Part shown: one piece after another, positions 1 through 64,000 of the stretch
How the letters are laid out: every line of letters starts with the position of its first letter
How positions within the stretch are numbered: the stretch's first letter is position 1
Source of the DNA: Nitrosopumilaceae archaeon
Lineage (GTDB): Archaea > Thermoproteota > Nitrososphaeria > Nitrososphaerales > Nitrosopumilaceae
Direction: 5' to 3'
Assembly (NCBI GenBank): GCA_965208905.1
Contig: OZ242365.1
Location: forward strand, 1,632,001 to 1,696,000
Length of the DNA: 64,000 nucleotides
Program-made: the position numbers and the translations under genes
The notes under the pieces: generated by a model
The model's input: only the letters and a program-made list of their open reading frames with translations
Database searches by the model: none
What the model was told of the DNA's origin: nothing

Positions 1-176
1 GCGAAGTTGGGGTTGAAAACCAAGAGGGGGATGTACATGATGCCTGCTATGATGAATTATGGAGACGGTGGAGGGGAGACCTCTATTTTTTGTGGCGAAG
101 AATCAGTGGTGTGGGATGCACAGGCCTGTGAACAATGCCAGGCTAATCAGGTGTATGTAGGCTACTCGGGTGGTAC

Positions 177-383
177 ATGATGGATGTATGCCGATATTGT
201 GGTGGAGAGATTGGGCCTGAAAACCTTGGCAACAGTGCGCATGACGCATGTTTGTCCGAATATTCCCGGCGGAAGGATTCCGGCCTTTGTGTGTCGTGCG
301 GTGAAGAGACTGATGGTTATCAGTGCGAGGAATGCCATGGGCGCGGCGGGATGGAGTATGACAACTACCCGGGCGGTACATGA
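177..383 (+). CDS. small Cys-rich zinc-finger protein
   Basis: 68 aa with CRYC, HDAC, CVSC and CEEC; ATGA overlap with the upstream ORF. Confidence 0.6.
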   Translation: MMDVCRYCGGEIGPENLGNSAHDACLSEYSRRKDSGLCVSCGEETDGYQCEECHGRGGMEYDNYPGGT

Positions 384-451
384 TGGTATGCATGTTTGTG
401 GTGGGGAGACATCTCTGTAACCCTAAAACGAATCCTACCACATAACATATT

Positions 452-2287
452 ATGGATTTAAAGTCATTTCTTTCGGCCAAGTCAAAGAAAAGCACGCCCA
501 TCACATATCAGGTGAACGGCATAAACTACAGAGCACTGTCACCGGACGACCAGCGCGAGCAGGAGGAGGCATTCCTTACGATACTGCGCTCTCTGGAGAA
601 ACCCGTCGAGATAGCGCGCGCACCGCAGGGTGGTGTACTGTATGACGGCACCGAATACTCGCAGTACATGATATACTTTACATCCGAGCAGGACCTGGAG
701 GTTCCGCTTCGCCGCGCAGGGTACTCACCCGTTCGGCTGGACAGGCCGTTCACGCACAATGTCAAACAGGAGTATGCAGACCACCTGCAACTGGCCGATG
801 ACTCGCGCGTGCGCGTATACAACATATACGGTCTAAGGCACGGGCTGAACGAGACGGCCTGGATTATCAACCTGCCCTCGCACGAGATAATCACGCGCAT
901 ATATCCCATGGAGCCATCAAAGGCAAGAAGCGAACTGACAAAGTTCATCAATGTGGGCGCCTCAAGGATGAACGACCCCACAATAAATTATGATGTGCAG
1001 GAGGCAATACAACTGCGCACGGCCATAAACAATGACGAGACCGGCATGGTGGAGGTATCGATACACGCACTGCAGTACGGCTTTGACGCAAAACATCTGC
1101 GGGAGGAGTGCAGAAACATGGAGCGCACATGCAGGCTCCAACAACTGCGATACACGACCGTGCGCGGCCTGCAGAGAAGGTTGCTTGAGGGGTGGGGCAA
1201 CTCGTTCATATTCGAGATTGGCTCGGCAGCGCTGGCATTCTTTCCGTTTAATTCCGCAGACTTGGTAGAGCCGGGCGGCGTCATACTTGGATACAACAAC
1301 ATGACCGAGACTCCGGTGGTGTATGATTATACGCGCAGGGTAAACTCAAACGTAACGTTTGTCGGTGAATCCGGCAAGGGCAAGTCCACGACCACAAAAA
1401 CATACCTGGACAACTTTCTGTCCCGCTCCACGCAAAACACGATGGTCACCATAATAGACCCGCACGGCGAGTATGTTGCACTCGCAGAGAGGTGGAACTG
1501 CGAGGTGCGCGATCTGGCCAAGCGTGACAATATGGGCCTGGATCCGTTCAGGATATTGGACAATCCATCCAACGCGGTCGGACTTTTGGCAGAGTGTACC
1601 GGCATGGATGATGCCGCAAAGTCCGTCTGCATATCCCAATGTGAAGGCATACAGTCCGTACACGACATGCATAAGACATTGGATACATCAGACTACCAGA
1701 AGGATGTATCAAGACGTGCGGCGGCATATCTTGCGCAGTTCACGTCATCCGATATCGCGGGGATATTTGAGGGAGATCCCACCGCCCCGCAGCGTGTAAT
1801 ATACACACTGCGCGGGGAGGACAAGACCAGGCTGAACGCGATGCTTGTATCGATGGTGATGGCGCGCGCCTGGCGCTCGATGCGCGAGGCCGAGACGCAT
1901 ACGCCAAAACTTTTCGTGATAGACGAGGGGTGGTACGTATCATCGATGGATGCGACCGGAGCAATACTTTCGGATATAGCCCGTTCGGGCCGCAAGGAGA
2001 ACGTGCATCTGCTGTTTTTGACCCAAGAGCCGGACGACATACTGAACAACCAGTACGGCAAGGATGTGCTGATGAACTCCGATACTACGTTTTTGCTGGG
2101 CCTGAAGCCCGCACTGGCCGACCAGCTGCAGTCGGTACTACATTTGTCGGATACCGAGAAGAAGGATGTCGAACGACTGGGTCTGGGTGATTGCATTCTG
2201 CGGGCCGGAGCCAACCGCATATACATGCACTGTACGCCCACTGCGCAACAGATGACGGCATTTACGACCAAGCCTGGTGATGTGTAA
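452..2287 (+). CDS. virB4: VirB4-like conjugative transfer ATPase (FtsK/HerA superfamily)
   Basis: Walker A GESGKGKS, IIDPHGEY, Walker B FVIDEGW and R-finger region SGRKENVHLLFLTQ. Confidence 0.8.
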   Translation: MDLKSFLSAKSKKSTPITYQVNGINYRALSPDDQREQEEAFLTILRSLEKPVEIARAPQGGVLYDGTEYSQYMIYFTSEQDLEVPLRRAGYSPVRLDRPFTHNVKQEYADHLQLADDSRVRVYNIYGLRHGLNETAWIINLPSHEIITRIYPMEPSKARSELTKFINVGASRMNDPTINYDVQEAIQLRTAINNDETGMVEVSIHALQYGFDAKHLREECRNMERTCRLQQLRYTTVRGLQRRLLEGWGNSFIFEIGSAALAFFPFNSADLVEPGGVILGYNNMTETPVVYDYTRRVNSNVTFVGESGKGKSTTTKTYLDNFLSRSTQNTMVTIIDPHGEYVALAERWNCEVRDLAKRDNMGLDPFRILDNPSNAVGLLAECTGMDDAAKSVCISQCEGIQSVHDMHKTLDTSDYQKDVSRRAAAYLAQFTSSDIAGIFEGDPTAPQRVIYTLRGEDKTRLNAMLVSMVMARAWRSMREAETHTPKLFVIDEGWYVSSMDATGAILSDIARSGRKENVHLLFLTQEPDDILNNQYGKDVLMNSDTTFLLGLKPALADQLQSVLHLSDTEKKDVERLGLGDCILRAGANRIYMHCTPTAQQMTAFTTKPGDV

Positions 2288-2523
2288 TGTCGAAGGTTCT
2301 TGCGCAGCGTACTGTACAGGCATCCGGGAATAATATAACATGTGAGATCATTGCTACCGGGAACGGACCTGCACTCAAGGTAGAGGATTGTCCTCTTGTG
2401 CCGCTATCATTGGCGGAGACGCATAAACTGCTGTATAGGTTCGCGCGTGCAACACCTGGTGATGGGGAGGGGCTTACGCCGGCCGGTGAACGGCTGGCGG
2501 CAGTATTGGGGGAGTTGGTATGA
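2287..2523 (+). CDS. hypothetical protein
   Basis: Overlaps the virB4 stop and the next start; operon-like. Confidence 0.55.
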   Translation: MSKVLAQRTVQASGNNITCEIIATGNGPALKVEDCPLVPLSLAETHKLLYRFARATPGDGEGLTPAGERLAAVLGELV

Positions 2524-2801
2524 AGCAGTACGACAACCTCAAGTATGCGCAGCGCGCCGGCTCAGATATTACTTTACGCTGTACAATACATGCAGTATAC
2601 CCCATAGAGAAGCGGGGAGGGGTTGATGTGCGCAGACTGGACATAACAGATGGTACAATGACGGCAAAACTCGTGGTGTTTGGCAATCAAGCCCAAATGC
2701 CGTACAAAAAGGAGCATAGTATAGTTGCCGGGCCCGTATATTATAGCGACCAGTACCAGAACTTTTCACTAAAGCGCGGCGGCTTCATACACATTCAGTA
2801 G
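2520..2801 (+). CDS. single OB-fold ssDNA-binding protein (SSB/RPA-like)
   Basis: VRRLDITDGTMTAKLVVFG matches the RPA/SSB OB-fold 'l.D.Tg.i.l..w' pattern; 93 aa. Confidence 0.6.
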   Translation: MKQYDNLKYAQRAGSDITLRCTIHAVYPIEKRGGVDVRRLDITDGTMTAKLVVFGNQAQMPYKKEHSIVAGPVYYSDQYQNFSLKRGGFIHIQ

Positions 2802-3586
2802 AGACCCGCGGCCTTGTCCTTCTCGTGCTGTTGTACAACACTCTCAAATGTTACGTCCGGCTCCTTGGCCTCCCAAAATCCCTCGGGCGCGCCTGCCCAC
2901 TCCTCACCGCAGAATATGCAGTTGCTGAATTTGGGGTACTTGTTGTAATACTCTCCATATGAGTAGTGTATCATACATTCGTGCTGGCCTCCCTCCGGAC
3001 ACGTACCACATCGCACCCGGCCAATCGCAGTATATGTGTCCACCAAATCCAGATACCTCAATGTGTCTTTCTTGAATGGCGCTATACGCATGGAGTCCAA
3101 CTCCTTCTTGGTGGCGCACCTTGGCTTCTCCCAGGGTTCGTCCCACGGTATCTTCTCCGGCCTTATGTTATCACAGCTGTTCATCGTACTCCCGCAGTAA
3201 ATGCAGTTGCACTCTACTTTGTCCGGCGTCACAGTAACGATATACGCATGGTGCTTTAGATTTACATCATAGTTTATCTCTTCATGGCGAAGTTTGTCTC
3301 CCAGTCCGTGTATCCTCATCTCCATCCTTGTTCTGTCATCACTATCCCCGAAAAGCGTCTTGGTATCGTCATCCTTGATGGTATCACACCTGCCAAAATT
3401 GTACCGCCCTACAAACATTTTGGGGCCTACGCGATCCATGTAATCCCAATCCTCTCCTGCCCCCTTCATGTCTAGGCGGACAAACTTCTCCCATGCTGTC
3501 TGCCTGGCGCGCCGTGTACGAACGCCTGCATCAGTTGGCTTGTAGTTGGGATTGGTCATATCGACCTCCCGTTTTGGCTCTGCCAT
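2795..3586 (-). CDS. hypothetical Cys-rich protein
   Basis: 263 aa ORF with CNCIYCG, CGTC and NCIFCG motifs. Confidence 0.6.
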   Translation of the reverse strand: MAEPKREVDMTNPNYKPTDAGVRTRRARQTAWEKFVRLDMKGAGEDWDYMDRVGPKMFVGRYNFGRCDTIKDDDTKTLFGDSDDRTRMEMRIHGLGDKLRHEEINYDVNLKHHAYIVTVTPDKVECNCIYCGSTMNSCDNIRPEKIPWDEPWEKPRCATKKELDSMRIAPFKKDTLRYLDLVDTYTAIGRVRCGTCPEGGQHECMIHYSYGEYYNKYPKFSNCIFCGEEWAGAPEGFWEAKEPDVTFESVVQQHEKDKAAGLY

Positions 3587-3815
3587 ACTGAGTATTGTAT
3601 TGGTGGCATAAAAGGGGTGGGGGCGTCAAGAAACGCAGACTATACAAAACCATCAACGTTGTGGGTTTAAGGGGAAGGGTGGCGGGTGTGCCGGGCCCGC
3701 ACCACCCAGACATGATACAACGAGGGAGAATAAACCCCGCCCGGCTGGTTATACAAAGCATGGTTGCATTTAAGGCCACATATGACGTTAAACGTGGTGG
3801 CACCGTAAGTTAACC

Positions 3816-4622
3816 ATGAGTGCACAATTCCAGGTGAGCAGCGGCAGAAATCAGTACCATCTAATCCCGTATGTTGGCAACAAGTCTGGATTCTCCCACA
3901 TATTTGACAGTCTTATCCCGAATTCAATACGGGGGAAGAATATATTTGATCTGTTCGGTGGCGGGGGGTCGTTCTCCATATACTGTTCGTACAGGTTTGG
4001 CGCCAAATACGTCACGTATAACGACAATAATCCAATAATCACCAATTTTATCGACTGGGTCAGGAGAGATCCAAGGGAACTGGCAGCAGAATACAACACA
4101 CACAGGGAAAAATCAGACAATCAATACTATCTGGGTATACGCGACATGTCGCTGGATGATGGTGTGGTTGGGGCGGGGAGATTCCTGTATCTGGCAAAGA
4201 ACGCATTCTCAGGCAAGATTCGCTTCAACAAACACAATAAATTCAACTCGCCCATGAGGAAAGACTCCAAATGCCCGAATCTGGATGTCGGGCAGTTTAT
4301 GCGCATAAGTGATGCAATACGGGAGATGACAATAACAAATGAGAGTTTTGAGCATTATGTTGATGTTCATGACGGGTTTGTCTATCTGGATCCCCCATAC
4401 ATGGAGAATCCAAACAACCACTACAACGGTGTACCCGATACCGAAGATTTCATCGACTTTGTCAGGAGGGTGGGCAAGCATAACCTGGTGATGATATCCG
4501 AGCAGAATAGGGTTGAACTGCCTGCATCATTTCAAATACATCGCATATTACTGAGGCGTTCACTTCAATACAGAACGCAGACAGACAGTAGGGAGATAAT
4601 CGCCATTAATTACCGCACATGA
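3816..4622 (+). CDS. dam: orphan DNA adenine methyltransferase (D12/Dam class)
   Basis: PYVGNK, DLFGGGGS (motif I) and VYLDPPY (motif IV); TTAAACGT box at 3788-3795. Confidence 0.9.
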   Translation: MSAQFQVSSGRNQYHLIPYVGNKSGFSHIFDSLIPNSIRGKNIFDLFGGGGSFSIYCSYRFGAKYVTYNDNNPIITNFIDWVRRDPRELAAEYNTHREKSDNQYYLGIRDMSLDDGVVGAGRFLYLAKNAFSGKIRFNKHNKFNSPMRKDSKCPNLDVGQFMRISDAIREMTITNESFEHYVDVHDGFVYLDPPYMENPNNHYNGVPDTEDFIDFVRRVGKHNLVMISEQNRVELPASFQIHRILLRRSLQYRTQTDSREIIAINYRT

Positions 4623-4923
4623 TGGGGGGCTGGTAAGAAACGCTGACCTAATCGTCGTTGTTAGTTGGTGGGTGTGCGTTGCTTTTGAGCAGACCGCCGA
4701 ATGATACCAAGCAGACTACCAACAACCATGATGTAGGTCACATCTATCTGTCACGCCGAACAGTACTACAAGCAGCATGGTAGTGAGTAACCCCAGGAAG
4801 ACTTGGCATGGGTGCTGGTGCAAAGCCTGCCGGGGCTGCCGGCGCAGCCGTGGGTAAGGCTGGTGGCGGCCCAGGTACAAAAGCCACATAGCGCCTTAAA
4901 CGTAACCGGTATGATTACGGGGC

Positions 4924-5037
4924 ATGCCGTTCAAGTGCGATTGGTGTGGGGAGATATGCGATGACAGCCTCCGTACAGCAATTCCCAATACATGTCGATA
5001 TTGTGAGGATACGGCTACTGACTTTTCACGGGAATAG
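4924..5037 (+). CDS. 37-aa zinc-finger micro-protein (MPFKCDWCGEIC...CRYC...)
   Basis: Read manually (below ORF cutoff); two CxxC motifs; TTAAACGT box at 4896-4903 just upstream. Confidence 0.5.
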   Translation: MPFKCDWCGEICDDSLRTAIPNTCRYCEDTATDFSRE

Positions 5038-5236
5038 TTTCATACATGAATAAACACTACTCATGCCTTTTTTGGAGCCATGTATTGTACCCTGCGCAGC
5101 GCTGGTTTGTTGCCGCCGTGCCAGAGTGCCAGTTTTGCGGATACGAGATATACAACGGGACAGTCCACAAATTATTGTAATGGGTCAGGAGTCAGGATGT
5201 GTTGCACGTAGATTATCCGGCCTTGCGCAGTACCTT

Positions 5237-5770
5237 TTATCTGTTCTCCAGTTCCATTAGTAGTTGTCGTTTCTTCTGAATGGCATCCAAAAGATGGTTG
5301 GAGTACCACGGGCTTATATGCTCATTGCGCTTGGCTATCTCTTCGTATCGGTCCAGCGGCCCACGGTCACTTAATATCCGCACACATGCATCCATACATT
5401 CCAGTTCAGCATATTCTTTCTGGAGTTTAACCAATTCACGCCCGTCTGCGCGACCGATCTTCTCCTTGACGGCGCGCATCTCTGCCTCATAAAAACACGG
5501 TCTGTCCAAAACTCTCAACTGTTCCACCGACCTCATGAGGGCGCCAGCGAACCAGGGAGATGCGTGTTCGGCGCGCTTGGCTATCTCTTCGTATCGGTCC
5601 AGCGGCCCACGGTCACTTAATATCCGCACACATGCATCCATACATTCCAGTTCAGCATACTCATCTTGGAGTTTGGTTATAATGGTATGATTGCCATTTT
5701 GTTCTGCTCGTCTGATGTCATCAAGTTTGCTTTTCATCTGCGTTGCCCAGTAACCTTCCATACATACCAT
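5237..5770 (-). CDS. hypothetical protein with internal duplicated domain
   Basis: YAELECMDACVRILSDRGPLDRYEEIAKR occurs twice. Confidence 0.65.
   Translation of the reverse strand: MVCMEGYWATQMKSKLDDIRRAEQNGNHTIITKLQDEYAELECMDACVRILSDRGPLDRYEEIAKRAEHASPWFAGALMRSVEQLRVLDRPCFYEAEMRAVKEKIGRADGRELVKLQKEYAELECMDACVRILSDRGPLDRYEEIAKRNEHISPWYSNHLLDAIQKKRQLLMELENR
5327..5659. repeat. perfect 87-bp direct repeat (5327-5413 and 5573-5659)
   Basis: Identical DNA copies 246 bp apart, in frame. Confidence 0.9.
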
Positions 5771-5810
5771 ATACCAACTATGTTTTTAAACGTGGTGCGT
5801 GTAGGAATGT

Positions 5811-5999
5811 GTGTCACCTGAAACCGAATACAACGATCTTATGGATGAAAAAATAAGATTGGGTAAATTTATAGCAGTAGTGGAAAATGAAATATCTCGC
5901 TTCGAAGTTGAGATTGAGGTGGGTAAACTACGCATATCAGAAGCAGAAGATAGAATTACCGAGATTGATGTACGGTTGGCCGAAATTCAGGGCACTTAA
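5811..5999 (+). CDS. small coiled-coil protein
   Basis: Heptad E/K/I pattern; TTAAACGT box at 5786-5793. Confidence 0.55.
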   Translation: MSPETEYNDLMDEKIRLGKFIAVVENEISRFEVEIEVGKLRISEAEDRITEIDVRLAEIQGT

Positions 6000-6155
6000 T
6001 GGTTGGGACTGGTAAGTTAGCGTGAGATACCAGCCTGCGTTTCCACATATGTTGGCGCCGGGTTTCATCAGCACCACCGTACCCCAATCATCAAGATGCA
6101 CCAGTTCCTTGAAGTCGGTACACTTATTTATACATACCAGATCTGGAGTTTGAAA

Positions 6156-8012
6156 ATGATGCCTGACTACGCGGACCTAGAAATGAAGGTGGAACTCACC
6201 GTTATAGAGGATCTTGGCATGAACCTGTACGGCAAGCTCCCTTCAGTCATATCAGAGCTGGTGGCCAACGCGTGGGATGCCGACGCAACCACGGTCAAGA
6301 TAACGCTGGACGAGGGCGAAGTTAACGAGAGCACCAAAATCGTTGTTGAGGATGACGGGTACGGTATGTCGTACGACGACATTCAGGACAAGTATCTGCG
6401 GGTTGGGCGAAAGCGACGCGACGAAGAACGCGAGATAACCCCCAAAGGAAGAAAGGTCATGGGCAGAAAAGGCATAGGCAAGCTGTCGGTGTTTGGAGTG
6501 GCGACCGACACCAAGATCAAAACCGTCATGCAAGGCAAGATGACCGTATTTCAAATGAATGTCGACAATATGATCAAGATGGCCAGGGAAAACCGAAAGT
6601 ACTACCCAGACACAAAATGCCAAAATAGTATGACTGATGAGGTGCAGGGTACCACCATCACGCTCACTAACCTGAAACGAAAGAGCGACATAGATGCCGA
6701 AGCGATTCGGAGAAGCATCGCTAGACATTTTTCCGTAATAGGTGAGGAGTTTACGGTATCGGTAAACGGACGTGACGTTTCGCCCTCCGACAAGATCAAC
6801 AAGTCCGCATTAAAAGAGGATGTGTGGGAGTTTGACGAGTTTGTTGACGATAAGCGCAAATGGCGCGTGTCTGGCTGGATCGGCGCGACGGAGAGTACGC
6901 TGGACGAGGAAGATCTCGGCGTTACGATAATGGCCAGGGGGAAGATGATCCAGAGGTCCACCATGTTTGACGTTAAGAGCGGAAACAGGTTTTACTATTC
7001 GTATATTACGGGACAGATTGACGCAGAATTCTTTGATGCGGAGTTGGATCTCATGTCCACGAACAGACAGTCCGTAATATGGGATACGCCCCAGGGGGAT
7101 ATGTTGAAGAAGTGGGGTGCGGGCAAGATTCGCGAAATATCGGGAAAGTTGGCTGAAACACGAAGAACCCGAAGCGAAGAAATTCTGATGAGCGAGCCGG
7201 AATTTGACGTCTGGCGCAAGGGACTTGAGAGAAGGGAAAGACAGAAGGCAGACAAAATCATATGCATTCTAACTGCAAAAGAGAATATGAGCGATGAGAG
7301 ACGGAAGGAAATCATGCAGCACATCATAACCGTGTTCGAGCAGAACGTGTTTCAGGATCTGTTGGCAGAGCTTGAAAAAAATGAGGATCCGGCTACCCTG
7401 CTGAGCGTATTTGAGCAGTGGGACATAGTAGAAGCGCGCGAGATCGAAAGGGTGGTCAAAGGCAGGCTCAAAACCATAGAAATGTTAAGAGAACATATCG
7501 AGAAACGCTCCACAGAAGTACCAAAACTACACAACTATTTCAAAAAATGGCCTTGGATGCTGGATCCTACTTGGACGAAGTGGCGCCATGAGGTCCACTA
7601 TTCCGAGATTCTACGGCATAATTTTCCAGAAAAACGGCTAAATGAGGGTAATCGCCGCTTGGACTTTATTGCAGTGGGTACGGGTGACACGATACACGTA
7701 GTGGAACTGAAAAGACCAGGATACGCAATAACCGAGAAAGATATGATACAATTGATCAACTACGTGGAATTCGTCAGAGAGAAATTGGGGAACGACGATG
7801 AGAGGGGCTACAGCGCTGTTGCCGGATACATTGTTGCGGGAAAGATACCGCGCTCCCGTACCGTGCGAAAACTGATTGAGGAGGGAAAGCCGTCCAGGCG
7901 CTACGTCAGAACGTACGACGGCTTACTCACGACGGCTAAAACTCTTCATGCCGCATTTGAAGAAAAACTGGCCGAATTCAGTCATTCCACAAGAGACGAT
8001 AAAGATGACTAA
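6156..8012 (+). CDS. GHKL (MORC/HATPase_c_3) ATPase fused to a C-terminal PD-(D/E)xK nuclease
   Basis: ELVANAWDA, DDGYGM, GRKGIGK and GTTITL motifs; RLDFIA...VVELKRPG nuclease motif; start chosen after a TATA-like box at ~6124. Confidence 0.8.
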   Translation: MMPDYADLEMKVELTVIEDLGMNLYGKLPSVISELVANAWDADATTVKITLDEGEVNESTKIVVEDDGYGMSYDDIQDKYLRVGRKRRDEEREITPKGRKVMGRKGIGKLSVFGVATDTKIKTVMQGKMTVFQMNVDNMIKMARENRKYYPDTKCQNSMTDEVQGTTITLTNLKRKSDIDAEAIRRSIARHFSVIGEEFTVSVNGRDVSPSDKINKSALKEDVWEFDEFVDDKRKWRVSGWIGATESTLDEEDLGVTIMARGKMIQRSTMFDVKSGNRFYYSYITGQIDAEFFDAELDLMSTNRQSVIWDTPQGDMLKKWGAGKIREISGKLAETRRTRSEEILMSEPEFDVWRKGLERRERQKADKIICILTAKENMSDERRKEIMQHIITVFEQNVFQDLLAELEKNEDPATLLSVFEQWDIVEAREIERVVKGRLKTIEMLREHIEKRSTEVPKLHNYFKKWPWMLDPTWTKWRHEVHYSEILRHNFPEKRLNEGNRRLDFIAVGTGDTIHVVELKRPGYAITEKDMIQLINYVEFVREKLGNDDERGYSAVAGYIVAGKIPRSRTVRKLIEEGKPSRRYVRTYDGLLTTAKTLHAAFEEKLAEFSHSTRDDKDD

Positions 8013-8114
8013 CAGATTGGATGAAAACCTCTGGAGGAAAAGGTAGGTCTGGTTTGATGTCAAGGCGTTTGAATGCCAGATGCGTGTTTGTCAATCGAAA
8101 ATGCATTGGTCGGA

Positions 8115-9116
8115 TCAAGCAGTTGCATGAACAACTATCGCCTCGCCCAACGCCTTGGCCATGAGCGGCGGTACCGCGTTGCCTATGTGAGCGGCATTTC
8201 TGGTCATGCAGGAGTAAAATACGTAATCGTCACCGAACGACTGGAGAGCCGCCGCCTCGCGTACCGATATTGCCCTATGCTGTTCGGGATGACCGAACCT
8301 CCCGTTGCTAAAACTTATGCACTTGCAGGTAAGAGTCGGAGCGGGTGCGTCCCAGCGCATCCTTCCGTAGGTATCGGTGTGGCCCGTATGATTCAAGTGG
8401 CACCCTGTCCACATACTCCTTTCGGTATCGGTCCTCGATCCGCCGTTTATGGGCGTACGTTTTATCCGTTCTAGGAGTCGATTCGACAGACGGGGCGCAA
8501 CGTGATTTTTCACGTCCGGTACGCTCTGACCCACCTTCATTTCCGGAAAGTGGGATATTGCGTGTCGAACGGTTTTGATCTCGTCGTTGCCGTCGGGTAT
8601 GGATATGCGCCCTTTTCTGGAGGCGAGCAGAACGTAGCGCCGTCGGGTCTGCGGCACCCCGTAGCGTTTGGCGTTGACTACGCGTTCGTCCACAACGTAT
8701 CCGTTATCGTTCAACGTTTTCCGAAAGGCGGTTTTAAACGGGTTGTTCTTGCGGAATCCGGGCACGTTTTCGATCAATATATAGTCCGGTAAAACGTCCT
8801 TGACGATATCCCCTACGCATCCTATCAGGGACCTGCGCTCGTCGTCGGCTCCACGTGGGGCGTGTTGGGAAAACGGTTGGCAGGGGGCGCATCCGGCCAA
8901 CAGCAACCCCTCGTCGCGATTCACCCCGTCTATCACATCGTCCGAAGAGATATCGCGTATGTTTGCGTGAACGAACTCGGCGCCCGGATTGTTTCGTTCG
9001 TAGGTTTCCTTGACGGCTTTGTCCGCGTCTATGCCTCGAACTACTCGTACGCCAGCGTCCAGCAAGCCGCGCGTGAGGCCGCCCGCACCGCAGAATATGT
9101 CGACGCAGTACACCAT
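8115..9116 (-). CDS. dcm: DNA cytosine-5 methyltransferase
   Basis: DIFCGAGG, APCQPFS, ENVPG, PQTRRR and IGNAVPP motifs. Confidence 0.95.
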   Translation of the reverse strand: MVYCVDIFCGAGGLTRGLLDAGVRVVRGIDADKAVKETYERNNPGAEFVHANIRDISSDDVIDGVNRDEGLLLAGCAPCQPFSQHAPRGADDERRSLIGCVGDIVKDVLPDYILIENVPGFRKNNPFKTAFRKTLNDNGYVVDERVVNAKRYGVPQTRRRYVLLASRKGRISIPDGNDEIKTVRHAISHFPEMKVGQSVPDVKNHVAPRLSNRLLERIKRTPINGGSRTDTERSMWTGCHLNHTGHTDTYGRMRWDAPAPTLTCKCISFSNGRFGHPEQHRAISVREAAALQSFGDDYVFYSCMTRNAAHIGNAVPPLMAKALGEAIVVHATA

Positions 9117-9117
9117 G

Positions 9118-9543
9118 TTACGATACCTCCGCCCCGCTATTTATTTTTAGTAAAACCGATTCGGGATCGTTCGCCTCGTGCTCCCATATCTCGACCACGG
9201 CAAATCCCAAAGACTCCAATTCGATTTTTACTTTGTCGCGCCGTCTTCGATTACCTTCTATCTTGGAGCGCCAAAAATCGACGTTGGTTTGGGGCAAGGT
9301 GCGACACGTTGGGCATCCGTGCCAAAAGCAACCGTCCACGAATATCGCCATTCGTTTACTCTTGTTGGATATGTCGGGCGTTCCCGGTAGCGTTCTGTCG
9401 TGTATCCTGTACCGAAAACCGGCCCTCCACAATATTCGACGAACCGAGAGTTCGGGTTTCGTGTTCTTTGACCGTACGCTGGACATTATCCTGCTACGCG
9501 CCTCCGCCGAAACCCGGTCCGTCATTGCTGACGTCTGGTCCAT
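9118..9543 (-). CDS. vsr: very short patch repair endonuclease
   Basis: RSRIMSSVRSKNTKPE, LPGTPDI, FVDGCFWHGC and VVEIWEHE. Confidence 0.95.
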   Translation of the reverse strand: MDQTSAMTDRVSAEARSRIMSSVRSKNTKPELSVRRILWRAGFRYRIHDRTLPGTPDISNKSKRMAIFVDGCFWHGCPTCRTLPQTNVDFWRSKIEGNRRRRDKVKIELESLGFAVVEIWEHEANDPESVLLKINSGAEVS

Positions 9544-10013
9544 GCGGTATTAAACTGTTAAATCTGAAGGGGACCGGTAAGAAATGCTGACTTATACGCG
9601 ACTGGGAAAGTACGGACCTGGAGTCTAGGCGTGTGGAGCGGAAACATACGTAGATCACAAACCCCTCCCGGCCGCCACAACTTTCCCACCCAGCCCAGAT
9701 TAACGACACATACCGTTAATCATACTGAAAAAAATTATTCGGGTGGTTGGTTGTTTACCCAGCCGGTCTGCCATACATGCGGCCTGCGCCAACCGCCGCT
9801 TCTGTATGGCTTCCCGGCCAATGCCAGGTGGCTTACAGGGGCGTGCACGCCTCCAAGGCAGCGTGGTGGCGCGCGGGTAACAATCCGAATCAGACCCAAT
9901 CTGGCGCCCGCCACGCCGTCCCGACCGCTAGAACCATGCACGAGGAGAATCTGGTCTGAACTATTTCGTCCACGTTTACTCATATTTGTGTGAGCTGTGT
10001 AATAATCGGCGCT

Positions 10014-12109
10014 GTAACATGTCACCTCCCCCACTTTCTGTAGTCATGGCATCTATCAAACAGGCGTCATTATCTATGCCAAGATGATGTGTTAAACGGC
10101 AACGAGAGCCAATATGTTGTGCTTAAATAGCGATGTTACGATCTTCTCATGATCACTACAAAATGAGAAGACAGCAACATCACCAACAAACACTTGCAAA
10201 AAGCATATTTAACGATAATCGGTCAATAGGAGATGAACGTGACGCCCTGATAACACAACAGATGGATGAGATAGCACGTCTAAAGGCAGACATCAAGCAT
10301 AATTCCCAAATGTATGATGAAAAGGATGCAGTGTATGTAAAGATAGACAGTAGTGTATGTAAAATCACCGAGCGCTGCAATATGCTCTTCACGAAGGGAA
10401 AATATGACGCAACAGCCAGAGAGCAGATACTGTTGGACCTGTCACGTTCCACTGTAGAATATGCAGACCACAAAAGCCGGGAAACAAAGGAGATAATGAA
10501 AAGACTTGCCGCCATGGCCGGTGAGGTGGAGGATCTCAAGGCAAGGATGAAGGACGTTGAGCGCAGGGACGCTGCAAACGACTCGGGATCGACGCCGCCC
10601 TCACACGGCACCATAACACGGCAGCAGATAAGGGCGCGGCACCAGCAAGAAAACGAACAGGCCGCAACCCCGGCCAAGATGGGCCCGCCAAAGGGTCACA
10701 CGGGCCATGCACGCTCATATGATGTGGATGACAGGGTGGACCTTTCACTTGACACATGTCCTGACTGCGGCCGGCCGCTTGTACGGCTGGACCGATACTC
10801 CAAGGTGGCACTTGAGCTTGAGAAAATCGGAGTTACAGAGAAGCTGTACGACGTGTATCTTTACATGTGCGGCACGTGCGGTCCCATATCAACCGAGCCC
10901 GACTGGATGCTTAACGGCACCAGCATAGGCAAGAAGTGGTTGATCAAAATTATCAGATTGTCTCACACCAACAAGAGCATGTCGGAGTTAAGCGAGACAA
11001 TCGAGATAGCATACGGCAAAAGGCTGTGCCGCGATACACTCAAGAAGGCATTGGAGACAAGCCAAGCCCCGTTGCGGCCGGAGATCGATACAATACAGGC
11101 CAATATCGCAAAATCCGAGTCGGGTCACCTTTATGATACGGTCATGCCCCTTGGCCGGGACAGGAACACATATGACTGCAAGACCCGTGATAGGGCAGGC
11201 GGTAATGGCAATGATGATAACCGGGGCAGGGCAGGCAAAGACGGCCGTATGTGGGTCATGGTCGGGGACAGAAATTGGGTCAGGTACATGGCCGCCCAGA
11301 CACGCACCAAAGCCGAGATGATGGCGAATTTTCCGTATCCAGACCTGCCGATACACTGTGATGCGTATCCCGCACACAATTATTTTCAGGTACGCCAGCT
11401 GTGCTGGGCACATGTCAAGACCAAGGTTGAAAACGGGGTCATCAAGAACGACGCCCCTACAGGACAGTATCTTTATCACCGGCTCATGAACATATACCAT
11501 CATGTCAAGGATCTGCTGCCTGACACGCCAATACAATACATACAACACATCATATCCGAAACAGAGACAATAGGCCGACTCCTCTTGCAGGAGGGCATAA
11601 ATGCCGGAACCTGCGTGCGCAACTGTGCACCATACCTGTTCACGGCAGTCACCCACACGTCCATGGAGTTTACAAACAACCTTGCCGAGCGTCTGCTGCG
11701 CAGGTACGTGATTCGGCGCAAGGTGACATACAGATTTGCCACGCTGCGTGGGGCGCAAAGATACTGCACTATTGCAAGCTGCCTTGAGACGTGGAAGCTT
11801 CAGGGCAGAAACGCCCAGACAGAGCTTGAGCGGCTCTTTGGAATATGACTTGAATCCCTGTACATGCAGGGCCGTAGGAAAACACCAGCCCGCAGAGGGA
11901 CGCACAAGGCTGCGCACATCATTTTGATATCACATATGTGGCAACGGCCCATACCGCACAACAAACCAATTCACGTCAAATCCGCAACAGCCTGTGGACG
12001 TACACTTGCATGACATGGTCATAATACACATCCCATTACCGATTCCGGTGTGATTTTGCACGATGTTCATGCCTGTGCCTAAACAGGTTGGGGGGAGGTG
12101 ACATGTTAC
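10014..12109 (+). mobile_element. IS66-family insertion sequence (single-ORF type)
   Basis: TIRs GTAACATGTCACCTCCCCC (10014-) and GGGGGAGGTGACATGTTAC (-12109); 8-bp TSD TCGGCGCT at 10006-10013 and 12110-12117. Confidence 0.92.
10133..11848 (+). CDS. IS66 transposase (TnpC-like)
   Basis: Coiled coil, NDSGSTPPS, GPPKGHTG, CPDCG zinc finger, CDAY, QLCWAH and TNNLAER. Confidence 0.88.
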   Translation: MLRSSHDHYKMRRQQHHQQTLAKSIFNDNRSIGDERDALITQQMDEIARLKADIKHNSQMYDEKDAVYVKIDSSVCKITERCNMLFTKGKYDATAREQILLDLSRSTVEYADHKSRETKEIMKRLAAMAGEVEDLKARMKDVERRDAANDSGSTPPSHGTITRQQIRARHQQENEQAATPAKMGPPKGHTGHARSYDVDDRVDLSLDTCPDCGRPLVRLDRYSKVALELEKIGVTEKLYDVYLYMCGTCGPISTEPDWMLNGTSIGKKWLIKIIRLSHTNKSMSELSETIEIAYGKRLCRDTLKKALETSQAPLRPEIDTIQANIAKSESGHLYDTVMPLGRDRNTYDCKTRDRAGGNGNDDNRGRAGKDGRMWVMVGDRNWVRYMAAQTRTKAEMMANFPYPDLPIHCDAYPAHNYFQVRQLCWAHVKTKVENGVIKNDAPTGQYLYHRLMNIYHHVKDLLPDTPIQYIQHIISETETIGRLLLQEGINAGTCVRNCAPYLFTAVTHTSMEFTNNLAERLLRRYVIRRKVTYRFATLRGAQRYCTIASCLETWKLQGRNAQTELERLFGI

Positions 12110-12271
12110 TCGGCGCTTGAAAAGTCCATGTGAGATTTACAATATTTTTTCAGAAAGATGTGATTTTTACATTTTACCTAATCTGATGAGGTGTTGCGCA
12201 GCCTGATCCCCACATAGTCTTGTACGGTAGGACCTCTATGATTGTCGGTAGTCAAGGTGTGTCGAGCTCGA

Positions 12272-13741
12272 TCAATTCGGACAGTCTCCTCGTATAGTTG
12301 TGTCAACACGTGTCAGCGCGGTACTGGCAATACTTCCCAACATTCTACTCAGTTCCAACTCATACTCGCGGGTTACGTCTTCGGCCCCACTAGTTGCATG
12401 GGCCGCCTCGTGGAGCAGTACACCGGCATACTCACTGAGACTGGATAGTGTCGTTCTCTTGACTGTGATATACTCCCCATCCCATATGCCGTCCACGTCA
12501 AACTGCCCCGGTCTCATGGTCTCAGAGATGCGTACGCCTCCCGCTAGATGCCGCGCGCCAACCAACTCTAGAATAGATTCAGTCCTGTCCCATATACCAC
12601 TCTCGGCCGGGCCGAGGTCAGCAGGGTCCACGAACCGGAACTCAAAGCGCTCATTGAGATCAGTCACGTACTGTGTCATGTCGTGTACCATACCGCCGGC
12701 CTCATCTTTGGCACCGGCCAGCTTGCTCCATATACTGTCGGTAACTGTAACAATAGTCCTACCCTCACACCGCGCGTCATCCATGACAGCAGCCATCTCG
12801 CGCTGCTCACCGGCAGTTGCAAATATGACCGGGTTGTCACCCGCGTTGAGCAACTTACATGCCCTGACGGCGACATCGACCCATTTTGTTTCGTCACGTT
12901 GCTGTCCAGTCTCATGCTCGCCGATGTCGGCAGCCAGCATGACTGCAACATTGGTGCTTTTTGCCTCCAATAGAATTGACTTTACGCGCTCTGTGTACGC
13001 CTGGCGTCCGACGTTGGCCCGCTCCCGGTTGAGCATGCTCCTCATCTTCTTCGTTGGTTTGGTTATATCATACGAGAATAGAAAGTTGTCCTCGGTGGAT
13101 ACCAACACGCCGTTCACGTATATACGGCTGGGTCCGCTAACTGGCCTCCTAATGATGTCCCCAAACTTGGTGGACTCCAAGTCCTCCTCTCTACTGAACC
13201 TCCTGAACAGGGACTTTGCTCCCTCTATCTCATCTGGCTGTACGTTCTCCAGTATCACCTCCGTTCCAACCATCTCAGCATCATCCGGCGGACTGACCAG
13301 CGCATGGAGTGTAGTGATGTCCTCGAACCCGTGCTTTTCAGCCAGCTTTGTGGTGAGTGTGCAATGCCGTGAGGATATTCGTACATTCACGCCGCGCCTG
13401 TCAAATACCGCCAAGGCATCCTTCAGGCCAACCCCGAACCTCCCTATGACTGGAGCCTTTCCGGATGTCTTTTCGTCATCTTCGTTCTGCGTGAGATGCT
13501 CCGGCTTGATACCGCGTCCCCAGTCCCGGACGACGAACGACTTTTTGGCGGTCTTTCGTATCTCAATATCTTTGGTACTGGTCAGTAACTGTTCGTCCAG
13601 CGCGTTGGCTATTATCTCGCGGATGGCGTGCTTCACTTCCCAATCGTCCAGAACCTCCTCTATGTTCAGATCAAACTTGCACTCTTCCGTGGTTGATTCC
13701 CGTTTGCTCCTGTATTTGATCCCAAACAAACCCATGATCAA
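12272..13741 (-). CDS. GHKL ATPase with C-terminal HExxH metallopeptidase-like motif
   Basis: REIIANALDE, RDWGRG, IGRFGVGLKDA and GTEV; LLHEAAH near the C-terminus. Confidence 0.75.
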   Translation of the reverse strand: MIMGLFGIKYRSKRESTTEECKFDLNIEEVLDDWEVKHAIREIIANALDEQLLTSTKDIEIRKTAKKSFVVRDWGRGIKPEHLTQNEDDEKTSGKAPVIGRFGVGLKDALAVFDRRGVNVRISSRHCTLTTKLAEKHGFEDITTLHALVSPPDDAEMVGTEVILENVQPDEIEGAKSLFRRFSREEDLESTKFGDIIRRPVSGPSRIYVNGVLVSTEDNFLFSYDITKPTKKMRSMLNRERANVGRQAYTERVKSILLEAKSTNVAVMLAADIGEHETGQQRDETKWVDVAVRACKLLNAGDNPVIFATAGEQREMAAVMDDARCEGRTIVTVTDSIWSKLAGAKDEAGGMVHDMTQYVTDLNERFEFRFVDPADLGPAESGIWDRTESILELVGARHLAGGVRISETMRPGQFDVDGIWDGEYITVKRTTLSSLSEYAGVLLHEAAHATSGAEDVTREYELELSRMLGSIASTALTRVDTTIRGDCPN

Positions 13742-13878
13742 AAATAAGTTATAATGTATTTAAACCCCACACACAGAAAACTATAATGTTGTCCGAGAGT
13801 GACGCTTGCATCGTCCCCCAGTCACACTACAACTTCGATACAACCACGTTTAGATATATCCGGCATCATTGATCATGT

Positions 13879-14187
13879 ATGGCTTGGTCAATCTTCACCG
13901 TCATCGTGATTGCTGTAGTATTATTCTTGGTTTGGAATTATACAGTAGACAACCCAGAGATACTGGAGGATATTGACGATGCAGTCCTGATACGCTGCAC
14001 GATAAGCGATATGCTGTACGAGAGATTGGTTGATGTTGGTTTAAACCGGGACCAAATACTTGTACTGGATGCCATGCTACAGGGTGAGAGAGTGTTGGCC
14101 GGAGACATACGCGACATAGCCAAACATGCCAAAGAAGTGAGCAAGTCAGTTGCGTGGAATGCCATATGTTATACTGCGGACAGTTAA
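13879..14187 (+). CDS. small membrane-anchored hypothetical protein
   Basis: N-terminal hydrophobic helix. Confidence 0.55.
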   Translation: MAWSIFTVIVIAVVLFLVWNYTVDNPEILEDIDDAVLIRCTISDMLYERLVDVGLNRDQILVLDAMLQGERVLAGDIRDIAKHAKEVSKSVAWNAICYTADS

Positions 14188-14398
14188 ATCTGGGAGCCGC
14201 ATATTCTTGAGCATGCGCTCGAACCACCACATAGTAAACCATTTACTATGCCCCAGACGGGTCTGAACTGTATAATAATCGGCGCTTGAAACACCTATAC
14301 AAGATTCCCAAAAAGGTGTAATTCCCGCATTCACCCAAACCCCGTCATACCTGCACATCTTGTGATAACCTTAAAACGTATCTGGCGAAAATAATAAC

Positions 14399-16861
14399 AT
14401 GAAGCCATTTCACAAGCTCCTCGAAGTCAGACCTGACGTGCGCGACGGGACGCTGGACCTGTCTGTATATGCGGCCAACCTCGGAGACGTAGTATCCAAG
14501 ATAGACAAGCCTGCCGCCAGAGAGTACCGCGACCCTGTACTGTTTAGAGAGATGACATACGAGACTGAAGGAATGCGCAAGGCATTGAACGATATTCGTG
14601 TACGATTACAGGAAGGCAGGGGGAACGGAGTGCGCCAGTTGGAGACTAGTTTTGGCGGCGGAAAGACGCACGCCATGATAGCAATGTACCACAAGTGCAC
14701 GGAGTGGAACGCAACACGTATAGCGATAGATTGCCAGTTTCTAGACACAGCCTATACGATATGGGGGGAGATGGAGCGCCAGTTAGACGGCACAATAACC
14801 AAGATGACTGGTCAGGTTGCGCCCTCCGGAGACAGAATCTACGAGCTGCTGTCAAACAGGGACAAACCCGTACTAATATTGATGGATGAGATATTCAACT
14901 ACATAAAGAGGGCGATTGCCGTAACGATTGGCAACTCTGATCTGGCGGCCCAGACAACCACATTCATGCAGAACCTCAACGGTCAGCTTGGCAGTCTGCC
15001 AAACGTATGCCTGGTGATGTCATTATCCAACCGCGATGATGTCCTCAAGGCGGACAACAAGACTGCGCGAACGGAGAACGAATATTACGAGAAACTACAA
15101 CGCATAGCCGGACGGCACCTACAACCTGTAACCATATCTGAGGATAATGACATATCCCATATTATACGCCGTAGGCTCTTCAAGACCGACGAGGGTATAA
15201 TATCAGACCGCGCACAGGACACAATACAGTATTGTATGGACAAGATGAAGGAGGGCGGCCTCATATCTGCCGATGATGTAAAGTCATACACCACGCGATT
15301 CAGCAACACATACCCCTTCACGCCAGACGTAATAGACATACTGAACAACAGGTGGGGGTCGTACCCAACCTTTCAAAGGACACGTGGTGTGTTGCGGCTA
15401 TTGTCGCTGGTTGTACACTCAATGCTGAAATCCAAAAGAGGGTGGATTGCACCAGGCGACATAGACCTTTCTGTATCCGCGATACGGGGAGAGTTGCTCA
15501 AACATTCAGGAGACAATACCGCGAGTGTGGTTGACGCAGACATAGTTGGAAGTAGTGCGTGGGCTAGGAAAGCGGACGGGGATACGGGCGTGCGCTGTGC
15601 AACAAGCATATTCATGTACTCGTTTCCACCCAAGATAGGTCATGGCGCAACACTTGAGGAGGTAAAGCGCGCCTCGTTCACGGACCAAACATCACACTGG
15701 GTTGCGGGTGACTCGGTGGGCAAACTAAAACGGCGCTGCTTCTATCTGGAAGAGACTGATGAGGGAATGTTGTACTTTGACATTAACCCCGGCATCAACC
15801 ACATGATAGACCAGGCCAAGCGGAACGTAACTGACGCTGCCGTACATGATGCGGAGCGACATCTGTTGGACGGGGCGAGGGATGGCGGCAGGTTTGTCAA
15901 CATACACATATGGCCTGATGAGACCGAGGCGTACAATATACCGGACAGGCCGGTTTTACAGTTGATAATATGCAAGAAGAACAACCCGGAGTGGTGCAAG
16001 AGGGTGGTAGACGGAACGAACAAGTCACGCCGCACAAACATGAACGGTCTGATATTTGTGCTTCCCACGGATGGAATTGTGCTAAATGACATGTTACGTT
16101 TACAGTTGGGCGCAGAGTCCGTACACTCACACATGAAAAATACGACAGAATATACATCCGCACGACGCTCATACGTAAACTCGGAGATTAATCGGGCTAG
16201 GGAGGTGATGGGTGATGAGTTGTGCAAAAAGTACTCGGTGGTGTATGTACCGGACAGGGAGGAGGGCGTAATCAAGTTTAATGAATACCTGTTTAATCCC
16301 CGTCAGGATAGTAACATATCGCTGGATGTTCTGTTGTGGGAGCGTCTCGTACGGGACAACCAGATAGCGGAAAATATAGCTCCGGATATAGCCAGAGAGC
16401 ACGGGAGTGACGCCGATAGCGTATATGATACAATGATACGCATACCGGGCAATGCGATGCCTGCATCCTTGGAGGTTGTACGAAGGGCGTTTGAGACTGA
16501 AGAGGTGGAAGATGGGCCTGAACCGGAACCCACCACACCCGCAACGGGTGGTTCAATCTGGGGTGGATTTTCGCCTGGTGAGAGGCCTGTTGAGCCGGAA
16601 CCTCCCGAGTCAGAGGCGACGCATGAAAGGATGGTATACACAGATGTGCTTGATGCAGTAGGAGTGGCTGATATTCGTAGCATACTTTGGGCGCCACAAA
16701 AACTATCTCTTAATGGATTTACCTGTAATATAGACAAGCGTCCTGATGGAATGTATGATGTGCGTCTGGAGATGAGCGGGAAGATACCTGATAGTTTTGT
16801 ATCTACCATAAGGCCCACCAACCGGGGAAATGTGGAGATAGATGGCGGCTGGGACGAATAG
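14399..16861 (+). CDS. DUF499 AAA+ ATPase (restriction-like/BREX-related module)
   Basis: YAANLGDV, TSFGGGKTH, LILMDE, YPFTP and FQRTRGVLRLL. Confidence 0.88.
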   Translation: MKPFHKLLEVRPDVRDGTLDLSVYAANLGDVVSKIDKPAAREYRDPVLFREMTYETEGMRKALNDIRVRLQEGRGNGVRQLETSFGGGKTHAMIAMYHKCTEWNATRIAIDCQFLDTAYTIWGEMERQLDGTITKMTGQVAPSGDRIYELLSNRDKPVLILMDEIFNYIKRAIAVTIGNSDLAAQTTTFMQNLNGQLGSLPNVCLVMSLSNRDDVLKADNKTARTENEYYEKLQRIAGRHLQPVTISEDNDISHIIRRRLFKTDEGIISDRAQDTIQYCMDKMKEGGLISADDVKSYTTRFSNTYPFTPDVIDILNNRWGSYPTFQRTRGVLRLLSLVVHSMLKSKRGWIAPGDIDLSVSAIRGELLKHSGDNTASVVDADIVGSSAWARKADGDTGVRCATSIFMYSFPPKIGHGATLEEVKRASFTDQTSHWVAGDSVGKLKRRCFYLEETDEGMLYFDINPGINHMIDQAKRNVTDAAVHDAERHLLDGARDGGRFVNIHIWPDETEAYNIPDRPVLQLIICKKNNPEWCKRVVDGTNKSRRTNMNGLIFVLPTDGIVLNDMLRLQLGAESVHSHMKNTTEYTSARRSYVNSEINRAREVMGDELCKKYSVVYVPDREEGVIKFNEYLFNPRQDSNISLDVLLWERLVRDNQIAENIAPDIAREHGSDADSVYDTMIRIPGNAMPASLEVVRRAFETEEVEDGPEPEPTTPATGGSIWGGFSPGERPVEPEPPESEATHERMVYTDVLDAVGVADIRSILWAPQKLSLNGFTCNIDKRPDGMYDVRLEMSGKIPDSFVSTIRPTNRGNVEIDGGWDE

Positions 16862-19484
16862 ACTCATTGGTACGATAATACCAATAAACGAGATATCAAA
16901 GGGTGGAGCCGCAGAGAAGAACAAAAGTCGTAATAGAATCAACAACTTACATCGGTGGTGGGCTTCGCGGCCCACCACAGTATCCCGCGTAACGGCATAT
17001 GCGGCGCTTGTAGACCCACCAATAGAGGAGCATAGAGAAATGATACGAAACATGTGCGATTATGATAATACAACCAAACCTGATCGTATACTAGTACGGG
17101 ATGCCGCGCGCAAGCGAATCAAAGAGAAATGGAAAACCCCACCAAAGGTGTTGGACCCGTTCGGCGGCACGGGAGCATTACCATTTAGCGCCGCATGGTT
17201 GGGCTGTGACTCTCATTCTATAGATTACAATCCGGTTGCTGTACTTATACAGAAATGCGCATTGGAATATCCACCAAAATATGGACAGAAGTTAAAGGAA
17301 GATGTCATACAATATGCCAAAAAGGTTGGAGACATGTTGAGGGAGCGCACTGCACAATACTACCCAAGCAGCGACCACTACGGATACATCTGGTGTCGCA
17401 CTGTTCAATGTAATTGTGGATACATAATACCACTTGTACACAACTATATGCTCTCAAAGAGGCAGGGGGTTCACTTCAGGCCAGCAGCCAAGGGCGGCGA
17501 GATCAGGTTTACGGTTCACGGTAAGGGTGAGGTACCTCACCCACAAGTGGGCGGCAATCGCGGCATGTGCATGAGTTGTGGCCGCCCATACACCTACCTT
17601 GAATTGCGGGACATGATATGGGAGCATGGCTCTGCAATGATGTGTGTCGCAGTGTCGGCTCCAAAACGCGGTAAGGGTAAGACCTTTAGACCGGCGAACG
17701 CAGACGACGCGGCGCTGTACGAATCGTGCTCGGCACAACTTGCAGAGCGGCGCGAGTGGTTCCGCAAAAAGCATGGTGTGGATCCAATACCGGACATGCC
17801 AATCCACACGCCGGATGAAAGGGAGTATAGGCGCGGCGGGCCTGCGTGGCATGTGCTAGGTGTGGTCACCTATGGGCAGACGCGATGGTCACACCTCTTC
17901 AATGACCGCCAACCACTCTGCATGACAATACTATTGGAGATATTGCGCGAGGTCGAGTCGGACGTAGTCGCGCAGCATGGTCGTGAACGCGGCACCGCAA
18001 TCGTGACTTACCTCGGACTGATTATGGACAAGGTACTGGAAAACTACTGCCGGCTATCTCGATGGCGATCAGACAGTAGTGCGATTGTGGACTGCTTTGC
18101 GCAGCAGAACATAGACAAAAAGTGGGACTATGCGGAGGCGGCGCCGCACATATTCTGGCAAAACACCACTGAGTCGCTCCTGGGGGGCATGGGGGCCGCG
18201 CTTTCTAGTGACGTGGTCTGCGACGTACAGCGCGCCTCGGCGACCAAATTACCCTACGAAGACGATATGTTCGACGCGGTCTGCACTGACCCGCCTTACT
18301 ACGACTCCATGCAATACTCTCGCCTAGCTGACTTTTTCTACGTCTGGCTAAAGTGCTCTGTCGGCCATCTACACCCTGAACTTTTCCGGGGTGCACATAC
18401 GCCAAAAAAACACGAGGTGGTAGAGAATGAGGGCAACGCCATAGGCGCGACTACGGACTGCGAGGTGCGCGACAGTGACGGCTACCTAAAATTGATGTCA
18501 CAGTCACTACGCGAGATGCATCGTGTGCTGAAGCCTGGCGGCGTACTCGTACTTGTATACGCGCACAAGACCACCGAAGGATGGGAGACTCTCATCAAGT
18601 CAATACTGGACGCGGGCTTTACAATAACAGCGGCCTGGCCCATTGACACAGAGAACACATCGCGGATGGGGTCCCGCGTTGGCGGGCAGGGCACCGCGTC
18701 ACTCGCCTCATCAATATACATGGTGGGTCGCAAGTGGGAGCGCAGGCCACCAGCCGAGTGGCGTATAGTACAGCGTGAATTCCGCGAGCACACATGCGCG
18801 ATACTGGATAAGTTAATCAAGGCCAACATAACCGGCTCGGACTTTTACATCGCGGCCATCGGCTCCGCTCTGGAGATATTCGGCAAGTATAAGGCGGTGC
18901 GAATGATAGACGGTGAGACAATCGATGTGGGCTTTATTCTAGATGAGATACGCAAATTGTGCTCGGAGTTCATAGTAAAGACACTCACGACTGGTAAGGG
19001 TGGAAACATAGACAATCTCACCAAACTATACATTGTATGGAGATGGTCATATGGTAACCAAAAAGTACCATACGATGATGCGCGCAAACTCTTCACCGGT
19101 GTGGGACTGAACCTGGATGACTATACAGGTAAGGGTGGTATCGTAAAGATAAAGAAAACGAAATCGAAAAGTGAGGTACACTTACTAACGCACCAGGAGC
19201 GCGACGATGAGATACAGATTAAAGGCAGTATAGACGTAACACATCAGGCAATACGTCTACTAAATGCAAACAAACGTGATGAGATGAAGGAATTACTCCT
19301 CAGTACAGGTAATACGGGTGATGAGTTCAACGCAGTCTGTAAGGCAATCGTACAGGCGGGCCGCTCGCAGGGCGGACAGACGGACGAATCAAGGGAGATT
19401 GAACAGTTCTGGTCTGGGCGGCAGGGAGAGGTATACGAATCAACGCCGGGACAGCAAAGGATGACTGATTATAATGAAGTTTGA
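16842..19484 (+). CDS. DUF1156 adenine-specific DNA methyltransferase
   Basis: LHRWWASRP, VLDPFGGTG, TDPPYYD and VYAHKTTEGWE. Confidence 0.9.
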   Translation: MAAGTNRLIGTIIPINEISKGGAAEKNKSRNRINNLHRWWASRPTTVSRVTAYAALVDPPIEEHREMIRNMCDYDNTTKPDRILVRDAARKRIKEKWKTPPKVLDPFGGTGALPFSAAWLGCDSHSIDYNPVAVLIQKCALEYPPKYGQKLKEDVIQYAKKVGDMLRERTAQYYPSSDHYGYIWCRTVQCNCGYIIPLVHNYMLSKRQGVHFRPAAKGGEIRFTVHGKGEVPHPQVGGNRGMCMSCGRPYTYLELRDMIWEHGSAMMCVAVSAPKRGKGKTFRPANADDAALYESCSAQLAERREWFRKKHGVDPIPDMPIHTPDEREYRRGGPAWHVLGVVTYGQTRWSHLFNDRQPLCMTILLEILREVESDVVAQHGRERGTAIVTYLGLIMDKVLENYCRLSRWRSDSSAIVDCFAQQNIDKKWDYAEAAPHIFWQNTTESLLGGMGAALSSDVVCDVQRASATKLPYEDDMFDAVCTDPPYYDSMQYSRLADFFYVWLKCSVGHLHPELFRGAHTPKKHEVVENEGNAIGATTDCEVRDSDGYLKLMSQSLREMHRVLKPGGVLVLVYAHKTTEGWETLIKSILDAGFTITAAWPIDTENTSRMGSRVGGQGTASLASSIYMVGRKWERRPPAEWRIVQREFREHTCAILDKLIKANITGSDFYIAAIGSALEIFGKYKAVRMIDGETIDVGFILDEIRKLCSEFIVKTLTTGKGGNIDNLTKLYIVWRWSYGNQKVPYDDARKLFTGVGLNLDDYTGKGGIVKIKKTKSKSEVHLLTHQERDDEIQIKGSIDVTHQAIRLLNANKRDEMKELLLSTGNTGDEFNAVCKAIVQAGRSQGGQTDESREIEQFWSGRQGEVYESTPGQQRMTDYNEV

Positions 19485-22400
19485 AGACCTGAAAACAGGC
19501 ATAATGATAGAAGGTCCACAGTGGGATGGACCGGTCACATTGGAGAAGTTTGAGAGCATAGGCGAGCGTACAAAATTAACAACACGACGCGATGACGGTA
19601 ACACAAGAACGGTACGTGTAAATCTCAAAGATATACACATGTATAATACACAACACGGTACACCGTGGCGTACAAGGGCCGCCGTTGATATGCTACGCCA
19701 CAAATATGCAAGGGGTAGTGGGGCAGATTATGGCCGGATGGACCCCCTTCCGCACCAGATACAGTCCATATACCATATAACCGGCCAGTATGATGACATA
19801 AGATTCCTACTGGCAGATGAGCCTGGTGCAGGCAAGACCGCAGTAGCAAGCAGTGTAATACGCGAGTTGCAGCTACAGGGACGCGCAGACCGCACACTGA
19901 TAGTTACACCCGCACACCTCAAATACCAGTGGAAGGAAGAGTTAAAGCGCTTTGTAGGCTTGAAATCACATATAATTGAGGGCAGTACTGCTGACCCATC
20001 AGACCCGTGGCCAGACGACCACAATATTCTGATAACATCAGTTGACTATGCTAAACGGGACAAAAGACTCGCCACTCTACAACATACGGACTTTGACTTG
20101 GTGGTTGTGGATGAGGCTCACCACATGAACTCATCAGGCAAGACTGTAAGCACCAGATACAAGTTGGAAAGGGTGCTCTCGACAAGAACCACACACATGA
20201 TATTCCTGACGGCAACTCCGCACCGCGGCAAGTCTGAGAACTTCCGTTTGTTATTAAACCTGTTAAAGCCAGAACTATTCCACGATGGTCTTACACCCGA
20301 AGAGGTGGCAGTCCGCAAGGAACCGATGTTTCTGCGCCACCTCAAAACAGATATGACAGATATGGAGGGTAGGCCAATATTCAAGGCCCGTACAGTGAAA
20401 TCTCTCAAATACGAGATGTCCATACCCGAGCAGGGAATGTACAGGATGGTGAGTAACTATGTGCGCATACAGCATCAAAGATTGGTAGCGCAGGGAGAGA
20501 AGCTCGCACCATTCGTATTACTACTGATACAGAAGCGTATGGCATCAAGCACATATTCACTTCAAAAGACATTGGAGAGACGCAGGGACAAGCTCAAGGA
20601 CTATCTGGAGAGGGACGTATTCCCAAGACCCAATCTGGAGTACGAAGAAGTGGACGACGAGTACGACGAGGATGACCCCGAGCATGAGAGGCGGGATGAC
20701 GAATTAAGTGGAATAACCGCATCGCGCACACCAGAGCAACTAGAGGAAGAGATATCTGAACTGGATGACTTAGTCAAGGCCGCAAACGAGGCCGCAACCA
20801 CCAAGCCAGACAAGAAGCTCGAAAAACTACTCGATATTGTAAATAATCTTGGTGGAGACAAACTGCTGATATTCAGTGAGTACAAGGATACCATAGAATA
20901 CCTGGAGAAGAATATTGGTGAAGATACATGTCGTATTGACGGTGATATGAAGCAGGAGCAGCGCGACAGGGCCGTGCAGGAGTTCAAAGACAAATACCGC
21001 ATAATGTTGGCCACAGACGCCGCGCGTGAGGGAATGAACATGCAGTTCTGCAATGTGATGGTGAACTATGACTTGCCTTGGAGCCCCATAGTACTGGAGC
21101 AACGCATGGGCCGTCTGCACAGATACGGACAGAAGAAGGATGTCATGATACACAATATGATAGCAGACAATACAATAGAGGGGGATGTACTTGAAAGACT
21201 GTCTGATAAAATCATGGAGATTCAAAAACAGTACAAGGCAGTAGATGTTATCGGCACGATACTATCGGAGGTCAACATGAAGGATATTATGATAAAGTCG
21301 ATAGAGGGACGCGCTGCTACCGGTGTGGATGATCAGGTACAACAGGCCAAGAAACAATTGGAACAGGCACAAAAGATGCTGGAGCACACACCCGTAGACC
21401 GGGACGCGGCACTACGTGCAAAGGAAGAGATTGACGCGAAGCGTGTAGATGGTGAGTATCTAAAGAAGATGATGTATGGGATATTTGAGGGGCTTGGTGG
21501 GAAGATAAAATCCACCAATACAAAGACCACACTACAAGTACCTGATGAGTTGCGCGGTGGGCCGTTCAGGCGCAAATCCGAATCACTCGTCGGGCCGATA
21601 CAACAGATACTGTCAAGAGGCACAAAACATTACAAGCATGTAGAGTCTTGGGTTTTGGATAACTGTAAGGGAGATTTGTTAGGTGGGTCCGTGTTTGCTG
21701 GTAAGCACGCGGGACATATAGTATTTCATACGACTGAATTGAAGGATCGCGCAGGCAAGACCGTCGAGGTGTTGGTGCAGGCACATCACATTCACACGGA
21801 TGGTACAGTGCAATCCGTACATCCGGATATATTGAGTGAGTTGGAAGATGTTGGCGGTGATGCCGGGAGTAAGCCGGAGGCTAACGTGGTTGATGCGGCA
21901 TACAACGACGCGCAGGTGAGGGCAAACCAACTAAACGAAGATGAAAGGGAGTTTTGGAGGCGTAGAATCGAGACAGTGGATATCAGTAGTGGTTTGGAGA
22001 ATCTACGAATGGAGATGGGGGAGGTTATGAATGGAACGCCTGAATGGAGGGAGATGGATGAAAGAAGAAAGAGGTTGGAAGAATGGGAGGATAGCATGGA
22101 GAGGCGCGCCAGCACGGACAAGTTGTATGTGGAGGAGCCCGTTTTGATAGGATGGGTAAAGGTTGTAAAAAACAAGGAAACACAGGATACGGAGATGCGC
22201 GGCATGAACCGCAGTATGGAGATAGAACGCAAAGAGGGTTTCATACCCGAGGATGTCTCAAACAAGCGCGGCCTTGGATACGACATACTGTCAAAACATC
22301 CGGATGGCCGGGAGCGTCATATAGAGGTGAAGGCGCGGTGTTCATTTACAGGCATACAGTTTACACCCAACGAGGAGAAGGCGCGTCTTAACGACCCACA

Positions 22401-22584
22401 CTACATGCTACACGTACATGTGTTTGATGGCCAGGAATGCCGCACGCGTAGAGTCAAAGACCCATCCAAGTTAAAGACAAAGAAAGAGACAGTGTTTACC
22501 ACACCAAACTCTGAGATTGACCGTCTTGGTGAGGAATACCTTGTAGAATCGGATGTTATGAGGGGAGGTGCGCAGTTCATATAA
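19474..22584 (+). CDS. SNF2-family helicase with C-terminal DUF3883 (NOV_C) nuclease
   Basis: LLADEPGAGKT, DEAH, TATPH and EQRMGRLHRYGQ; GYDILS...IEVKAR. Confidence 0.9.
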   Translation: MKFEDLKTGIMIEGPQWDGPVTLEKFESIGERTKLTTRRDDGNTRTVRVNLKDIHMYNTQHGTPWRTRAAVDMLRHKYARGSGADYGRMDPLPHQIQSIYHITGQYDDIRFLLADEPGAGKTAVASSVIRELQLQGRADRTLIVTPAHLKYQWKEELKRFVGLKSHIIEGSTADPSDPWPDDHNILITSVDYAKRDKRLATLQHTDFDLVVVDEAHHMNSSGKTVSTRYKLERVLSTRTTHMIFLTATPHRGKSENFRLLLNLLKPELFHDGLTPEEVAVRKEPMFLRHLKTDMTDMEGRPIFKARTVKSLKYEMSIPEQGMYRMVSNYVRIQHQRLVAQGEKLAPFVLLLIQKRMASSTYSLQKTLERRRDKLKDYLERDVFPRPNLEYEEVDDEYDEDDPEHERRDDELSGITASRTPEQLEEEISELDDLVKAANEAATTKPDKKLEKLLDIVNNLGGDKLLIFSEYKDTIEYLEKNIGEDTCRIDGDMKQEQRDRAVQEFKDKYRIMLATDAAREGMNMQFCNVMVNYDLPWSPIVLEQRMGRLHRYGQKKDVMIHNMIADNTIEGDVLERLSDKIMEIQKQYKAVDVIGTILSEVNMKDIMIKSIEGRAATGVDDQVQQAKKQLEQAQKMLEHTPVDRDAALRAKEEIDAKRVDGEYLKKMMYGIFEGLGGKIKSTNTKTTLQVPDELRGGPFRRKSESLVGPIQQILSRGTKHYKHVESWVLDNCKGDLLGGSVFAGKHAGHIVFHTTELKDRAGKTVEVLVQAHHIHTDGTVQSVHPDILSELEDVGGDAGSKPEANVVDAAYNDAQVRANQLNEDEREFWRRRIETVDISSGLENLRMEMGEVMNGTPEWREMDERRKRLEEWEDSMERRASTDKLYVEEPVLIGWVKVVKNKETQDTEMRGMNRSMEIERKEGFIPEDVSNKRGLGYDILSKHPDGRERHIEVKARCSFTGIQFTPNEEKARLNDPHYMLHVHVFDGQECRTRRVKDPSKLKTKKETVFTTPNSEIDRLGEEYLVESDVMRGGAQFI

Positions 22585-22786
22585 TGCGAGTTCCACAGGT
22601 GGACATAAATCCACACAAATCAATTCGGGTTCCCCACTACCAATTGTGGAGGAATTGAGTATGCACGCGGTAGACTTATCATTCCCTTAAATAACGCCGC
22701 GTCCCATATACGGGAATGAACAAGTCAACAATGAAAAAGGTTGAAGAAGAATCTCGCTGCGGGCATGACTCCCCCGCAATCAGCGA

Positions 22787-24891
22787 ATGAACAAACCAAC
22801 AATGAAAGAGGTTGAAGAAGAGTGGAATAGAATATTCATGCTTGTTAGGGGTGAAAAGCCGACGGTTCGCCTAACATGCCTCGTAAAGTCCAAGTGGCCC
22901 AAACTGCACAAGAAGATGTGCATTTCGTGGGGGTTCGCGTGGCAGGCAATCGTAACGGGTCTACTTGACCAAAGTGAGGTAGATGTGATTGGTGCGGAAC
23001 GTGATTGTGACTGTATCGAGTGTATAGGTAAAGACCAAAATGATCGCCCGCACGATGTAGACGCACTGGTTAAGCTGAGAGGATATGAAGTGCCGATACA
23101 GATTGGTATGTTTGAAGGGGCGCTGATACATGATTCTGATGTGGTGGACAAAGAGTATGGCGCCGTGGACACCAAATGCATCCACAAGAGGGACACCGAA
23201 CTTATACGTCGCAAAATCCGACAAACACCACCGGACGGCATTACGCTGATTTATACCAACATCGTGGTATCACCAGGTGGTGGTTTTGGGGCATTTAGTT
23301 ACGACGCGGGGTCTCCGGATGATGACTGGTGGTATGAGGGTGTGAGAGACAGGTGCATCATACTATGGCGGAAGCAGAGTGATAAGGTATACCATGTGGT
23401 CAATGAGGATAGTGCGGACAGAAGACTTGTACTGGCACGGAGTGGAACGTGTTCGATATACTATGGTGTGGGAGGCTGTGTGGATGCGGCCAAGGAATTG
23501 TGCGGTGTGTTGGGCTACGAGCGCATCATTCCACAAGTGATAAAACCGCGCCATTCACCAAAAATCCCCAAAGATACACCTCCAATGCCATTCTGTCCGA
23601 GAACGGTGGCCGGCTTAAAAGAAGCAGTAAGTGCAGAACCCAAAAAATGGACCGGTAGCCCTGACAGTGTGATAGCGGCGCTGTACTATCCCGATTATGC
23701 GCGCGCGTATTTCGAGGCGTTGGGGGGCGCCGATAAGGATGTACAAACTAACGGTTTGGTACCCGTACTGCGACATGTGGTGGAGCGGCATGGAGAGTCG
23801 GTGAGGGAGGGTGCCGTTGACGAGGAAAAGTGGCGCCGTTCTGTGTCGGCCGCGTTGTCAACGCTTAAGGTACTAGCCGAAACCAACGACACCAAATTCG
23901 AGCAAAATACATTGGTTGAAATATGCCGCATCTTGCAGGATATCGCGTCTGGACGGCACGAGGATTATGTATGCAAGATGTTGCATCTAGGTGAGATTAA
24001 CAAAAGGTTACACCTTGAGGCGTTGTTTTGCCTTACATATATGGTGATTTACAGACTGGGTGACAGGACACCGCCAGAAGTTTTGGAGACACTAACCACC
24101 GCCGCAAAGGTAGACGGGCAAGATGGAAAAGGGCGCCGTATCGTACTTGGCTATGCATTGCTGATGGGCTCCAACGGGAGATACCTGATTGGTACACCGA
24201 GAACGAATCACTACTCTTCGGCAATGATTCACCCAATGGCATGAACTCGGTTTTGATGCGCGTCTACCTGCGCGACAGACTACCAGACAAGCAAACCATG
24301 GAGAAGTATAACACACTCGTGTTGGAGGCATTGACTGAGGAGATGTTGGATATGAGAGTGTTGGAATCCAAAACCGGAAACCGGGTGAAGATAAACGGCC
24401 CTGTTAGGCATTTCATGATTAGTGTATTGTATGACTGGCGCGGTTATGGAATAGAGGATTCGGTTCGGAATTTGGCCCGCATCGGGCCGGATGCGGTGTG
24501 TATGGCCGGCCACGAGTGCGGACATCTCATTCATGACGAAAACACTGAGAAAAAAATCGTGGATCGCGGCGTGCAGTTCTGGGAGGCGGTTCTAGACTCA
24601 TCGCCGGAGCCGGAGGCGCTGTATGGCTTTGGATGGTGGGCATTGACCAAGTCCATCGACCAAAACACATGGGAACGGTTGATGCTGCGCACATGTGAGA
24701 TTGCCAAGGGTATTGTGGAGAATCCAACTTGGGTGATTGAACGCGCATCATCCGGTTGCAACCCCACAGCTGATGGGATCCAGATTATTGAATCAATACT
24801 ACGCGCCGACAGAAGTATTTCCTCAGACCTTGCCATAAAATGTGATATCATCAAGATGCGGGAGAATAATGTACTGACAGATATCGAATGA
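22787..24891 (+). pseudogene. probable single hypothetical gene split by a frameshift (ORFs 22787-24244 and 24241-24891)
   Basis: The frame of the second ORF stays open upstream with protein-like sequence (GLQREIPDWYTENESLLFG) from ~24166. Confidence 0.5.
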
Positions 24892-25083
24892 TCTGAACCC
24901 AGACCTTTAATGCGCAAATCTTACCTGAGCTGGAAACCAGTGCCGTCCACTTCCAATCCACACACCTAATGTATGATGTACAACTTTGGGTCACGGATTT
25001 CCCAACCGTACACTAGGTCACCATGTTTTCCCACCTCCGGCTTTTCACAACTCTTATAGCACCCAAGTCTGCGCAGGCCACCT

Positions 25084-25776
25084 ATGGACGGATCCATGAA
25101 GAAACCAGACATGACGAACATCTCCGACGCGGCAAAGCAGGCGGCCGGCGAAGCCGAGATGTCGGGCCGCGCCCAAGTGTTCCTTGACTACGACCCCGAC
25201 TACAGGCAGGCAAAGATTACCGTGGGGAGCAACTTCCAAGTGCGGCATCCCAAGGGCACCGAAACGTACTGCGCCGAGTACACCAGGCGCGCGGTGCCGC
25301 TGACTGCCGTATACCGGCACGAGGTGGTTCACAAGGAGCCGCGGCGCAACACTGACGTTGCCAAAGACAAGATAATCGAGGCGCTGGAAAACGAGTGGGA
25401 TCTGTACGTTGGGTACCACACCCCGGAGCCGGAAGTCATACCCCGGTCAATGGAGGACTTTAACTGGGCAGCCAGAACCGCCCATGGCATCCACGGAAAG
25501 CGAACCGTGTCGCTTTGGAGGGAGTGCAGGCTGAAGCGCGAGGACGAACTGTACTTCTTGTGGGTGAGCGCCGACATGGTCAAGAGGGATCCGCCTGGAG
25601 CCGTACAGGTGACAGACCTCTGCTCGTTCGAGGGCGACTACGACTACAAGGAGATGGTAGGCGTGATTGGAAAGGCTGTCCGCGAGTATATGGTAGTGGA
25701 GGATCTGAACCCGCTGTGGTCGCACGACTGCTTCCTGCATCACATGCAGTATAAGTGCCCTCCCGGAACGTCGTGA
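25084..25776 (+). CDS. hypothetical protein
   Basis: 230 aa ORF, GC3-rich codon use. Confidence 0.65.
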   Translation: MDGSMKKPDMTNISDAAKQAAGEAEMSGRAQVFLDYDPDYRQAKITVGSNFQVRHPKGTETYCAEYTRRAVPLTAVYRHEVVHKEPRRNTDVAKDKIIEALENEWDLYVGYHTPEPEVIPRSMEDFNWAARTAHGIHGKRTVSLWRECRLKREDELYFLWVSADMVKRDPPGAVQVTDLCSFEGDYDYKEMVGVIGKAVREYMVVEDLNPLWSHDCFLHHMQYKCPPGTS

Positions 25777-25920
25777 GCCGATAACAGCGTGCTAAGATTG
25801 TATACTACCGTGCTCTTGTAACTGGGTTCTGTCAAAAACTAGGTACATAATGTATAGTGTCAAAAAAGATACATGACATCAAGAATGAAACAAAACTCAT
25901 ACCTCTGATTCTGGTTTAGT

Positions 25921-26091
25921 TACTATGATTCCGCCATACTGTCGGACTTGCGCATATATCACAATTTTGTGATACCACATCAAGGGTTGCCAAACCAAAT
26001 GACGCCCGCTGAGGCCGCAGGTATCCAGATAGAGGGCGCCAACAAATGGATGACACTCATTCAGGCTGCGGCCAAGGCCAAGCAAAAATAA
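25921..26091 (+). pseudogene. C-terminal remnant of a DDE transposase/integrase (IS6-like archaeal type)
   Basis: Translates RIYHNFVIPHQGLPNQMTPAEAAGIQIEGANKWMTLIQAA*, the 'YNx.RPH..L...TPAE' tail of DDE transposases; IS6-like end GGTTCTGTCAAAAAC at 25825. Confidence 0.6.
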
Positions 26092-26427
26092 GTAGTATAT
26101 TTTTCATCTTTTATTCAGCATCAGGGCAGTTCATGTCTGGAGTGGAAACATTGGTCAAATTAGCGGAGTGGAAATTGGGGTCGGAGTGGAAATCTAGGTC
26201 AGGTCAGCACTTCTTCCCACTTCAGGTCAGCACTTTCCCTGGGTCAGCATTTCTTCCCAATTCCGTTGGAGAGGAACTGTCCCATTAACGACACCTGTCC
26301 CAAAGTGGCGCTTGGAATGGAAACGGAGGTCCTGTACGATCAGGCGTTCGGAATGGAAATTGTACATCTGAGATGAAACCCCCCAGCCCCATTGAAGTAG
26401 AACATAATTCATAAACTATGTACGCTG

Positions 26428-29202
26428 TTGAGTGTACCAGTAGTGAACGCCCACTCTCCAAGACAACCGGGCCTACGGGCGGTAACCCAAAAACGGGGCG
26501 CCACACAATACTACAGTATGACTGAGATGTACGTCGTAGGGAGTAGTGGGGCGCCCCGCGCCAGTGGCTTTGCCATGGCATCGATCATGATGTTGCTGCC
26601 GATGATTGCGGGCGTGGTGGCAACGCTGGTAGTATCGTGGGGCGGCTTTATAGAGACCGCCTTCATGGACATGACGCTGAGCCTGGAGGGGTTTGACTAC
26701 AAGTTTGGCCCAGCCAAATGCAACGGCGAGTGGAAGGAGTGCGGCAACGCCACATTTGACGTATACGTGCAGTCAAGAAATCTGTCCATCATGCTGTTTA
26801 TTCTGGCGCTGGTGTTTGTGGCAATAAAGGACATGCTGAGCGCCGGCTTTGACGGCAATATCAGCATGGATGTGGCGGACAACAAAAGCCTCCCCGAACT
26901 TCTCAAGTATTCGGTATTGGTCTTTGTCGTGCTGTTTATCTTCCCGCCCATATGGGATGTTGCGGCAGGTACGATGAACAACGTAGGCGTTTGGATTCTA
27001 AACCCCCACTATAATATTGCGGGGAGCGGCGGTTCGTACACACCCGGCCAGACGCAGGATGCGATGTGCACCGGTATAATTACCTTTGAGGATCTGGCCG
27101 CGCTGGCGCCGGTCGTGCGCAATGCGGACGAGTGGGCCGTATACCAGAACGGGGATGCCGGCCCGCTCGACAACGGCGCTACCGTACCGCACAGGTTCGC
27201 CACAAACATGATTATACAGAAGGGGGAGGTGTTGTCCAACCAGTGCCTGAACCAGGGCATGGACTGTCCAAGTACAATATCCAACCGGCCCCCCGACAAG
27301 CAGTTGGGCGACATACTGTGCAATCCCGACCTGCGCGTAAAGTACGTATTCCAGCAGGCACTCAGCGTAACGGAGACCGAGCCCGCCAATGCCGAGGAGA
27401 TACTGGGCTCGGTAACGGGCAACATCGGCGATGATATTCTCGTAGGGATATTTACGCAGTTCCTAAAGGGTTCAGTGACGATACAGGTGATTATGGTGAC
27501 GTTTATGGTGGGGGTGATGGTGGATGTCGTTACCGCGTTTGCGCTTGCTATCTTGCCGGTGGTGTTCTTTTACCGCTTCCTGCCGATGTCGGGCAAGATA
27601 AAGCTCGGCGATTATTCTGGCGCGGCCTTTGCATTGTTGGCGATGCCGATGATTGCATCCATCATACTGGTTGCGGGTTCTGGTGCGGTTGCGGTCATGG
27701 CCGCCGAGCATCAGGACTTTGCGTCGTTCTTTGTGTGGCTGGCGGCCTTGTCGGTAGTATTGCTTGTGATTGGCATACCGTCTACGATGGTTCCCCTGAT
27801 AGGCGCGGCAACCGCGCAGGCCACGGCTGCAGTTCAGACCGGCGTGCAGACCGCGCAGTTTGCGGTGACTGCCGCGGGCGCGGCCGCAAGCGGGGCGATA
27901 CGGGGACGTGCGCAGTACAGGGCGGGCATGGGAGACTATGCAGGCCTGAAGGGAATGGATAGAAGCAAGATGAGCGCGGCGCAGGTGGCAAGGCTTGATC
28001 AGCTCAAGAAGGAGGGGCATGGCGGCAGGTTTGGCGCGGCGCGCGCGGCGTTTGGCGGCGCTTCGGGCGGACTGCGGGGCGAGATATATGACGACAAGGG
28101 GCAGTTCAGGAAGGAGTTCAGGAATGTCGGGATGCCCGATACGGGCAAACTGCAGGAGGGGTCATTGAGAGGTCTGGGAATGAACGTGGATTCGGGAGCT
28201 CTCCGGGACTCTGCGGCACTTACTACTACTGCGATGCAGGCAAGCCAGGCAGTCGGGCAAAGTGCTATACAGCAGGCATCGGATGCCAAGTGGGATAAGG
28301 AGAAGGAGGCGGCAAAACGACAGGAGGAGGCAAGGCAGGCCGAGGGAAGGGTCAAGACGTCGCAACATATGCAGGATACCACGCATCAGGTTGTCCGGGA
28401 GGCATATGAGTCAGATGATCGTACCAAGACGCTTGTGCAGCAGTCGGAGGTGATTGACGGCCACAAGGCTCGGCTGGAGGGTGCGCAGAAGAATGACAAA
28501 AATCTTATCAGGGGGTGGCAGAGGGCTGTCGGCGAGCACGCGGAGGTCAAAGGACAGCACGAGGCCGCCTGGGGCGAGGTAAAACCTGAGGATGCGGCCG
28601 CGTACAGGAATCTGAAGGATGATGTTGCTGTCAGGGAATCCCGGATTGCACAGATGGGTGCAGAACACAAGGCCGAGATGGAGCAGATGAAAGACGAAGG
28701 CGCTTCACTTGGTGATATTGCACTTCGGCAGGAGGATATGAGTGCCCAGATAGAGAATCTCCGGACTGAGCATGCCAACACTCAGGGTGAGTTGAAGACG
28801 ATGCTGCGGGAGAACGAGAATCTGGGCAAGGCTGCCGGGCTGGACGACTCGCTTGCGCAGTCAGAGGAAGCGATGGAGAAGGCCAAAAAGACCATGGACA
28901 ATAACCAGGCGAATATTGCAAAATTGAATGGTATGTTGGGGGAGCAACGGGCCGAGTACGGACGGTCTTTGCATTACATGGCCGGTATGGCCGGCGCGCT
29001 ATCACCCCAAGTTGCGAATGCCGTGCTGTCGGAGCGGGCGACCTGGGATGCGCTGCAGGAGGCTGAGGCTGATTATAATACTAAATCACTGGTCAGTGAG
29101 TATACACGAGAGGGTGTAATCTTGGATCAGGGAGCTAACCAGCCGGGTGAGTCAAAGAATAAGGAGGGGGATAAGCCGAAACGCCGATTTGTACAGAGGT
29201 GA
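26428..29202 (+). CDS. VirB6/TrbL-like polytopic membrane protein with C-terminal coiled coil
   Basis: Several TM helices, Gly/Ala-rich segment and long coiled coil; VirB4 on the same element; true start probably ~26518-26575. Confidence 0.65.
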   Translation: MSVPVVNAHSPRQPGLRAVTQKRGATQYYSMTEMYVVGSSGAPRASGFAMASIMMLLPMIAGVVATLVVSWGGFIETAFMDMTLSLEGFDYKFGPAKCNGEWKECGNATFDVYVQSRNLSIMLFILALVFVAIKDMLSAGFDGNISMDVADNKSLPELLKYSVLVFVVLFIFPPIWDVAAGTMNNVGVWILNPHYNIAGSGGSYTPGQTQDAMCTGIITFEDLAALAPVVRNADEWAVYQNGDAGPLDNGATVPHRFATNMIIQKGEVLSNQCLNQGMDCPSTISNRPPDKQLGDILCNPDLRVKYVFQQALSVTETEPANAEEILGSVTGNIGDDILVGIFTQFLKGSVTIQVIMVTFMVGVMVDVVTAFALAILPVVFFYRFLPMSGKIKLGDYSGAAFALLAMPMIASIILVAGSGAVAVMAAEHQDFASFFVWLAALSVVLLVIGIPSTMVPLIGAATAQATAAVQTGVQTAQFAVTAAGAAASGAIRGRAQYRAGMGDYAGLKGMDRSKMSAAQVARLDQLKKEGHGGRFGAARAAFGGASGGLRGEIYDDKGQFRKEFRNVGMPDTGKLQEGSLRGLGMNVDSGALRDSAALTTTAMQASQAVGQSAIQQASDAKWDKEKEAAKRQEEARQAEGRVKTSQHMQDTTHQVVREAYESDDRTKTLVQQSEVIDGHKARLEGAQKNDKNLIRGWQRAVGEHAEVKGQHEAAWGEVKPEDAAAYRNLKDDVAVRESRIAQMGAEHKAEMEQMKDEGASLGDIALRQEDMSAQIENLRTEHANTQGELKTMLRENENLGKAAGLDDSLAQSEEAMEKAKKTMDNNQANIAKLNGMLGEQRAEYGRSLHYMAGMAGALSPQVANAVLSERATWDALQEAEADYNTKSLVSEYTREGVILDQGANQPGESKNKEGDKPKRRFVQR

Positions 29203-29221
29203 TAGTCAACTCCAACAGAAA

Positions 29222-29596
29222 TCAGGTGTGCTTGAAAACCATGTCCGGCATTCCAAACCCGTACACGTATCCCGGCAGCGGCTTCTCTTCCATATTCGTC
29301 TCAAGTTTGTTGTGATTGTGGATGTAGCCCTCATTGCCAGTGTAGAGTATCTTATACCATTCACGCACATCAATCCCTAACTCCTTTGCATTTTTTTGGT
29401 TTTCTGGGTCATGGCACCATCCATTGTAGTTGAGGATATCCCGGTATTTGCCTGGTATTTTTTCAAGCTCTGCTTCAAACCGCTTACCTTCCTCATCCGT
29501 CCAGTCCTCGGGGTTTTTTCCCTTCAGGTGCGCCCTCTCGACTGTAATGTCAAACATCTTTAACGACTTGATATGTTCTTCTTCGCTTGGGTACAT
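29222..29596 (-). CDS. hypothetical protein
   Basis: Start moved to MYPSEE because a CCTTATAT box lies 22 nt upstream; the longer ORF runs into the repeat array. Confidence 0.55.
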   Translation of the reverse strand: MYPSEEEHIKSLKMFDITVERAHLKGKNPEDWTDEEGKRFEAELEKIPGKYRDILNYNGWCHDPENQKNAKELGIDVREWYKILYTGNEGYIHNHNKLETNMEEKPLPGYVYGFGMPDMVFKHT

Positions 29597-29632
29597 GTTG
29601 TTGTTTAGTACCCATCCCATATAAGGGACTAA

Positions 29633-30030
29633 TTTCAATGGGCCGGGGGCTTTTGCCCCCAGAAAGGATGAAGAAGTCACACGAGGCCGAGATTGAGAAG
29701 ATACTTCAATGGGGCCGGAGGTTTTCACCCCCGGAAAGACTGTGAATACTTCCATCATCCTGTTGTTCACCCCGTCCAACATAGTAATCATCACGTTTAA
29801 GGTTCCATATAACAACGTACATAATGTATGAATCATGGTCTACTTCAATGGGGCCGGGGACGTTCACCCCAGACACCCTCAACAACGTACATAGTTTATG
29901 AATCTCATTTCAATCTGGTCGGGGGTTTCACTCCCAACATACTCAACAACGTACATAAGATATGAATGGTGGTTCGCCGCCAACATCTGTTGTACTGGGC
30001 GCAAGCCCAACTGTACAACAGGCTGGCATC
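29633..30030 (+). repeat. degenerate ~65-70 bp tandem hairpin repeats related to the tnpB omegaRNA
   Basis: TTCAAT-GG..CGGGG-loop-CCCC units at ~29633, 29705, 29844 and 29909; AACAACGTACATAnnnTATGAAT at 29811, 29881 and 29946. Confidence 0.7.
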
Positions 30031-30918
30031 TTACGTTAACTTACCGGTTCCCTTACGCTTTGCTCGGTCTAGTGGCTGAAGTTTAGAGCGTAGGATGTTC
30101 TCAAACTCATGGCGTTTTATACGTTCGGCTGCAAGCAGTTTGGTGGTTGAGTCTTCCAGGGGCAACACTTCCCAATGCCGTACCTCAAGATTGCGTTTCT
30201 CTGACACGCCAACCACCAACCATATAATGTCGCCCTCGTTAATGTCATGAGATGGTTTGTTGCTAGCTCCACCAACAGCCTCAAAAAAGTTCTCGTCCAT
30301 AGCCACGGCCATCTTGGTCCCCCATTGTCGTAGCATGGGAACCTTTGTTTGGAGTTGCGGCATGAGCCGCTTTGCGCCGGATGAGCGCCAGTCGGGGCGA
30401 CGGAGTCTGTTTGGATATGGTGGTTTGTTCTGATTATCCTGTTCAAGAATCTCAAACTCTATTGACATGTTAGGGCCTGAGAAGTAAACTGCTTGTATTT
30501 CCAATCCATACCACTTGGGTCCGTCCTTGCCATCGGCCAGCACTAAATCTATGAGGCCCGCCGCCTTGTTTGTTGTTGGCGACCGCATGAATGGCACCTC
30601 ACGCGCTATGAACGACTTTGACTTATCAAATTTCACCACGCTTGCTAGATGTTTTAGAATTGTATCATCCTGATCGAATCTCTGCGGGCATAATATGACC
30701 GGGCTTCCTACTGGCTTGCCTAGACGGTCACCGTCCTGTTCGTATTCTTGAAATGAACAGACGCCTCCCCTTTTCCCACAAGCAACACTACCAGCCTGAA
30801 ACGGGCACTTGGGCGGGGTTGCCTTCTGTGAAACAATTTTTGCCAGTTCTTGGCGACGTTTCGGAGGCATTACGGCGAACGGTTCCCCAAACCACTCCAT
30901 TATTCCATAGCGCGTCAT
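30031..30918 (-). CDS. NotI-family restriction endonuclease
   Basis: EWFG, CPF...C.KRGGVCS...CPQRF (Cys4), IDLVL...LEIQAVYFSG and RPDWRSSGAKRLMPQL. Confidence 0.85.
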   Translation of the reverse strand: MTRYGIMEWFGEPFAVMPPKRRQELAKIVSQKATPPKCPFQAGSVACGKRGGVCSFQEYEQDGDRLGKPVGSPVILCPQRFDQDDTILKHLASVVKFDKSKSFIAREVPFMRSPTTNKAAGLIDLVLADGKDGPKWYGLEIQAVYFSGPNMSIEFEILEQDNQNKPPYPNRLRRPDWRSSGAKRLMPQLQTKVPMLRQWGTKMAVAMDENFFEAVGGASNKPSHDINEGDIIWLVVGVSEKRNLEVRHWEVLPLEDSTTKLLAAERIKRHEFENILRSKLQPLDRAKRKGTGKLT

Positions 30919-31811
30919 TGGAACAATGGCTCCCTAGTTATCACAAGCTCCGGTATCGTGTTGTGGTGGGCGTTGTGCATGAACACACATACCGCATGGA
31001 ATCGATGTTCCCGCACGAGGTCGGCAATTTCGGGAGAGCAATCATAGGTCATGAGGAAGTTCATGTCCGAATCTGCCAGCAGGTCAAAGAGTCTCAGGTG
31101 GTCTATCTCACTATGGGCATACAGGCGACTACCCGCCCGTTTGCCCCCGGCGGTGTACGGCGGGTCTAGGAACAATGCCTCGTTATCGTTTCTGTGTACC
31201 AATGATTCGATAGTATGCATCCCGTCACCCTCCCGGAATACAATTCGGTCAGCATGGTTGGATATGTCGGACAAACGCCGGATCAATGTTTCTGGGTACC
31301 ATCTGGACTGTATTCCCTTTCCATTCTCCCCATGCTTCACAAACGACGCGCCCGGCGCCAATATGCCGGAGTTCCGTGTCCTGTTGAGTACCAGCGTCCT
31401 AAACCCACTGGTTTCTTGTAGCTCGATTGTGGACACATTCTCCAATGTGGGTTGAAACTGCGAGATAAACTGAATCAGGGCATCCGTACTATACAGGGCA
31501 TCCCGCCAGAATGCGGCCACGTCCCGATCAAGCTCTACCATGACGCAGTGTTCAACCAACCCCTCCATGATTGCGGTAAGCGGCACTATGCCGCCTCCAA
31601 CAAATGGATCCACCAACATGTGTGGTTTCGTCTTATCTAACCACTCTCGGATGTGTGGTATGAGCCACGTCTTCCCTCCCGGGTATCGTAGTGGACTTCG
31701 TTGTGGTATGGTGGAGACGTTGACGGCCGGAAACCGTGAGATCGGGAATTCCATGCTTATGGCCATACATATCTTCTTGGTGTTCCTTTTTTTAAGGTTT
31801 GACGGCCTCAT
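30915..31811 (-). CDS. DNA adenine methyltransferase (D12 class), partner of the NotI-like REase
   Basis: SPLRYPGGK, DPFVGGG and FLDPPY; ATGA overlap with the REase. Confidence 0.9.
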   Translation of the reverse strand: MRPSNLKKRNTKKICMAISMEFPISRFPAVNVSTIPQRSPLRYPGGKTWLIPHIREWLDKTKPHMLVDPFVGGGIVPLTAIMEGLVEHCVMVELDRDVAAFWRDALYSTDALIQFISQFQPTLENVSTIELQETSGFRTLVLNRTRNSGILAPGASFVKHGENGKGIQSRWYPETLIRRLSDISNHADRIVFREGDGMHTIESLVHRNDNEALFLDPPYTAGGKRAGSRLYAHSEIDHLRLFDLLADSDMNFLMTYDCSPEIADLVREHRFHAVCVFMHNAHHNTIPELVITREPLFQ

Positions 31812-32185
31812 TTTCTCTCTCGAATTGTGATACTCTGCTTCTCTGCCCGTACCTCGCGCTTGGCCCCATATTCTGTACGCTTATTGGGACTGAGTTTGTA
31901 TGGCACAGTCGAGATGGCGGACGGGTCTGACTTGGCGTCTATAATCCACCGCAGTTTGTCTCTGGCCCGAAATTCACACAGCCCAACCACTATCTCCTGT
32001 ATTATGGTCCGTAGCGAATTGGTTTGGTTGGACACGACCAGGTTCGTTTCTATCCACATAACTATCCAATAACATCGTTAGATAGATTTCAATTGGTAGG
32101 GGTTTTTGTCAGCGAAAATACACGGTATCACACCTTCGTCTGCACTTTCCCAGGCACGTGAGGCCACAATTTCTCCCCCACCCCG

Positions 32186-32248
32186 CAATTCTCCCCTTAA
32201 AAGGGACCGATACGTATCATGGCATGCGACTCGATATGTGCCGCGCGG
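32186..32248 (+). promoter_or_regulatory. TATA promoter + leader uORF, duplicated upstream of tnpB (60779-60841, minus strand)
   Basis: CCCCTTAAAAGGGACCGATACGTAT...ATGCrACTCGATATGTGCCGCGCGG at both loci. Confidence 0.75.
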
Positions 32249-32359
32249 TGGGTGATTGGTGATGGGCCGGCATGGCACGTGTGATAAGGGATGTGAGTTT
32301 GGTTTTTGGTGCGAGTTCTGCGATGGTGATATGCCAGAAGATGAAGATTGGGGGGATGA

Positions 32360-32518
32360 ATGATGAGTAATGGTGGAAATATGCGTAAAATCGCTAAACA
32401 GAATAAAAAGAAAGACAAGGTTAAGCAGAAATATAGTAGAGTTAACAATGTAGTGCCTGGTACGGGGAAACGGGGAAGGAAGCGTAAGCGAAAAGCCGTA
32501 GTGGGGAAGAGGATCTAA
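32360..32518 (+). CDS. 52-aa highly basic peptide
   Basis: MMSNGGNMRKIAKQNKKKDKVKQKYSRVNNVVPGTGKRGRKRKRKAVVGKRI*, read manually. Confidence 0.5.
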   Translation: MMSNGGNMRKIAKQNKKKDKVKQKYSRVNNVVPGTGKRGRKRKRKAVVGKRI

Positions 32519-32527
32519 TATGAGATT

Positions 32528-32599
32528 GGGTGTATGGTGTATGGAGCATAAGGCAGAGTACTATTCTGTCTGGTGTGGGTTCGATTCCCACTATATCCA
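32528..32599 (+). tRNA. tRNA-like gene 1 with extended anticodon stem (identity undetermined)
   Basis: Acceptor GGGTGTA/TATATCC+A; D stem GTGT/GCAT; stem AGGCAGA/TCTGTCT with loop GTACTAT; T arm GTGGG-TTCGATT-CCCAC. Confidence 0.7.
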
Positions 32600-32602
32600 C
32601 TT

Positions 32603-32677
32603 GGGCGCATGGTGTACGGTTGCACGATCTGACTCGGCTGTGTTAGATATGTTTGGGTTCGATTCCCGATGCGCCCA
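32603..32677 (+). tRNA. tRNA-like gene 2 with extended anticodon stem (identity undetermined)
   Basis: Acceptor GGGCGCA/TGCGCCC+A; D stem GTGT/GCAC; stem ATCTGAC/GTTAGAT with 8-nt loop; T arm TTGGG-TTCGATT-CCCGA. Confidence 0.75.
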
Positions 32678-32716
32678 TCATGACTTACTTGATGATAAAG
32701 GTTGGGGCGATGACGC

Positions 32717-32944
32717 ATGATGTGCCCTCTCCGTGATGCAGAAATACAATGTGTGTGGTGTGAGGATACCACAAGCATAACTCTATTCGTACACAGGGCA
32801 GATGACAACCGACAGTGGAGAGTAGGTAGTAAGTTTCATCGTACTGATGGAGAGGATGATGAGTGTGCTCCATGCCCACACTGCAAATGTTCGCAATTTC
32901 GGATTGTACGGTGGTTGGGAAAGGTGTATGAGGGGGCATACTAA
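32717..32944 (+). CDS. small zinc-finger protein
   Basis: CVWC and CPHC motifs; coupled to neighbouring micro-ORFs. Confidence 0.55.
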   Translation: MMCPLRDAEIQCVWCEDTTSITLFVHRADDNRQWRVGSKFHRTDGEDDECAPCPHCKCSQFRIVRWLGKVYEGAY

Positions 32945-33060
32945 TGTACAATCCCAAAAAATACAAGAAGTGCCCACTATGCGGTAAATTTGTGAAAAAG
33001 GATGGGCGATGCAAAGATGTCTTTTATGATGATGTAAGTGGGATGTGGGAGCATCTATGA
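32944..33060 (+). CDS. 38-aa CPxCG micro-protein
   Basis: MYNPKKYKKCPLCGKFVKKDGRC...; TAATG overlap. Confidence 0.5.
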   Translation: MYNPKKYKKCPLCGKFVKKDGRCKDVFYDDVSGMWEHL

Positions 33061-33224
33061 AATGTGTACAAAAGTCTAGGCGGAGTATAAAAAATGAGAA
33101 ATGAACGACACTGCCAATGTACAAGTAACATGGACGAAACATGCAATTCGCCAAACTACCATAACCGTAAAAAGAAAGTACTGCCGCCCAGTCCAAGGCG
33201 GTGTGGTTATTTTAGGGGGGTTGA

Positions 33225-33560
33225 ATGATGGGACGTAACGGTAAATCAACACTGTCTAGGAAGGATTTACTCAATAAGTATGGGATAAGTTACAAAGATG
33301 TTACAAATCTGGCGGCTAAAATACGTCTTCATTGGAGTTTGTCTTACCAATTTTATAACCCAGTTGTTGGTGGCAGGAGAGTTGGTTCTAAATTACAGTT
33401 AGATATATTGGCTGACATACCAGATCATAATTCTTCATTCAGTTTCTTATTTTCGTTAAGAGGTAAAGAATCACCGAACGTGATGTCAACGTATCGCACT
33501 AGGTTATATGAGATGTTGAGTGATATGGATGATCGACTTATGGAGGTATTGTCAAGATGA
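33225..33560 (+). CDS. hypothetical protein
   Basis: 111 aa AT-rich ORF within the micro-ORF run. Confidence 0.5.
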   Translation: MMGRNGKSTLSRKDLLNKYGISYKDVTNLAAKIRLHWSLSYQFYNPVVGGRRVGSKLQLDILADIPDHNSSFSFLFSLRGKESPNVMSTYRTRLYEMLSDMDDRLMEVLSR

Positions 33561-33774
33561 TACCCGGTTTTGGGTGTGGCGCATGGATAAGGAAATGCTA
33601 GAGCGAAACAATATGCACCCAGAACCCTGGATAAGGTGTACAAAGTGCCAACAAAATGAGTATGTGGTGGCAGAGAAATATGAAAGTAGGATGGATTGTC
33701 ATGACCCAACATATGAAACCAAATACATAGTGCATTGTCTTTGGTGTGGTGAAGAGTTGGGAGGCCACACATAA
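33520..33774 (+). CDS. small zinc-ribbon protein
   Basis: CTKC...CLWCG; true start may be later (MDKEML). Confidence 0.5.
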   Translation: MIWMIDLWRYCQDDTRFWVWRMDKEMLERNNMHPEPWIRCTKCQQNEYVVAEKYESRMDCHDPTYETKYIVHCLWCGEELGGHT

Positions 33775-33998
33775 TGGCAGACCTGGACACAGTAATCAAT
33801 GATCTGTCAAAAGAGATGGCGCGTTATGCACTACATATTGTGGAGCGTGGTCCCTGTATTGTAATAAGACTGTCTGCGGAAGAGCGAAAGAAAGTAGATG
33901 ACATATGCGCAGAGAGTCATGTAACCATACAAGACCACCTAAATGAGTATATCCGAGTTATCTTTCTGGATAGGGAGATATCAGAGGATAAGAAATGA
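33774..33998 (+). CDS. small protein, possible ribbon-helix-helix regulator
   Basis: IVIRLSAEERKKVDDICAESHVTIQDHLNEYI has an RHH-like pattern; TAATG overlap. Confidence 0.45.
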   Translation: MADLDTVINDLSKEMARYALHIVERGPCIVIRLSAEERKKVDDICAESHVTIQDHLNEYIRVIFLDREISEDKK

Positions 33999-34190
33999 CA
34001 CATTATTGTTCATGCTGTGAGGGGCTGGGAAGAAATGCCGACCTAGGGAAAGTGTTGACCCGGACTGGAAACGCTGGTCTTGTACGATCAGGCGTGCGGC
34101 GTCGTACGAGGTCAAAATACTGGGCTGAAAATGGGCCAGACCGGCGTCAACCCACATCCACGCTTTTAAACCACCGTTCCGTTGCCCAGC

Positions 34191-35108
34191 ATGGAATGCA
34201 CCCATACAGAGACGGTAACCGACCTTGAGCGTGGTGAGGTCATCTGCAGTATGTGCGGTGAGGTAATTACACACTCGATACCGGATTTGACCCAGCCTGA
34301 TCAACACTATACGTCAGAGGAGTATGCGAAGCACGCACAGAACGGTCCCTCCACGTCATTGGCGATGTATGATAAGGGGCTTTCCACGATTATCGGCTCC
34401 AACCGGGACTCTGCGGGAAATACGCTCCCGGTAGAATCAAAGCACGACTTTACCCGGCTACGCAGGTGGGATTCGCGAAGCAAGTCCCGCTCGACCGCCT
34501 CACTGGGCAAGGCCTTCATACTATTATCTTCGATAAAAACCAAACTAACCATACCGGATCATGTGGTAGAGAGGGCCGCCATAATATACCGCAAGGCAGT
34601 AAGTGCAAAACTCACCCGGGGTAGAACCATATCTTCTCTATTAACAGCATCACTATACATCGCCTGCCGTGAGAGTGGCACGCCCCGCACACTTCTTGAT
34701 CTCTCTACTGCAGCAAACATAGACAAAAGGATACTCTACAGGGACTTGGCTACCATCACCAAGAAGTTCAATATACAGCTGGAACAATACGACACATCCT
34801 CCTTTGTCGTAAAGATATCCAACAACCTAAAACTCACCGAAAGGACCAAGCGTATCGCACTGGACACACTGCTGTATATGCAAGAGAATGCGCATACCTC
34901 CGGCAGGCGTCCGATGGCGTTGGCTGCCGGATTGGTATATGCAGCCGCACTGCTTACCGGAGAGAGTTTGACACAAAAGGCGCTCTCTTGGCATACTGGG
35001 ATCAGTGAGGTGACTTTACGAAAGACATGGAGTGTCATACGGGACCTGCACGGCATACCCGGCATGCCGGTGGCTGAGATGGCCGGCACATCTGCTGCCA
35101 AAAAATAG
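34191..35108 (+). CDS. tfb: transcription initiation factor IIB paralog 1
   Basis: Zn ribbon CTH...TDLERGEVICSMCG, DKGLSTII, two cyclin repeats (RGRTI..ASLYIACR; SGRRP...ISEVTLRK); TTTAAA box upstream. Confidence 0.92.
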   Translation: MECTHTETVTDLERGEVICSMCGEVITHSIPDLTQPDQHYTSEEYAKHAQNGPSTSLAMYDKGLSTIIGSNRDSAGNTLPVESKHDFTRLRRWDSRSKSRSTASLGKAFILLSSIKTKLTIPDHVVERAAIIYRKAVSAKLTRGRTISSLLTASLYIACRESGTPRTLLDLSTAANIDKRILYRDLATITKKFNIQLEQYDTSSFVVKISNNLKLTERTKRIALDTLLYMQENAHTSGRRPMALAAGLVYAAALLTGESLTQKALSWHTGISEVTLRKTWSVIRDLHGIPGMPVAEMAGTSAAKK

Positions 35109-35228
35109 CACGCTCTTTGTCCTCCCACACTTCAATGGAATAGGACTTTCACCCTTTATCTTGCCTGTAAGCATTCAATGTGAATTCCCATATGGTGTGT
35201 TAAACGGCATGGATGCAAAAAAGACCGC

Positions 35229-36356
35229 ATGAAGGAGTATCATCCAACATGTGTGGAGCTGTGCGCCGGAGCAGGTGGTATGGCATTGGGATTGGAGATG
35301 GCAGGATGGCAGCATATTCTGCTGGTGGAGCGCAACATGGATGCGGCGCGTACCATAAAACAGAACAACCCCCAATGGCCGGTAGTATGCGCGGATCTGA
35401 CGGGCTTGGATGCGGGCCGCATACCACACTGCGACATGGTGTGCGGGGGCCCGCCCTGCCAGCCGTTCTCGACTGCGGGGATGCGCAGAGGCAAGCAAGA
35501 CAAGCGTGATGTGTTTATGCCTGCCCTGAAACTGGCAATATCATTGCGGCCATCAGTCATATTGTTTGAGAATGTGATGGGGCTTTTACACAGACAGCAC
35601 GCGCCATATCGGGCATCTCTGGAGCGTGTTGTGTGTAATGCGGGATATGCCGTGCGTTGGATACGAATAGATTGCTCGGATTACGGGGTACCACAGCGCC
35701 GACGGCGCGTGATATTTGTGGCCGCCCGCATACCCCCGTTGACCGAGTGGCCGCCGCTACCTTCCCGTGTAGACTACCCATCACTGCGCGACACATTGAT
35801 AGCTTCGGGGATGCCACCCTCTATGGTGCCGCGGCAGTTGTCATGTAGTGTGAGTCCTACCATAACAGGTGGGGGACGTAGCTTGAATAACGGCACAAAA
35901 AGCAGAAAGATGTGGGAATCACTAGGTATAGAATCCAATTCACTTGATGTATGCGCCCCAACAATAGTTGGTGGGGGGAACGGTCATGGTACATATAATT
36001 GCGGATCAGACCAGAGGCGCCAATGGGCCCGCCTGGGTGTGGATGCGCGGTCAGCCGAGCTGCTCACACCAACAATAATGGGAGGTCATAGCACATGCGC
36101 CAGATCCAATACGGCCGTTACCACATACCGTATGATGGGTCTGGACCCGCGGTGCGCCGAAGGTGGGGAGCCGCATGAGGGGCTGGTGCGCCTCTCCATG
36201 CGCAATGTGGCCGCCATCCAGGGGTTTCCCACACATTATGAGTTCTCTGGGAAAAAGGGGTCTCAATATCAGCAGATTGGCAATGCATTTCCGGCGCCGG
36301 CGGCCAAGCAGCTGGGTAAGTGGGCCCGGAACCTGCTGTCTTGTCCTAGCCCCTAG
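35229..36356 (+). CDS. dcm: orphan DNA cytosine-5 methyltransferase with triplicated TRD motif
   Basis: ELCAGAGG, GGPPCQPFS, FENVMG, PQRRRR and QIGNAFP. Confidence 0.92.
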   Translation: MKEYHPTCVELCAGAGGMALGLEMAGWQHILLVERNMDAARTIKQNNPQWPVVCADLTGLDAGRIPHCDMVCGGPPCQPFSTAGMRRGKQDKRDVFMPALKLAISLRPSVILFENVMGLLHRQHAPYRASLERVVCNAGYAVRWIRIDCSDYGVPQRRRRVIFVAARIPPLTEWPPLPSRVDYPSLRDTLIASGMPPSMVPRQLSCSVSPTITGGGRSLNNGTKSRKMWESLGIESNSLDVCAPTIVGGGNGHGTYNCGSDQRRQWARLGVDARSAELLTPTIMGGHSTCARSNTAVTTYRMMGLDPRCAEGGEPHEGLVRLSMRNVAAIQGFPTHYEFSGKKGSQYQQIGNAFPAPAAKQLGKWARNLLSCPSP

Positions 36357-37275
36357 GCTTCCTGTATTTAGTGGGATGTATTGCATTGCATCCCGGACAC
36401 AGGTGGTTCCGTTCCACCCACCGACATCCCGGCACCTTGTATTGTACAGCACGTATCTGTCGTACCTGGTATTTTGTTATCCGGGGATTAAAGTCGGGGG
36501 CGCCGGTGAACATGTCGTTTATTGTATCATCATCAAGGCCGGTATGTATCGCATATGTGGCTACCAACAGACGCCCCGAATGAGACAGATTCTCACCCCT
36601 GTTCATCGTTGCGCGGGCCTGTGCCACACACGGAGGCTCATCGCCAACATCTATCATGGGCGCCTGCTGCTCACACCATTGTTGTACGTCTGACGGCACC
36701 TGTACTGTATCCGGCATGTTCTGTATGTTCATTATGCGGTTTCTTATGTATGCGGCAGCCGAGTCCCGTATCAGACGCACGTAGTCGCGTTTGCCCAGAT
36801 GCACGAGTCCGCCGTACACGTCCTGGTTTACCAGCTTCCATGATACACCAAGTCCAACGGCCAGATGTATGTAGTCGGGAACGGGTATCGTGTATAGGGC
36901 GCCGTCCCTGCCCGGCTTTATGCCAGCCACCTCCCCGAATACCGCGCCGGTCAGCTGCGCATCATCATACATTAAATGCGAGGCATATACGGCCTCGTTA
37001 TGCGCAAACCTTCCCACCAGGCGCCTGTTTCCCGTCTTTTTGCACATCATGGCCGCCACCAAAAATGACAGGGTGCCCTCGGGTTCCATATACTTGTGAT
37101 TATACATTATGCTGCTTATCGGGAGGCCTTTACTCCATGCATCCCACCGTGCAGTGGCCGGGTGCATCCCGTCCAGAGCGGCGCGTATCCTGTCCGCCCC
37201 CGTCCTTAGGGACTCTTTGGGTATGTCCTGCATGTTGCGTACATGCTCGGCGGCCTCGGGCATCCAGTGTATCAT
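36346..37275 (-). CDS. priL: DNA primase large subunit (PriL-like, Fe-S domain)
   Basis: WKLVNQ, PPC...GENLSHSGR, PDFN.RIT.YQV and Y..PGC...LCPGC..IHP. Confidence 0.85.
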   Translation of the reverse strand: MIHWMPEAAEHVRNMQDIPKESLRTGADRIRAALDGMHPATARWDAWSKGLPISSIMYNHKYMEPEGTLSFLVAAMMCKKTGNRRLVGRFAHNEAVYASHLMYDDAQLTGAVFGEVAGIKPGRDGALYTIPVPDYIHLAVGLGVSWKLVNQDVYGGLVHLGKRDYVRLIRDSAAAYIRNRIMNIQNMPDTVQVPSDVQQWCEQQAPMIDVGDEPPCVAQARATMNRGENLSHSGRLLVATYAIHTGLDDDTINDMFTGAPDFNPRITKYQVRQIRAVQYKVPGCRWVERNHLCPGCNAIHPTKYRKPRG

Positions 37276-37375
37276 GCTGTTTTACTCATCCATATCTTAA
37301 AAGGGGAAATGTTCAGTCCAGCCGTCATCTACAGAAACGCGGTAGTCAGGGATGCGCAGCAAAAGCACGGCAGCG

Positions 37376-38110
37376 CTAAAACTCTTGGACTATCTTTGGT
37401 TTGGGATACTCATCATATATGCGGCCATCAATCATGCGGCCACCACTATTTGGGCGTATCCCACCCCACTGCTTGAAGAATACGGGTACGTTCTGCTCCC
37501 TGCACTGACGTATTATGTTTAGAATCCATTCCTTCCGTACCGGCCTGTAGTGTGCACCACTCTCGCCGCCTATGATGCACCAATGTATGCCGCTCAGGTC
37601 TAACTCCCCCACGTCTCCCAGTAGTGGCTCGAAACTAATGAACCGTACATGGCAGTTTACATTGCGCAGCTCATCCAGGCGGTGCATGTTGTCTGCATTC
37701 TCTATACTCGTACCCATCCATATGTGGGGCGGTATTATGTGCGCATTTGACCATTCCGCCATTATGTGGGGTCGCTTTGTCAGTATCTGGTATGTGTGCC
37801 AGTCGGCCTCACACATCACGTCAAAGACCTTCTCCAAAAAGCCCGGCGTCGCCCTTCCGTAAAACAGATCAGACATCGAATTGACAAATATCATACGTGG
37901 CTTCCTCCAGCGCAGTGGTATGTCCAGCGCGTCCTCGTGCTCCGTGTATCTAAACTCATTACGATACTTCTTTAGTCCCTGCGCATGCAGACGTTTTGCC
38001 ATTGTTTCCGCATAGCAGTTCCTACAGCCCTCGGATACCTTTGCGCAACCGGTGGTCGGATTCCAGGTGGCCTCGGTCCACTCTATGCCTGTCATCGTCT
38101 CCTCCTGCAC
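37376..38110 (-). CDS. phage Gp37/Gp68 family (DUF5131) protein
   Basis: IEWTEATWNPTTGCAKVSEGCRNCYAE, FVNSMSDLF, ILTKRP, SFEPLL, GGESG and FFKQWGG. Confidence 0.92.
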   Translation of the reverse strand: MQEETMTGIEWTEATWNPTTGCAKVSEGCRNCYAETMAKRLHAQGLKKYRNEFRYTEHEDALDIPLRWRKPRMIFVNSMSDLFYGRATPGFLEKVFDVMCEADWHTYQILTKRPHIMAEWSNAHIIPPHIWMGTSIENADNMHRLDELRNVNCHVRFISFEPLLGDVGELDLSGIHWCIIGGESGAHYRPVRKEWILNIIRQCREQNVPVFFKQWGGIRPNSGGRMIDGRIYDEYPKPKIVQEF

Positions 38111-38916
38111 ATCAGGTGCTGAAGGTCGGGGAACATTTCCAGTATATCTCGGATCCTGCTGCGGACTGTTGCGGCGGTGACTCCGGCACTCTCGGCCAGT
38201 TCACCCTGTGTTATGTTGATGCCTGTCTCACATGCGGCCAGATATATTGAAGCGGCGGCCATTCCCACCTGGCTCCTGCCGGCCGTAATCCTACTGTCAT
38301 GCGCATGATACAGTATGTTTATCGCCCGGCGCTTGGTCTTTTCGGGTAGATTCATTGTGTTGCATATGCGCGTTACATACGGGGCCGGGTCACACTGTTG
38401 TATCCGTATATCCAGTCGTGCAACAATCTGTTTGTATGTCCTATACACCACCTTCTCCTTTGTATTTGATACAGTTATGATGTCTGATACGGTGCGGGTT
38501 ATGCCGCTCTCCCTGCACGCTATGTACAGCGCCGCGGATGCCACTGTTCGCCCGACTGTTATCTTTTTGTCTGCGGCCTGCCGGTATATTGTGGCGGCCC
38601 ACTCCACCACATGATCCGGAATCCCGAGTTTCCCCTTTACTGTGTGTAGTAGTGTGAGCGGTTTGAGCATCTTGGCATCCATTTTGCTCCGTGAATCCCA
38701 TTTGCGCATACGGTTAAAGTCGTGTTTTGATTTTGGTGAAAGTTCCCTACCTGCCGAGTCCCTGTTTATACCCATGGTCGCCGACAAGCCCCGGTCATAC
38801 GTTACAATGGGCGTAGATTGTGCAGGAAGAGAATCGGATATTACCTCGCCGCACGTACTGCAGATGACCTCACCACGCTCAAGGTCGGTTACCGTCTCTG
38901 TGTGGGTGCATTCCAT
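38092..38916 (-). CDS. tfb: transcription initiation factor IIB paralog 2
   Basis: Same N-terminal Zn ribbon as paralog 1; cyclin repeats AALYIACR and AGRSQVGMAAASIYLA...TVRSR. Confidence 0.92.
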   Translation of the reverse strand: MECTHTETVTDLERGEVICSTCGEVISDSLPAQSTPIVTYDRGLSATMGINRDSAGRELSPKSKHDFNRMRKWDSRSKMDAKMLKPLTLLHTVKGKLGIPDHVVEWAATIYRQAADKKITVGRTVASAALYIACRESGITRTVSDIITVSNTKEKVVYRTYKQIVARLDIRIQQCDPAPYVTRICNTMNLPEKTKRRAINILYHAHDSRITAGRSQVGMAAASIYLAACETGINITQGELAESAGVTAATVRSRIRDILEMFPDLQHLMCRRRR

Positions 38917-39014
38917 GCCGTGCAACGGAACGGTTGCATAAAAAGGCGGATATGGGTTGGGAATAAGTAGGGCGGGTCTATTTCCACCGCAGACGTACAA
39001 TTACACGATTCTTC

Positions 39015-39278
39015 CTAGACGATGATGGCATCTTTGAGATATGGGTATATGCGGGAATAATGTTTCTGGAGGGCTTCAACCTCTTTGCGTGAGGCATCTG
39101 TTCCCTCGGCGGCTATGATATCCACTAACTTGCGTACAGCCTCGCGGCGGAACTCTGTCGGGTCAGACAGGCCACGTTCTCTTATCCTCCACTCCATCCG
39201 ATTTATAATAAAGCGGGCACGTGAATCGTAGTCTGTATCATCACCCCAAAGTATATCCAAAATGCGGGACCACATCAT
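39015..39278 (-). CDS. hypothetical protein
   Basis: ATGA overlap with the upstream exonuclease. Confidence 0.55.
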   Translation of the reverse strand: MMWSRILDILWGDDTDYDSRARFIINRMEWRIRERGLSDPTEFRREAVRKLVDIIAAEGTDASRKEVEALQKHYSRIYPYLKDAIIV

Positions 39279-39805
39279 GATCTACTCATAATAAAATCCC
39301 GATGGGTTAGTGGTAGTCGCTCCAACAACCACATGTAAAAATCACAGAACGCCGCAGCCTCCCGTTCGACATATTCCACTATGGCATGGTACTGGCCAGT
39401 GCTGTACCACTTCGGTATTGGACTGCCGCTGTGTGGCTTTCCCGACATACGGTCCAGACCTGAACCACGAAACTCACCACGATTCATCAGTATGGCCGTA
39501 TGGTGGAGGTCTATATGTGGAAGATCTATTATGTTGATACCCAACCGATGGTATAGGAATTTGCTCTCAAATCCCAGGTTGTAGCCCACCGGTATAAACC
39601 GAAATGCCTCTTGTAGATCTATCCTGGTAGCGCGGACAAACTCCTCCAGTATGTCATATTCACTTGACTCCCATGATTTTAGTATGCGCAGGTCGCCTAT
39701 CGGCCTGCCGGTATATCTCTCCAACTCCTGATACTGTATAGTGATTATGGAGTGCACATCAGGCTCAAGACCGGTCGTCTCTATGTCAAAATAGTAACTC
39801 CCCAT
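39275..39805 (-). CDS. RNase H-like / DnaQ-type 3'-5' exonuclease domain protein
   Basis: YFDIETTGL, VGYNLGFE, HIDL and IVEYVERE. Confidence 0.75.
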   Translation of the reverse strand: MGSYYFDIETTGLEPDVHSIITIQYQELERYTGRPIGDLRILKSWESSEYDILEEFVRATRIDLQEAFRFIPVGYNLGFESKFLYHRLGINIIDLPHIDLHHTAILMNRGEFRGSGLDRMSGKPHSGSPIPKWYSTGQYHAIVEYVEREAAAFCDFYMWLLERLPLTHRDFIMSRS

Positions 39806-40005
39806 ACAGTATTTACAGATCCGTCGCTTTTAAGGGGGGAATCTATGCGCGGGCGCCAGGACACGGCAACTCACATAATTCCCGGTTACGGCGACCGGAC
39901 CCGCCGGTAGTATTGTTCGGGCTCCACACGGCATGTGGGCGAGTCCACGGTATATGCGGTAGCAGTACACCTAATCCTTATATACTATAACAGCATATAT
40001 AGTGT

Positions 40006-40776
40006 ATGAACACAAAAAATGCAAACCAGACACTGATAGCAGTGGCTGATGAATTTACCAACAGCGATCGCATACCAGAATACATGGCCGATGCACTGAT
40101 AAGATGTCCCGATGTACCATGCTCCAATTGGAGTCTGGGCAACCAGATACTGATGCAGATTGGCGGACCGACTGCGGACGCCCGCGGCTACAGGCAATGG
40201 CAGGCAGCAGGCCGCCATGTCAAGAAGGGCAGCAGAGCACGCTACATACTGACTCCGATAATAAAGAAGCGCAGGGACAAAAACGACGAGGAGAGGATGA
40301 TAACCGTCGGGTTTAAGACCGTGCCGGTGTTCGCCGTACAGGACACCGATGGCGCACCCGTACCGAAGTTTGAGCCAAAAGTCATACCACCACTTGCGCA
40401 GCTGGCCAAAATAACATACAGAAACAGCACCGATGGTGAAGCGGGAGCATACTATCCTACTACAGACGAGATAGCCCTGTGCAGCGAAGATCCATCCGTA
40501 TTCTTCCACGAGTTGACGCATATGTATGACAACAAGTCCCATGAGAAGACGGGAACCGGCCAGGAGCCCATCCGCGAGATGGTAGCAGAACTGGGCGCGA
40601 CCGTACTGTGCAGGATGTATGATGTCAAGACCCGCGACTCAAACCACATGGCATACATAGCACACTACGCGGGAGCAAAGACCCCCGCAGAGGTTGGCGC
40701 GGCGTGCATGAAGGTGGCCGAGCGCGTGATGAAGGCAATACAACTAATATTGGCTGATGCTGCAAAACTCGCATAA
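40006..40776 (+). CDS. ardC: ArdC-like ssDNA-binding anti-restriction protein with metalloprotease motif
   Basis: WSLGNQIL, GYRQWQAAGRHVKKG, VFAVQDT, FFHELTH and EMVAELGA. Confidence 0.8.
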   Translation: MNTKNANQTLIAVADEFTNSDRIPEYMADALIRCPDVPCSNWSLGNQILMQIGGPTADARGYRQWQAAGRHVKKGSRARYILTPIIKKRRDKNDEERMITVGFKTVPVFAVQDTDGAPVPKFEPKVIPPLAQLAKITYRNSTDGEAGAYYPTTDEIALCSEDPSVFFHELTHMYDNKSHEKTGTGQEPIREMVAELGATVLCRMYDVKTRDSNHMAYIAHYAGAKTPAEVGAACMKVAERVMKAIQLILADAAKLA

Positions 40777-40831
40777 ATTTTTCCCTCTTTTTCATTTTAT
40801 TCCTTTTACGGCGCCGATGCTATACCAACCC

Positions 40832-40903
40832 AGCAGGGTAGGGAAGCAGCATCCCGGCGGGCCCATAACCCGCAGACCGGTGGTTCAAATCCGCCCCCTG
40901 CTA
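40832..40903 (+). tRNA. tRNA-Met(CAT), initiator type, atypical
   Basis: A1-T72 acceptor AGCAGGG/CCCTGCT+A; anticodon stem GCGGG/CCCGC with three G-C pairs; loop CCCATAA; T arm GGTGG-TTCAAAT-CCGCC. Confidence 0.9.
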
Positions 40904-40996
40904 CTAACTTAAAAAATGCAGAATTTGGTCTGTAGAGTACATTTACGGGTTCTTATGCAGATACGGCTCTTGGACAAACATGGGTGCTATACGTAA

Positions 40997-41494
40997 TCAA
41001 ACATAATCTAGTAATGTTTTCGTGTATATTGCGCGGAGCCCCTCATCCCTCTTCTGTTGCGCAATCTTGCGCATATCACACCTTGTTTTTACTATATGGC
41101 AGTCTTTGCACAACACACGGTGGTTATTCGCATCCCACATGGACCCACCAAGTTTGAGCGCCTCAATATGATCCACCTCCAAATATTCCTTCGCGCCACA
41201 TATCACACATGACGCATTATGTGTTAGAACACTACGGTACCAACTCCAGTAGGGCGAGATACAGTCATACATGTAGGCGTGTTTGCCGCAGCAGTACTTG
41301 CGGTATCGCGGCTCGAACTCCTCGCGGGGCTTGCCGCACCAGCATAGGCCGTGCTGCATATTCAGCACCATCCAAAATGGTGGTGGTCGTCTGTCATCAC
41401 GTGTTGTGCCCGGCACATACTTGTTAGCACCATACCCAACCTGTGCATAATACCAACGGTAGTAGCCTGCCTGCATGCGTATGACACATACCAC
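40997..41494 (-). CDS. HNH endonuclease
   Basis: CVICG...EVDHIEAL..GG....NNHRVLCKDCH. Confidence 0.85.
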   Translation of the reverse strand: MVCVIRMQAGYYRWYYAQVGYGANKYVPGTTRDDRRPPPFWMVLNMQHGLCWCGKPREEFEPRYRKYCCGKHAYMYDCISPYWSWYRSVLTHNASCVICGAKEYLEVDHIEALKLGGSMWDANNHRVLCKDCHIVKTRCDMRKIAQQKRDEGLRAIYTKTLLDYV

Positions 41495-41614
41495 TGACGT
41501 TAAAGGGAGGTTATAGGTTAGAACTGGCGCATCCAGGTGTCTGGGGCATGGTGGTGCTGGTGACTAAGTTTGGATACAACAGCCTATTGTACAGCAGATA
41601 TTGGCGGCGAACCA

Positions 41615-42358
41615 CTAGACGGGCTGCAATACACTAGACTGTAAAATTTTATCCGCAAACCCGCAAGCGCGTTCAGCCATACTTCTTGTCTCAGAAATGT
41701 TGATGTTGTGCCATCCCTCCCATGTACGGTCTTTGTCATACGCAGACAGAATGTCACCGGCCAGTTGCACATCAAGTGGTGGTCTCATATTAGATGGAAG
41801 CATATCGCATAATACACGTATATCACGCGTGAACGAAAAGTCTATCCTACATCTCATAAGAAGTGAACGTAACGCGTAACCTACGCCAATATACAAGCAG
41901 AGACACTCCTCACCACGCGTACTCGCCCAGTCGCCAAATATGTTTCCCCTCGCTTTTTGTAGCCACTGTTCGGCACTAAACTCATAGTCAATGTATGGTG
42001 TGATATCAACATGGAAGTCAGGTGACCTGAATAAAGTTCTGGCGCCCTCTTCGCGCAATACATGATATTCAACAGAGCCGTACAGGTTGGCGGTTCTAGA
42101 TATTGTGTTGACACCGTGTGGTATTATCGAAGATTTGTCAACCCCACCGGATACCTCTATTACGTCCCGTATTGTTTTAGGACATATCACCTTTGAAGAA
42201 CGTACAACGTATAAAACATCCAAGTCGCTGTCCGGTTTCGTATTACCCCTTACTTGACTACCAAATATTGATAAGAATAATAGATCATCACCGAATGGTA
42301 TTGCATCTTGTAGTGCTTTGATAGATACCGCGCCGCGTCTGTTCAATTCAATCATCAC
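41615..42358 (-). CDS. minimal nucleotidyltransferase fused to a HEPN-like domain
   Basis: FGSQVRG...DSDLDVL; C-terminal helical domain with FSFTRDI (cf. THDL). Confidence 0.75.
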   Translation of the reverse strand: MMIELNRRGAVSIKALQDAIPFGDDLLFLSIFGSQVRGNTKPDSDLDVLYVVRSSKVICPKTIRDVIEVSGGVDKSSIIPHGVNTISRTANLYGSVEYHVLREEGARTLFRSPDFHVDITPYIDYEFSAEQWLQKARGNIFGDWASTRGEECLCLYIGVGYALRSLLMRCRIDFSFTRDIRVLCDMLPSNMRPPLDVQLAGDILSAYDKDRTWEGWHNINISETRSMAERACGFADKILQSSVLQPV

Positions 42359-42527
42359 AACCCAGATCGAATTTACGCTGCTCCAAAATATCTCGTGCTT
42401 TTTTTAAGTCACTACCGTAGTCTATACCGTATTTCCCGGCTTCCGCGACGGCATCCAATGCTTTTTCTATACTATCACAATCATGCGCATCTTTGGTGAA
42501 AGTCTCTATCGCGTCAAATTCAACCAT
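42348..42527 (-). CDS. 59-aa protein coupled to MNT-HEPN
   Basis: MVEFDAIETFTKDAHDCDSIEKALDAVAEAGKY...; read manually; overlaps the MNT start. Confidence 0.5.
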   Translation of the reverse strand: MVEFDAIETFTKDAHDCDSIEKALDAVAEAGKYGIDYGSDLKKARDILEQRKFDLGCDD

Positions 42528-42578
42528 ACCTCTGTATGGGTTGGCAGACTATAAAAGGTAATTATTCGAGTAGTGCAG

Positions 42579-42785
42579 TGGAGCAAGCGCGCGCAGGGCG
42601 TTTATTCACTATACAATAACCGGAATGGTCTTGAGATACCTGGCACCTGCACCCCCTCCAAGTTATAGGCTGTTCAAAGGACGGGCGTCAAAGCCTGACC
42701 AACGAGGGACATCTAGATCTGAATGGTGGTTCGCTGCCAACATCTGCCGTACGGCAGACTGTCAATTGATAGACTCCGATAATTA
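42579..42785 (+). ncRNA. stand-alone omegaRNA (TnpB guide RNA) copy
   Basis: Colinear homology to the 3' end of tnpB (59675->59449), ending at ...GCCGTACGGCAGACTGTCAA (42765); no tnpB ORF here. Confidence 0.75.
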
Positions 42786-42794
42786 CACAGATCC

Positions 42795-43541
42795 TTAGTA
42801 TGTAGGCGCATGTTTGCATGTTGGCCAATGATATGATGCGGCACCCGGCGCCATGTCTATCAGATACCATGTGCCATTTCGGCCCAACGCCATATCGCAT
42901 GACCACCAACCATCCATTACGGCAGCTACCTTTAGCACCTCTGCGCGTATCATATCCATATTGCGCTCTATCTTGGCATCCTGGCGCTTCAGTGTGTTGA
43001 GCCAGTCATCAGGTACATGCATAAATCTGGCCGCGCGCACGGCCCACTCCTCTATGGCCTCGGGCGGCCAATACGGATGTATACACTCAACCTCGCCGTC
43101 CCGCAGGAATGTCCGCGCCTCGGTGGCTATTGGCATATTTCCGCCAAATGCCCGAAACGACCAGTCCAAGTCCAGAAACTCCCGTACGGCAAACCCGCTT
43201 GGCAGTGCTTCGCCGACCATGTCGGCCATGAAATTCTCCTCTACAACCGCCATAACATGCCTGTACATCACATCAGCGGACTCCACATAACATGTCCTAT
43301 CCCAGGAGTGTTTGCCAGACATCTGGTCGGTGCGCAGAAACACTGGATAACCTATATCATCGGCGGCTCTCAGAAGTGGCGTAATGTCCAACTCTTTCCC
43401 ATCGAGGGAGCGCATGAGAGCACGGCTTTCATACGGTACGTATACGGTCTTTGGTTGCGGTATGTCCAACACGCGGGTTTTATTCCACCAGTACGGCAGG
43501 GATGCTAATCCGCGTAGTGCTATTCTCTTCTCTAAATCCAT
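42795..43541 (-). CDS. ATP-grasp fold protein (R2K/Cdc123-like)
   Basis: YPVFLRT..SGKH, AVREFL, EARTF and WWSCDMA..WYLIDM. Confidence 0.65.
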   Translation of the reverse strand: MDLEKRIALRGLASLPYWWNKTRVLDIPQPKTVYVPYESRALMRSLDGKELDITPLLRAADDIGYPVFLRTDQMSGKHSWDRTCYVESADVMYRHVMAVVEENFMADMVGEALPSGFAVREFLDLDWSFRAFGGNMPIATEARTFLRDGEVECIHPYWPPEAIEEWAVRAARFMHVPDDWLNTLKRQDAKIERNMDMIRAEVLKVAAVMDGWWSCDMALGRNGTWYLIDMAPGAASYHWPTCKHAPTY

Positions 43542-43599
43542 GCCATCATACAGCTCGGCGCCTTAAAAGGAGAGTTCAAAAACAGAAAAAAGGGAGATA

Positions 43600-45519
43600 T
43601 TACTGTGTACGCTCAGTCCAGATACATGCATTGGGCGATGTGGCCAGATATTCGATGCTGACAACGCCAGCATTGGTTATTTCAGTCTGTGAGGCGAGGA
43701 AGTTTTCATAACCAACTATGAAGTCGGATGTGGTCATCAGGTTGCCCGTCTTTGCCGGTGCGCCAAACTCTGTTGTTATTATCGTGCCTTCGGAGTTGTC
43801 ATGTATGCTGATCTTGTCGAAGGTGCTGATGAACGTATTGGATGTTGCGGCCTCAAACTTTGTTATCGTCACAGCCTCACTACACGTCACATCTATCGGT
43901 CGTACATCATACCCAACACTCCTTGCATCTACAGTTATGCCCAGCAACTCTGTCTGCAACCGAACATCACCACTTGGATGTGATCCACTCATGGTGAATG
44001 TACAGTCGTTATTTGTTGTGTCTGTAAGTATGGTAAAGTCCACGTCGAATACCTTCGCGGCCTTTTCTGCCGCAGTCGGCATCGACCGATCAGCAAGTGT
44101 TAATGTGTTGTTCCAGTCTGCAAGTTCCACACTGATGTTATAGTCTGCATTGTTTCCACTCAGTTTTACCAGTTCCGAGCCCGGTACAGGCTTGTCAAAT
44201 ACATGATATACTGGGGCGTTTGTAGGCTGGAACTTTTGGTTAACCATCTCTACGTTTATGGGTGATGTCAGGGCAATCAGTGTATCATGGTCCCTCTCAT
44301 CGTTTGCATAATCTGGACTGGTGTTTACATTGTAGATGCCGTTGTCCGCCTCGTTGAGTACTATATCAAGTTCGGTTGGCGTATGCTCAAACAAACATGA
44401 TATTGTAGCTGTTGCGTATGCATCATCGTTTGCGTCCATCGGCCATGCTAGTATATCACCTACAGTAACGGGGAAGCTAAACTCCCTATATCCCAAGGTG
44501 CCCTGTATGGGTGTTGGTTCCTCTGGTGTGGTGGGCGTGGTTGGTGTGGTAGGCGTAGTGGGTGTTGGTGTGGTAGGCGTGGTTGCTGGCGGTACTTGTA
44601 ATAGTTTGGCAGCTTCTGCTATACGACACTGATCATCATGCCATACGGCCTCACTGATGCCAACAAACACCCGTATATTGCAGTCTTCGGCATCAAAGGT
44701 GCCATGCCCTGCATTTATCATGGTCTGCGCAACATCATACGTATTGCATTGTACGAGCGCCTTTGGGGGCGAGGCCTTTGGCCGTGTGTCGGGTATGACG
44801 GTTATTGGCGCATCACCGCATATGTCAAGCAGATAACTGATTGCAGCCCGGCCGCCAGGCTCAGAAAGACCCGGCACGTCCACGAACGCAAGATCATATG
44901 TGTCTAATACACCATCACCGTCTGTGTCTATCTGTATGGTATCACCATCTATTATGTGCCTGTCAGTTACTACTGGTGCGCCTGGTTGTGTTTGTGTAGG
45001 TCCGGGTTTTGGTGTATGACCCGTGTCGGCCACACATACACCACCCTCAAAGATGGTGCCCTCACCGCAGTATGATATCGATATGTCTGCTATACATGTG
45101 TCCAGGTGCTGGATAGTACCCTCACCACATGAAATCTTCGCCTCGCATATGCCTGCCATATTTACCTCGGCATCACATCCGACTATCTCGGCCACGCATA
45201 TACCACCAATGGGGTATGTGCCCTCGCCGCAGACCTGTCCAAGCAATGCTGACTCAATGTTCTTCAAAGCTTGCGCATTCTCCTGTAGTGTTACCTTGTT
45301 CTCGTCCACTGATGCAACTATGCCGCTCATCCCGTCTAACGCGACGCGTACCTCGTCTATCAGATCATTCAGTGTCGGTACTATCTGGCTTATTGTGCTT
45401 GATATCCGCAACGTCGAATCATAGATGTCGCTAATCAATTCGGTGTTTGACTGTGCATAGGCCGGAGCCACTGATATGACCAGTAAGGCCAACAGTGCTC
45501 CGGATATTATTTTTCTCAT
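43600..45519 (-). CDS. secreted surface protein with CGEGT repeats, thermonuclease-like domain and PT-rich linker
   Basis: Signal peptide; CGEGT x3; HIIDGDTI...VDVPG..EPGG...MINAGHG; PTTP repeats. Confidence 0.7.
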   Translation of the reverse strand: MRKIISGALLALLVISVAPAYAQSNTELISDIYDSTLRISSTISQIVPTLNDLIDEVRVALDGMSGIVASVDENKVTLQENAQALKNIESALLGQVCGEGTYPIGGICVAEIVGCDAEVNMAGICEAKISCGEGTIQHLDTCIADISISYCGEGTIFEGGVCVADTGHTPKPGPTQTQPGAPVVTDRHIIDGDTIQIDTDGDGVLDTYDLAFVDVPGLSEPGGRAAISYLLDICGDAPITVIPDTRPKASPPKALVQCNTYDVAQTMINAGHGTFDAEDCNIRVFVGISEAVWHDDQCRIAEAAKLLQVPPATTPTTPTPTTPTTPTTPTTPEEPTPIQGTLGYREFSFPVTVGDILAWPMDANDDAYATATISCLFEHTPTELDIVLNEADNGIYNVNTSPDYANDERDHDTLIALTSPINVEMVNQKFQPTNAPVYHVFDKPVPGSELVKLSGNNADYNISVELADWNNTLTLADRSMPTAAEKAAKVFDVDFTILTDTTNNDCTFTMSGSHPSGDVRLQTELLGITVDARSVGYDVRPIDVTCSEAVTITKFEAATSNTFISTFDKISIHDNSEGTIITTEFGAPAKTGNLMTTSDFIVGYENFLASQTEITNAGVVSIEYLATSPNACIWTERTQ

Positions 45520-45955
45520 TGGTACGTGGTGTCTGCATCTACGTTTTTGGGTTACACAGTATTAACGAGGTTTATCGTTAATTCTCTCGTCTTTATGGGA
45601 GGGCACGGGCCAATTCACCCCTTTTATATCATCAATACTGCACATTGGCGTGTTCATAAACTCCATACCATTCATGATGTTTGTGTTTGTCGAGACCGCA
45701 CTACTCGTGATGGTCTTGGTGTGGCCCGACCATACGATATTGTTGTCGGCGATTGCCCTGGGGCTGCTGGTGTGTTTCCTTGTAGGAGTGATACGACACA
45801 TGGGGGGTATGCATAATGGGTGAAAAAATGCAGACCGTGCGGATGCGGTCATGAGGAATTTGAGATATTGTTGCAGTCGGTTCCTCCCGCAAGGACGGGT
45901 GCCATATGTCACACCTCAACTATCTTTTTAAACATGTGGACCGTACTATACATTA

Positions 45956-47350
45956 ATGGCGCTGCGCACATACACATTCGGCGTTAGATTCCGTAAGGGG
46001 TTTAAGAAAGAGATGTTGGCCAGACAGGCCGGCATGGACAGGTACGTGTATAACAAACTATTGGAAACCTTCAAGGAAGAATATCATAAAACAGGTAGAG
46101 TAAATGCGACGCGTGGTAGGATAAATTCCTGGTATACGGACTTGCGCAATAATTCGGGTCCGCGTTGGATGCGTCAATCCATATCCGGGGTGACGCGCCA
46201 AATGTTACATGACTTGGGCAGGCATTATGACCAATATGTGGAAACGGAGAAGCTGAAGGCTGCTGCCATCAAACCTAAGGTGGAGTTTGGTGAGCCGCAC
46301 TTTAAGAAATATGGAGGTCACATCTCCATCCCGTTGACGATAACGCATGATGGCACCGTCGGCCAAGCGCGGTTCACCGATACACGTACAATCAAGATAG
46401 CCAAGATGGGGGAGATTAAACTGTCGCGGGAGTTTCCCGTCTTGAATTACCGATACAAGACCGCACAACTGTTTCAACTACCGGATGGCGGGTGGAGGAT
46501 TACCATATCTTGTGATGTACCAGACAAGAAGCCAATCGTGACGGAGCAAACTATTATTGGTATAGACCGGAATGTCGGTAACGTATCCACACCCGACTGT
46601 GTAATAATGGTGCCCGAAAAGGTGGCACGCCGCATGAACAACGCCGAAAAAACAGCCTCTAAGGCGCAAAAGATAGCCTCGCGCAGGCAGAAACCCAATT
46701 ATACGAATCGCAAGCCCGGCTCTCGACGGTGGGCCAAAGCCAGCAAACGTGCCGCCAAGAACAAACGCAAAGCTGCAAACATTCGAAAGACCACCGCGCA
46801 TAAAATATCACGCGTTATATCGGACAGCACCACACATGCAGCCATGGAGAAACTTCCCATACAAAACATGGTACAGTCCGCCAAAGGTACGGAAGAAAAA
46901 CCCGGCAAAAACGTTGCGCAGAAATCTGGTCTCAATAAGGCCATCCTGGAGCAGTGTTGGGGGCTGTTGGCATCGCTGTTGGAGTACAAGTTGGCTGGAG
47001 AGATAATTTGGGTTGCGGCGGCGTATACAAGCCAACGATGCTGCTCGTGCGGTTATACAGATAAGGATAACCGGGATGGTAGAAAGTTCTTGTGCAGGAA
47101 GTGTGGCTACACGTATCATGCCGACTGTAATGCGGGCTCAAACATAGAGGATGTGGGGCTGAAGAAACTCGGTCAGGGGGCCATGCATGGCCAACTAAAC
47201 TTACGAAACTTGCCGGACAATACCGGCAGCACCCATGTTAAGGGGTGTCTGGACGTGGAGGGTTCTTGCGTTAGCTCCCCTGAGAAACGTCAAGCACAGG
47301 CCGGGGAACGAGATGTATCATGCACCGTCGTCCTCTGGTATGATGTGTGA
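45956..47350 (+). CDS. tnpB: RNA-guided endonuclease TnpB (no tnpA nearby)
   Basis: RuvC GIDRN / MEKL / HADCNAG; Zn finger TSQRCCSCG...CRKCG; KSGLNKAIL. Confidence 0.92.
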
Positions 47351-47451
47351 TGTATTGTAGGTGCGGGAACTCCCGTGCTTGCAGTAGGAACCTTGCAGTC
47401 TTGGGACTTTGAGCTGGCCGATACGAGCTGGCTTCTGGCATATATCGAAGA

Positions 47452-49347
47452 TTAAAGCAGTGCCTCGATTAGGATTGGTATCGTCATTATGGCCAGTATG
47501 TTGACCACTGCGACGATTACAACCGGCATGGTATCTACGGATGTAAATCGTGTAATCTTGGCTGCAACCAGCCCCATGGGGCATGTCAGCAGGGCCGCAA
47601 TCAATCCCAACCGTTCCCTGTATGCTGCATCGGGGTCAGGCGGCCCGAATCCCTCCATCATGCCCGGCGGGAGTACGGTGCTTAGCGTGTTTGTGGCTGT
47701 TCCGGAGTCCGCAAAGATGGCAAACATCGCATTCATTATGCCGACCAGCATCAGGGGCGAGGCATATATCATCATGGCCCCCATGCGCAGAGACTTGGTG
47801 ACGTCCATCTTTGTAATCAGTATGCTGGACATAAAGTGTGTCATCTGTCGGAGTATTGATGGTGTGTTTGCCGTGCCGCCTATCTCCTGCAGCCTGATTA
47901 TTATAAGCAGCACAAACGAGAGATACCTGCTGTGTTTGCGCGCCTCCATACATGCATCCTGCATCGTACTTCCCATCTCCAGTTTGGAGACAATGCCGTT
48001 CAGCAGCCGGCCGAACAGGCCGGTGTATAGTCTGCTGCGCGTCTGCTGGCGCAGTATTGTCGATATGTCCGAGCCTGCCAGTGTCTGCTCGTATACATCC
48101 TCCAGAAATTCCGGCAGTCCGCGGTCCACATTTGAGGCGCCGCCTATCTGCCGCCTGACCATCACATAGTTGGATATGGCGCCTGCCAGAAACCCTATGG
48201 ATATTGTTATGCCGGGTTCGGTATCCCATATGCCGCCACCCGGGATAATGTACGTAACCCAGAGTATGTGTACTGTGACGACGGCGGCCGCCCCTACACC
48301 AATACCGGGCAGCCACGGCTTTAGCTTGACGCCCGTGGACGGTTGGCTTGACTGCACCATGAACAGCATCATGACGCACAGTACGGGGCCCAATATGGGA
48401 CCCATAGTTAGTGTCATGTTGGTGGTGGCCGGCGTGCTGATGAATATCATCATGACCATCATGATTGGTATCATTACCGCGCATATTACCGCCATTGTAC
48501 ACAGCATGAGGGCGGCTTCCTTGTATCTTATCCAGGTCTGCTGATAGAGTTCAAAGAACTGCTCGGCCTTGGTCTCTGTATACGAGGGCACCGGCCCGAC
48601 GGTCTCATGCTTGGATATGTAGCCGTGCAGAAAGTCCTTGAACTGTTGTACGGGATGATTCTTGGCATACTCGCGCAGGGCGTCCATATGGGGTATGCCC
48701 AGTACTACCTTCTGCGTTACTATGGCCGCATCCTGCGCCAACTGTGCAAATACGTCTGGCGCATCGCGCACACTCTCAAGTGCCGTGTACAGCGTGTAGC
48801 CTACCCCCTGCATCGTAGTAAGGTACGCCAGGAAGAAGGACATCTCCTCTTCTATCTGTATCTTGCGCTGCTTGACGCGCGAACTCAACTGCATCAGCGG
48901 GTATATCATAACAATGGGACATAATGCCAGCATGAACAGCCGTACATCGGCTATGGGCGCCGCTACAAGCGGGGATAGCGTAAGCGCCAAGTGTACGGCC
49001 TTGCGCGCATGCGTATCATAGTCGTACGGTATTCCTCCCCCATACACGCGCAGATATGCGGCATATCGCTCCCGTACTCTGCGTATTGCGCGTATGTATT
49101 TTTCGACCCACATCCAGAATGCGGTAAAGTAGTCCTGACTTAGGTCTGCGACCACAAACCTGCCCTTTCGGCGCCCGCCCATATGGGGTCTTGGTATTAC
49201 ATTATGTAACATCACACCGGCCGCGGCGGCCCACAGGACAAATATCATAGTCATCCATTGGTATGAGCCATCACCAAGTATGGCTCCCGCCCAGCCCAAC
49301 GCGGCAAACGCCAGACATGCTGTCAGTCGTACCGGTATGCGAATCAA
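47452..49347 (-). CDS. type IV pilus/archaellum platform protein (TadC/FlaJ, two T2SS-F domains)
   Basis: IEEEMSFFLAYL and VDRGLPEFLEDV repeats; many TM helices. Confidence 0.8.
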   Translation of the reverse strand: MIRIPVRLTACLAFAALGWAGAILGDGSYQWMTMIFVLWAAAAGVMLHNVIPRPHMGGRRKGRFVVADLSQDYFTAFWMWVEKYIRAIRRVRERYAAYLRVYGGGIPYDYDTHARKAVHLALTLSPLVAAPIADVRLFMLALCPIVMIYPLMQLSSRVKQRKIQIEEEMSFFLAYLTTMQGVGYTLYTALESVRDAPDVFAQLAQDAAIVTQKVVLGIPHMDALREYAKNHPVQQFKDFLHGYISKHETVGPVPSYTETKAEQFFELYQQTWIRYKEAALMLCTMAVICAVMIPIMMVMMIFISTPATTNMTLTMGPILGPVLCVMMLFMVQSSQPSTGVKLKPWLPGIGVGAAAVVTVHILWVTYIIPGGGIWDTEPGITISIGFLAGAISNYVMVRRQIGGASNVDRGLPEFLEDVYEQTLAGSDISTILRQQTRSRLYTGLFGRLLNGIVSKLEMGSTMQDACMEARKHSRYLSFVLLIIIRLQEIGGTANTPSILRQMTHFMSSILITKMDVTKSLRMGAMMIYASPLMLVGIMNAMFAIFADSGTATNTLSTVLPPGMMEGFGPPDPDAAYRERLGLIAALLTCPMGLVAAKITRFTSVDTMPVVIVAVVNILAIMTIPILIEALL

Positions 49348-49348
49348 T

Positions 49349-51001
49349 CTACAGCACCAGTATCTCTACCAGCCACTCGCCCACACCTCCAAATATCTGG
49401 TGTAGTGCATCGCCTATCCATCTAAAGAAGTTGCTTATGCCGTCCACGGCATCGTCCCGCATGCCCTCCACGTCCTGCACAGCCTCCTGTACATCAGGCG
49501 TACACCACCCATTCTCCCGCTTCCAGCCCTCGGGGCAGGGGCATGACTGGTCCGTGACGTGATCACAGTAATCTACGGGCACGGCCATGGTACCGGTATC
49601 GGGTATGGCGGGTACGTCCTGTATCGGTGGGACTTCGATAACTATGGTCGGACTCTCTACGGGTTCTGGTTCCACTATTTCGGGTTCCGGTTCCGGTTCG
49701 GGTTCTTTTATTTCGGGTTCTGGTTCCTGTTCCGGTTCGCTGAATGCCTGATAACAGTATGGTTCAAGCCATTCTGAGCGCGCCTGTACGCACTGCGCAG
49801 TATCGGTTATGGCCAGGCCGCTCTCCAGCAGATATACGCCCAGATTTACGCCCTCGCACCAGACTGTACCTTCCGTATAGCTGCGCGATGCCAGCCCCAA
49901 ATCTCCCCGAAATATGGCATCATCCCCTACAGTACAGATGCTTCGTGTTGCTTCCACTGCTGCATCCAGTGGTATTATGCCGGCGGGCCGCGCCAAACCG
50001 CCATCTATTAGTATTCCATCAGAACCCTCGTAGCCGGTGATTTTGCCGGATCTCTCAACAGCACCAGGTGGCGGACGCACGGATATTGTACCCGTCGTAT
50101 GTTTGTCGTGTATAGACACGGACACTATGACCTCGCCTACGCGCCAGTTGGTAGTATCTGTGACGTATGTGCCGCGTCCGTCGGTAAGCGGTATAGCGCC
50201 TGCAGACAGTATTTCGCCCGACTGTATTACTACGACATGCGCAACCGCGTCCCGCCCGGTGTATTCAACCTCTATGCGGACGCCCTCACCGGCATACTCT
50301 GGCATGTGCAATATGATGTCCTCCCGTATGGTTTGCGCGGGTGCCACACCCGTTGTATGTATCGCATATGAGAGCCATGGGTGGTATGCACACGTATACT
50401 GTACTACACCAGCATACCCAAAAGGCATGCGTACCGACTCGCCGGGGTCTAAATTACCCGTGGTATATACTGCATGTACAACATCCGTAGTGAACTGGTG
50501 GCGCTCCGTATCAGTATTGGATATCAATATGATGTTGCCCGCCTCTATATTCTGCGCATCATTATGTATGCAGTTTATGCAGTCCGGCTCGTGCGCCCCG
50601 GACAGTATGGTTATCGTGCCGTTGGTGGGCGTATCCTGCACATCATATGTGACGCTCAGAATGCCATCTATCAGGTGACCCGTAGTCTCCGTCTCGGTCC
50701 ATACAGAGCCTACCTGCTGGGTTGTGCGCCCATACCATATACCGGTTACACTGTACGTGCCGGCCGGCGGCGGCTGTACTGACGTGTAAAACTCACCATC
50801 ACGCACGGGTATAACATATGATACATCATGTATTGTGATGTTTACATGGTCTGCAGCCGGCGCCGTACCGAATACCGTAACGAATGCATTTCCCGCGGGC
50901 GTGACGTGTACGGGTGAGTTTGTCTGTATGTAATAGTCTTCGGCATATACTGCCAACGGTATTACACAAACCAATATTGCTGCCAGATATTGCACAATCA
51001 C
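49349..51001 (-). CDS. secreted protein with cupredoxin-like and thermonuclease-like domains
   Basis: Signal peptide; NTDTERH...YTCAYHPW; VWCEGVNLGVYLLESGLA; EP-rich linker. Confidence 0.65.
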   Translation of the reverse strand: MIVQYLAAILVCVIPLAVYAEDYYIQTNSPVHVTPAGNAFVTVFGTAPAADHVNITIHDVSYVIPVRDGEFYTSVQPPPAGTYSVTGIWYGRTTQQVGSVWTETETTGHLIDGILSVTYDVQDTPTNGTITILSGAHEPDCINCIHNDAQNIEAGNIILISNTDTERHQFTTDVVHAVYTTGNLDPGESVRMPFGYAGVVQYTCAYHPWLSYAIHTTGVAPAQTIREDIILHMPEYAGEGVRIEVEYTGRDAVAHVVVIQSGEILSAGAIPLTDGRGTYVTDTTNWRVGEVIVSVSIHDKHTTGTISVRPPPGAVERSGKITGYEGSDGILIDGGLARPAGIIPLDAAVEATRSICTVGDDAIFRGDLGLASRSYTEGTVWCEGVNLGVYLLESGLAITDTAQCVQARSEWLEPYCYQAFSEPEQEPEPEIKEPEPEPEPEIVEPEPVESPTIVIEVPPIQDVPAIPDTGTMAVPVDYCDHVTDQSCPCPEGWKRENGWCTPDVQEAVQDVEGMRDDAVDGISNFFRWIGDALHQIFGGVGEWLVEILVL

Positions 51002-54000
51002 TTGAATCTCAGCCCCGGTATGCGCTTCCTGAACGTGAATACAATCGGTATGGCCAGGCCGCCAGCACCCAGCATTATCAGATACGTGTAGTCGCGCTCG
51101 TATGTTATCGTGCCGTATACGTCAGACTGCGCAGTCCACTGCATTATATGGTCTGCATATTGCGCATTGGCCGGCATGCCGATGAACTGCGCAGGCCTGT
51201 CCCATACCAGTCCCCACCACATGTATTCTGGTTCGACGGCAAATGAGACGCGGTCTCCGGGTCTGTATGTTGCATAATACAGTTCCCGGGACATGTCCGG
51301 TAGCTCACCCATCACCTCTACTGTTATCTCACCTACGTATGTAGCAACTATGCGCGTATCATCATCAAAGTGTACAGTCGTACCGCTCTGGATTATACCA
51401 TCATTGACAAGCAATTTACTTAATTTATGCCGCACGCCCTTCACAACCATATCTTCGGGTACGGATACAGCACACAGGCCGGGTTCTATTTGCGCAAATG
51501 ATGCAGGCAGTACTTCCCGGCCGCATATCGTAAGCATGGCGTCTGCACGCACGCCCTGCTCGGTTACGGCATCATAGTCCAATTCGAGCAAATGCGAGAC
51601 GCGGAATTCAACTACTTCGTTGTATGGCTCCCAGCCTGGCTGCGTCACGCTAATCTCCACCGTATGTGTGCCGGCAGTACTTGCCGCCGCCTCCCAGCGT
51701 TCATACTCGCCGTCAAACGTCAACGCGCCCCCGGATATTGACACTGCCGGCGATACCATCGCACCCGTATCCACATGCAGTACAATCGTATCATCCAGTT
51801 CAACCAAACCGCTTGACTGCCGTATGAATATATCCGCGGTATTCAGAAAGCCGTCTATTATGCCCGACTTGAATATCGACCCGTATTGTATTATGATTGG
51901 CACCTCGCCGGACGCGGTAAGCTCTATGCTGTTTCCCACAACGGCCACATCTCCGGCCAGTTGCACGTCCACCTTCTGTATGGGCATCCCGCCGGTATCC
52001 AGTGTGTGAGCAATGAGCGGAAACTCCTCCGCTACATGTACTATATCAGGATACCAAACATCCAAGTCCGTCTCGTATCGTATGGGGGTAGTCAACGCCG
52101 TACCTGCCCCGACATTTGGTGCGTGTATTATTATCTCGCCCACGCTCTCAACGCTGCCCCGTATTATGCCAGCACCACCACGCCAGTCTTCCAGCTCAAC
52201 GTCCGAGGCTCCCTGACCCGGAGCTATATGTATGGGACCGTTATGCTGCACCACCACTCCATCCTCCAGTACGGACAATATGGCGATTATGTCCCGCTCG
52301 CCGCTGCCCGGCAGTGGTGATACATGCAGCTCCCGGCTCAACTCTGGATATATGTCGTTTATGTCTGCCGAGGCGCTTCCCACCCCGCCCAGTGAGGCGG
52401 TGAGCTCGCCCCCGCCCCGTATATGCACGGGTACGACCGCCGCCGACGGCCTTGTGCCGGGAGCCTCCTGCCGTGCGGTCGAGCCAAAGGTAGGTATCTC
52501 GGCAGGATGGGAGAGTCCCGCGCCGCTGGAGAGGGTGATGGTGCCATCCACCATGTATGCTGGTATGCGTATTGCCCCATCACTATACATTGCAGAGATT
52601 ACTACATTTGACACTCCCGGCCTTCCAGGAAACGCCTCCACAATGAGTTCGTTGGGGGCTGGTTCCCCCGGCATGCGTTTAAGCATCTCGGCGACCACCG
52701 TGTACGAGTCCGCGGTTGTGGATGCATCCACATCCACGTCTATCTCACTGGTATCCAGATAACGACCCAGCAAGTCCACCAACGTATCCGACATGGCGGC
52801 GGCAGGAGCATCCGATATACTATAATCATTGAGTGTAGAGACCAACTCAAATAATGCGTTCCCGCTCTCCGTGTTGTCACCACCAAAGGCGGCGTTCAGA
52901 AAGTCAATGGTATCCTGTGCGGTGTCCAGAGAGCGCCCGTCGTCTGCGGCGCGTACATCAAAGAAGTGGCTGGCAACAAGCAGTCTCTGCCATGTCTCCG
53001 TACACTGCTGCGAGTATGAGCCTGAGGGGAACATGTCGCGCTCCTCAAGACACTGTTGCAGATGCGCCAACTCAAGCACAAACTCACTATCTGTTGCTAT
53101 CGGCATGCCCACGACAAAGTCATCCGTAGCAGAACCTATACCGGGTATGTGGGCCGTAACCGTAATCTCCCTGTCGCCGGCCAGCAGCCGTATGTCGCCG
53201 ATTGTCGCCGGCGTGCCCGTGTGTATCACGCCTGTTGCCACGCCATCCTGCAGAAACACATGATGCGGCCGTATCGCATGAAATGCGGGGCCTGTTGAGT
53301 CTACAAGCGTCTGATCAAAACTGGCAAGTACGGGGTTGTCCGTAACAAGATATACCGACATGGGTTTGTCCGGTACGTACTGCTCGCCGCCCTGCTCAAG
53401 CCACACGTTATATGTGACATATGATGACTCCATGGCGATAGACGGGCCAATACCAAGTCTGACGTTTATACTGTCTGGTTCATTTACCACCTGTATTGCA
53501 TCCGATATAACGCCCACACCCGAACCATACAAGGTGCCCTCGGCGCCATCCTGCATATACACATCCAGTACCGCTGAATTGAACCCCTGGGGTATTATGC
53601 CGGTTATGTGGGTACGCCCGGAGCCGAACGTCACGTCCGGTGAGTCCGATGTTATTGTTATGGCCACGCCACCCGCCGGGGCGACAGACGGAGTACAATA
53701 CCTGTCCGTCAGAAACACGTGGATTGTTGTCATGTGCAGCCTTGTGCGGATTGTATTTTCAGGTTCGGGTACATCAAATACACCCTCGGCCGCGCGGCCC
53801 ACTATTGACTCGGCGGTCGTCGTGTCCGGTGTGGAGCAGTCGGCGCCATCAGCGCCGGGCCCCACCATCCACAAACGCGATACAACGCCAACGCCGGGGT
53901 GCGTCTCGACCTCTATGTGCTGTATGTTGCCGTCGGGTGGAATTACGGTGATTGTAGTTTGGACGATTCCGGCCAGTATTGTCGACTCGGCGGGATATAT

Positions 54001-54255
54001 GTCGAACATCGCATGGTTGGCCCCGGCACGCAATACAACAGAGTCCGGTATTATTATATCGCCACTGGTAGATGCCAGGCGGAATACCCTGTCTGCGTGT
54101 GCCGGCTCCGCATGTATTACTACACCACCATACGATTCGCCACGAATCATCATATCGGGTATGTGTATTGTGTATTCGGGTACGTCAGTCTGCGCATATG
54201 CGGTACCGTGTGCTATACCAACACAAATGCATAACACAAGAATGTATCTCAACAT
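50998..54255 (-). CDS. large membrane-anchored surface protein
   Basis: Signal peptide, acidic beta-rich body, C-terminal TM helix and basic tail. Confidence 0.7.
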   Translation of the reverse strand: MLRYILVLCICVGIAHGTAYAQTDVPEYTIHIPDMMIRGESYGGVVIHAEPAHADRVFRLASTSGDIIIPDSVVLRAGANHAMFDIYPAESTILAGIVQTTITVIPPDGNIQHIEVETHPGVGVVSRLWMVGPGADGADCSTPDTTTAESIVGRAAEGVFDVPEPENTIRTRLHMTTIHVFLTDRYCTPSVAPAGGVAITITSDSPDVTFGSGRTHITGIIPQGFNSAVLDVYMQDGAEGTLYGSGVGVISDAIQVVNEPDSINVRLGIGPSIAMESSYVTYNVWLEQGGEQYVPDKPMSVYLVTDNPVLASFDQTLVDSTGPAFHAIRPHHVFLQDGVATGVIHTGTPATIGDIRLLAGDREITVTAHIPGIGSATDDFVVGMPIATDSEFVLELAHLQQCLEERDMFPSGSYSQQCTETWQRLLVASHFFDVRAADDGRSLDTAQDTIDFLNAAFGGDNTESGNALFELVSTLNDYSISDAPAAAMSDTLVDLLGRYLDTSEIDVDVDASTTADSYTVVAEMLKRMPGEPAPNELIVEAFPGRPGVSNVVISAMYSDGAIRIPAYMVDGTITLSSGAGLSHPAEIPTFGSTARQEAPGTRPSAAVVPVHIRGGGELTASLGGVGSASADINDIYPELSRELHVSPLPGSGERDIIAILSVLEDGVVVQHNGPIHIAPGQGASDVELEDWRGGAGIIRGSVESVGEIIIHAPNVGAGTALTTPIRYETDLDVWYPDIVHVAEEFPLIAHTLDTGGMPIQKVDVQLAGDVAVVGNSIELTASGEVPIIIQYGSIFKSGIIDGFLNTADIFIRQSSGLVELDDTIVLHVDTGAMVSPAVSISGGALTFDGEYERWEAAASTAGTHTVEISVTQPGWEPYNEVVEFRVSHLLELDYDAVTEQGVRADAMLTICGREVLPASFAQIEPGLCAVSVPEDMVVKGVRHKLSKLLVNDGIIQSGTTVHFDDDTRIVATYVGEITVEVMGELPDMSRELYYATYRPGDRVSFAVEPEYMWWGLVWDRPAQFIGMPANAQYADHIMQWTAQSDVYGTITYERDYTYLIMLGAGGLAIPIVFTFRKRIPGLRFK

Positions 54256-54605
54256 CTCCCCGCAGCAACCTCCATCCTCTGTGTGAGGGTTCCACTTAAT
54301 TGCGTGGTCTCGCCCCCGCGTATACTCTCATCCACATCGATTGTGTAGATATCACCGGATGGACACTTGACCAGTATGCCTACGATGGTAGTGGTGTCGG
54401 TCCACTCGGAGAGTATTGTGGCCTGTTGTATGTTTGTCGCGCTGCCCTCATATTCACCGCGCAGCCTCTCTTGTAGCCGTTCCTGCGTGTTCGTTGCAGC
54501 CTCCTCGCGTAGGTCCTGCAGTTCCAACAATGATGTACCGGCATACATGAGAATTGCAAAGGTGAATGCACCTGCTATGGCAATCGCCGGGATTAGTGGT
54601 ATCAT
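54249..54605 (-). CDS. pilin-like small protein
   Basis: N-terminal hydrophobic helix then ERLQERL; lies in the pilus-type operon. Confidence 0.5.
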   Translation of the reverse strand: MIPLIPAIAIAGAFTFAILMYAGTSLLELQDLREEAATNTQERLQERLRGEYEGSATNIQQATILSEWTDTTTIVGILVKCPSGDIYTIDVDESIRGGETTQLSGTLTQRMEVAAGRC

Positions 54606-54657
54606 ACTGAAGAGTATGAACAGGTACGTTAATGGGTTACAGAAAAAAACAAAAGAA

Positions 54658-55239
54658 TTATTGCGCAATGGAGAGAAGCTGAATCCTCTTCACCTTTGGC
54701 ACGGGGCGTCCGCATGTATCACACATGTATTCGTTGCCTTTCCGTACAGGCTCCTTCATCGCCTCAAGTTCACACTCACATGTCGGACCTGATGGTTGTG
54801 GTGCGGGTGTTGGCGGCGCGGATGCAGTAGCAGGTGCTACGCGCTCTGTTGGACCGGTGTCTGTTGCCAGCCTGTCCAGTACCTTTGCGGCGCGTCGTAT
54901 GCCGCGCTGCCACGCTCGCGTCCTGGCCAGGGCACGTATGTTGTGCATCGACCAGTCTAGTTTTTCGGCAGTATCGCATGACCCTACATCGTCGGCTATG
55001 CGGCGGCCTTCCTTATCCAGTATCTCTACGGTGAACTCATACCGCACATATTTGTCGTGCTCCACACACTTCTCCTCTCTTGTCGCATCGGTTAGGCCTA
55101 GTTCGGCGGCAATCTTCAGACAGCCGTTGTTCCCTATACCTCTGGCAGTGGCGCCGGTTGTCTCGTCGGTGATTCTGTAAAAGTCGGACTCATCAAGTAC
55201 GCGTTCTTGTATGTCGCGCAGTTCTTCGTATTTGTTCAT
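54658..55239 (-). CDS. putative single-strand annealing protein (Rad52/ERF-like) with C-terminal Zn finger
   Basis: GSC..E...HNIRALARTRAWQRGI motif, Pro linker, CEC...CDTC; CCTTATAT box 21 nt upstream. Confidence 0.5.
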   Translation of the reverse strand: MNKYEELRDIQERVLDESDFYRITDETTGATARGIGNNGCLKIAAELGLTDATREEKCVEHDKYVRYEFTVEILDKEGRRIADDVGSCDTAEKLDWSMHNIRALARTRAWQRGIRRAAKVLDRLATDTGPTERVAPATASAPPTPAPQPSGPTCECELEAMKEPVRKGNEYMCDTCGRPVPKVKRIQLLSIAQ

Positions 55240-55300
55240 GCAATGTAACGTATCCATCGTATATAAGGGCTGAAAGACTCAATCTAGCAGCCCCGACGGC

Positions 55301-55954
55301 CTAATCGTGAAACCCGCCCCTATACTCGTATATTGTACCGCCGTACGGCCAGTCTTGGTCTACGGGGGCTATTGTGTCACAGAACCGGGGGTGCAGTCGC
55401 GCATACACACCACCGTCCATCATCACCGGCCTGTGAAGCCCCAATAACTTTGCCGCCGTGTTGACAGGCGCGCCCAATATGTCCAGACTGTTATCATGTT
55501 GTATGGGCACTACACTTCCATGTGTGATGCTGATGTGCGCCTCCACCTTGCGGTTTGCTGCCGGTCCTAGCGCATTGTACATCATCCTCTGTATGGATAT
55601 AGCGCTGGACAGTGCCGAGTCGGCGGCGTATAATGAGTATCCCCTGAATAAAGACATGACTGCATCACCCACATACTTGATGGGATACCCGCCAAACTGA
55701 CGTATTATGTCTGCGGTCTCTACACAGAATGCCATCACCAGTGAGGCGTACAATACGGGTTCGGTCTCCAACGCCAGCCGTGTAGAGCCATGCATATCAA
55801 CATACTGTACTATACACTCGGTCGGGCCGCGCATCTCCGGTACGGGTAGGTCGGGCCGCCTGTACGGGGGAGGCTCGTTTATCATCCTCCTAACACGTTC
55901 GTATGTTTGGCGTATGGAATGCTGTACCGGGTATACGCCCTGCACCAGACTCAT
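55301..55954 (-). CDS. class III nucleotide (adenylate/guanylate) cyclase
   Basis: YVDMHGST, IKYVGDAVM and DILGAPVNTAAKL; start by ATGA overlap. Confidence 0.8.
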   Translation of the reverse strand: MSLVQGVYPVQHSIRQTYERVRRMINEPPPYRRPDLPVPEMRGPTECIVQYVDMHGSTRLALETEPVLYASLVMAFCVETADIIRQFGGYPIKYVGDAVMSLFRGYSLYAADSALSSAISIQRMMYNALGPAANRKVEAHISITHGSVVPIQHDNSLDILGAPVNTAAKLLGLHRPVMMDGGVYARLHPRFCDTIAPVDQDWPYGGTIYEYRGGFHD

Positions 55955-56664
55955 CGTGTTAGGCGCAGTCTGGACTGCGCCATCATACCGGCGGCCATCG
56001 CGCCAACACCAAATATCCACATTGCCGCCCCAAACTCCGGTATGGCGACAGCATTAGCAGTCAGCACAAGCGTATCAGAGTCGACCGAGTACGCATACTG
56101 CCCGCCATCGATATGTGTTATGGAGCCGCCATCTACAGCCAGCAACTCGCCCTGAACGAGTCCCGGCGGTAGAAACATCACACCGCTCCCAGGACCCTCA
56201 AATCCGATATACAGCAGGCCGGCCTCCGCATCCGTGTAGGCATCATGTATAGCATCGCCGGTATACTGTATTATGTGTTCGGTCCCATTCACCAATACCT
56301 CGCCCTGCTGATATACGGTATAACTGAACACATCGGTTGCATAGTGTATTGTATGCTTGGTAAGCGAGTATTCCGCCTGTATTGTGTATGTGCCGGGCGT
56401 GTCGAACTCTGCAGGTATGCTCCACTGCCAGTCGCGCTCGGTCGGCATTATCTGTCCGACGGCTATTATGTTGCCGTTGGGCGCCAACAACTGTATGGTT
56501 ACCGCCCCGCCGTGCATCTTGTGCAGCACGCCATGTACCTGCACGGTATCACCCGGACTGTATACGTCCTGCGCAACCTCCACGCTTATGCCGGATATGC
56601 TCTGCGCATGGGCCAGCCCAATGCCTAGCAGTAACGGTATTGCACACAGCAGCATGTATCTCAT
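55951..56664 (-). CDS. PEFG-CTERM sorting-domain surface protein
   Basis: Signal peptide; C-terminal IPEFG + TM helix + basic tail (thaumarchaeal hallmark). Confidence 0.85.
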   Translation of the reverse strand: MRYMLLCAIPLLLGIGLAHAQSISGISVEVAQDVYSPGDTVQVHGVLHKMHGGAVTIQLLAPNGNIIAVGQIMPTERDWQWSIPAEFDTPGTYTIQAEYSLTKHTIHYATDVFSYTVYQQGEVLVNGTEHIIQYTGDAIHDAYTDAEAGLLYIGFEGPGSGVMFLPPGLVQGELLAVDGGSITHIDGGQYAYSVDSDTLVLTANAVAIPEFGAAMWIFGVGAMAAGMMAQSRLRLTR

Positions 56665-57191
56665 AGCATATCCACCTTTAGCGTACCATCGGTCTTTACG
56701 TAGTTCCGCAGTGTTCCGACATTCACCCCGACGGCATCGGCCACACCCTGTATCGTTACAGTCTTGTGTGCTGTCATGTATAGCATGATTGCTGCGCGTA
56801 TGGGCGCGCCCAAATCACACCTGAAATCATCAATTCCCATACTGTCCTGTATGTTACTGGGTAGGTTTAAGCGTTTGATTCCCCTCTCTATGAAGCTGCG
56901 CACATCCTGCGGCGGCATCCCATCATCAATCATACGCGCGGCCCGCCCGATTGATGCTCCCTTCTCGTTTGTGTTTTGTATTATTTCCTGGATGGTATTC
57001 GGTTCGCCGCTACGCCGTATTGACACATAAACAGATGCTGCGACGACAAGTCCCACATGGCACTGCCGGAGCAATCCCCTGGCAACGGCCTCCCTGTATA
57101 CGGCGGCCGCACCCCCGGCATCCACGTTTAGTGCATTGCATAGTTGCTGTATGTTGGATATGTCGCGTTTGATGAACCGCTCCTGTCGCAT
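56661..57191 (-). CDS. truncated TFB-like protein (cyclin folds only, no Zn ribbon)
   Basis: VAASVYVSIRRSGEPNTIQEI and TIQGVADAVGVNVGTLRNY. Confidence 0.75.
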   Translation of the reverse strand: MRQERFIKRDISNIQQLCNALNVDAGGAAAVYREAVARGLLRQCHVGLVVAASVYVSIRRSGEPNTIQEIIQNTNEKGASIGRAARMIDDGMPPQDVRSFIERGIKRLNLPSNIQDSMGIDDFRCDLGAPIRAAIMLYMTAHKTVTIQGVADAVGVNVGTLRNYVKTDGTLKVDML

Positions 57192-57230
57192 ACCAAATAC
57201 TGTATCGGCGATATATAAGGGAGAATATAG

Positions 57231-57854
57231 CTACGGCACCTTGTGGTATATGGAGACGCCCGAATCACCGGTAAACTTTGTCTGCTCGCCCAGGCCATAC
57301 TGCACGACCATGGCGCCCTGTCTGCCGTCTGGCTGACCCACACCAACCATAACAAACTCCAGAACGGCCACACTCCCATCAGAGAGTGAAAGTACGTCCT
57401 GCCTGGCATCCCCATCATCAATCCTCTGATACAGGTCGATTGTACATGCCGGAGGAGTGGGGAAAGTTCCACTCGTTGGCCAGGCCCTCTCTTCCACCGC
57501 CCAACTAGTACATGGACTACCCATATGCGGCCTCCACCCCTCGGCTGTATATACAAGTCTAGTATGGTCTGGTTCAATATCCGATACCAGTTCCATGCGC
57601 GCACCTCCCACCAGAAACTCGGATACGGCTATACGGTCCATGCTTGTACCAAGTATGTGCTTGAAGTTGGCGCGCACCCACAATGTATCATCACGGTGTA
57701 TGGCATTGATGGTCAGCAGTTCCCCCTCAATCACTCCCATGTATTGTACTACACGCTCATACAACCCCGTGCCGAATATCAGCCCCAGGGAAGTGGTGAA
57801 TGCAAGTAGTATGAGGGTGACGACCAGTGTTTGTATGCCGTATCTTTGCTGCAT
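57231..57854 (-). CDS. archaeal type IV pilin-like protein
   Basis: Class III-like signal MQQRYG/IQTLVVTLILLAFT. Confidence 0.6.
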   Translation of the reverse strand: MQQRYGIQTLVVTLILLAFTTSLGLIFGTGLYERVVQYMGVIEGELLTINAIHRDDTLWVRANFKHILGTSMDRIAVSEFLVGGARMELVSDIEPDHTRLVYTAEGWRPHMGSPCTSWAVEERAWPTSGTFPTPPACTIDLYQRIDDGDARQDVLSLSDGSVAVLEFVMVGVGQPDGRQGAMVVQYGLGEQTKFTGDSGVSIYHKVP

Positions 57855-57954
57855 GACACGTAATTACATCTGCATCGTTTTTGGGTTACAGTTGGGTATG
57901 TGGGTGACAAGCCTCAACAGTATCAAAAAATTAAAAAATCAGGCGAGTTAGGAG

Positions 57955-58770
57955 TTAGGCGCTGCGGACTATCTTGGCAAGGGCAGTATATCTATTGGCC
58001 AGTGTCGTATCGGCGATGCCGGCAGCCTTGGCGATATTGTGCCGTATTATGGGCTCGCCGCGTTCGACGCACGCCATGTAGAGCGCACTCGCGGCCAGAC
58101 TGATCGGACTCTTACCGGCGACATCGGTATTGTTGAGGTTTGAGAGTATTCGTATGGCATCGCGCCGTACAGCCTCACCAATACCTGCCTCGCTTCCTAT
58201 GCGGGCTATGAGTGAGACGGGGTCGGGTATGGGTAGGACTATGTCAAACCTCTCAAATATCTGGCGATATACTCGGCGTATGATGTGCTTCGATAGGCCC
58301 GTCACCGCCACTATATCATCCAGTGAGCGTGGGAGGTTGTGTTTCCGACATGCCAGCAGGGCTATTGCAGCAATAAAGTGTGTGAGTGTGCGGCCGGCCA
58401 TGAATTTTGATGCCACAATCCGCCGGAACATATACACTGCATACTCGCCTGCTGCGTCGGTCATAGACAGTTCGGTGCGTATTTTGGAGAGTTGCACCAG
58501 TCCGACAGGCAGCGAGCGCTGCTCGTACGTCTGGCACCAACCATTGACGCGCTGTAATCGCTTTGTGTTGATAATTTTTGTATCGATTACACGGCCTATG
58601 TAGTCTTTTGTGTGCTGGCCCATTGTCGTGGCAAAGTTGTAGGAGCGTGCATCACCTGCATATCCTGTCTGTTTTGGTTGTTCCATACTGTATCCGTGGA
58701 CCGTGCCGCATATGCGGCAGACGAACTCTCCATCGGCGTCCACAATCGTACCTTCACAGTTACATTTCAT
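57955..58770 (-). CDS. tfb: transcription initiation factor IIB paralog 3
   Basis: CNC..DADGEFVCRICG; AGRT..AIALLACR; AGKSPISLAASALY...TTLANRY. Confidence 0.9.
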   Translation of the reverse strand: MKCNCEGTIVDADGEFVCRICGTVHGYSMEQPKQTGYAGDARSYNFATTMGQHTKDYIGRVIDTKIINTKRLQRVNGWCQTYEQRSLPVGLVQLSKIRTELSMTDAAGEYAVYMFRRIVASKFMAGRTLTHFIAAIALLACRKHNLPRSLDDIVAVTGLSKHIIRRVYRQIFERFDIVLPIPDPVSLIARIGSEAGIGEAVRRDAIRILSNLNNTDVAGKSPISLAASALYMACVERGEPIIRHNIAKAAGIADTTLANRYTALAKIVRSA

Positions 58771-58834
58771 ATACTATATACGTTGTTGCAGTATATAAGG
58801 GTTAGGTGTTGTGATGGTTAAATACTGTATGCTA

Positions 58835-59050
58835 CTGTAAAAAGTTATTACAGATAAAAATTATTACAGATTCAGGTGTTTGGCGCGGTGGTGTGGATTT
58901 TGGGGGGATGTGGTGTCCAAAATCGGGTGAAAGCAGCCAGGCCTTATATACACCGGGTGTTTTTTCCGCGAAAAGCAGGGACCCCCTTAGGGAAGTTTTT
59001 GTTGGAAATAACTGTAATAAATTATTACAGGCTGTAATAAATTATTACAG
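58835..59050. repeat. repeated near-palindromes (CTGTAATAAATTATTACAG x2 plus degenerate copies)
   Basis: Copies at ~59012-59050; TTATTACAG twice at ~58845-58869; non-coding and AT-rich. Confidence 0.75.
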
Positions 59051-59070
59051 AAAGCTCCTGATCACAGTAG

Positions 59071-59375
59071 TAGTGTAGTGTAGTGTAGTGTAGTGTAGTG
59101 TAGTGTAGTGTAGTGTAGTGTAGTGTAGTGTAGTGTAGTGTAGTGTAGTGTAGTGTAGTGTAGTGTAGTGTAGTGTAGTGTAGTGTAGTGTAGTGTAGTG
59201 TAGTGTAGTGTAGTGTAGTGTAGTGTAGTGTAGTGTAGTGTAGTGTAGTGTAGTGTAGTGTAGTGTAGTGTAGTGTAGTGTAGTGTAGTGTAGTGTAGTG
59301 TAGTGTAGTGTAGTGTAGTGTAGTGTAGTGTAGTGTAGTGTAGTGTAGTGTAGTGTAGTGTAGTGTAGTGTAGTG
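59071..59375. repeat. perfect pentanucleotide array (TAGTG)61
   Basis: 305 bp of uninterrupted TAGTG. Confidence 0.97.
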
Positions 59376-59428
59376 TAGTAGCATACTACGATCTACTGAT
59401 CTAGGAACTGTCCCATGTACGGCGCTTG

Positions 59429-59675
59429 TCTACAGACATGCGCGTAGGTTGACAGCCTGCCGTACGGCAGATGTTGGCGAGTTGCCATTCAGAGGAGCTC
59501 CATTGAGATGTCCTTTGTTGGCTGGACTTTGATGTACAACCTTTGGACAGCCTGTGCCGGCCACCACGTCGCCAACGACACTGGGTATTGTGAGTGTCGC
59601 GAGATGTATCTTTCCTCTCAAGACCATTCCAGCCTTGTCTTGCAGACTATATGCGGTCTGCGCGCGCTTGTTCCA
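59429..59675 (-). ncRNA. omegaRNA overlapping the tnpB 3' end; right end TCAA at 59452-59449
   Basis: Terminal hairpin CTGCCGTACGGCAG then TCAA; boundary defined by comparison with the copy at 42579. Confidence 0.65.
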
Positions 59676-60740
59676 GGATATTGCATCCGGAATGTATAGT
59701 ATATTGTACGCGGCATTGATGTCCGCGTGCATCAGAACACCGCATGTATGGCACCAAAACCTACTGCTCTTGCGCGTTGTGTTCCTACTACCGCACATAC
59801 AGCATAGCTGAGATGTACCACGCTGATTGATTTCCACATATTCTATACTGTGTTGCAGGGAACTCTGCGCGATGTGGCTTCGCGCCTCACCACATTTGGA
59901 CTGCCGCATTAGACGGTTCTTGTTTCTCTGACCCTTCCCTTTTGTGGTTATGGTGCGGAGGTTCATGCCCTCCATGATTATTTTGTCGCACTGCGCGAAC
60001 AGTTTTTTGGCAAACTTGCGCAGTTTGTCCGTCTGCCTATTTCCCATCTTCTTGTAGACGCTTTGCAGCTGCGCATGCAGTGTACACCACTTGTGGGAGT
60101 GAAGTTTGCAGCGCGCCATCTTCTTTTGAATCCGGGCTATGTTTCGTATGGTGTCCTTCTCGCGCAATGTAAGCATGGCGATTGTACCGTCGGACTTGCC
60201 GACTATAAGCGTGTGCTTGCCGCCCATGTCAACCCCCGCGTGTACACCTGTCGCTATACGGCCCGGGACATGCTCTCTAACCGTCATATGTAGTTCAAAT
60301 TGCCTCTCCTTATCATCATGGTTTGTGACATCCACAAGCTTGTATGACTGTGATGTGTCCGGGAGTGTACCTTTCTGCAGTTTGAAAGGAGCGCCGCACT
60401 TTGGAAAATACACTATATTGCCCTTGGACTTTTTGCCGAGTGGCACGTTGCTGAATAGTGGGTAAACCTTCTTACCATACTTTACGTGAGAGCAGCCCTC
60501 CATCGCGTGGCCTTCTTGTATGGCTCCACGAACCCACACTTGTGGGATTGTCTGGCACATGGTGGCTATTTTATTGGTGTCAAATACAGACAATCCGGCC
60601 CGCCGCGCCTTTATCCCCACATTCAACCATATGTGAGATTCGGAGTACATGGAGTCAAAGTATTTGGTCAGTCTCGCGCCAGTCTTGAGGCGGTATCGCA
60701 GGGTTTTGACAACATGCTTGCCGCCCTTGTACTTGGCCAA
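59430..60740 (-). CDS. tnpB: RNA-guided endonuclease TnpB (divergent; no tnpA)
   Basis: RuvC GVDMG / IIMEGM / HADINAAYNI; TSQLCCMCG...CHTCG; the ORF reads through its omegaRNA. Confidence 0.88.
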   Translation of the reverse strand: MAKYKGGKHVVKTLRYRLKTGARLTKYFDSMYSESHIWLNVGIKARRAGLSVFDTNKIATMCQTIPQVWVRGAIQEGHAMEGCSHVKYGKKVYPLFSNVPLGKKSKGNIVYFPKCGAPFKLQKGTLPDTSQSYKLVDVTNHDDKERQFELHMTVREHVPGRIATGVHAGVDMGGKHTLIVGKSDGTIAMLTLREKDTIRNIARIQKKMARCKLHSHKWCTLHAQLQSVYKKMGNRQTDKLRKFAKKLFAQCDKIIMEGMNLRTITTKGKGQRNKNRLMRQSKCGEARSHIAQSSLQHSIEYVEINQRGTSQLCCMCGSRNTTRKSSRFWCHTCGVLMHADINAAYNILYIPDAISWNKRAQTAYSLQDKAGMVLRGKIHLATLTIPSVVGDVVAGTGCPKVVHQSPANKGHLNGAPLNGNSPTSAVRQAVNLRACL

Positions 60741-60926
60741 CTATGCCTCCGACCCTACATTCGCCGACGCGCTGGTGTCCGCGCGGCACATATCGAGTTG
60801 CATACCCCAATACGTATCGGTCCCTTTTAAGGGGGGAATTGTGGGTGGGAAGTTGTAGAGGCTAGAAGTTTGTGGCTGCTACTGTTTCCAGTCTAGGCGC
60901 TGTTTTGGGACAGTTCACTTGGAGGC

Positions 60927-61319
60927 CTATGGTGAAGCACCATGTTGACTTGCCAAGTTAGTTAATTCAGAGATCAGATCTCGTAGTGTGGCCATCAGCA
61001 CCGGATCCGCGGGTACTCCATGTTGGGCAGCCCCCTGCATCTTCAAGAGATCCCGCTGTGCGGCCTCCTGTGCCTTGACGAGTTCCCGACGGGTTTTACT
61101 TGCCCCCTTAACAACCTCCCGTAGATTCTTCTGACGGACCAACTCTGCATCTTTGGCGGCATTGCTCTGTTTCACTTGCACCTTAAGTTCCGCATCAATG
61201 TTCATTTTGGCTAAATGTGCAGCGGTAGGATCCAAACCGGGTGAAAACACATTACGGCAGTTTGGGCATTGCACTTCCAATATTTTACACTCTCGCGTAA
61301 TCATATTAACCGTTCCCAT
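60927..61319 (-). CDS. Zn-ribbon + coiled-coil protein (DUF2130-like N-terminus)
   Basis: VQCPNCRNVF followed by a coiled coil. Confidence 0.5.
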   Translation of the reverse strand: MGTVNMITRECKILEVQCPNCRNVFSPGLDPTAAHLAKMNIDAELKVQVKQSNAAKDAELVRQKNLREVVKGASKTRRELVKAQEAAQRDLLKMQGAAQHGVPADPVLMATLRDLISELTNLASQHGASP

Positions 61320-61480
61320 CCATCACTAACTTTCCAATAGTCATGGACTGGAAAGTTAACGATACATGAGCGCGGCTGGATGATGCGCAGAGGAATGACA
61401 AGAAATTTACCACGGGATGGTACATGCTCCTCCACAAGCAATAATATGAGGAGACAGATAAAGCCGATTCTGAGAATCAG

Positions 61481-62308
61481 ATGGCGAACAAGTCGGTGGA
61501 CGATGAGCTTGAACAAAGATGTAAGCGCTATCGGATAAAAAAAGAACGCGTGCTTGAAGTATACGGAACAATAAAGCCGATACTGGACGATGCCGCCTCC
61601 AACGTAGATTTAGACGCAGTCATAGAGTCACGTGAAATTATGGATGTGGCCAGAAAGCTTCGATGCAATACGGCAGTTCTCAAATTCGAGGGCGCAGAGG
61701 TAGACTACCAAAACTCCAACACATGGGTGGACATCTTGTACAAGGCCGAGGCAATGAAACTCACAAACAAGGAATGGCTGGTTTTCAGGGCAATCACATA
61801 CGTGGTTTTGGCAGAAAACATATACAATAGGATCGTAAGCGTGTTGTGTTATGCCTTGGTTCACCGAACTGCGCAGCCGCTCTTGGACAAGAAACTAAAC
61901 TGCATGACAGATTTCGAAGACATATTGTCCAAAGTTGACCTATCAGACAAGCTAAGATTTTTGCCCGACAGCTGTTCCGAACTTGCCGGTGCATGCAACC
62001 TAAACCTGCGAAATTCAGCCGCGCATATGCGATTCTGCCTCGTTCCGGATATAGACCTATGCCAAGAAACACATGGGACTTCCACGAGCTATAGCATAAC
62101 GTCTAAGATACGTGTTAAAAAACACGATTTTTACCTGTTAAAAAAAGAGCATGGTAGCTGGAAACGTCTTGACGACAAGCCAACCGACCCGAAAGAGGAG
62201 CTAACCAAGTTAATGAGCGTGACACATATGTGGCATACCGCCCTCCTGCATTATCAGGCCGTCAAATGGTTTGATGAATTTACACCACTATTCAAAAATG
62301 CCGACTAA
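61481..62308 (+). CDS. hypothetical protein, possible HEPN-like
   Basis: 275 aa; RNSAAH fits an Rx4H motif. Confidence 0.55.
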   Translation: MANKSVDDELEQRCKRYRIKKERVLEVYGTIKPILDDAASNVDLDAVIESREIMDVARKLRCNTAVLKFEGAEVDYQNSNTWVDILYKAEAMKLTNKEWLVFRAITYVVLAENIYNRIVSVLCYALVHRTAQPLLDKKLNCMTDFEDILSKVDLSDKLRFLPDSCSELAGACNLNLRNSAAHMRFCLVPDIDLCQETHGTSTSYSITSKIRVKKHDFYLLKKEHGSWKRLDDKPTDPKEELTKLMSVTHMWHTALLHYQAVKWFDEFTPLFKNAD

Positions 62309-62590
62309 TCTGCACGCAGTCCTGCCCGGACGCGCCGTAGAGTCCCGGAGCGCTCCCGAATCCACATTCATCTCCAAGGGGAATCATACAGAAAAGTACA
62401 CAGCCTCGGCTGTACACTTATCCCTTTTCTGACGGCCTCGTTGTATGGTGTACAGCATGGAGGGTGTTGGCTTGTAGCCCTCCTTATGCCCTGGCCGTCT
62501 TAGGACGACGTTCCCCACCACCCGATACAGGATATTCCAGGCTCCTCTCCCGGAGTCCTGTCCTCAGGATTCATGTACCGACCTTGCGGT

Positions 62591-63220
62591 TTAGACGAGG
62601 TCGTTAAACGCCTTGGTCATACCCGTAAGCAACTTACGGACAAACTCCTTTCTGTCGGTCATACCAAGGCCATACTTGTCAATGTTTCTTTCATATTTGC
62701 TTCCTTTCCTGTGGGCATCCGCACTAGACCTCAAATTCTGGACCTGTCGCAGGAGTGAAATGATATCTGTCGGTAACGATTCATGTTTGAGGAATGCATC
62801 AAGCACTGTTATGCTGCCCTCCTTCTTCAATTTCTCACACTCAGTATCCACATGCTTGAGTAATTGCTCCTTGTTTATGGAATCGGGAAGCAGTACCGCC
62901 AAGTAGTTGAACTGCCTCTCAAACTCGTCAGGGTCATCGTTCAGCGGAATCCTGATGCCCTTCTCCTTGTGAGCATCCTCTTCATGGAGTTGCAGAAATA
63001 GTCTGAAGCCGAACCGACTCTCGAACCTTTCTTGAAAGTTGCACCAAGACTCTTTGAACTTATCTACCACATCATCTGAATCTACAAACACTCCATCAAA
63101 ATCCCTGGCATAACGACTCTCAGTGATACCACCCTCTGGTGGTACATTATATATTTTCCAGTGTTGTTGTTCATTTTCCGGTAGACGCTCTTTAATATCC
63201 CCCAAATAAACCTGCACCAA
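62591..63220 (-). pseudogene. 5'-truncated gene fragment (helical, R...AH motif)
   Basis: No ATG; the ORF begins at the repeat-family end at 63225; LRSSADAHRKG. Confidence 0.5.
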
Positions 63221-63411
63221 TTCTTGAACTGTTCAGTTAACAGCGCCTGTTCAGTTATAGCGCCCAGAGTGGAAACATGGGTCGTGCACGATCAGGCGTG
63301 TGGAGTGGAAATGAGGTCAAAATTCTAGAGTGGAAACGGTGGTCGTATACCTAGATTTCTAGTCCAAGTCACAAATTTCCCACCTTTGTATATGTTACAG
63401 TTTCTTACCAG

Positions 63412-63590
63412 AAGCTATGTGTCGTTGTTATATCGGCGACACATGTACTCTTCCTGTTGGACCTGAGAGTCGACAGGAACTGGCCCCTCCGAGGGCGCTT
63501 ACCAGAATGGCTCAAGGTACGTGAAAAGCTTCAGCCCCTCCGAGGGCGGATGGAAGTTTACCATGGTCAGGTCCGACTATCCACTAAAAA
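63412..63590 (+). ncRNA. putative IS110 bridge RNA in the left end
   Basis: Hairpins at ~63418-63445 and ~63452-63479; two GCCCCTCCGAGGGCG hairpins, each flanked by guide-like segments. Confidence 0.6.
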
Positions 63591-64000
63591 GGAGGTGAAA
63601 TGAAAAAAAGAATTGCATTACATCGGAATTGACGTACACATGAGAAGATGTGTGGCCACCACCAAGGGAAGATCCAAAAAGGTGTTAGACCAGTTTGAGT
63701 TCAACAACGACCTGCACGGGATACGTGCGTTCGCCAGCAGAATGCTGCGCCGCGAGTACACGCCGGCGGTAGCCGTCTTTGAGTCCACCGGTAACTATTG
63801 GAAGGTACTCCACAACGAGCTAGAGGAGACAGACATCAAGCCGGTCCTGGTCAACCCGTACGACCTCAAGATCATCACTCAGGCAAAGTTTAAGGACGAC
63901 CGGGTTGACTCTGAGAGGTTGTCCGACCTAGCCAGGGGAGACCTGTATAGACCATCCTACGTTCCCACCCAGAAAGAGATGGACCTGCGCGAGCTTACCC
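63412..64000 (+). mobile_element. IS110-family element (left end + recombinase N-terminus, runs off window)
   Basis: Frame from 63613: LHYIGIDVH...FESTGNYW...LVNP...KDDRVDS (DEDD RuvC-like). Confidence 0.88.

Follow-up and report, generated by a model that had tools for sequence, protein, structure and literature searches.

The recurring 12-nt core in this 64,000-nt stretch of DNA from a Nitrosopumilaceae archaeon (the window) is probably the outer tip of the terminal inverted repeats (TIRs) of a thaumarchaeal, IS6-like transposon family, with the window made up of nested or abutting insertions. Because the core would be the tip of transposon inverted end repeats, it would mark the edges of mobile pieces and not cassette attachment sites, and this simpler, testable reading replaces the new but unsupported idea of cassette integration put forward in the original prediction. 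The 'AAA' and 'TTA' arms next to the core would be the sub-terminal sequences of separate subfamilies within one end family, each holding two or three short repeats, GGAAAnnnnTGACC-like or GTGAGAT-like, to which the transposase probably binds. Members would take three forms: autonomous elements, whose 376-419-aa DDE transposase would combine a SWIM zinc finger, a CxxC zinc ribbon, and an IS6-type catalytic core; miniature copies of 130-600 bp; and transposase-less copies with restriction-modification, defence, or repair genes ('mobile insertion cassettes'), which would need to be moved in trans. Insertion duplicates 8 bp of the target.

The repeat motif is real, and far beyond chance, only when core (GGrrCTGGkAAG, 12 nt) and arm are taken together. 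In the window, AAGAAAYGCTGAC (core plus arm) at up to one mismatch has seven matches against 0.08 expected, a number that 0 of 100 shuffles reach. The core without its arm is statistically weak and barely above chance, with 24 matches at up to two mismatches against 12.7 +/- 3.8 expected and one shuffle in 100 reaching 24. Six of the eight sites originally listed do carry the core, which is exact at 6005(+), 9570(+), and 30051(-), has one mismatch at 4626(+), and has two at 26264(-) and 34021(+). At 63411(-) there is indeed an AAA-type end, but with only part of a core (CTGGTAAG), split by an IS110-like element. The site at 3799, put forward as a TTA-type member, has no core at up to two mismatches, needs an indel to align, and has nothing in common with the other TTA sites past ~18 nt; the match to dam homologues of relatives begins only at ~3828, and judging by these alignments the site is weak and probably not a member of the family. 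Further ends, absent from the original list, lie at 3619(+), ~9990(+), 25038(-), and 26273(+). The 28/33 match between the 6005 and 30051 sites was borne out by an alignment count; the two are on opposite strands and are hence inverted repeats, 24 kb apart.

The same ends recur throughout much of the genome. The arm has 18 exact occurrences, against a rough estimate of ~0.13 expected, and a profile built from 26 ends and searched over the whole genome returned 69 matches at E<=1 and 53 at E<1e-3, as ends on both strands. All 53 lie beyond 0.75 Mb (0, 0, 0, 2, 6, 11, 17, 12, and 5 per 250-kb bin). Across 37 complete tips, information per position is 0.11 bits at -30 to -1, 1.61 at +1 to +12, and 1.37 at +13 to +23; the right-hand figures are partly a product of construction, the profile having been built on that side, and the left-hand figure is independent of it. 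Conservation sets in sharply at the core and extends to one side only.

Sixteen (+)/(-) pairs of ends, 80-12,000 bp apart, were tested for duplication. Four have 8-bp flanks identical at all eight positions (GATATGGT, TAATTTTT, TATGACAT, and CCTAAAAC), compared with none of 496 control flanks shifted 9-39 nt outward, one of which reached 7/8. The 8-bp duplications at inverted pairs therefore point to DDE transposition and not to site-specific recombination. The other 12 pairs are without target duplication, some being simply mis-paired ends, and no pair of the TTA subfamily has one (g1130912-1134320 has 50-nt TIRs and unlike flanks). Perfect 40-nt TIRs occur in two pairs: g1755517-1756105, which is 589 bp long with the duplication TATGACAT and no ORF of at least 100 aa, and g1447774-1450269, which has RmuC cargo and no duplication. 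Cargo within inverted pairs also includes an OLD/TOPRIM protein and an Eco57I-like methylase-nuclease. Two multi-copy segments, an 8,278-bp defence segment and a 3.8-kb stretch common to three copies in the relative G005, have a tip at the start and no inverted partner at the end, and are unexplained by simple two-ended transposition.

Table 1. Ends, inserted elements, and cargo in the window, with the basis for each assignment.
Feature	Position	Strand	Basis or remark
Degenerate AAA-type end tip	3619..3640	+	1-mismatch arm match
So-called TTA site ahead of dam	3799..3814	+	Gapped alignment only, diverges after ~18 nt
D12-class N6-adenine DNA methyltransferase (dam-like)	3816..4622	+	Pfam PF02086, E 3.2e-23
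AAA-type end tip, solo truncated end	4626..4662	+	nhmmer E 2.7e-6, profile positions 1-37 only
TTA-type end unit	6005..6086	+	Exact core
MORC-like GHKL ATPase (cargo)	6096-8012	+	Pfam PF13589
C5 cytosine methylase (cargo)	8115-9116	-	Pfam PF00145
Vsr endonuclease (cargo)	9118-9543	-	Pfam PF03852
AAA-type end tip with sub-terminal repeats	9570..9637	+	Exact core; nhmmer E 1.7e-11, profile 1-68
End tip split by IS66-family IS	~9990-10013, resuming 12110-12174	+	Sequence
IS66-family IS inside the ~9990 tip	10014-12109		TIRs begin GTAACATG; 8-bp duplication TCGGCGCT
Three-gene defence-type cargo: DUF499 protein, DUF1156 methylase, SNF2 helicase with NOV_C	14399..22584	+	Pfam
Right-end fragment of autonomous IS6-like element	25925..26264	-	Tip at 26264, three sub-terminal repeats, transposase C-terminal remnant
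End tip, third subfamily (GGAACTGTCCC...)	26273..26310	+	Sequence; back to back with 26264 tip, 8 nt apart
TTA-type end unit, inverted partner-like copy of 6005-6086	29955..30051	-	Exact core
NotI-family restriction endonuclease and D12-class methyltransferase, flanking the 30051 end	30031..31811	-	PF12183 E 3.2e-45; PF02086 E 1.7e-12
AAA-type end tip	34021..34078	+	nhmmer E 1.8e-10
AAA-type end, tip ~63415, core split by IS110-like element	63348..64000	-	Sequence
IS110-like element, 1,682 bp	63404-65085, runs off window		Inside core of ~63415 end

The window (Table 1) may be viewed as a pile-up in which (+) ends (3619, 4626, 6005, 9570, and ~9990) are followed by (-) ends (25038, 26264, and 30051), best read as nested and abutting insertions that would afterwards have been scrambled by deletion and recombination. 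The inverted pairs would be 6005/30051 and perhaps 9570/26264, and the seeming TTA...AAA direct pairs would be by-products of nesting. Since none of the inverted pairs within the window (6005/30051, 9570/26264, and 34021/63415) has a target duplication, nesting is a reading and not a demonstration. We infer an order of nesting, and that one transposase moves all of the end subfamilies. Among the inserted pieces, the IS66 transposase (10133-11848) matches Pfam PF03050 and scores 128.8 bits with the NCBIfam IS66 model, under its cut-off of 180, and the defence-type module has two paralogous copies elsewhere in the genome, 73% identical, each beginning at an end tip. The NotI ORF (30031-30918, -) ends in TAA at 30033-30031, within the arm of the 30051 site, which thus supplies its stop codon as originally noted. 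The virB6 gene reported between 26264 and 30051 was not confirmed: the family scan there covered the largest ORFs, and these (26428-29202 + and 29222-29836 -) belong to no Pfam or NCBIfam family. Three TFB paralogues are also encoded in the window.

The original guess at an IS6-type system held for the cognate enzyme: an IS6-like DDE transposase is present at ~14 loci in this genome, several adjoining ends. A 419-aa protein matches Pfam DDE_Tnp_IS240 at 54.1 bits (cut-off 27) as well as rve, and aligns with the whole NCBIfam transpos_IS6 profile (1-202; E 2.5e-28) at 99.2 bits, below the curated cut-off of 125; candidate D, D, and E residues were spotted by eye only. In the window, 25927-26061 (+) encodes the last 45 codons of this transposase (tblastn residues 367-411, 73%, E 1.7e-16) and reads toward the 26264 tip, and the end fragment there shares 86% identity across 308 nt with g1100775-1101079, an end that bears a transposase gene. 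One transposase gene (g1100973-1102241) sits inside an 8,983-bp element bearing the duplication GATATGGT, and a full copy lies ~12 kb past the window end. Apart from one segmental duplication, the transposase copies share only ~70-80% DNA identity, which gives no sign of a recent burst.

Autonomous copies with ends of this design also occur in relatives. G022 has two copies of a 2,825-bp element with perfect 50-nt TIRs, one of which is flanked by the duplication AAATTAAC, and G005 has three identical copies whose left end, adjoining a transposase gene, has a tip of TTA type (GGCAACTGGGAAG) followed by its arm (TTAGCGTGTGAT). The exact AAA end recurs in only two related archaeal assemblies (10 matches, eight loci); the other 35 AAA-end loci are single matches in unrelated organisms, ~17 of which would be expected by chance on a rough estimate.

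Alternatively, the TTA-type units (and possibly also the AAA arrays) could be portable promoter/operator blocks for an element-encoded regulator, spread by recombination and not transposon ends at all, which we consider very unlikely. Such blocks would account for the position of all three TTA sites, each of which has an ORF (starting at 3816, 6096, or 29836) that begins 17-215 nt downstream and is read away from the tip, for the 93% identity over 82 nt between the 6005 unit and a locus in the relative G008 where the DNA downstream differs, and for the operator-like arrays of short repeats in the arms, and the TFB paralogues would also suit them. However, they do not account for the 8-bp duplications at inverted pairs, the gene-free miniature copies, and the transposase genes adjoining ends. 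Outward promoters are common in IS ends, according to the IS6 review (PMC7986276), and for this reason a promoter role is an added property of transposon ends more than a rival to them.

Entry of the modules by integrase-type recombination, with the core as crossover site and with flanking attL/attR-like direct repeats of the kind known from integron cassettes and Xer-dependent dif modules, is a very unlikely explanation. It agrees with the direct orientation of cores around two modules (6005->9570 and 30051->26264), with the window pairs being without target duplication, and with the two one-ended multi-copy segments. In addition, synteny with a related strain (run X1) breaks at cores, as the cassette idea required; the cores are true edges of strain-variable modules, since homology stops at 6004, 9572, and 3619, a result that counts in favour of transposon ends as well. 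The same strain lacks 3620-3732 (joint 3619->3733) and has a joint 6241->8134 leaving out most of the MORC-like ATPase gene, and a 488-nt contig covering 4279-4764 (run X2) crosses the 4626 tip unbroken. Against site-specific entry, attL and attR should share arms on opposite sides, yet sequence 5' of the core is unconserved; the core is without dyad symmetry; and ends on both strands form inverted pairs with 8-bp duplications. The ordered TTA...AAA pairing is not recurrent, with no TTA-type end at any of the eight AAA-end loci of the two related assemblies. An att-site cassette system, with arms on both sides of the core and a linked recombinase, thus finds no support: information is 0.11 bits per 5' position, and a scan of 40 window ORFs (of 74 from a greedy ORF call) turned up no integrase or resolvase family. 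Nor was there a sign of IS26-style translocatable units, the other mechanism first proposed: whole IS copies directly repeated around cargo, a 'pseudo-compound' arrangement that a replicative cointegrate pathway would leave, were not seen in the window or the loci read.

The IS110-like element matches the IS110 family, with a DEDD transposase, no TIRs, a core-specific insertion, and a 5' region holding target halves. Its transposase, tested on a 100%-identical copy, scores 188.7 bits with NCBIfam transpos_IS110 (cut-off 140) and has DEDD and Transposase_20 domains; both junctions have a 2-nt overlap (CT). All three full copies and one remnant abut ...CTGGTAA(G), followed by differing arms, and in the 5' non-coding region, predicted to encode the RNA, a hairpin is flanked by GGAACTGG and CTTACCAG, 8-nt matches to the core's two halves, which they represent on opposite strands. 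These placements and core halves would suit a core conserved as the programmed target of a bridge-RNA element whose recombinase, in place of a DDE transposase, would move DNA from core to core, but this is the least probable reading of all, with three full copies against 53 ends, with arms, sub-terminal repeats, and 8-bp duplications that are not IS110 features, and with known bridge recombination, as described in PMC11208160 and PMC11208158, joining a donor (the IS ends) and a target and not two targets. A parasite living on the transposon ends is the better reading of this element, a secondary invader and not the maker of the modules.

The 6005-6086 unit runs from the 12-nt tip through TTAGCGTGAGAT into a hairpin-bearing stretch resembling the 3' end of a TnpB guide-RNA region, and ends of the 26273 type also flank TnpB elements. 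A bolder and rather doubtful proposal is that one 12-nt tip serves three mobility systems, IS6-like, TnpB/guide-RNA, and IS110, in sponge-associated ammonia-oxidising archaea. If so, the SWIM-finger transposase would move autonomous, miniature, and transposase-less defence or restriction-modification copies and build defence islands through nested insertion; TnpB/guide-RNA units would sit just inside the ends, the segment after the guide-RNA scaffold being the end repeat, and the numerous end-family copies would be homing targets of an RNA-guided nuclease; and the IS110 bridge-RNA element would be programmed against the tip. All three together would amount to a layered 'parasites of parasites' economy around one site. 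An IS110 RNA region with both tip halves, and TnpB units within the same ends, may be of interest for work on RNA-guided transposon enzymes.

Among known systems, integron cassettes and the Xer-dependent dif modules of Acinetobacter plasmids resemble these elements in being small modules of genes edged by a short recurring site, in defence or resistance mosaics. They rely on site-specific recombinases and two-armed sites and make no target duplication, whereas the sites here are one-sided, in inverted pairs, and with 8-bp duplications. The 1,682-bp element shares with IS110-family bridge-RNA elements insertion into a repeated sequence and a putative 5' RNA region with target halves. Miniature inverted-repeat elements (MITEs) and mobile insertion cassettes (MICs, such as MIC231 of Bacillus cereus) are alike in having inverted ends and a target duplication without a transposase, either empty, as at g1755517-1756105, or with passenger genes (RmuC, OLD/TOPRIM, restriction-modification), the RmuC-bearing g1447774-1450269 lacking the duplication; a related autonomous element would presumably mobilise such copies in trans. 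Unlike known MICs, these have a thaumarchaeal host, an IS6-like and not an IS4/IS231-like parent, and cargo that is mostly defence and restriction-modification genes. Mobile elements of thaumarchaeal symbionts have been listed chiefly as integrase-borne elements and short IS (PMC6563490); the present family would add a concrete mechanism for the assembly of restriction-modification and defence islands in such genomes.

Likeness to IS6 (IS26) lies in the DDE_Tnp_IS240 transposase, the full-length alignment to the IS6 profile, the GG-starting ends, and the 8-bp target duplication, found in four of 16 pairs against none of 496 controls and in one of two G022 copies, with none in the window. The IS26 end, GGCACTG..., resembles the tips of the present family. 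The family overview in a 2021 review (PMC7986276) portrays IS6 as homogeneous and ~0.8 kb, usually 0.7-0.9 kb with one ORF, ~14-bp inverted repeats, and a transposase of 213-254 aa, and counts two MITEs and one passenger-carrying IS across the family; its account of clades h and i includes an N-terminal zinc-finger extension, and these clades are longer IS6 members but bacterial. In contrast, the elements described here are 1.5-9 kb, with 40-50-nt TIRs plus sub-terminal repeats, a SWIM-finger transposase (390-419 aa in this genome, 376 aa in the 2,825-bp G022 element), an NCBIfam IS6 score under the cut-off, and many miniature and cargo-carrying derivatives. Collectively, they would widen the IS6 family, with the ends of long-transposase elements also bounding miniature elements and transposase-less gene carriers.

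The ends marked by the 12-nt GGrrCTGGkAAG-type core, hereafter the tip, belong to DDE transposons. By itself the core is only marginally enriched: it occurs 24 times at ≤2 mismatches, where 12.7 ± 3.8 would be expected, and 1 shuffle in 100 gave as many. Extended by the arm directly inside it, AAGAAAYGCTGAC, it is very strongly enriched (7 matches at ≤1 mismatch against 0.08 expected). The host genome, a single contig of 2.21 Mb and 45.6% G+C in which the window occupies bases 1,632,001-1,696,000, contains 18 exact occurrences of the arm, and a profile built from 26 ends matched it 69 times at E≤1 and 53 times at E<1e-3, on both strands. These 53 ends are concentrated in the repeat-rich second half of the genome, with counts of 0, 0, 0, 2, 6, 11, 17, 12, and 5 per 250-kb bin and none in the first 750 kb.

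Conservation around the ends lies on one side only, the core being followed by two to three short sub-repeats that include GGAAAnnnnTGACC. For 37 complete tips, the information content was 0.11 bits per position over the 30 nt upstream of the core, 1.61 inside it, and 1.37 across the 11 nt that follow; the two right-hand values are partly so by construction, and the left-hand value is the free test. The low value 5' of the core indicates a terminus rather than the middle of a two-armed site, and the original prediction of attL/attR-like products of cassette integration is not supported, given this absence of 5' conservation. Nor do ordered TTA...AAA pairs recur as a unit, since a TTA-type end was found at none of eight AAA-end loci in two related assemblies. 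The two subfamilies, named for the letters after the core, do not separate cleanly: ATA, AGA, and ACA occur at +13 to +15 as well, and TTA sometimes precedes the "AAA-type" GTGACC.

Inverted end pairs are many, with spacings of 130 bp to 9 kb and perfect 40-nt terminal inverted repeats (TIRs) in two, and enclose nothing, RmuC, an OLD/TOPRIM protein, an Eco57I-like enzyme, or a nested IS630. Identical 8-bp flanks were present in 4 of 16 (+)/(-) pairs with complete tips 80-12,000 bp apart, the other 12 including obvious mis-pairings of neighbouring elements; when the flanks were shifted outward as a control, 0 of 496 agreed at 8/8. Two transposases were rejected as owners of the ends. The IS630-like gene within g1471027-1472847 (host genome coordinates) lies in a separate 1,114-bp IS of about 15 copies, nested there in a non-autonomous element, and the IS66-family gene downstream of 9570, a candidate for the AAA end, forms a separate 2.1-kb unit with its own GTAA... 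TIRs and 8-bp duplication.

The probable owner is a 419-aa protein inside a TTA-type inverted pair, which carries Pfam DDE_Tnp_IS240 and rve domains and aligns over the whole NCBIfam IS6 profile (E 2.5e-28; 99 bits, under the cut-off of 125). A SWIM-type finger and a CxxC ribbon were read by eye at its N-terminus, and PF04434 is precomputed for some homologues. Of 14 matches to this transposase in the host genome, several adjoin ends and read toward the tip, and one copy sits inside an 8,983-bp element with the duplication GATATGGT. A complete copy lies at window-equivalent 76382-77707 (window numbering continued past its end), and the last 45 codons of another remain in the window (25927-26061), where they adjoin the 26264 tip and likewise read toward it. 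The gene is present in 18 of 41 related genomes searched (host included) and in 7 of 9 other species of the genus. Host copies have only the ORF in common, at 65-80% DNA identity, so that IS boundaries were unreadable there and relatives were used instead; a blind search found inverted repeats around only 1 of 12 copies, the ends being too variable between subfamilies. In the related genome G022, a 2,825-bp element in two copies, one with an 8-bp duplication, is bounded by a perfect 50-nt TIR built like the host ends (GG..CTG......GGTGACC plus a second GTGACC repeat). In G005, another relative, three identical copies start, beside the transposase gene, with a TTA-type tip and arm (GGCAACTGGGAAG, then TTAGCGTGTGAT), and this arm matches sites 6005 and 30051 over their first 24 nt. 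The suggested IS6 connection appears to have named the right family, that of the transposase. The "translocatable units" proposed with it, as directly repeated whole IS copies around cargo, were not seen.

The observation behind the original prediction is largely real. The core is a perfect match at 6005, 9570, and 30051, has 1 mismatch at 4626, and has 2 at both 26264 and 34021; sites 6005 and 30051 agree at 28/33, and the stop codon of the NotI gene sits, as proposed, in the 30051 arm. The supposed TTA site at 3799 requires an indel and has nothing further in common with TTA sites, and the core placed at 63411 is a partial sequence, interrupted by an IS110-like element. Cargo called "virB6" could not be confirmed as such.

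Related strains bear out the claim that cores are module edges. Contigs from X1, an independent sponge-metagenome run, are roughly 90-95% identical to the window; their match ends at 6004, giving way to other sequence that includes a different end tip, and at 9572. They also join 3619 to 3733, 9769 back to 3732, and 6241 to 8134, which skips most of the MORC-like gene. These breaks mark the cores at 6005, 9570, and 3619 as true edges of variable DNA. A contig from a second run, X2, is unbroken across 4626. Cover by both runs is patchy, and uncovered parts (e.g., 6671-8004 in both) were not counted as absence.

The ends run (+) 3619, 4626, 6005, 9570, and ~9990; (-) 25038 and 26264; (+) 26273; (-) 30051; (+) 34021; and (-) 63415. 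Nested insertion would yield such a run of left ends followed by right ends. In that case 6005 and 30051 would be inverted partners enclosing 24 kb, perhaps with 9570 and 26264 paired inside them; the "ordered direct pairs" originally described would follow from this order. No target duplication was found at either pair, and the end at 26264 belongs to an autonomous copy of which only part is left; together these point to old, rearranged insertions.

Features of the window and their further copies in the host genome (G000)
Feature	Position	Remarks
HerA/TraG-like ATPase		within first 36 kb of window
dam-like methylase	3816-4622
MORC-like GHKL ATPase, C5 methylase, Vsr	6096-9543
IS66-family IS	10014-12109	within first 36 kb; 571-aa transposase; TIR start GTAACATG; 8-bp duplication TCGGCGCT
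Second GHKL ATPase		within first 36 kb of window
DUF499/DUF1156-methylase/SNF2 module, genes	14399-22584
DUF499 module, copies	14357-22430; G000 140415-148692; G000 1116873-1125150
Several ORFs without family		within first 36 kb of window
NotI-type nuclease, D12 methylase	30031-31811
TFIIB/TFB paralogues	34182-35108; 38092-39000; 57955-58770	three within 25 kb
TnpB (IS605 OrfB-type) genes	59404-60918; 45866-47403	about 15 further copies in G000
IS110-like element, 1,682 bp	63404-64000 in window, to 65085	inside 12-nt tip
Further IS110-like copies	G000 1374833-1376514; 1907134-1908838	remnant at 140125-140327

By gene content, the stretch between ends 34021 and 63415 resembles an integrated conjugative or plasmid-like element. 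Near the TFB trio lie a primase-large-subunit-like ORF, an ArdC-like ORF, a T2SS-F-like membrane protein, and large family-less ORFs. A plasmid database returned zero matches to queries 3000-12000 and 24000-36000. Three TFIIB/TFB genes identify the window as archaeal. The closest named homologues of the window transposases are in records titled Cenarchaeum sp. and Thaumarchaeota/Nitrosopumilaceae archaeon, and the public runs holding related DNA are labelled sponge metagenome. An Rfam scan of the window gave only tRNA-like matches (32528-32599 and 40832-40903) and no family at core sites; tRNA-like genes in the mobile region lie at 32528-32679 (Ser-ACT and Arg-TCG, adjacent) and 40832-40904 (Met-CAT). 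Positions 40850-40903 match G000 237787-237840 at 85% and may mark an integrase-type attachment site of a larger integrated element.

Other repeats accompany the ends. Inverted repeats of 63-90 nt, 83% complementary (26367-26452 and 29811-29903), extend over upstream sequence and the first codons in each of two convergent ORFs, 26428-29202(+) and 29222-29836(-); with a direct copy at 29881-29967, they look like a duplicated 5' or promoter module. A 164-bp repeat (62379-62542), dispersed genome-wide in ~19 copies of 84-90% identity, also occurs in the first 750 kb, where the IS6-like ends are absent, and is a separate miniature-element family.

The three-gene DUF499/DUF1156-methylase/SNF2-NOV_C module begins at an end tip in each of its three genome copies, none of which has a recognisable inverted partner; in the window the IS66 element interrupts this tip (~9990). 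The other two copies are 99.87% identical to each other over 8,278 bp and 73% identical to that in the window. A 3.8-kb stretch common to all three G005 copies likewise starts exactly at a tip without an inverted partner. Such segments could stem from one-ended movement, from recombination between paralogues, or from truncation.

TTA-type ends extend into a longer unit. Some 55-82 nt are common to 6005, 30051(-), window-equivalent 79193(-), and one locus in a further relative, G008, in the order tip, TTARCGTRAGAT, hairpin, and ATGTTGGCG. About 15 TnpB copies have this hairpin block at the 3' end of their gene region too, and its stem variants (CTGCCG/CGGCAG, CTGTTG/CAACAG, and CTGTG/CACAG), matched by eye on both sides, look compensatory. 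In TnpB copies the block is followed by 25-70 nt closing in a GGrrCTG-type tip; such tips form the outer boundaries of the units, and downstream of the guide-RNA-like hairpin comes the end repeat itself, with conservation inside each subfamily. Judged from this shared block, a TTA unit seems to combine an end with what is left of a TnpB guide-RNA region. Read by eye, the TnpB element at 59404-60918 seems to have inverted tips of this type at its boundaries; a perfect tandem array of about 6 units of 50 bp (59070-59379) adjoins it. Homing of TnpB into a family of miniature elements is a possibility.

Tips themselves receive insertions. The window IS66 element is inserted into a further end tip; it has a 98.5%-identical second copy at G000 1540360-1542456, where the duplication reads TAGAAAAA. 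Two IS110-like insertions with different arms share the insertion point GGGAA-CT[IS]CT-GGTAAG, and CTGGTAA(G) likewise borders the third full copy and a remnant. In the 215-nt 5' non-coding region of the IS110-like element, GGAACTGG and CTTACCAG flank a GC-rich hairpin, and words flanking a second, similar hairpin match the element's own two ends (AAGCTT and ATGGAAGTT).

Compared with known systems, the IS110-like 5' region has the expected layout of a bridge RNA, which, as described in two reports, carries a target loop and a donor loop (PMC11208160, PMC11208158). On sequence grounds, the region is likely a bridge RNA directed against the transposon tip, which from this layout appears to be the element's programmed target. 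The end system as a whole is, with good probability, an IS6-family variant rich in miniature and cargo-carrying derivatives; set beside that family, a long transposase and long TIRs are the features of the host variant.

Follow-up and report, generated by a model that had tools for sequence, protein, structure and literature searches.

Two adjacent tRNA-shaped genes, here termed t1 and t2, lie inside an operon of very small open reading frames (ORFs) on an island of conjugation and defence genes in an ammonia-oxidising archaeon, and both have an anticodon stem of 7 bp in which pairing has been kept through many compensatory changes. Their anatomy, their place in the operon and the compensatory changes between them can be read directly from the DNA. 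The window analysed is the whole stretch of 64,000 nt around them, and all positions are counted from its first letter. Our preferred reading, to which we give a probability of roughly one in three, is that t1 and t2 are co-transcribed with the operon, excised by RNase P and RNase Z and not used for decoding, acting either as a processing element or as tRNA-like RNAs. Comparison with related tRNA genes suggests that the 7-bp stem is a derived local remodelling that has been maintained by selection for structure.

Anatomy and pairing of t1 and t2

The first gene, t1 (32528–32599, plus strand), is defined by ARAGORN, Rfam and a segment table, and its segment lengths read off the sequence are 7/2/4-5-4/1/7-7-7/3/5-7-5/7/1. 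The D loop has 5 nt, the anticodon stem 7 bp and the variable region 3 nt; the acceptor stem contains a G3:U70 pair, and the discriminator is A73. The 7-nt anticodon loop GTACTAT corresponds to the canonical loop with U33 and a purine at position 37 (G-U-ACU-A-U, with U33, anticodon ACU and A37). The second gene, t2 (32603–32677, plus strand; ARAGORN, Rfam, fold and segment table), has G1 placed 3 nt (CTT) after the t1 discriminator and segment lengths of 7/2/4-6-4/1/7-8-7/4/5-7-5/7/1. Its D loop is 6 nt, its anticodon stem 7 bp and its variable region 4 nt, and it carries G3:C70 and A73. The t2 anticodon loop, TCGGCTGT, departs from the canonical form: it has 8 nt, and its second position is not U, so that U33 is missing. 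The canonical 5-bp stem directly after position 26 is present in neither gene, while both keep the 7-bp acceptor stem, U8, A14, G18-G19, the T-loop consensus and the discriminator base, and both have GGGTTCGATTCCC in the T arm.

ARAGORN called 32528–32600 as 'Ser' with anticodon ACT and 32602–32679 as 'Arg' with anticodon TCG. Against the Rfam tRNA model RF00005 (gathering score 29 bits), t1 scores 38.7 bits and t2 37.9 bits, the two lowest among 45 tRNA matches in the genome; the gathering run over the whole window listed t1 only. In the Infernal alignment to RF00005, t1 has a 2-nt insertion after position 26, and 16 bases of t2 are fitted to 11 model positions. The minimum-energy fold of t2 is exactly the cloverleaf (z −3.11; equalled by 0 of 200 shuffles), and the t1 cloverleaf lies 2.7 kcal/mol above its minimum-energy fold. 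A weak Rfam match to mascRNA-menRNA (15.2 bits) was also obtained. A preliminary description had reported two tandem tRNA-like genes with 7-bp anticodon stems, 3 nt apart and with the two loops given above, and had proposed ARAGORN and Infernal as a check; both cloverleaves, the spacing and the loops are confirmed, and both genes are called and exceed the Rfam tRNA threshold. Its description of normal acceptor, D and T arms stands for the acceptor stem and the T arm and fails for the D arm, where the loops of 5 and 6 nt are shorter than the 7 nt of 18 relatives (described below) and visibly shorter than those of the host tRNAs.

Every stem pair is standard in both genes (23/23). Between t1 and t2, 10 of these pairs are identical, 5 have changed on one side, 8 have changed on both sides and none is broken. 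The anticodon stems differ on both sides at 5 of 7 pairs and share only 3 of 14 positions, compared with 32 identical positions out of 43 in the scaffold. The loops obey no common rule, and G3:U70 has been lost in t2. In scaffold trees, the branches leading to t1 and t2 measure 0.26–0.59 changes per column against a median of ~0.07, a 4- to 8-fold excess. The earlier argument that retained pairing speaks against random decay is borne out by this combination of complete pairing, two-sided changes and long branches; decay is disfavoured because it should have left mismatches.

Complementarity alone is not rare. Outward complementarity of at least 7 contiguous pairs is found in 11 of 40 host tRNAs, and of at least 6 contiguous pairs in 20 of 40 (42 tRNAs were counted after two ARAGORN calls were skipped, and t1 and t2 were then set aside). 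The unusual point is the insertion of the extra 5' bases, which are true insertions in t1 and t2 relative both to the tRNA model and to all 18 relatives.

Splicing had also been raised, in the form of a bulge-helix-bulge mini-intron, and is ruled out: the arms are unbroken helices with no bulge, and they exceed the normal 17-nt arm by only 4 nt in t1 and 5 nt in t2. The 3-nt 'intron' that ARAGORN gives in t2 has neither a bulge-helix-bulge nor a bulge-helix-loop motif. An antisense role of the arms was likewise rejected, as 11- to 14-mers taken from the two arms have no more matches in the genome than chance would give.

The operon and the island

The plus-strand operon is preceded by a promoter-like leader motif (32186–32248, plus strand) with an A/T-rich, TATA-like core, TTAAAAG, which may act as its promoter. 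A second copy of this motif on the minus strand (60779–60841, 90% identity over 63 nt) stands upstream of a TnpB-like gene, and a related copy is found at 39814–39842. Two entries of the ORF list follow the leader, a putative 35-aa Cys-rich micro-ORF (32256–32363, plus strand) and a 52-aa, very basic micro-ORF (32360–32518, plus strand); the second ends 9 nt upstream of t1, in agreement with the preliminary description, which had placed such an ORF ahead of the pair in a micro-ORF operon. Stop and start codons of the operon ORFs overlap, and the pair is inserted between two of them, 9 nt past one stop and 39 nt ahead of the next start. The remaining operon (32717–36356, plus strand) contains 75-aa and 38-aa Zn-ribbon-like ORFs, ORFs of 111, 84 and 74 aa, a TFIIB homologue (34182–35108, plus strand) and, as its last part, a C5 DNA methylase (35229–36356, plus strand). 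There is no A/T-rich box ~25–35 nt upstream of t1, no T-run after t2 and no terminator-like site within 32044–33182. The small ORFs of the operon match no Pfam or PHROG family, the 35-aa ORF having no such match at a meaningful score, and a search of 5.8 billion proteins with the 52-aa peptide returned only the peptide itself (1 of 1 candidates, in a 45-aa form).

The basic ORF, t1 and t2 are enclosed by an imperfect 30-nt direct repeat, with a left copy at 32337–32366 and a right copy at 32691–32720 (both plus strand; 77% identity, spaced 354 nt), the right copy overlapping the start of the 75-aa ORF. These copies may instead be two similar ribosome-binding/start-codon junctions. A single contig of a relative (1882 nt, depth 4.9) joins 32248 to 32709 and has 35 other bases in place of the 460-nt segment 32249–32708 (plus strand), which holds both micro-ORFs, t1 and t2; over 32709–33033 this contig shows 34 differing letters and 6 gaps. 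Since its left joint is only 25 nt long and lies inside the repeated leader motif, the replacement is a weak, single-contig observation.

The island genes include a NotI-like nuclease, three DNA methylases, a DUF499/DUF1156/SNF2 set, an HNH nuclease and a nucleotidyltransferase. Pfam scans found no reverse transcriptase near the pair. The tyrosine integrase family PF00589 has no match in the genome at E ≤ 0.01, with 14 of 14 control genomes positive, and the region is therefore called island-like or ICE-like. A GC content near 50% stretches over roughly 200 kb around the region.

A 71-nt alanine-type tRNA family and the origin of the pair

Covariance models identified 18 copies of a 71-nt supernumerary tRNA family in 9 related genomes. 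The architecture 7/2/4-7-4/1/5-7-5/4/5-7-5/7/1 fits all 18 copies, and an alignment of 11 members has 95.2% paired cells and 11 pairs with two-sided changes, at a score that 0 of 500 shuffles reach. Of the 18 copies, 17 carry G3:U70 and all have A73; their anticodons are of the Phe, Leu or Asp types. Anticodons with A34, otherwise unusual in archaeal tRNAs, occur as AAG in 6/18 and ATC in 1/18 copies, and position 31:39 is unpaired in 14/18. A normal tRNA-Phe coexists with family members in 5 of 5 genomes tested. We define this alanine-type family here; no description of it was found in the literature searched. One member adjoins a TraG/VirB4-like ATPase gene.

The pair resembles the family in the GGG(C/T) start of the acceptor stem, the D-loop GG, A73, a T arm with GGGTTCGATTCC and the D-stem pair set GTGT/GCAY, which is found in four members. 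In both groups the scaffold is conserved and the anticodon arm is free to vary. The G3:U70 pair and an A34 anticodon are shared with t1 alone; t1 thus has the complete set of G3:U70 and A73, whereas t2 has G3:C70 with A73. On the other hand, a family member measures 71 nt and has a D loop of 7 nt, an anticodon stem of five positions, a 4-nt variable region and the upstream A/T-rich motif common to the family, whereas t1 and t2 have a D loop of 5–6 nt and a fully paired 7-bp stem, are embedded in an operon and are without the upstream motif. They fall outside the family frame in D-loop and stem lengths (both genes), in anticodon-loop length (t2) and in the variable region (t1), and the flanks of family members have nothing in common with the t1/t2 operon.

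In the first of two scaffold trees (51 columns, anticodon arm left out, bootstraps not settled), t1 and t2 are sisters with a support of 95/74 and form a clade with 17 family members at 97/98, into which a long-branch host tRNA-Cys intrudes. When four long host rows were dropped, the second tree, also from 51 columns and with bootstraps likewise not settled, placed t1 and t2 within an all-family subclade (93/90), and the split between the family with t1/t2 and the host rows received 74/100. The best scaffold identity to the family is 77% for t1 and 75% for t2; to any host tRNA it is at most 65% and 69%, respectively. With the family model R3 (alignment A4), t2 ranks first among 23 matches in its own genome at 52.0 bits and t1 tenth at 39.8 bits; both lie outside the 67–93 bits of true members. 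A host tRNA-Ile (51.4 bits) and a host tRNA-Ala (51.1 bits) come barely under t2, and this tRNA-Ile together with three host tRNA-Ala genes spans 48.7–51.4 bits. Single-sequence models detected only distant likeness among the host tRNAs (best match 41.6 bits for t1, none for t2), and the top matches of the t1-only model in 150 relatives were ordinary tRNA-Lys and tRNA-Arg genes at 44–47 bits. Taken as a whole, these comparisons give moderate support to the view that t1 and t2 are divergent offshoots of the 71-nt family.

The 2-bp stem extension is found in none of the 18 relatives, all of which have a five-position anticodon stem, and the 7-bp stem thus appears to be a local derived state and not a family trait. 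It had been anticipated that homologues with normal 5-bp stems would make t1 and t2 local pseudogenes; the five-position stem of the relatives bears this out in part, and the pseudogene reading is disfavoured by the intact pairing.

Across all collections searched, the t1/t2 pair was seen in the present genome alone. A 4-kb query found no match in phage records, and a 159-nt query gave only partial matches to at most 25% of its length (best E = 0.04; 0 of 272 covering 80% of the query), with likeness not extending beyond the T arm. Pattern searches of IMG/VR gave 0, 1 and 1 stretches, both hits being ordinary phage tRNA clusters. In the GTDB species genomes a strict pattern had no match and a relaxed pattern matched at least 120 stretches; 78 of the 80 loci examined were canonically spaced, and the arms of the other two (L024 and L073) were unrelated. 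In JGI metagenomes the pattern hit three stretches, and in none of them did the matching site carry a tRNA call. The locus had no BLAST homologue in 60 relatives, the downstream operon matched only a 75-nt repeat when compared by BLAST with 400 family genomes, and the 111-aa ORF had no homologue in 400 class genomes or in IMG/VR.

Possible roles and comparison with known systems

On our preferred reading, t1 and t2 would be family members that were remodelled locally by shortening of the D loop and addition of two base pairs to the anticodon stem. Having no promoter of their own, they would be transcribed as part of the micro-ORF operon. Cleavage by RNase P and tRNase Z would be expected because the acceptor stem, the T arm and the D/T elbow are intact, and conservation between the t1 and t2 scaffolds falls on just those parts on which RNase P and RNase Z depend. 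Excision would release two RNAs of tRNA size and separate the 52-aa ORF from the 75-aa ORF in the operon transcript. Ordinary ribosomal decoding is unlikely because both arms are lengthened and t2 has an 8-nt loop without U33; if so, selection would act on the tRNA shape, through processing, stability and possibly alanylation of t1, and not on the anticodon. The island may benefit from the pair. Two points count against a processing role: punctuation needs fewer than two tRNA shapes, and such a role alone leaves the 7-bp stem in both genes unexplained.

Several other readings have been considered. The pair may be decaying copies of family tRNAs, carried on a small insertion and devoid of present function, whose stems are indel accidents; we regard this as a serious possibility, if on balance an unlikely one. 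It would agree with the two lowest scores among the 45 genome matches, the long branches, the loss of G3:U70 and U33 and the 8-nt loop of t2, the missing upstream motif, the absence of the segment from the relative's contig, the lack of the architecture in any collection searched and the chance frequency of a formal 7-pair extension (11/40 host tRNAs). Decay would hardly predict that all 23 stem pairs are intact in each of these strongly diverged genes, with 8 changed on both sides, or that U8, A14, the D-loop GG, the entire T loop and A73 are all intact, or that a rare helix-extending 2-nt insertion is common to both genes though 5 of 7 stem pairs differ on both sides. It is very improbable that the tRNA shapes are remnants or targets of site-specific integration by another mobile element, since t1 and t2 are complete cloverleaves and not part-copies, no host tRNA matches them closely (at most 65% and 69% identity), PF00589 has no match in the genome at E ≤ 0.01 but does in 14 of 14 controls, and the bracketed segment measures just 354 nt. 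This view draws on the 30-nt direct repeats enclosing the segment, on the family member beside a TraG/VirB4-like ATPase gene and on thaumarchaeal integrated elements, which lie at tRNA genes in 39 of 68 mapped sites (PMC6563490).

The remaining alternatives give the mature RNAs a function of their own. In the widest of these, which is speculative and which we think unlikely, the pair and its 18 relatives form a 'mis-wired' archaeal tRNA lineage that brings about a regulated substitution of alanine at other residues or supplies Ala-tRNA to a non-ribosomal process, with t1 and t2 as island decoys withdrawn from decoding. The alanine identity may be under purifying selection because G3:U70 is kept in 17 of 18 copies while the neighbouring acceptor pairs covary freely. 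The anticodons in question are those of Phe, Leu and Asp, with Ser added by t1, and the 31:39 mismatch is conserved. The lengthened anticodon helix would be what takes t1 and t2 out of decoding, and the decoys could be charged or uncharged. A narrower and rather less probable proposal is that the mature RNAs are themselves the payload, barred from translation by the longer stem, as decoys for a tRNA-cutting defence nuclease, AlaRS, the CCA-adding enzyme or an elongation factor, or with t1 as a non-ribosomal alanyl donor. Defence and conflict genes abound on the island, the scaffold is conserved with a variable arm, and t1 retains the alanine set of G3:U70 and A73 (17/18 and 18/18 in the family), G3:U70 being reported as sufficient for recognition by AlaRS (PMC11415595). 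Yet t2 is without G3:U70, neither loop copies a host anticodon loop, the host has no tRNA with an ACU anticodon, and the genes neighbouring the pair include no identified tRNA nuclease or tRNA-using enzyme. It is also doubtful, and slightly more so, that the two genes are mistranslating or recoding tRNAs, with t1 reading AGU (or AGN) and inserting alanine and t2 reading a four-base codon or shifting frame. The canonical t1 loop, with U33, three anticodon bases and A37, would permit this, and A34 anticodons recur in the family (AAG 6/18, ATC 1/18). Natural mistranslating tRNAs are described in bacteria and humans (PMC11415595), and tRNAPyl and mitochondrial tRNASer(UCN) are active with a 6-bp stem, a small D loop and a 3-nt variable region (PMC7609411). 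However, the natural long-stem tRNAs named in PMC7609411 have 6 bp and not 7, and tRNAPyl and mitochondrial tRNASer(UCN) are described there as compensating through a single connector base linking the acceptor stem to the D stem, where t1 and t2 have two. No mention of a 7-bp anticodon stem was found among the papers listed by a term search of the literature, t2 has no U33, and an unsystematic look at the operon noticed no frameshifted gene.

The 7-bp stem, held through many compensatory changes, would indicate that selection can hold a tRNA scaffold for a purpose other than normal decoding. Of wider significance is the family, in which the alanine identity pair is combined with Phe, Leu and Asp anticodons in ammonia-oxidising archaea. 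Should the family be charged and used, it would represent encoded mistranslation in archaea or a role for Ala-tRNA outside the ribosome. As no more than a processing element or a relic, the pair would be a minor oddity of one genome island.

Anticodon-stem length is among the most constant features of tRNAs. Signals in which a tRNA shape inside a longer transcript is excised by RNase P and RNase Z are known from mitochondrial tRNA punctuation and mascRNA-type elements, and they need only the acceptor stem, the T arm and the elbow. By analogy, t1 and t2 may belong with them, as the parts needed are exactly those conserved in both genes; to our knowledge, the known signals are eukaryotic or organellar. 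Phages and mobile elements also carry tRNA genes, and altered anticodon loops can let these escape host anticodon nucleases. The pair resembles them as extra tRNA-shaped genes on a defence-rich accessory island, while the nuclease-escaping phage tRNAs are canonical decoders with 5-bp stems, unlike t1 and t2.

Among unusual tRNAs, tRNAPyl and the mammalian mitochondrial tRNASer(UCN) are similar to the pair in their long anticodon stem, small D loop and 3-nt variable region, and the mitochondrial tRNA also keeps G18, G19 and the T-loop consensus (PMC7609411). As defined in PMC7609411, tRNAPyl combines the anticodon CUA and an anticodon stem of 6 bp with one connector base, a small D loop and a variable region of 3 nt. 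With their 7-bp stems, two connector bases and no CUA anticodon, t1 and t2 are not of this type, and on the features listed in that source the closer agreement is limited to the small D loop and the short variable region. Hybrid-identity tRNAs, such as bacterial tRNAProX and human G3:U70 variants, combine the acceptor identity of one amino acid with the anticodon of another, and their odd anticodon-loop features are thought to damp decoding (PMC11415595). The examples given in that source are bacterial or human and, as described there, without the lengthened stem of t1 and t2. The combination itself is the one seen here, as t1 and 17 of its 18 relatives carry G3:U70 together with non-alanine anticodons.

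Anatomy of the two tRNA-like genes

Two tRNA-like genes, t1 (32528-32599) and t2 (32603-32677), lie next to each other on the plus strand. Both are called by ARAGORN, as adjacent plus-strand genes at 32528-32600 ('Ser', anticodon ACT) and 32602-32679 ('Arg', TCG), and both exceed the gathering score of the Rfam tRNA model (29) with 38.7 bits for t1 and 37.9 bits for t2. These are the two lowest scores among the 45 tRNA matches in the genome, and a gathering run of the model over the whole window lists t1 and not t2. The window also contains a canonical initiator-type tRNA-Met (40832-40904, ARAGORN).

The segment lengths read from the sequence are 7/2/4-5-4/1/7-7-7/3/5-7-5/7/1 for t1 and 7/2/4-6-4/1/7-8-7/4/5-7-5/7/1 for t2. 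They agree with the preliminary description of a tandem pair with 7-bp anticodon stems, the loops GTACTAT (t1) and TCGGCTGT (t2), and a spacer of 3 bases. The acceptor, D and T arms had also been described as normal, which holds except that the D loops are shorter than the 7 nt found in the 18 relatives introduced below. The minimum-energy fold of t2 is the cloverleaf (z -3.11); for t1, the cloverleaf is 2.7 kcal/mol less stable than the minimum-energy fold.

As a chance control, complementarity was extended outward from the anticodon stem in the ARAGORN tRNAs of the genome (42 covered, two calls skipped). With t1 and t2 set aside, at least seven contiguous pairs are found in 11/40 host tRNAs and at least six in 20/40. 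The extra 'pairs' of these host tRNAs borrow position 26 and one D-stem base. Both t1 and t2 have a complete D stem as well as position 26, and the Infernal alignment places two more bases on the 5' side as an insertion. The control cuts both ways for the significance of the 7-bp stem.

The two genes agree at 32 of the 43 scaffold positions (acceptor stem, D arm and T arm), and their anticodon stems agree at only 3 of 14. All 23 stem pairs are standard; between t1 and t2, 10 are identical, 5 are changed on one side, 8 are changed on both sides and none is broken. The earlier claim of diverged arms with retained pairing is borne out by these counts. A mini-intron of the bulge-helix-bulge type had been raised as a possibility, and it is excluded because neither arm has a bulge.

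A supernumerary tRNA family and the placement of the pair

Single-sequence covariance models were built from t1 and from t2. Among 150 relatives, the t1 model matches only ordinary tRNA-Lys and tRNA-Arg (44-47 bits), while the t2 model picks out 71-nt genes in three other genomes. From the t2-model matches a family was assembled by a pattern search, fetched regions and a family model. It comprises 18 copies (17 distinct) in nine genomes, two of them of the window's own genus; the loci (L149-L153 and L184-L197) are in other genomes of the same taxonomic family as the host. Three genomes, G173, G430 and G431, enter only the tally of family-model scores, and no claim is based on them.

The frame 7/2/4-7-4/1/5-7-5/4/5-7-5/7/1 fits all 18 copies. 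G3:U70 is present in 17 of the 18 and A73 in every one, and the innermost anticodon-stem pair, 31:39, is unpaired in 14. The anticodons are GAA, AAG, GAG, CAG, GTC or ATC (Phe, Leu or Asp). In an alignment of 11 members, 95.2% of the cells are paired and 11 pairs are changed on both sides, a covariation reached by none of 500 shuffles; acceptor pairs 5-7 are free to vary, and G3:U70 never varies. A normal tRNA-Phe is also present in all five carrier genomes tested, and therefore the 71-nt family is supernumerary. Its neighbours are mixed and include genes for a TraG/VirB4-like ATPase, a DDE transposase and an HTH protein as well as the housekeeping genes for NAD kinase, CTP synthase and FAA hydrolase. 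No published description of such an archaeal tRNA family was found in open-access text.

Trees were built from 51 scaffold columns with the anticodon arm omitted, a short alignment in which bootstraps are not settled. Both omit host tRNAs longer than 78 nt, two tRNA-Thr genes without a detected T-loop anchor, and a degenerate copy from genome G235. The first tree pairs t1 with t2 as sisters (95/74), within a clade of 17 members (97/98) that also holds one long-branch host tRNA-Cys. After removal of four long host rows, the pair falls in the second tree within a subclade made up otherwise of family members (93/90); support for the split between the family with the pair and the host tRNAs is 74/100. 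A canonical tRNA-Ala is basal to the family in both trees.

The best scaffold identities of t1 (77%) and t2 (75%) are to family members, and those to host tRNAs reach at most 65% and 69%, respectively. The D-stem pair set GTGT/GCAT is common to four members. The family model speaks against membership: t2 scores 52.0 bits, the top of 23 genome matches but only 0.6 bits above a host tRNA-Ile, and t1 scores 39.8 bits, the tenth of 23; true members score 67-93 bits. Judged from these short alignments, t1 and t2 probably belong to the 71-nt family. Normal stems in homologues had been named beforehand as evidence against a meaningful long stem. All 18 relatives do have a five-position stem, which partly bears out this counter-evidence. 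Because the 7-bp stem occurs in 0/18 relatives, it would be a derived feature if membership holds.

The operon, its island and related loci

The genome is a single contig of 2.21 Mb with 45.6% G+C. It contains tRNA introns, TFIIB homologues and an archaeal AmoA gene, and therefore the host is an ammonia-oxidising archaeon. The window encodes a TraG/VirB4-like ATPase (452-2287), a TadC-like membrane protein (47452-49347), three TFIIB homologues, a NotI-like nuclease, DNA methylases, a DUF499/DUF1156/SNF2 set, and IS66-type and TnpB-type transposases. The VirB4, TadC and TFIIB content agrees with the part of the published picture of thaumarchaeal integrative-conjugative elements consulted here, in which these elements encode homologues of all three (PMC6563490). 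The region is called only an ICE-like defence island, with borders not fixed, because a tyrosine integrase (PF00589) was not found anywhere in the genome and a G+C content of ~50% extends over ~200 kb (genome positions ~1,585,000-1,790,000). The three-gene set at 14399-22584 (DUF499 ATPase, DUF1156 methylase and SNF2-type helicase with a NOV_C domain) resembles a defence system of the restriction type.

On the plus strand, the pair is embedded in a series of small ORFs whose stop and start codons overlap. The order is 35 aa, 52 aa (basic), t1, t2, 75 aa, 38 aa, 111 aa, 84 aa, 74 aa, a TFIIB homologue and a C5 methylase, in agreement with the earlier statement that the pair follows a 52-aa basic peptide in a micro-ORF operon. 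A promoter-like motif upstream of the operon (32186-32248) recurs before two other window genes (39814-39842 and 60779-60841); the copies share a TTAAAAG core and precede genes or operons of differing orientation. Element-specific transcription is possible, given the shared motif and the three TFIIB homologues in the island. Co-transcription of t1 and t2 with the small ORFs would be the simplest reading, since no A/T-rich box is seen where a promoter of t1 would have one, and t2 is not followed by a terminator-like site.

The basic ORF, t1 and t2 are flanked by 30-nt imperfect direct repeats. In X5, a metagenome run labelled as from sponge, a 1882-nt contig carries a stretch homologous to the region of the 75-aa ORF (32709-33033), from which it differs by 34 letters and 6 gaps. 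There the promoter-like motif is followed by 35 other bases and then the ORF region, without the 460 nt that carry both micro-ORFs, t1 and t2. This 'empty site' is a weak observation because it comes from one contig at depth 4.9 with just 25 nt on the left side of the joint.

Other repeats occur in the window. A 38-nt repeat at 26314-26351, 34062-34099 and 63266-63303 lies upstream of large genes, and this repeat also matches another place in the genome and places in four same-genus genomes. Three units of ~65-70 nt cluster between two minus-strand genes (29631-29995), and a 38-nt repeat (89% identity) is present at 29958 and, 12.8 kb away, at 42715-42752; these might be iterons or inner-element ends. 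A long tandem array with a 10-nt period (58990-59434) adjoins the 3' end of a minus-strand TnpB-like gene (59430-60740) and might be related to its guide RNA or to an element end.

No close homologue of the pair, which is known from one genome, was found in phage records or in IMG/VR, where two matches are unrelated phage tRNA clusters. With one genome per GTDB species, a strict pattern gave no matches, and a relaxed pattern gave at least 120 stretches, with no close homologue among the 80 loci inspected (78/80 with canonical spacing, 2/80 with unrelated arms). Three stretches from JGI metagenomes are all unrelated. For the flanking ORFs, 400 genomes of the class and another set of 400 from the family yielded no relatives, and a search with the basic peptide recovers only the peptide itself. 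Odd anticodon arms also occur in two unrelated tRNA-like genes, in an Actinobacteria genome (L073:5867-5921; a stem of 5 bp around a 9-nt loop or, alternatively, of 7 bp around a 5-nt loop) and on a 111-kb metagenome contig (L020:828-881; a 6-7-bp stem and short loop, no ARAGORN call).

Possible function and comparison with known long-stem tRNAs

The conservation pattern is the main clue to how the pair may work. The conserved parts of t1 and t2 are the acceptor helix, U8, A14, the D-loop GG, the whole T arm and the discriminator, which are the parts read by RNase P, tRNase Z and the CCA-adding enzyme. The anticodon-helix sequence, with pairing kept, and the loop are free to change; t2 has an 8-nt loop without U33, and its alanine identity pair is changed. 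In the best-supported reading, based on this pattern, the position in the operon and the absence of a promoter of their own, t1 and t2 would be excised from the operon transcript as tRNA-shaped RNAs without a role in decoding. They could act as a processing and stability element, as free tRNA-like RNAs, or as both. The rival explanations are that the pair is a relic, a decoy or charged effector, a true decoder, or an attachment site. As for charging, alanylation of t1 is still possible, since the G3:U70 pair is reported, in the part of the source consulted, to be sufficient for AlaRS recognition (PMC11415595).

Processing alone leaves the exactly two extra pairs in both helices unexplained. 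Lengthening the stem may serve to take out of translation a tRNA that is mis-wired and could be harmful, with its shape kept.

No mention of a 7-bp anticodon stem was found among the papers listed in a literature search on anticodon-stem length. According to the portion consulted of a review of non-canonical tRNAs, anticodon stems have 5 bp, or 6 bp in tRNAPyl and mitochondrial tRNASer(UCN), where the long stem comes with a small D loop, only one connector base and a variable region of 3 nt (PMC7609411). As far as that account extends, t1 and t2 resemble these tRNAs in their long stem, small D loop and short variable region (3 nt in t1, 4 in t2), but differ from them in having two connector bases and one more stem pair.

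Follow-up and report, generated by a model that had tools for sequence, protein, structure and literature searches.

Near the right edge of the window that we analysed, a 64,000-nt stretch of a Nitrosopumilaceae genome (contig C1 of the single-contig, 2.21-Mb genome G000, positions 1632001-1696000, plus strand), a short string at the junction of an insertion sequence (IS) is met a second time inside the structured, non-coding leader of the IS transposase gene. The locus raises two questions: does the leader encode an RNA that chooses where the element inserts, and what is the site that is chosen? Our main reading, to which we give a probability of about 0.85, is that the last part of the window holds the left end of an IS110-family element, 1669 bp long, whose self-encoded bridge RNA (seekRNA) picks the insertion site.

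The boundaries of the element were established by whole-genome comparison of its copies. Copy A (genome 1695404-1697085), which starts at window position 63404, is 100% identical across 1682 bp to copy B (1374833-1376514) and 96% identical to copy C (1907161-1908838, minus strand); copy D (140125-140327, minus strand) is a left-end fragment only, of 203 bp. The unit common to the copies is 1682 bp long and runs from CTTACCAGAAGCT... to ...ACACATGGAAGTTCCC, with copy C lacking its first and last C. Since similarity begins at 63404 with copy B and at 63405 with copy C, 63404 is a real junction. The outer 8 nt on one side and 4-5 nt on the other are target and not IS; the IS itself, AAGCT...ATGGAAG with one copy of the core counted, ends at genome 1697080. 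The right junction lies beyond the window (genome 1697073-1697085) and reads CATGGAAG|TTCCC, so that the ...GATGGAAG|TTCC predicted for it in the first-pass annotation is matched at 7 of 8 positions plus TTCC. Copies A, B and C, the 96% copy among them, do not differ over the first 265 nt, RNA included.

Just inside the ends lie subterminal inverted repeats, ATGTGT/ACACAT, with six perfect positions and 9/13 overall (12-14 bp in the relatives G093 and G152). Outside them the element extends by a further 7 nt at the left end (AGAAGCT, the core being counted on the left) and 3 nt at the right end (GGA), as is likewise the case in the relatives G012, G093 and G152. The left repeat, ATGTGT(CG), also pairs locally with CGACACAT (63437-63444). 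The TTATAT in the loop so formed could be an internal archaeal promoter, to judge from the sequence; relatives have an A/T-rich box at a comparable distance. The non-coding regions of the element measure ~200 nt on the left and 458 nt on the right. Further upstream in the window, at 57958-58770, a TFIIB-repeat protein is encoded, in line with an archaeal source.

Table 1. Features at the left end of the element, in window positions.
Feature	Position	Strand	Basis or remark
Host transposon right end, subterminal part	63268-63403	+	sequence reading; family defined by profile
Left target half and core, CTTACC-AG	63404-63411	+	positions 1-8 of the 12-nt host TIR tip
IS, first 589 nt	63412-64000	+	comparison of three full copies (A; B 100%; C 96%)
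Left subterminal inverted repeat, ATGTGT(CG)	63417-63444	+	right-end partner ACACAT
TTATAT, candidate archaeal TATA box	63428-63433		in loop of left subterminal repeat, ~25 nt upstream of stem P1
Predicted bridge RNA core	63457-63576	+	MFE and guide-constrained folds, covariation, covariance model
P1 outer stem, 10 bp	63457-63466 with 63567-63576	+	constrained fold
Target-loop closing stem	63467-63472 with 63508-63513	+	folds
Target loop 5' strand, GGAACU	63476-63481	+	complements top-strand AG-TTCC (core and right target)
Target loop 3' strand, CUUACC-AG, then AA	63498-63507	+	sense of left target and core
Donor-loop closing stem	63520-63523 with 63562-63565	+	folds
Donor loop 5' strand, AGCUUC	63527-63532	+	complements G-AAGCT (second core base and IS left end)
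Donor loop 3' strand, AUGGA-AG, then UU	63550-63558	+	sense of IS right end and core
Shine-Dalgarno-like AGGAGGTG, ATG 63600, TTG start 63613, N-terminal DEDD domain	63590-63999	+	

The repeated string, CTTACCAGAA, occurs at 63404-63413 and again at 63498-63507 (coordinates checked by script), directly after the first of two identical 14-nt hairpins (GCCCCTCCGAGGGC, 63483-63496 and 63534-63547). The two hairpins are bordered by GGAACT, AGCTTC and ATGGAAGTT. GGAACT lies just 5' of hairpin 1, and its longer form, GGAACTGG, is the reverse complement of CCAGTTCC; AGCTTC, 5' of hairpin 2, is the reverse complement of GAAGCT at 63411-63416; and ATGGAAG (63550-63556), followed by TT, stands 3' of hairpin 2. 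The first-pass annotation had pointed to the recurrence after hairpin 1, to GGAAC before that hairpin, to the complementarity of AGCTTC and the junction GAAGCT, and to a string after hairpin 2 that ends in AG in the same register; each of these is borne out by the coordinates. The core AG, the target CTTACC-AG-TTCC and the donor ATGGA-AG-AAGCT that it derived from them all fit the sequence as well.

The left end (197 nt) has a folding energy of -72.8 kcal/mol (z-score -3.23), with 0 of 200 shuffles equally stable. When the four guide segments are held unpaired, the fold consists of an outer stem around two closed, hairpin-capped internal loops. For the target the guides match 8+6 nt and for the donor 7+6 nt, each match abutting AG; the donor-loop 5' guide is just 6 nt long, and the first core base is left unpaired by it. 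The 3' strand of loop 1 is CUUACCAG, with the bottom strand as its pairing partner. Beyond the guides themselves, the AA that follows the target-loop 3' guide equals the first 2 nt of the IS, in the manner of a handshake guide, and the UU after the donor-loop 3' guide agrees with the opening 2 nt of the right target half, TTCC. Searches of Rfam 15 (E up to 10 or 5; positions 60000-64000 and the whole element) returned only Yar_1 at E 1.3, which is noise, and a covariance model built from relatives scores 101.2 bits at 63446-63596. The right non-coding region (458 nt) holds no match to target or donor of at least 7 nt besides its own end and the subterminal repeat. Coverage by the contigs of RNA run X23 is confined to the right non-coding region and the 3' part of the transposase gene (L001 2273-2671 and 2895-3270, 90-95% identity) and does not extend to the bridge RNA.

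Could the matches be chance similarities in a GC-rich, structured leader? Taken one at a time they could: shuffles often contain a single match of 6-8 nt, and the four observed here were reached in 634, 1561, 5029 and 10447 of 20000 dinucleotide shuffles. Summing the longest ncRNA matches to the inferred empty target and to the circle junction, both strands considered, gives 29, a value that 193 of the 20000 shuffles reached (~1%) in a test that is blind to register and placement. It is the placement that carries the weight, as the four matches abut one dinucleotide on two stem-closed loops. Against coincidence stand this joint placement, the register at a single dinucleotide, the presence of the RNA in 21 of 151 genomes and the covariation of the guides with the flanks, and we regard it as a negligible prospect.

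Relatives of the transposase are found in 32 of the 201 genomes sampled, within one archaeal class, and a comparable leader is present in 17 of those 32. Sixteen relatives were aligned for the covariation analysis, with G053 omitted for its long insertion. Across the four helices 87.9% of the cells are paired, versus 61.2% in shuffles; both-sided changes are seen in 15 of the 19 pairs; and the covariation measure is 0.675 versus 0.226, reached by none of 500 shuffles and with slid controls at or below 0.17. The core dinucleotide of loop 1 equals that of loop 2 in 17/17 sequences of alignment A1, being AG or TG. The covariance model from the 16 sequences finds nine places in genome G000, and it has matches in 21 of the 151 genomes sampled from the class, a tally that includes an unpublished genome, G132, which no other result uses. 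The matches, the fold, and its conservation and covariation are what the data show, as are the target common to the three copies and the nature of that target, described below.

These data also bear on the view that the internal copies of the end sequences act as DNA, as protein-binding sites akin to subterminal transposase sites, and not as RNA guides. Such repeats are present in the DNA regardless of transcription. However, the matched segments sit on the strands of internal loops, and the closing stems and hairpins keep their pairing through compensatory changes, which argues for constraint on an RNA; moreover, in each pair one segment is sense and one antisense and both end at the core, which is the published scheme of RNA-DNA pairing. 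We therefore consider a purely DNA-level role very improbable and return to the bridge RNA.

Guides and flanks were compared for 12 elements from 12 genomes in which both junctions were found, with the flanks of the other 11 elements as the non-cognate set; G117, G053, G181, G180 and G175 were omitted because one or both junctions are absent. The 6-nt left guide agrees with its own flank at 4.75/6 positions, versus 1.36 for the flanks of other elements, and the core-anchored right guide matches 3.9 nt of its own flank, versus 1.37 elsewhere. The loop-1 handshake scores 2.0/2 on its own element (12/12 fully right) versus 1.41 on other flanks, and its nucleotides in the relatives, AA, AC or AT, are the first 2 nt of the respective IS in 12/12 cases. 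The loop-2 handshake is weak, with a mean of 1.08/2 versus 0.85 for non-cognate flanks (4 full, 5 half and 3 no matches, n=12). Several relatives have flanks that match their own left guide at only 5-6/8, and in G117, which carries a ~110-nt insertion in its left end, the flank agrees with the left guide in the last 4 nt only; a right end was looked for at the G117 locus and none was found. The covariation analysis proposed in the first-pass annotation has accordingly come out in favour of its bridge RNA: the fold is kept with compensatory changes in 16 archaeal RNAs, and the guides covary with their own flanks.

What, then, is the site? All three full copies occupy one and the same sequence of 11-13 nt, (C)TTACC-AG-TTCC(C), in otherwise unrelated flanks. 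Insertion of other copies at unrelated sequences, which would have spoken against the original proposal, is therefore not what the copy comparison (3/3) reveals. CTTACC-AG is common to copies A, B and D and copy C has TTACCAG; for copy A, the right target half TTCC(C) is at genome 1697081-1697085, outside the window. Joined into an uninterrupted 12-mer, CTTACCAGTTCC, the target occurs 4 times in the genome versus 0.26 expected, and 26 times with one mismatch versus 9.5 expected. A rough rule based on context assigns 2 of the 4 exact and 13 of the 26 one-mismatch sites to the tips of terminal inverted repeats (TIRs). One such tip is empty here, at genome 1540023, where it reads CTTACCAG-CTCC-.... 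A contig of X5 has the IS, then TTCC, then a flank that by eye is 26/28 identical to the flank of this empty tip, so that the same site is filled in one strain and empty in the present one.

The DNA into which the window's copy is inserted has the makings of a transposon end. The unit GAGTGGAAA stands three times between 63268 and 63403 and once inverted (TTTCCCAC), with a degenerate terminal unit before the tip, and genome 1256361-1256500 shares 89% identity with the stretch that lies ~40-180 nt upstream of the IS, with weaker similarity at other termini. Near-matches to the 12-mer have this upstream context in common; searched with a profile of it, the genome yields 62 places at E up to 10, 42 of them at E<0.01. 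The termini pair in inverted, outward-pointing orientation and enclose MITE-like units of 134-600 bp or larger ones with cargo, the ends reading GGRRCTGG...CCAGYYCC. Directly outside the ends, 8-bp duplications are seen in 3 of 13 pairs inspected (GATATGGT, TAATTTTT and one at 7/8) and in none of the other 10. Inside the host ends there are several copies of GGAGTGGAAA, in either orientation, a string with 50 occurrences in the genome versus 4 expected. Beside some termini a transposase with SWIM and DDE_Tnp_IS240 domains is encoded (Pfam 45.7 bits, cut-off 27). Its best NCBIfam match is IS6, at 85.8 bits and under the cut-off of 125; tblastn matches to IS6-like transposase genes number 13 in the genome, each of at least 360 aligned residues. 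An 8-bp target duplication is typical of IS6; multiple subterminal repeats are, to our knowledge, not typical of that family.

Because inverted pairs, subterminal repeats, duplications and DDE transposase genes come together, the target is a TIR tip; as judged from the sequence, it is the last 12 nt of the TIR of an IS6-like transposon/MITE family. The first-pass annotation was right to place the target in another element and mistaken in calling it a cassette-boundary recombination site. We have rejected an integron-like cassette reading of the repeats, for the same four features are what is found instead. Joining the IS site and the terminus at genome 1666021 into one 29-kb element was also considered and dropped, as no common 8-bp duplication was found by eye. 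A site of this kind, repeated in the genome, is probably harmless to the host.

The comparison of copies by itself yields a unit of 1682 bp that includes CTTACCAG and TTCC(C), and one might take these bases as the true IS ends, the tips of the TIR family being similar for some other reason, for instance as solo IS ends. We find this highly unlikely. At dozens of termini with subterminal repeats and inverted partners of their own, the 12-mer is unbroken; the 8-bp duplications in 3 of 13 pairs abut ...TTCC on its outer side; the terminal C is missing from both ends of copy C; and relatives with other guides are inserted in other flanks, which match those guides.

A second IS110-family element lies in the same genome at ~1779940-1781610 (minus strand). 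Its protein is 27% identical and its RNA is of the same type, with the guides CCGGAG-UG and UUUCCA. From these guides its predicted target is GGAG-TG-GAAA, which is the subterminal unit of the same host transposon family, and its flanks, ...GTTGAGTG | GAAACATAGGTC, place it in such a unit. The sister copy of the second element, at ~572-573.7 kb, has a poorer target match.

The gene downstream of the RNA belongs to a recombinase of the expected kind. Its reading frame (63613-63999) opens MHYIGIDVH and runs past the end of the window; an A7 run puts the ATG at 63600 out of frame. Pfam identifies DEDD_Tnp_IS110 (83.6 bits) and Transposase_20 (63.4 bits), the latter match stopping in G000 at profile position 58/87 through a frameshift. 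An intact, 74%-identical orthologue from G117 scores 225 bits against NCBIfam NF033542, 'IS110 family RNA-guided transposase' (cut-off 140). Among solved structures, the ISCro4 and IS621 transposases come nearest, and protein identity is ~25% to IS5075/IS4321 and 35-36% to haloarchaeal IS110-family genes.

The frameshift goes back to one extra A (AAA for AA) at element position 1020-1022, which in copies A, B and C breaks the frame at ITK|SGSRWLRNAAVEAA; copy C has a further TGA in the gene. With the transposase frame broken in all three copies, the element is probably not autonomous in this genome, and the copies probably do not move on their own at present. It is about an even bet whether the design survives here only as a relic, that is, whether the copies are non-autonomous fossils, perhaps moved by a related intact transposase, with matches that are inherited and no longer used. 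The shift at ITK|SGS in every full copy and the added stop in copy C favour this, as does the distribution of the extra A, which is absent from the contigs of X5, X6 and X23 and present in those of X1, which come from the same organism; in the orthologues of relatives the frame is open over ~330-460 aa. In the contigs of X1, X5, X6 and X23, from which rare forms are dropped, we found neither the circle junction ...ACACATGGAAG|AAGCTATGTGT... (ATGGAAG|AAGCT) nor the joint of precise excision (CTTACCAG|TTCC). On the other hand, the full identity of copies A and B suggests recent movement, the left end with its RNA is unchanged even in the diverged copy C, the other IS110-family genes of the genome share the RNA type but have different guides and ends, and a +1 slip at AAA-G may occur. 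The bridge-RNA reading holds for the design of the element in either event.

How does this design compare with those already described? In IS621, the 5' strand of a loop forms base pairs with the DNA's bottom strand, and the 3' strand with the top strand, according to parts of the two IS621 papers (Durrant 2024, PMC11208160; Hiraizumi 2024, PMC11208158), and the handshake guides are located after the 3' guide and match the non-cognate DNA, as a section of the latter paper describes (Hiraizumi 2024, PMC11208158). Our element is like IS621 in having the RNA in the left end upstream of the recombinase gene, the target loop first and the donor loop second, two guides per loop that meet at a common core dinucleotide, a 2-nt handshake, and DEDD and Tnp domains. 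It differs in that the polarity is reversed: in the frame of the transposase sense strand, top-strand DNA is the partner of the 5' strands and bottom-strand DNA that of the 3' strands. Put another way, the strand opposite the gene has CT as its core, or CA in relatives. Guide length is greater on the 3' side (7-8 nt) than on the 5' side (6 nt); subterminal repeats measure at least 6 bp, versus 2-3 bp in IS621; and an internal archaeal TATA box probably takes the place of a sigma-70 junction promoter. The core of the IS110 group is CT with a near-invariant T; here it is AG, and in the relatives AG or TG, which on the opposite strand read CT or CA, with the C invariant.

In IS1111-type seekRNAs, by contrast, the complement of the top strand precedes that of the bottom strand, as reported in a portion of Siddiquee 2024 (PMC11187229). 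The right-before-left guide order, noted in the first-pass annotation, is thus present in our RNA, and it is unusual only by comparison with IS621/ISEc21, having been published for this group. Subterminal inverted repeats of IS1111 elements are given as 7-17 bp in one passage (Durrant 2024, PMC11208160) and as usually 11-13 bp in another, which also puts the terminal extensions at 7 nt (left) and 3 nt (right) (Siddiquee 2024, PMC11187229). The element shares with the IS1111 seekRNA systems of ISEc11, ISKpn4 and ISPa11 the guide order, the subterminal inverted repeats, the 7/3-nt extensions and the lack of a target duplication beyond the common dinucleotide. It differs from them in having the RNA upstream and not downstream of the transposase gene, and its own subterminal repeat is short (6 perfect, 9/13), although those of relatives reach 12-14 bp. 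The element is, in sum, IS1111-like by its ends and guide polarity, and IS110-like only in that the RNA is upstream of the gene.

A parallel in lifestyle is IS5075/IS4321, likewise an IS110-family element at a fixed position in the TIR of another transposon family. In a plasmid copy of IS5075 (L043), the downstream non-coding region has AAAACGGAAA, a hairpin and TATTTTC: AAAACGGAAA is the complement of the right side of the target and TATTTTC the sense of its left side, the same guide polarity as here. At the end of this copy's second loop stands ATAGAT and then TC, with which the right flank begins, as expected of a donor-loop handshake. Differences are the bacterial host, the downstream RNA, the Tn3-family TIR as target and the low protein identity given above; covariance model R1 finds no match in the IS5075 locus at E up to 1. 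By the layout of its regions alone, the archaeal element may also be likened to ISMtsp17, with its upstream non-coding region, and to ISAcp5 and ISHvo10 (haloarchaeal, judging by its name), in which both sides are long. ISMtsp17 is a relative of IS1111, and these layouts of the non-coding regions in the three elements are taken from a section of Siddiquee 2024 (PMC11187229) that names them as exceptions. Among published passages on bridge RNA, IS110 and IS1111 in archaea, we met with no description of the present layout, and Vaysset et al. treat archaeal IS110 recombinases without their RNAs in the sections of that work available to us.

By analogy with the work on IS621 and IS1111, we infer that the RNA is made, bound by the recombinase and guides recombination. 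The outer stem would enclose two internal loops, each capped by the same hairpin. Loop 1 would offer its strands to both strands of the target, and loop 2, with AGCUUC and AUGGAAG, to both strands of the circularised-element junction ...ATGGA-AG-AAGCT.... The AA and UU dinucleotides may pair with the other DNA partner and stabilise the exchanged strands like the handshake guides of IS621. The DEDD/serine recombinase would then swap strands at the common AG (CT on the other strand) and place the IS 4 bp from the TIR tip of the IS6-like transposon/MITE family.

This leaves the mechanism as it is known. The element is an ordinary case of it, arranged in an uncommon way; it is widespread in one archaeal class, and in this genome it is probably disabled. 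All four guides and both handshake dinucleotides can be read from the sequence, in a natural bridge RNA outside bacteria, and the ~120-nt archaeal RNA, compact, GC-rich and with identical hairpin caps, may be of interest for the engineering of bridge recombinases. IS1111 polarity and ends are evidently compatible with an upstream RNA, which bears on the relation of the two published layouts. The element is also an archaeal example of transposon ends serving as safe landing sites, a use that IS4321/IS5075 make of them in bacteria. More tentatively, and with more doubt than conviction, we suggest that the archaeal clade represents a third RNA-guided architecture of the IS110 family, combining IS1111-type ends and polarity with an upstream RNA and an internal archaeal promoter, and a candidate intermediate between IS110 and IS1111. 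On this same tentative proposal, at least two lineages within this genome are programmed against the ends of one DDE transposon, each against its own conserved motif, a hyperparasitism that disables those ends; their targets would be the tip CTTACC-AG-TTCC and the subterminal unit GGAG-TG-GAAA.

Bridge RNAs with guides (the loop strands matching target or donor) are found at several other loci in this genome. A second IS110-family lineage, present in two copies, carries an RNA of a type identical to that of the 1669-bp IS110-family element under study (hereafter the IS), and its guides spell GGAG-TG-GAAA, the subterminal repeat of the same host transposon family, that is, the IS6-like transposon/MITE family whose terminal inverted repeat (TIR) tip is the target of the IS. 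One of the two copies lies within a GGAG-TG-GAAA subterminal unit, and the site of the other matches it poorly. A third relative has the guides UUGAAC-AG and is located after ...CCTGAACAG. Near it lies fragment D, a left-end remnant of the IS, in which the left guide is altered to UUUAAC-AG, corresponding to the tip variant CTTAACAG, which is found elsewhere too; despite this alteration, the flank of the fragment is still CTTACCAG. A further left end has the guides CGAGUU-AG, matched by its flank ...GGAGTTAG; with no transposase frame following downstream, this seems to be a bridge RNA left as an orphan.

Coordinates of the features discussed
Feature	Coordinates	Strand	Remarks
Shine-Dalgarno-like AGGAGGTG, then ATG and seven-A run	window 63590-63615		includes the TTG at 63613
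Second IS110-family lineage, copy 1	genome 1779940-1781610	minus	
Second IS110-family lineage, copy 2	genome 572050-573700	minus	
Third relative	genome 138100-139060	minus	43% protein identity, one TAG
Left-end fragment D	genome 140125-140327	minus	near third relative
Left end with bridge RNA	genome 1544684-1544960	minus	RNA scores 79.8 bits
Right non-coding region of the IS	genome 1696628-1697085		outside window
1821-bp unit	genome 1471027-1472847		host-family TIRs, perfect 8-bp duplication
TnpB-like gene	window 59433-60740	minus	Cas12f1-like TNB domain, 49.9 bits

From its sequence, the 1821-bp unit appears to encode an IS630/Tc1-like protein instead of the IS6-like one of the host family, and it could represent an insertion nested within a MITE. 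About 2.7 kb away from the IS is the TnpB-like gene (OrfB_IS605 30.0 bits, slightly below cut-off). Window positions 59070-59379 consist of 62 perfect tandem copies of the pentanucleotide GTAGT, which read as TLHYT repeats in a minus-strand ORF.

The right non-coding region, approximately 450 nt long, is present in the IS and its closest relatives (1658-1705 bp) and absent from shorter ones (1282-1437 bp). In the IS it contains a GC-rich hairpin; the region yielded no guide-like match and no Rfam match.

Upstream of the transposase, the Shine-Dalgarno-like AGGAGGTG is strong, and the ATG after it is out of frame because of the run of seven A, so that translation in frame would begin at the TTG at 63613. 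At the equivalent place the 74%-identical orthologue in a relative genome has an in-frame GTG, and no indel at the seven-A run is listed among contigs of other sequencing runs. Further downstream, outside the window, copies A, B and C of the IS share one extra nucleotide (AAA vs AA; element positions 1020-1023, genome 1696423-1696426 in copy A), which moves the transposase frame +1 at ITK|SGS. The extra A is absent from contigs of three other runs. Copy C, which is 96% identical, has the same insertion, and this points to gene conversion, to spread once the mutation had arisen, or to a frameshift that is tolerated or recoded.
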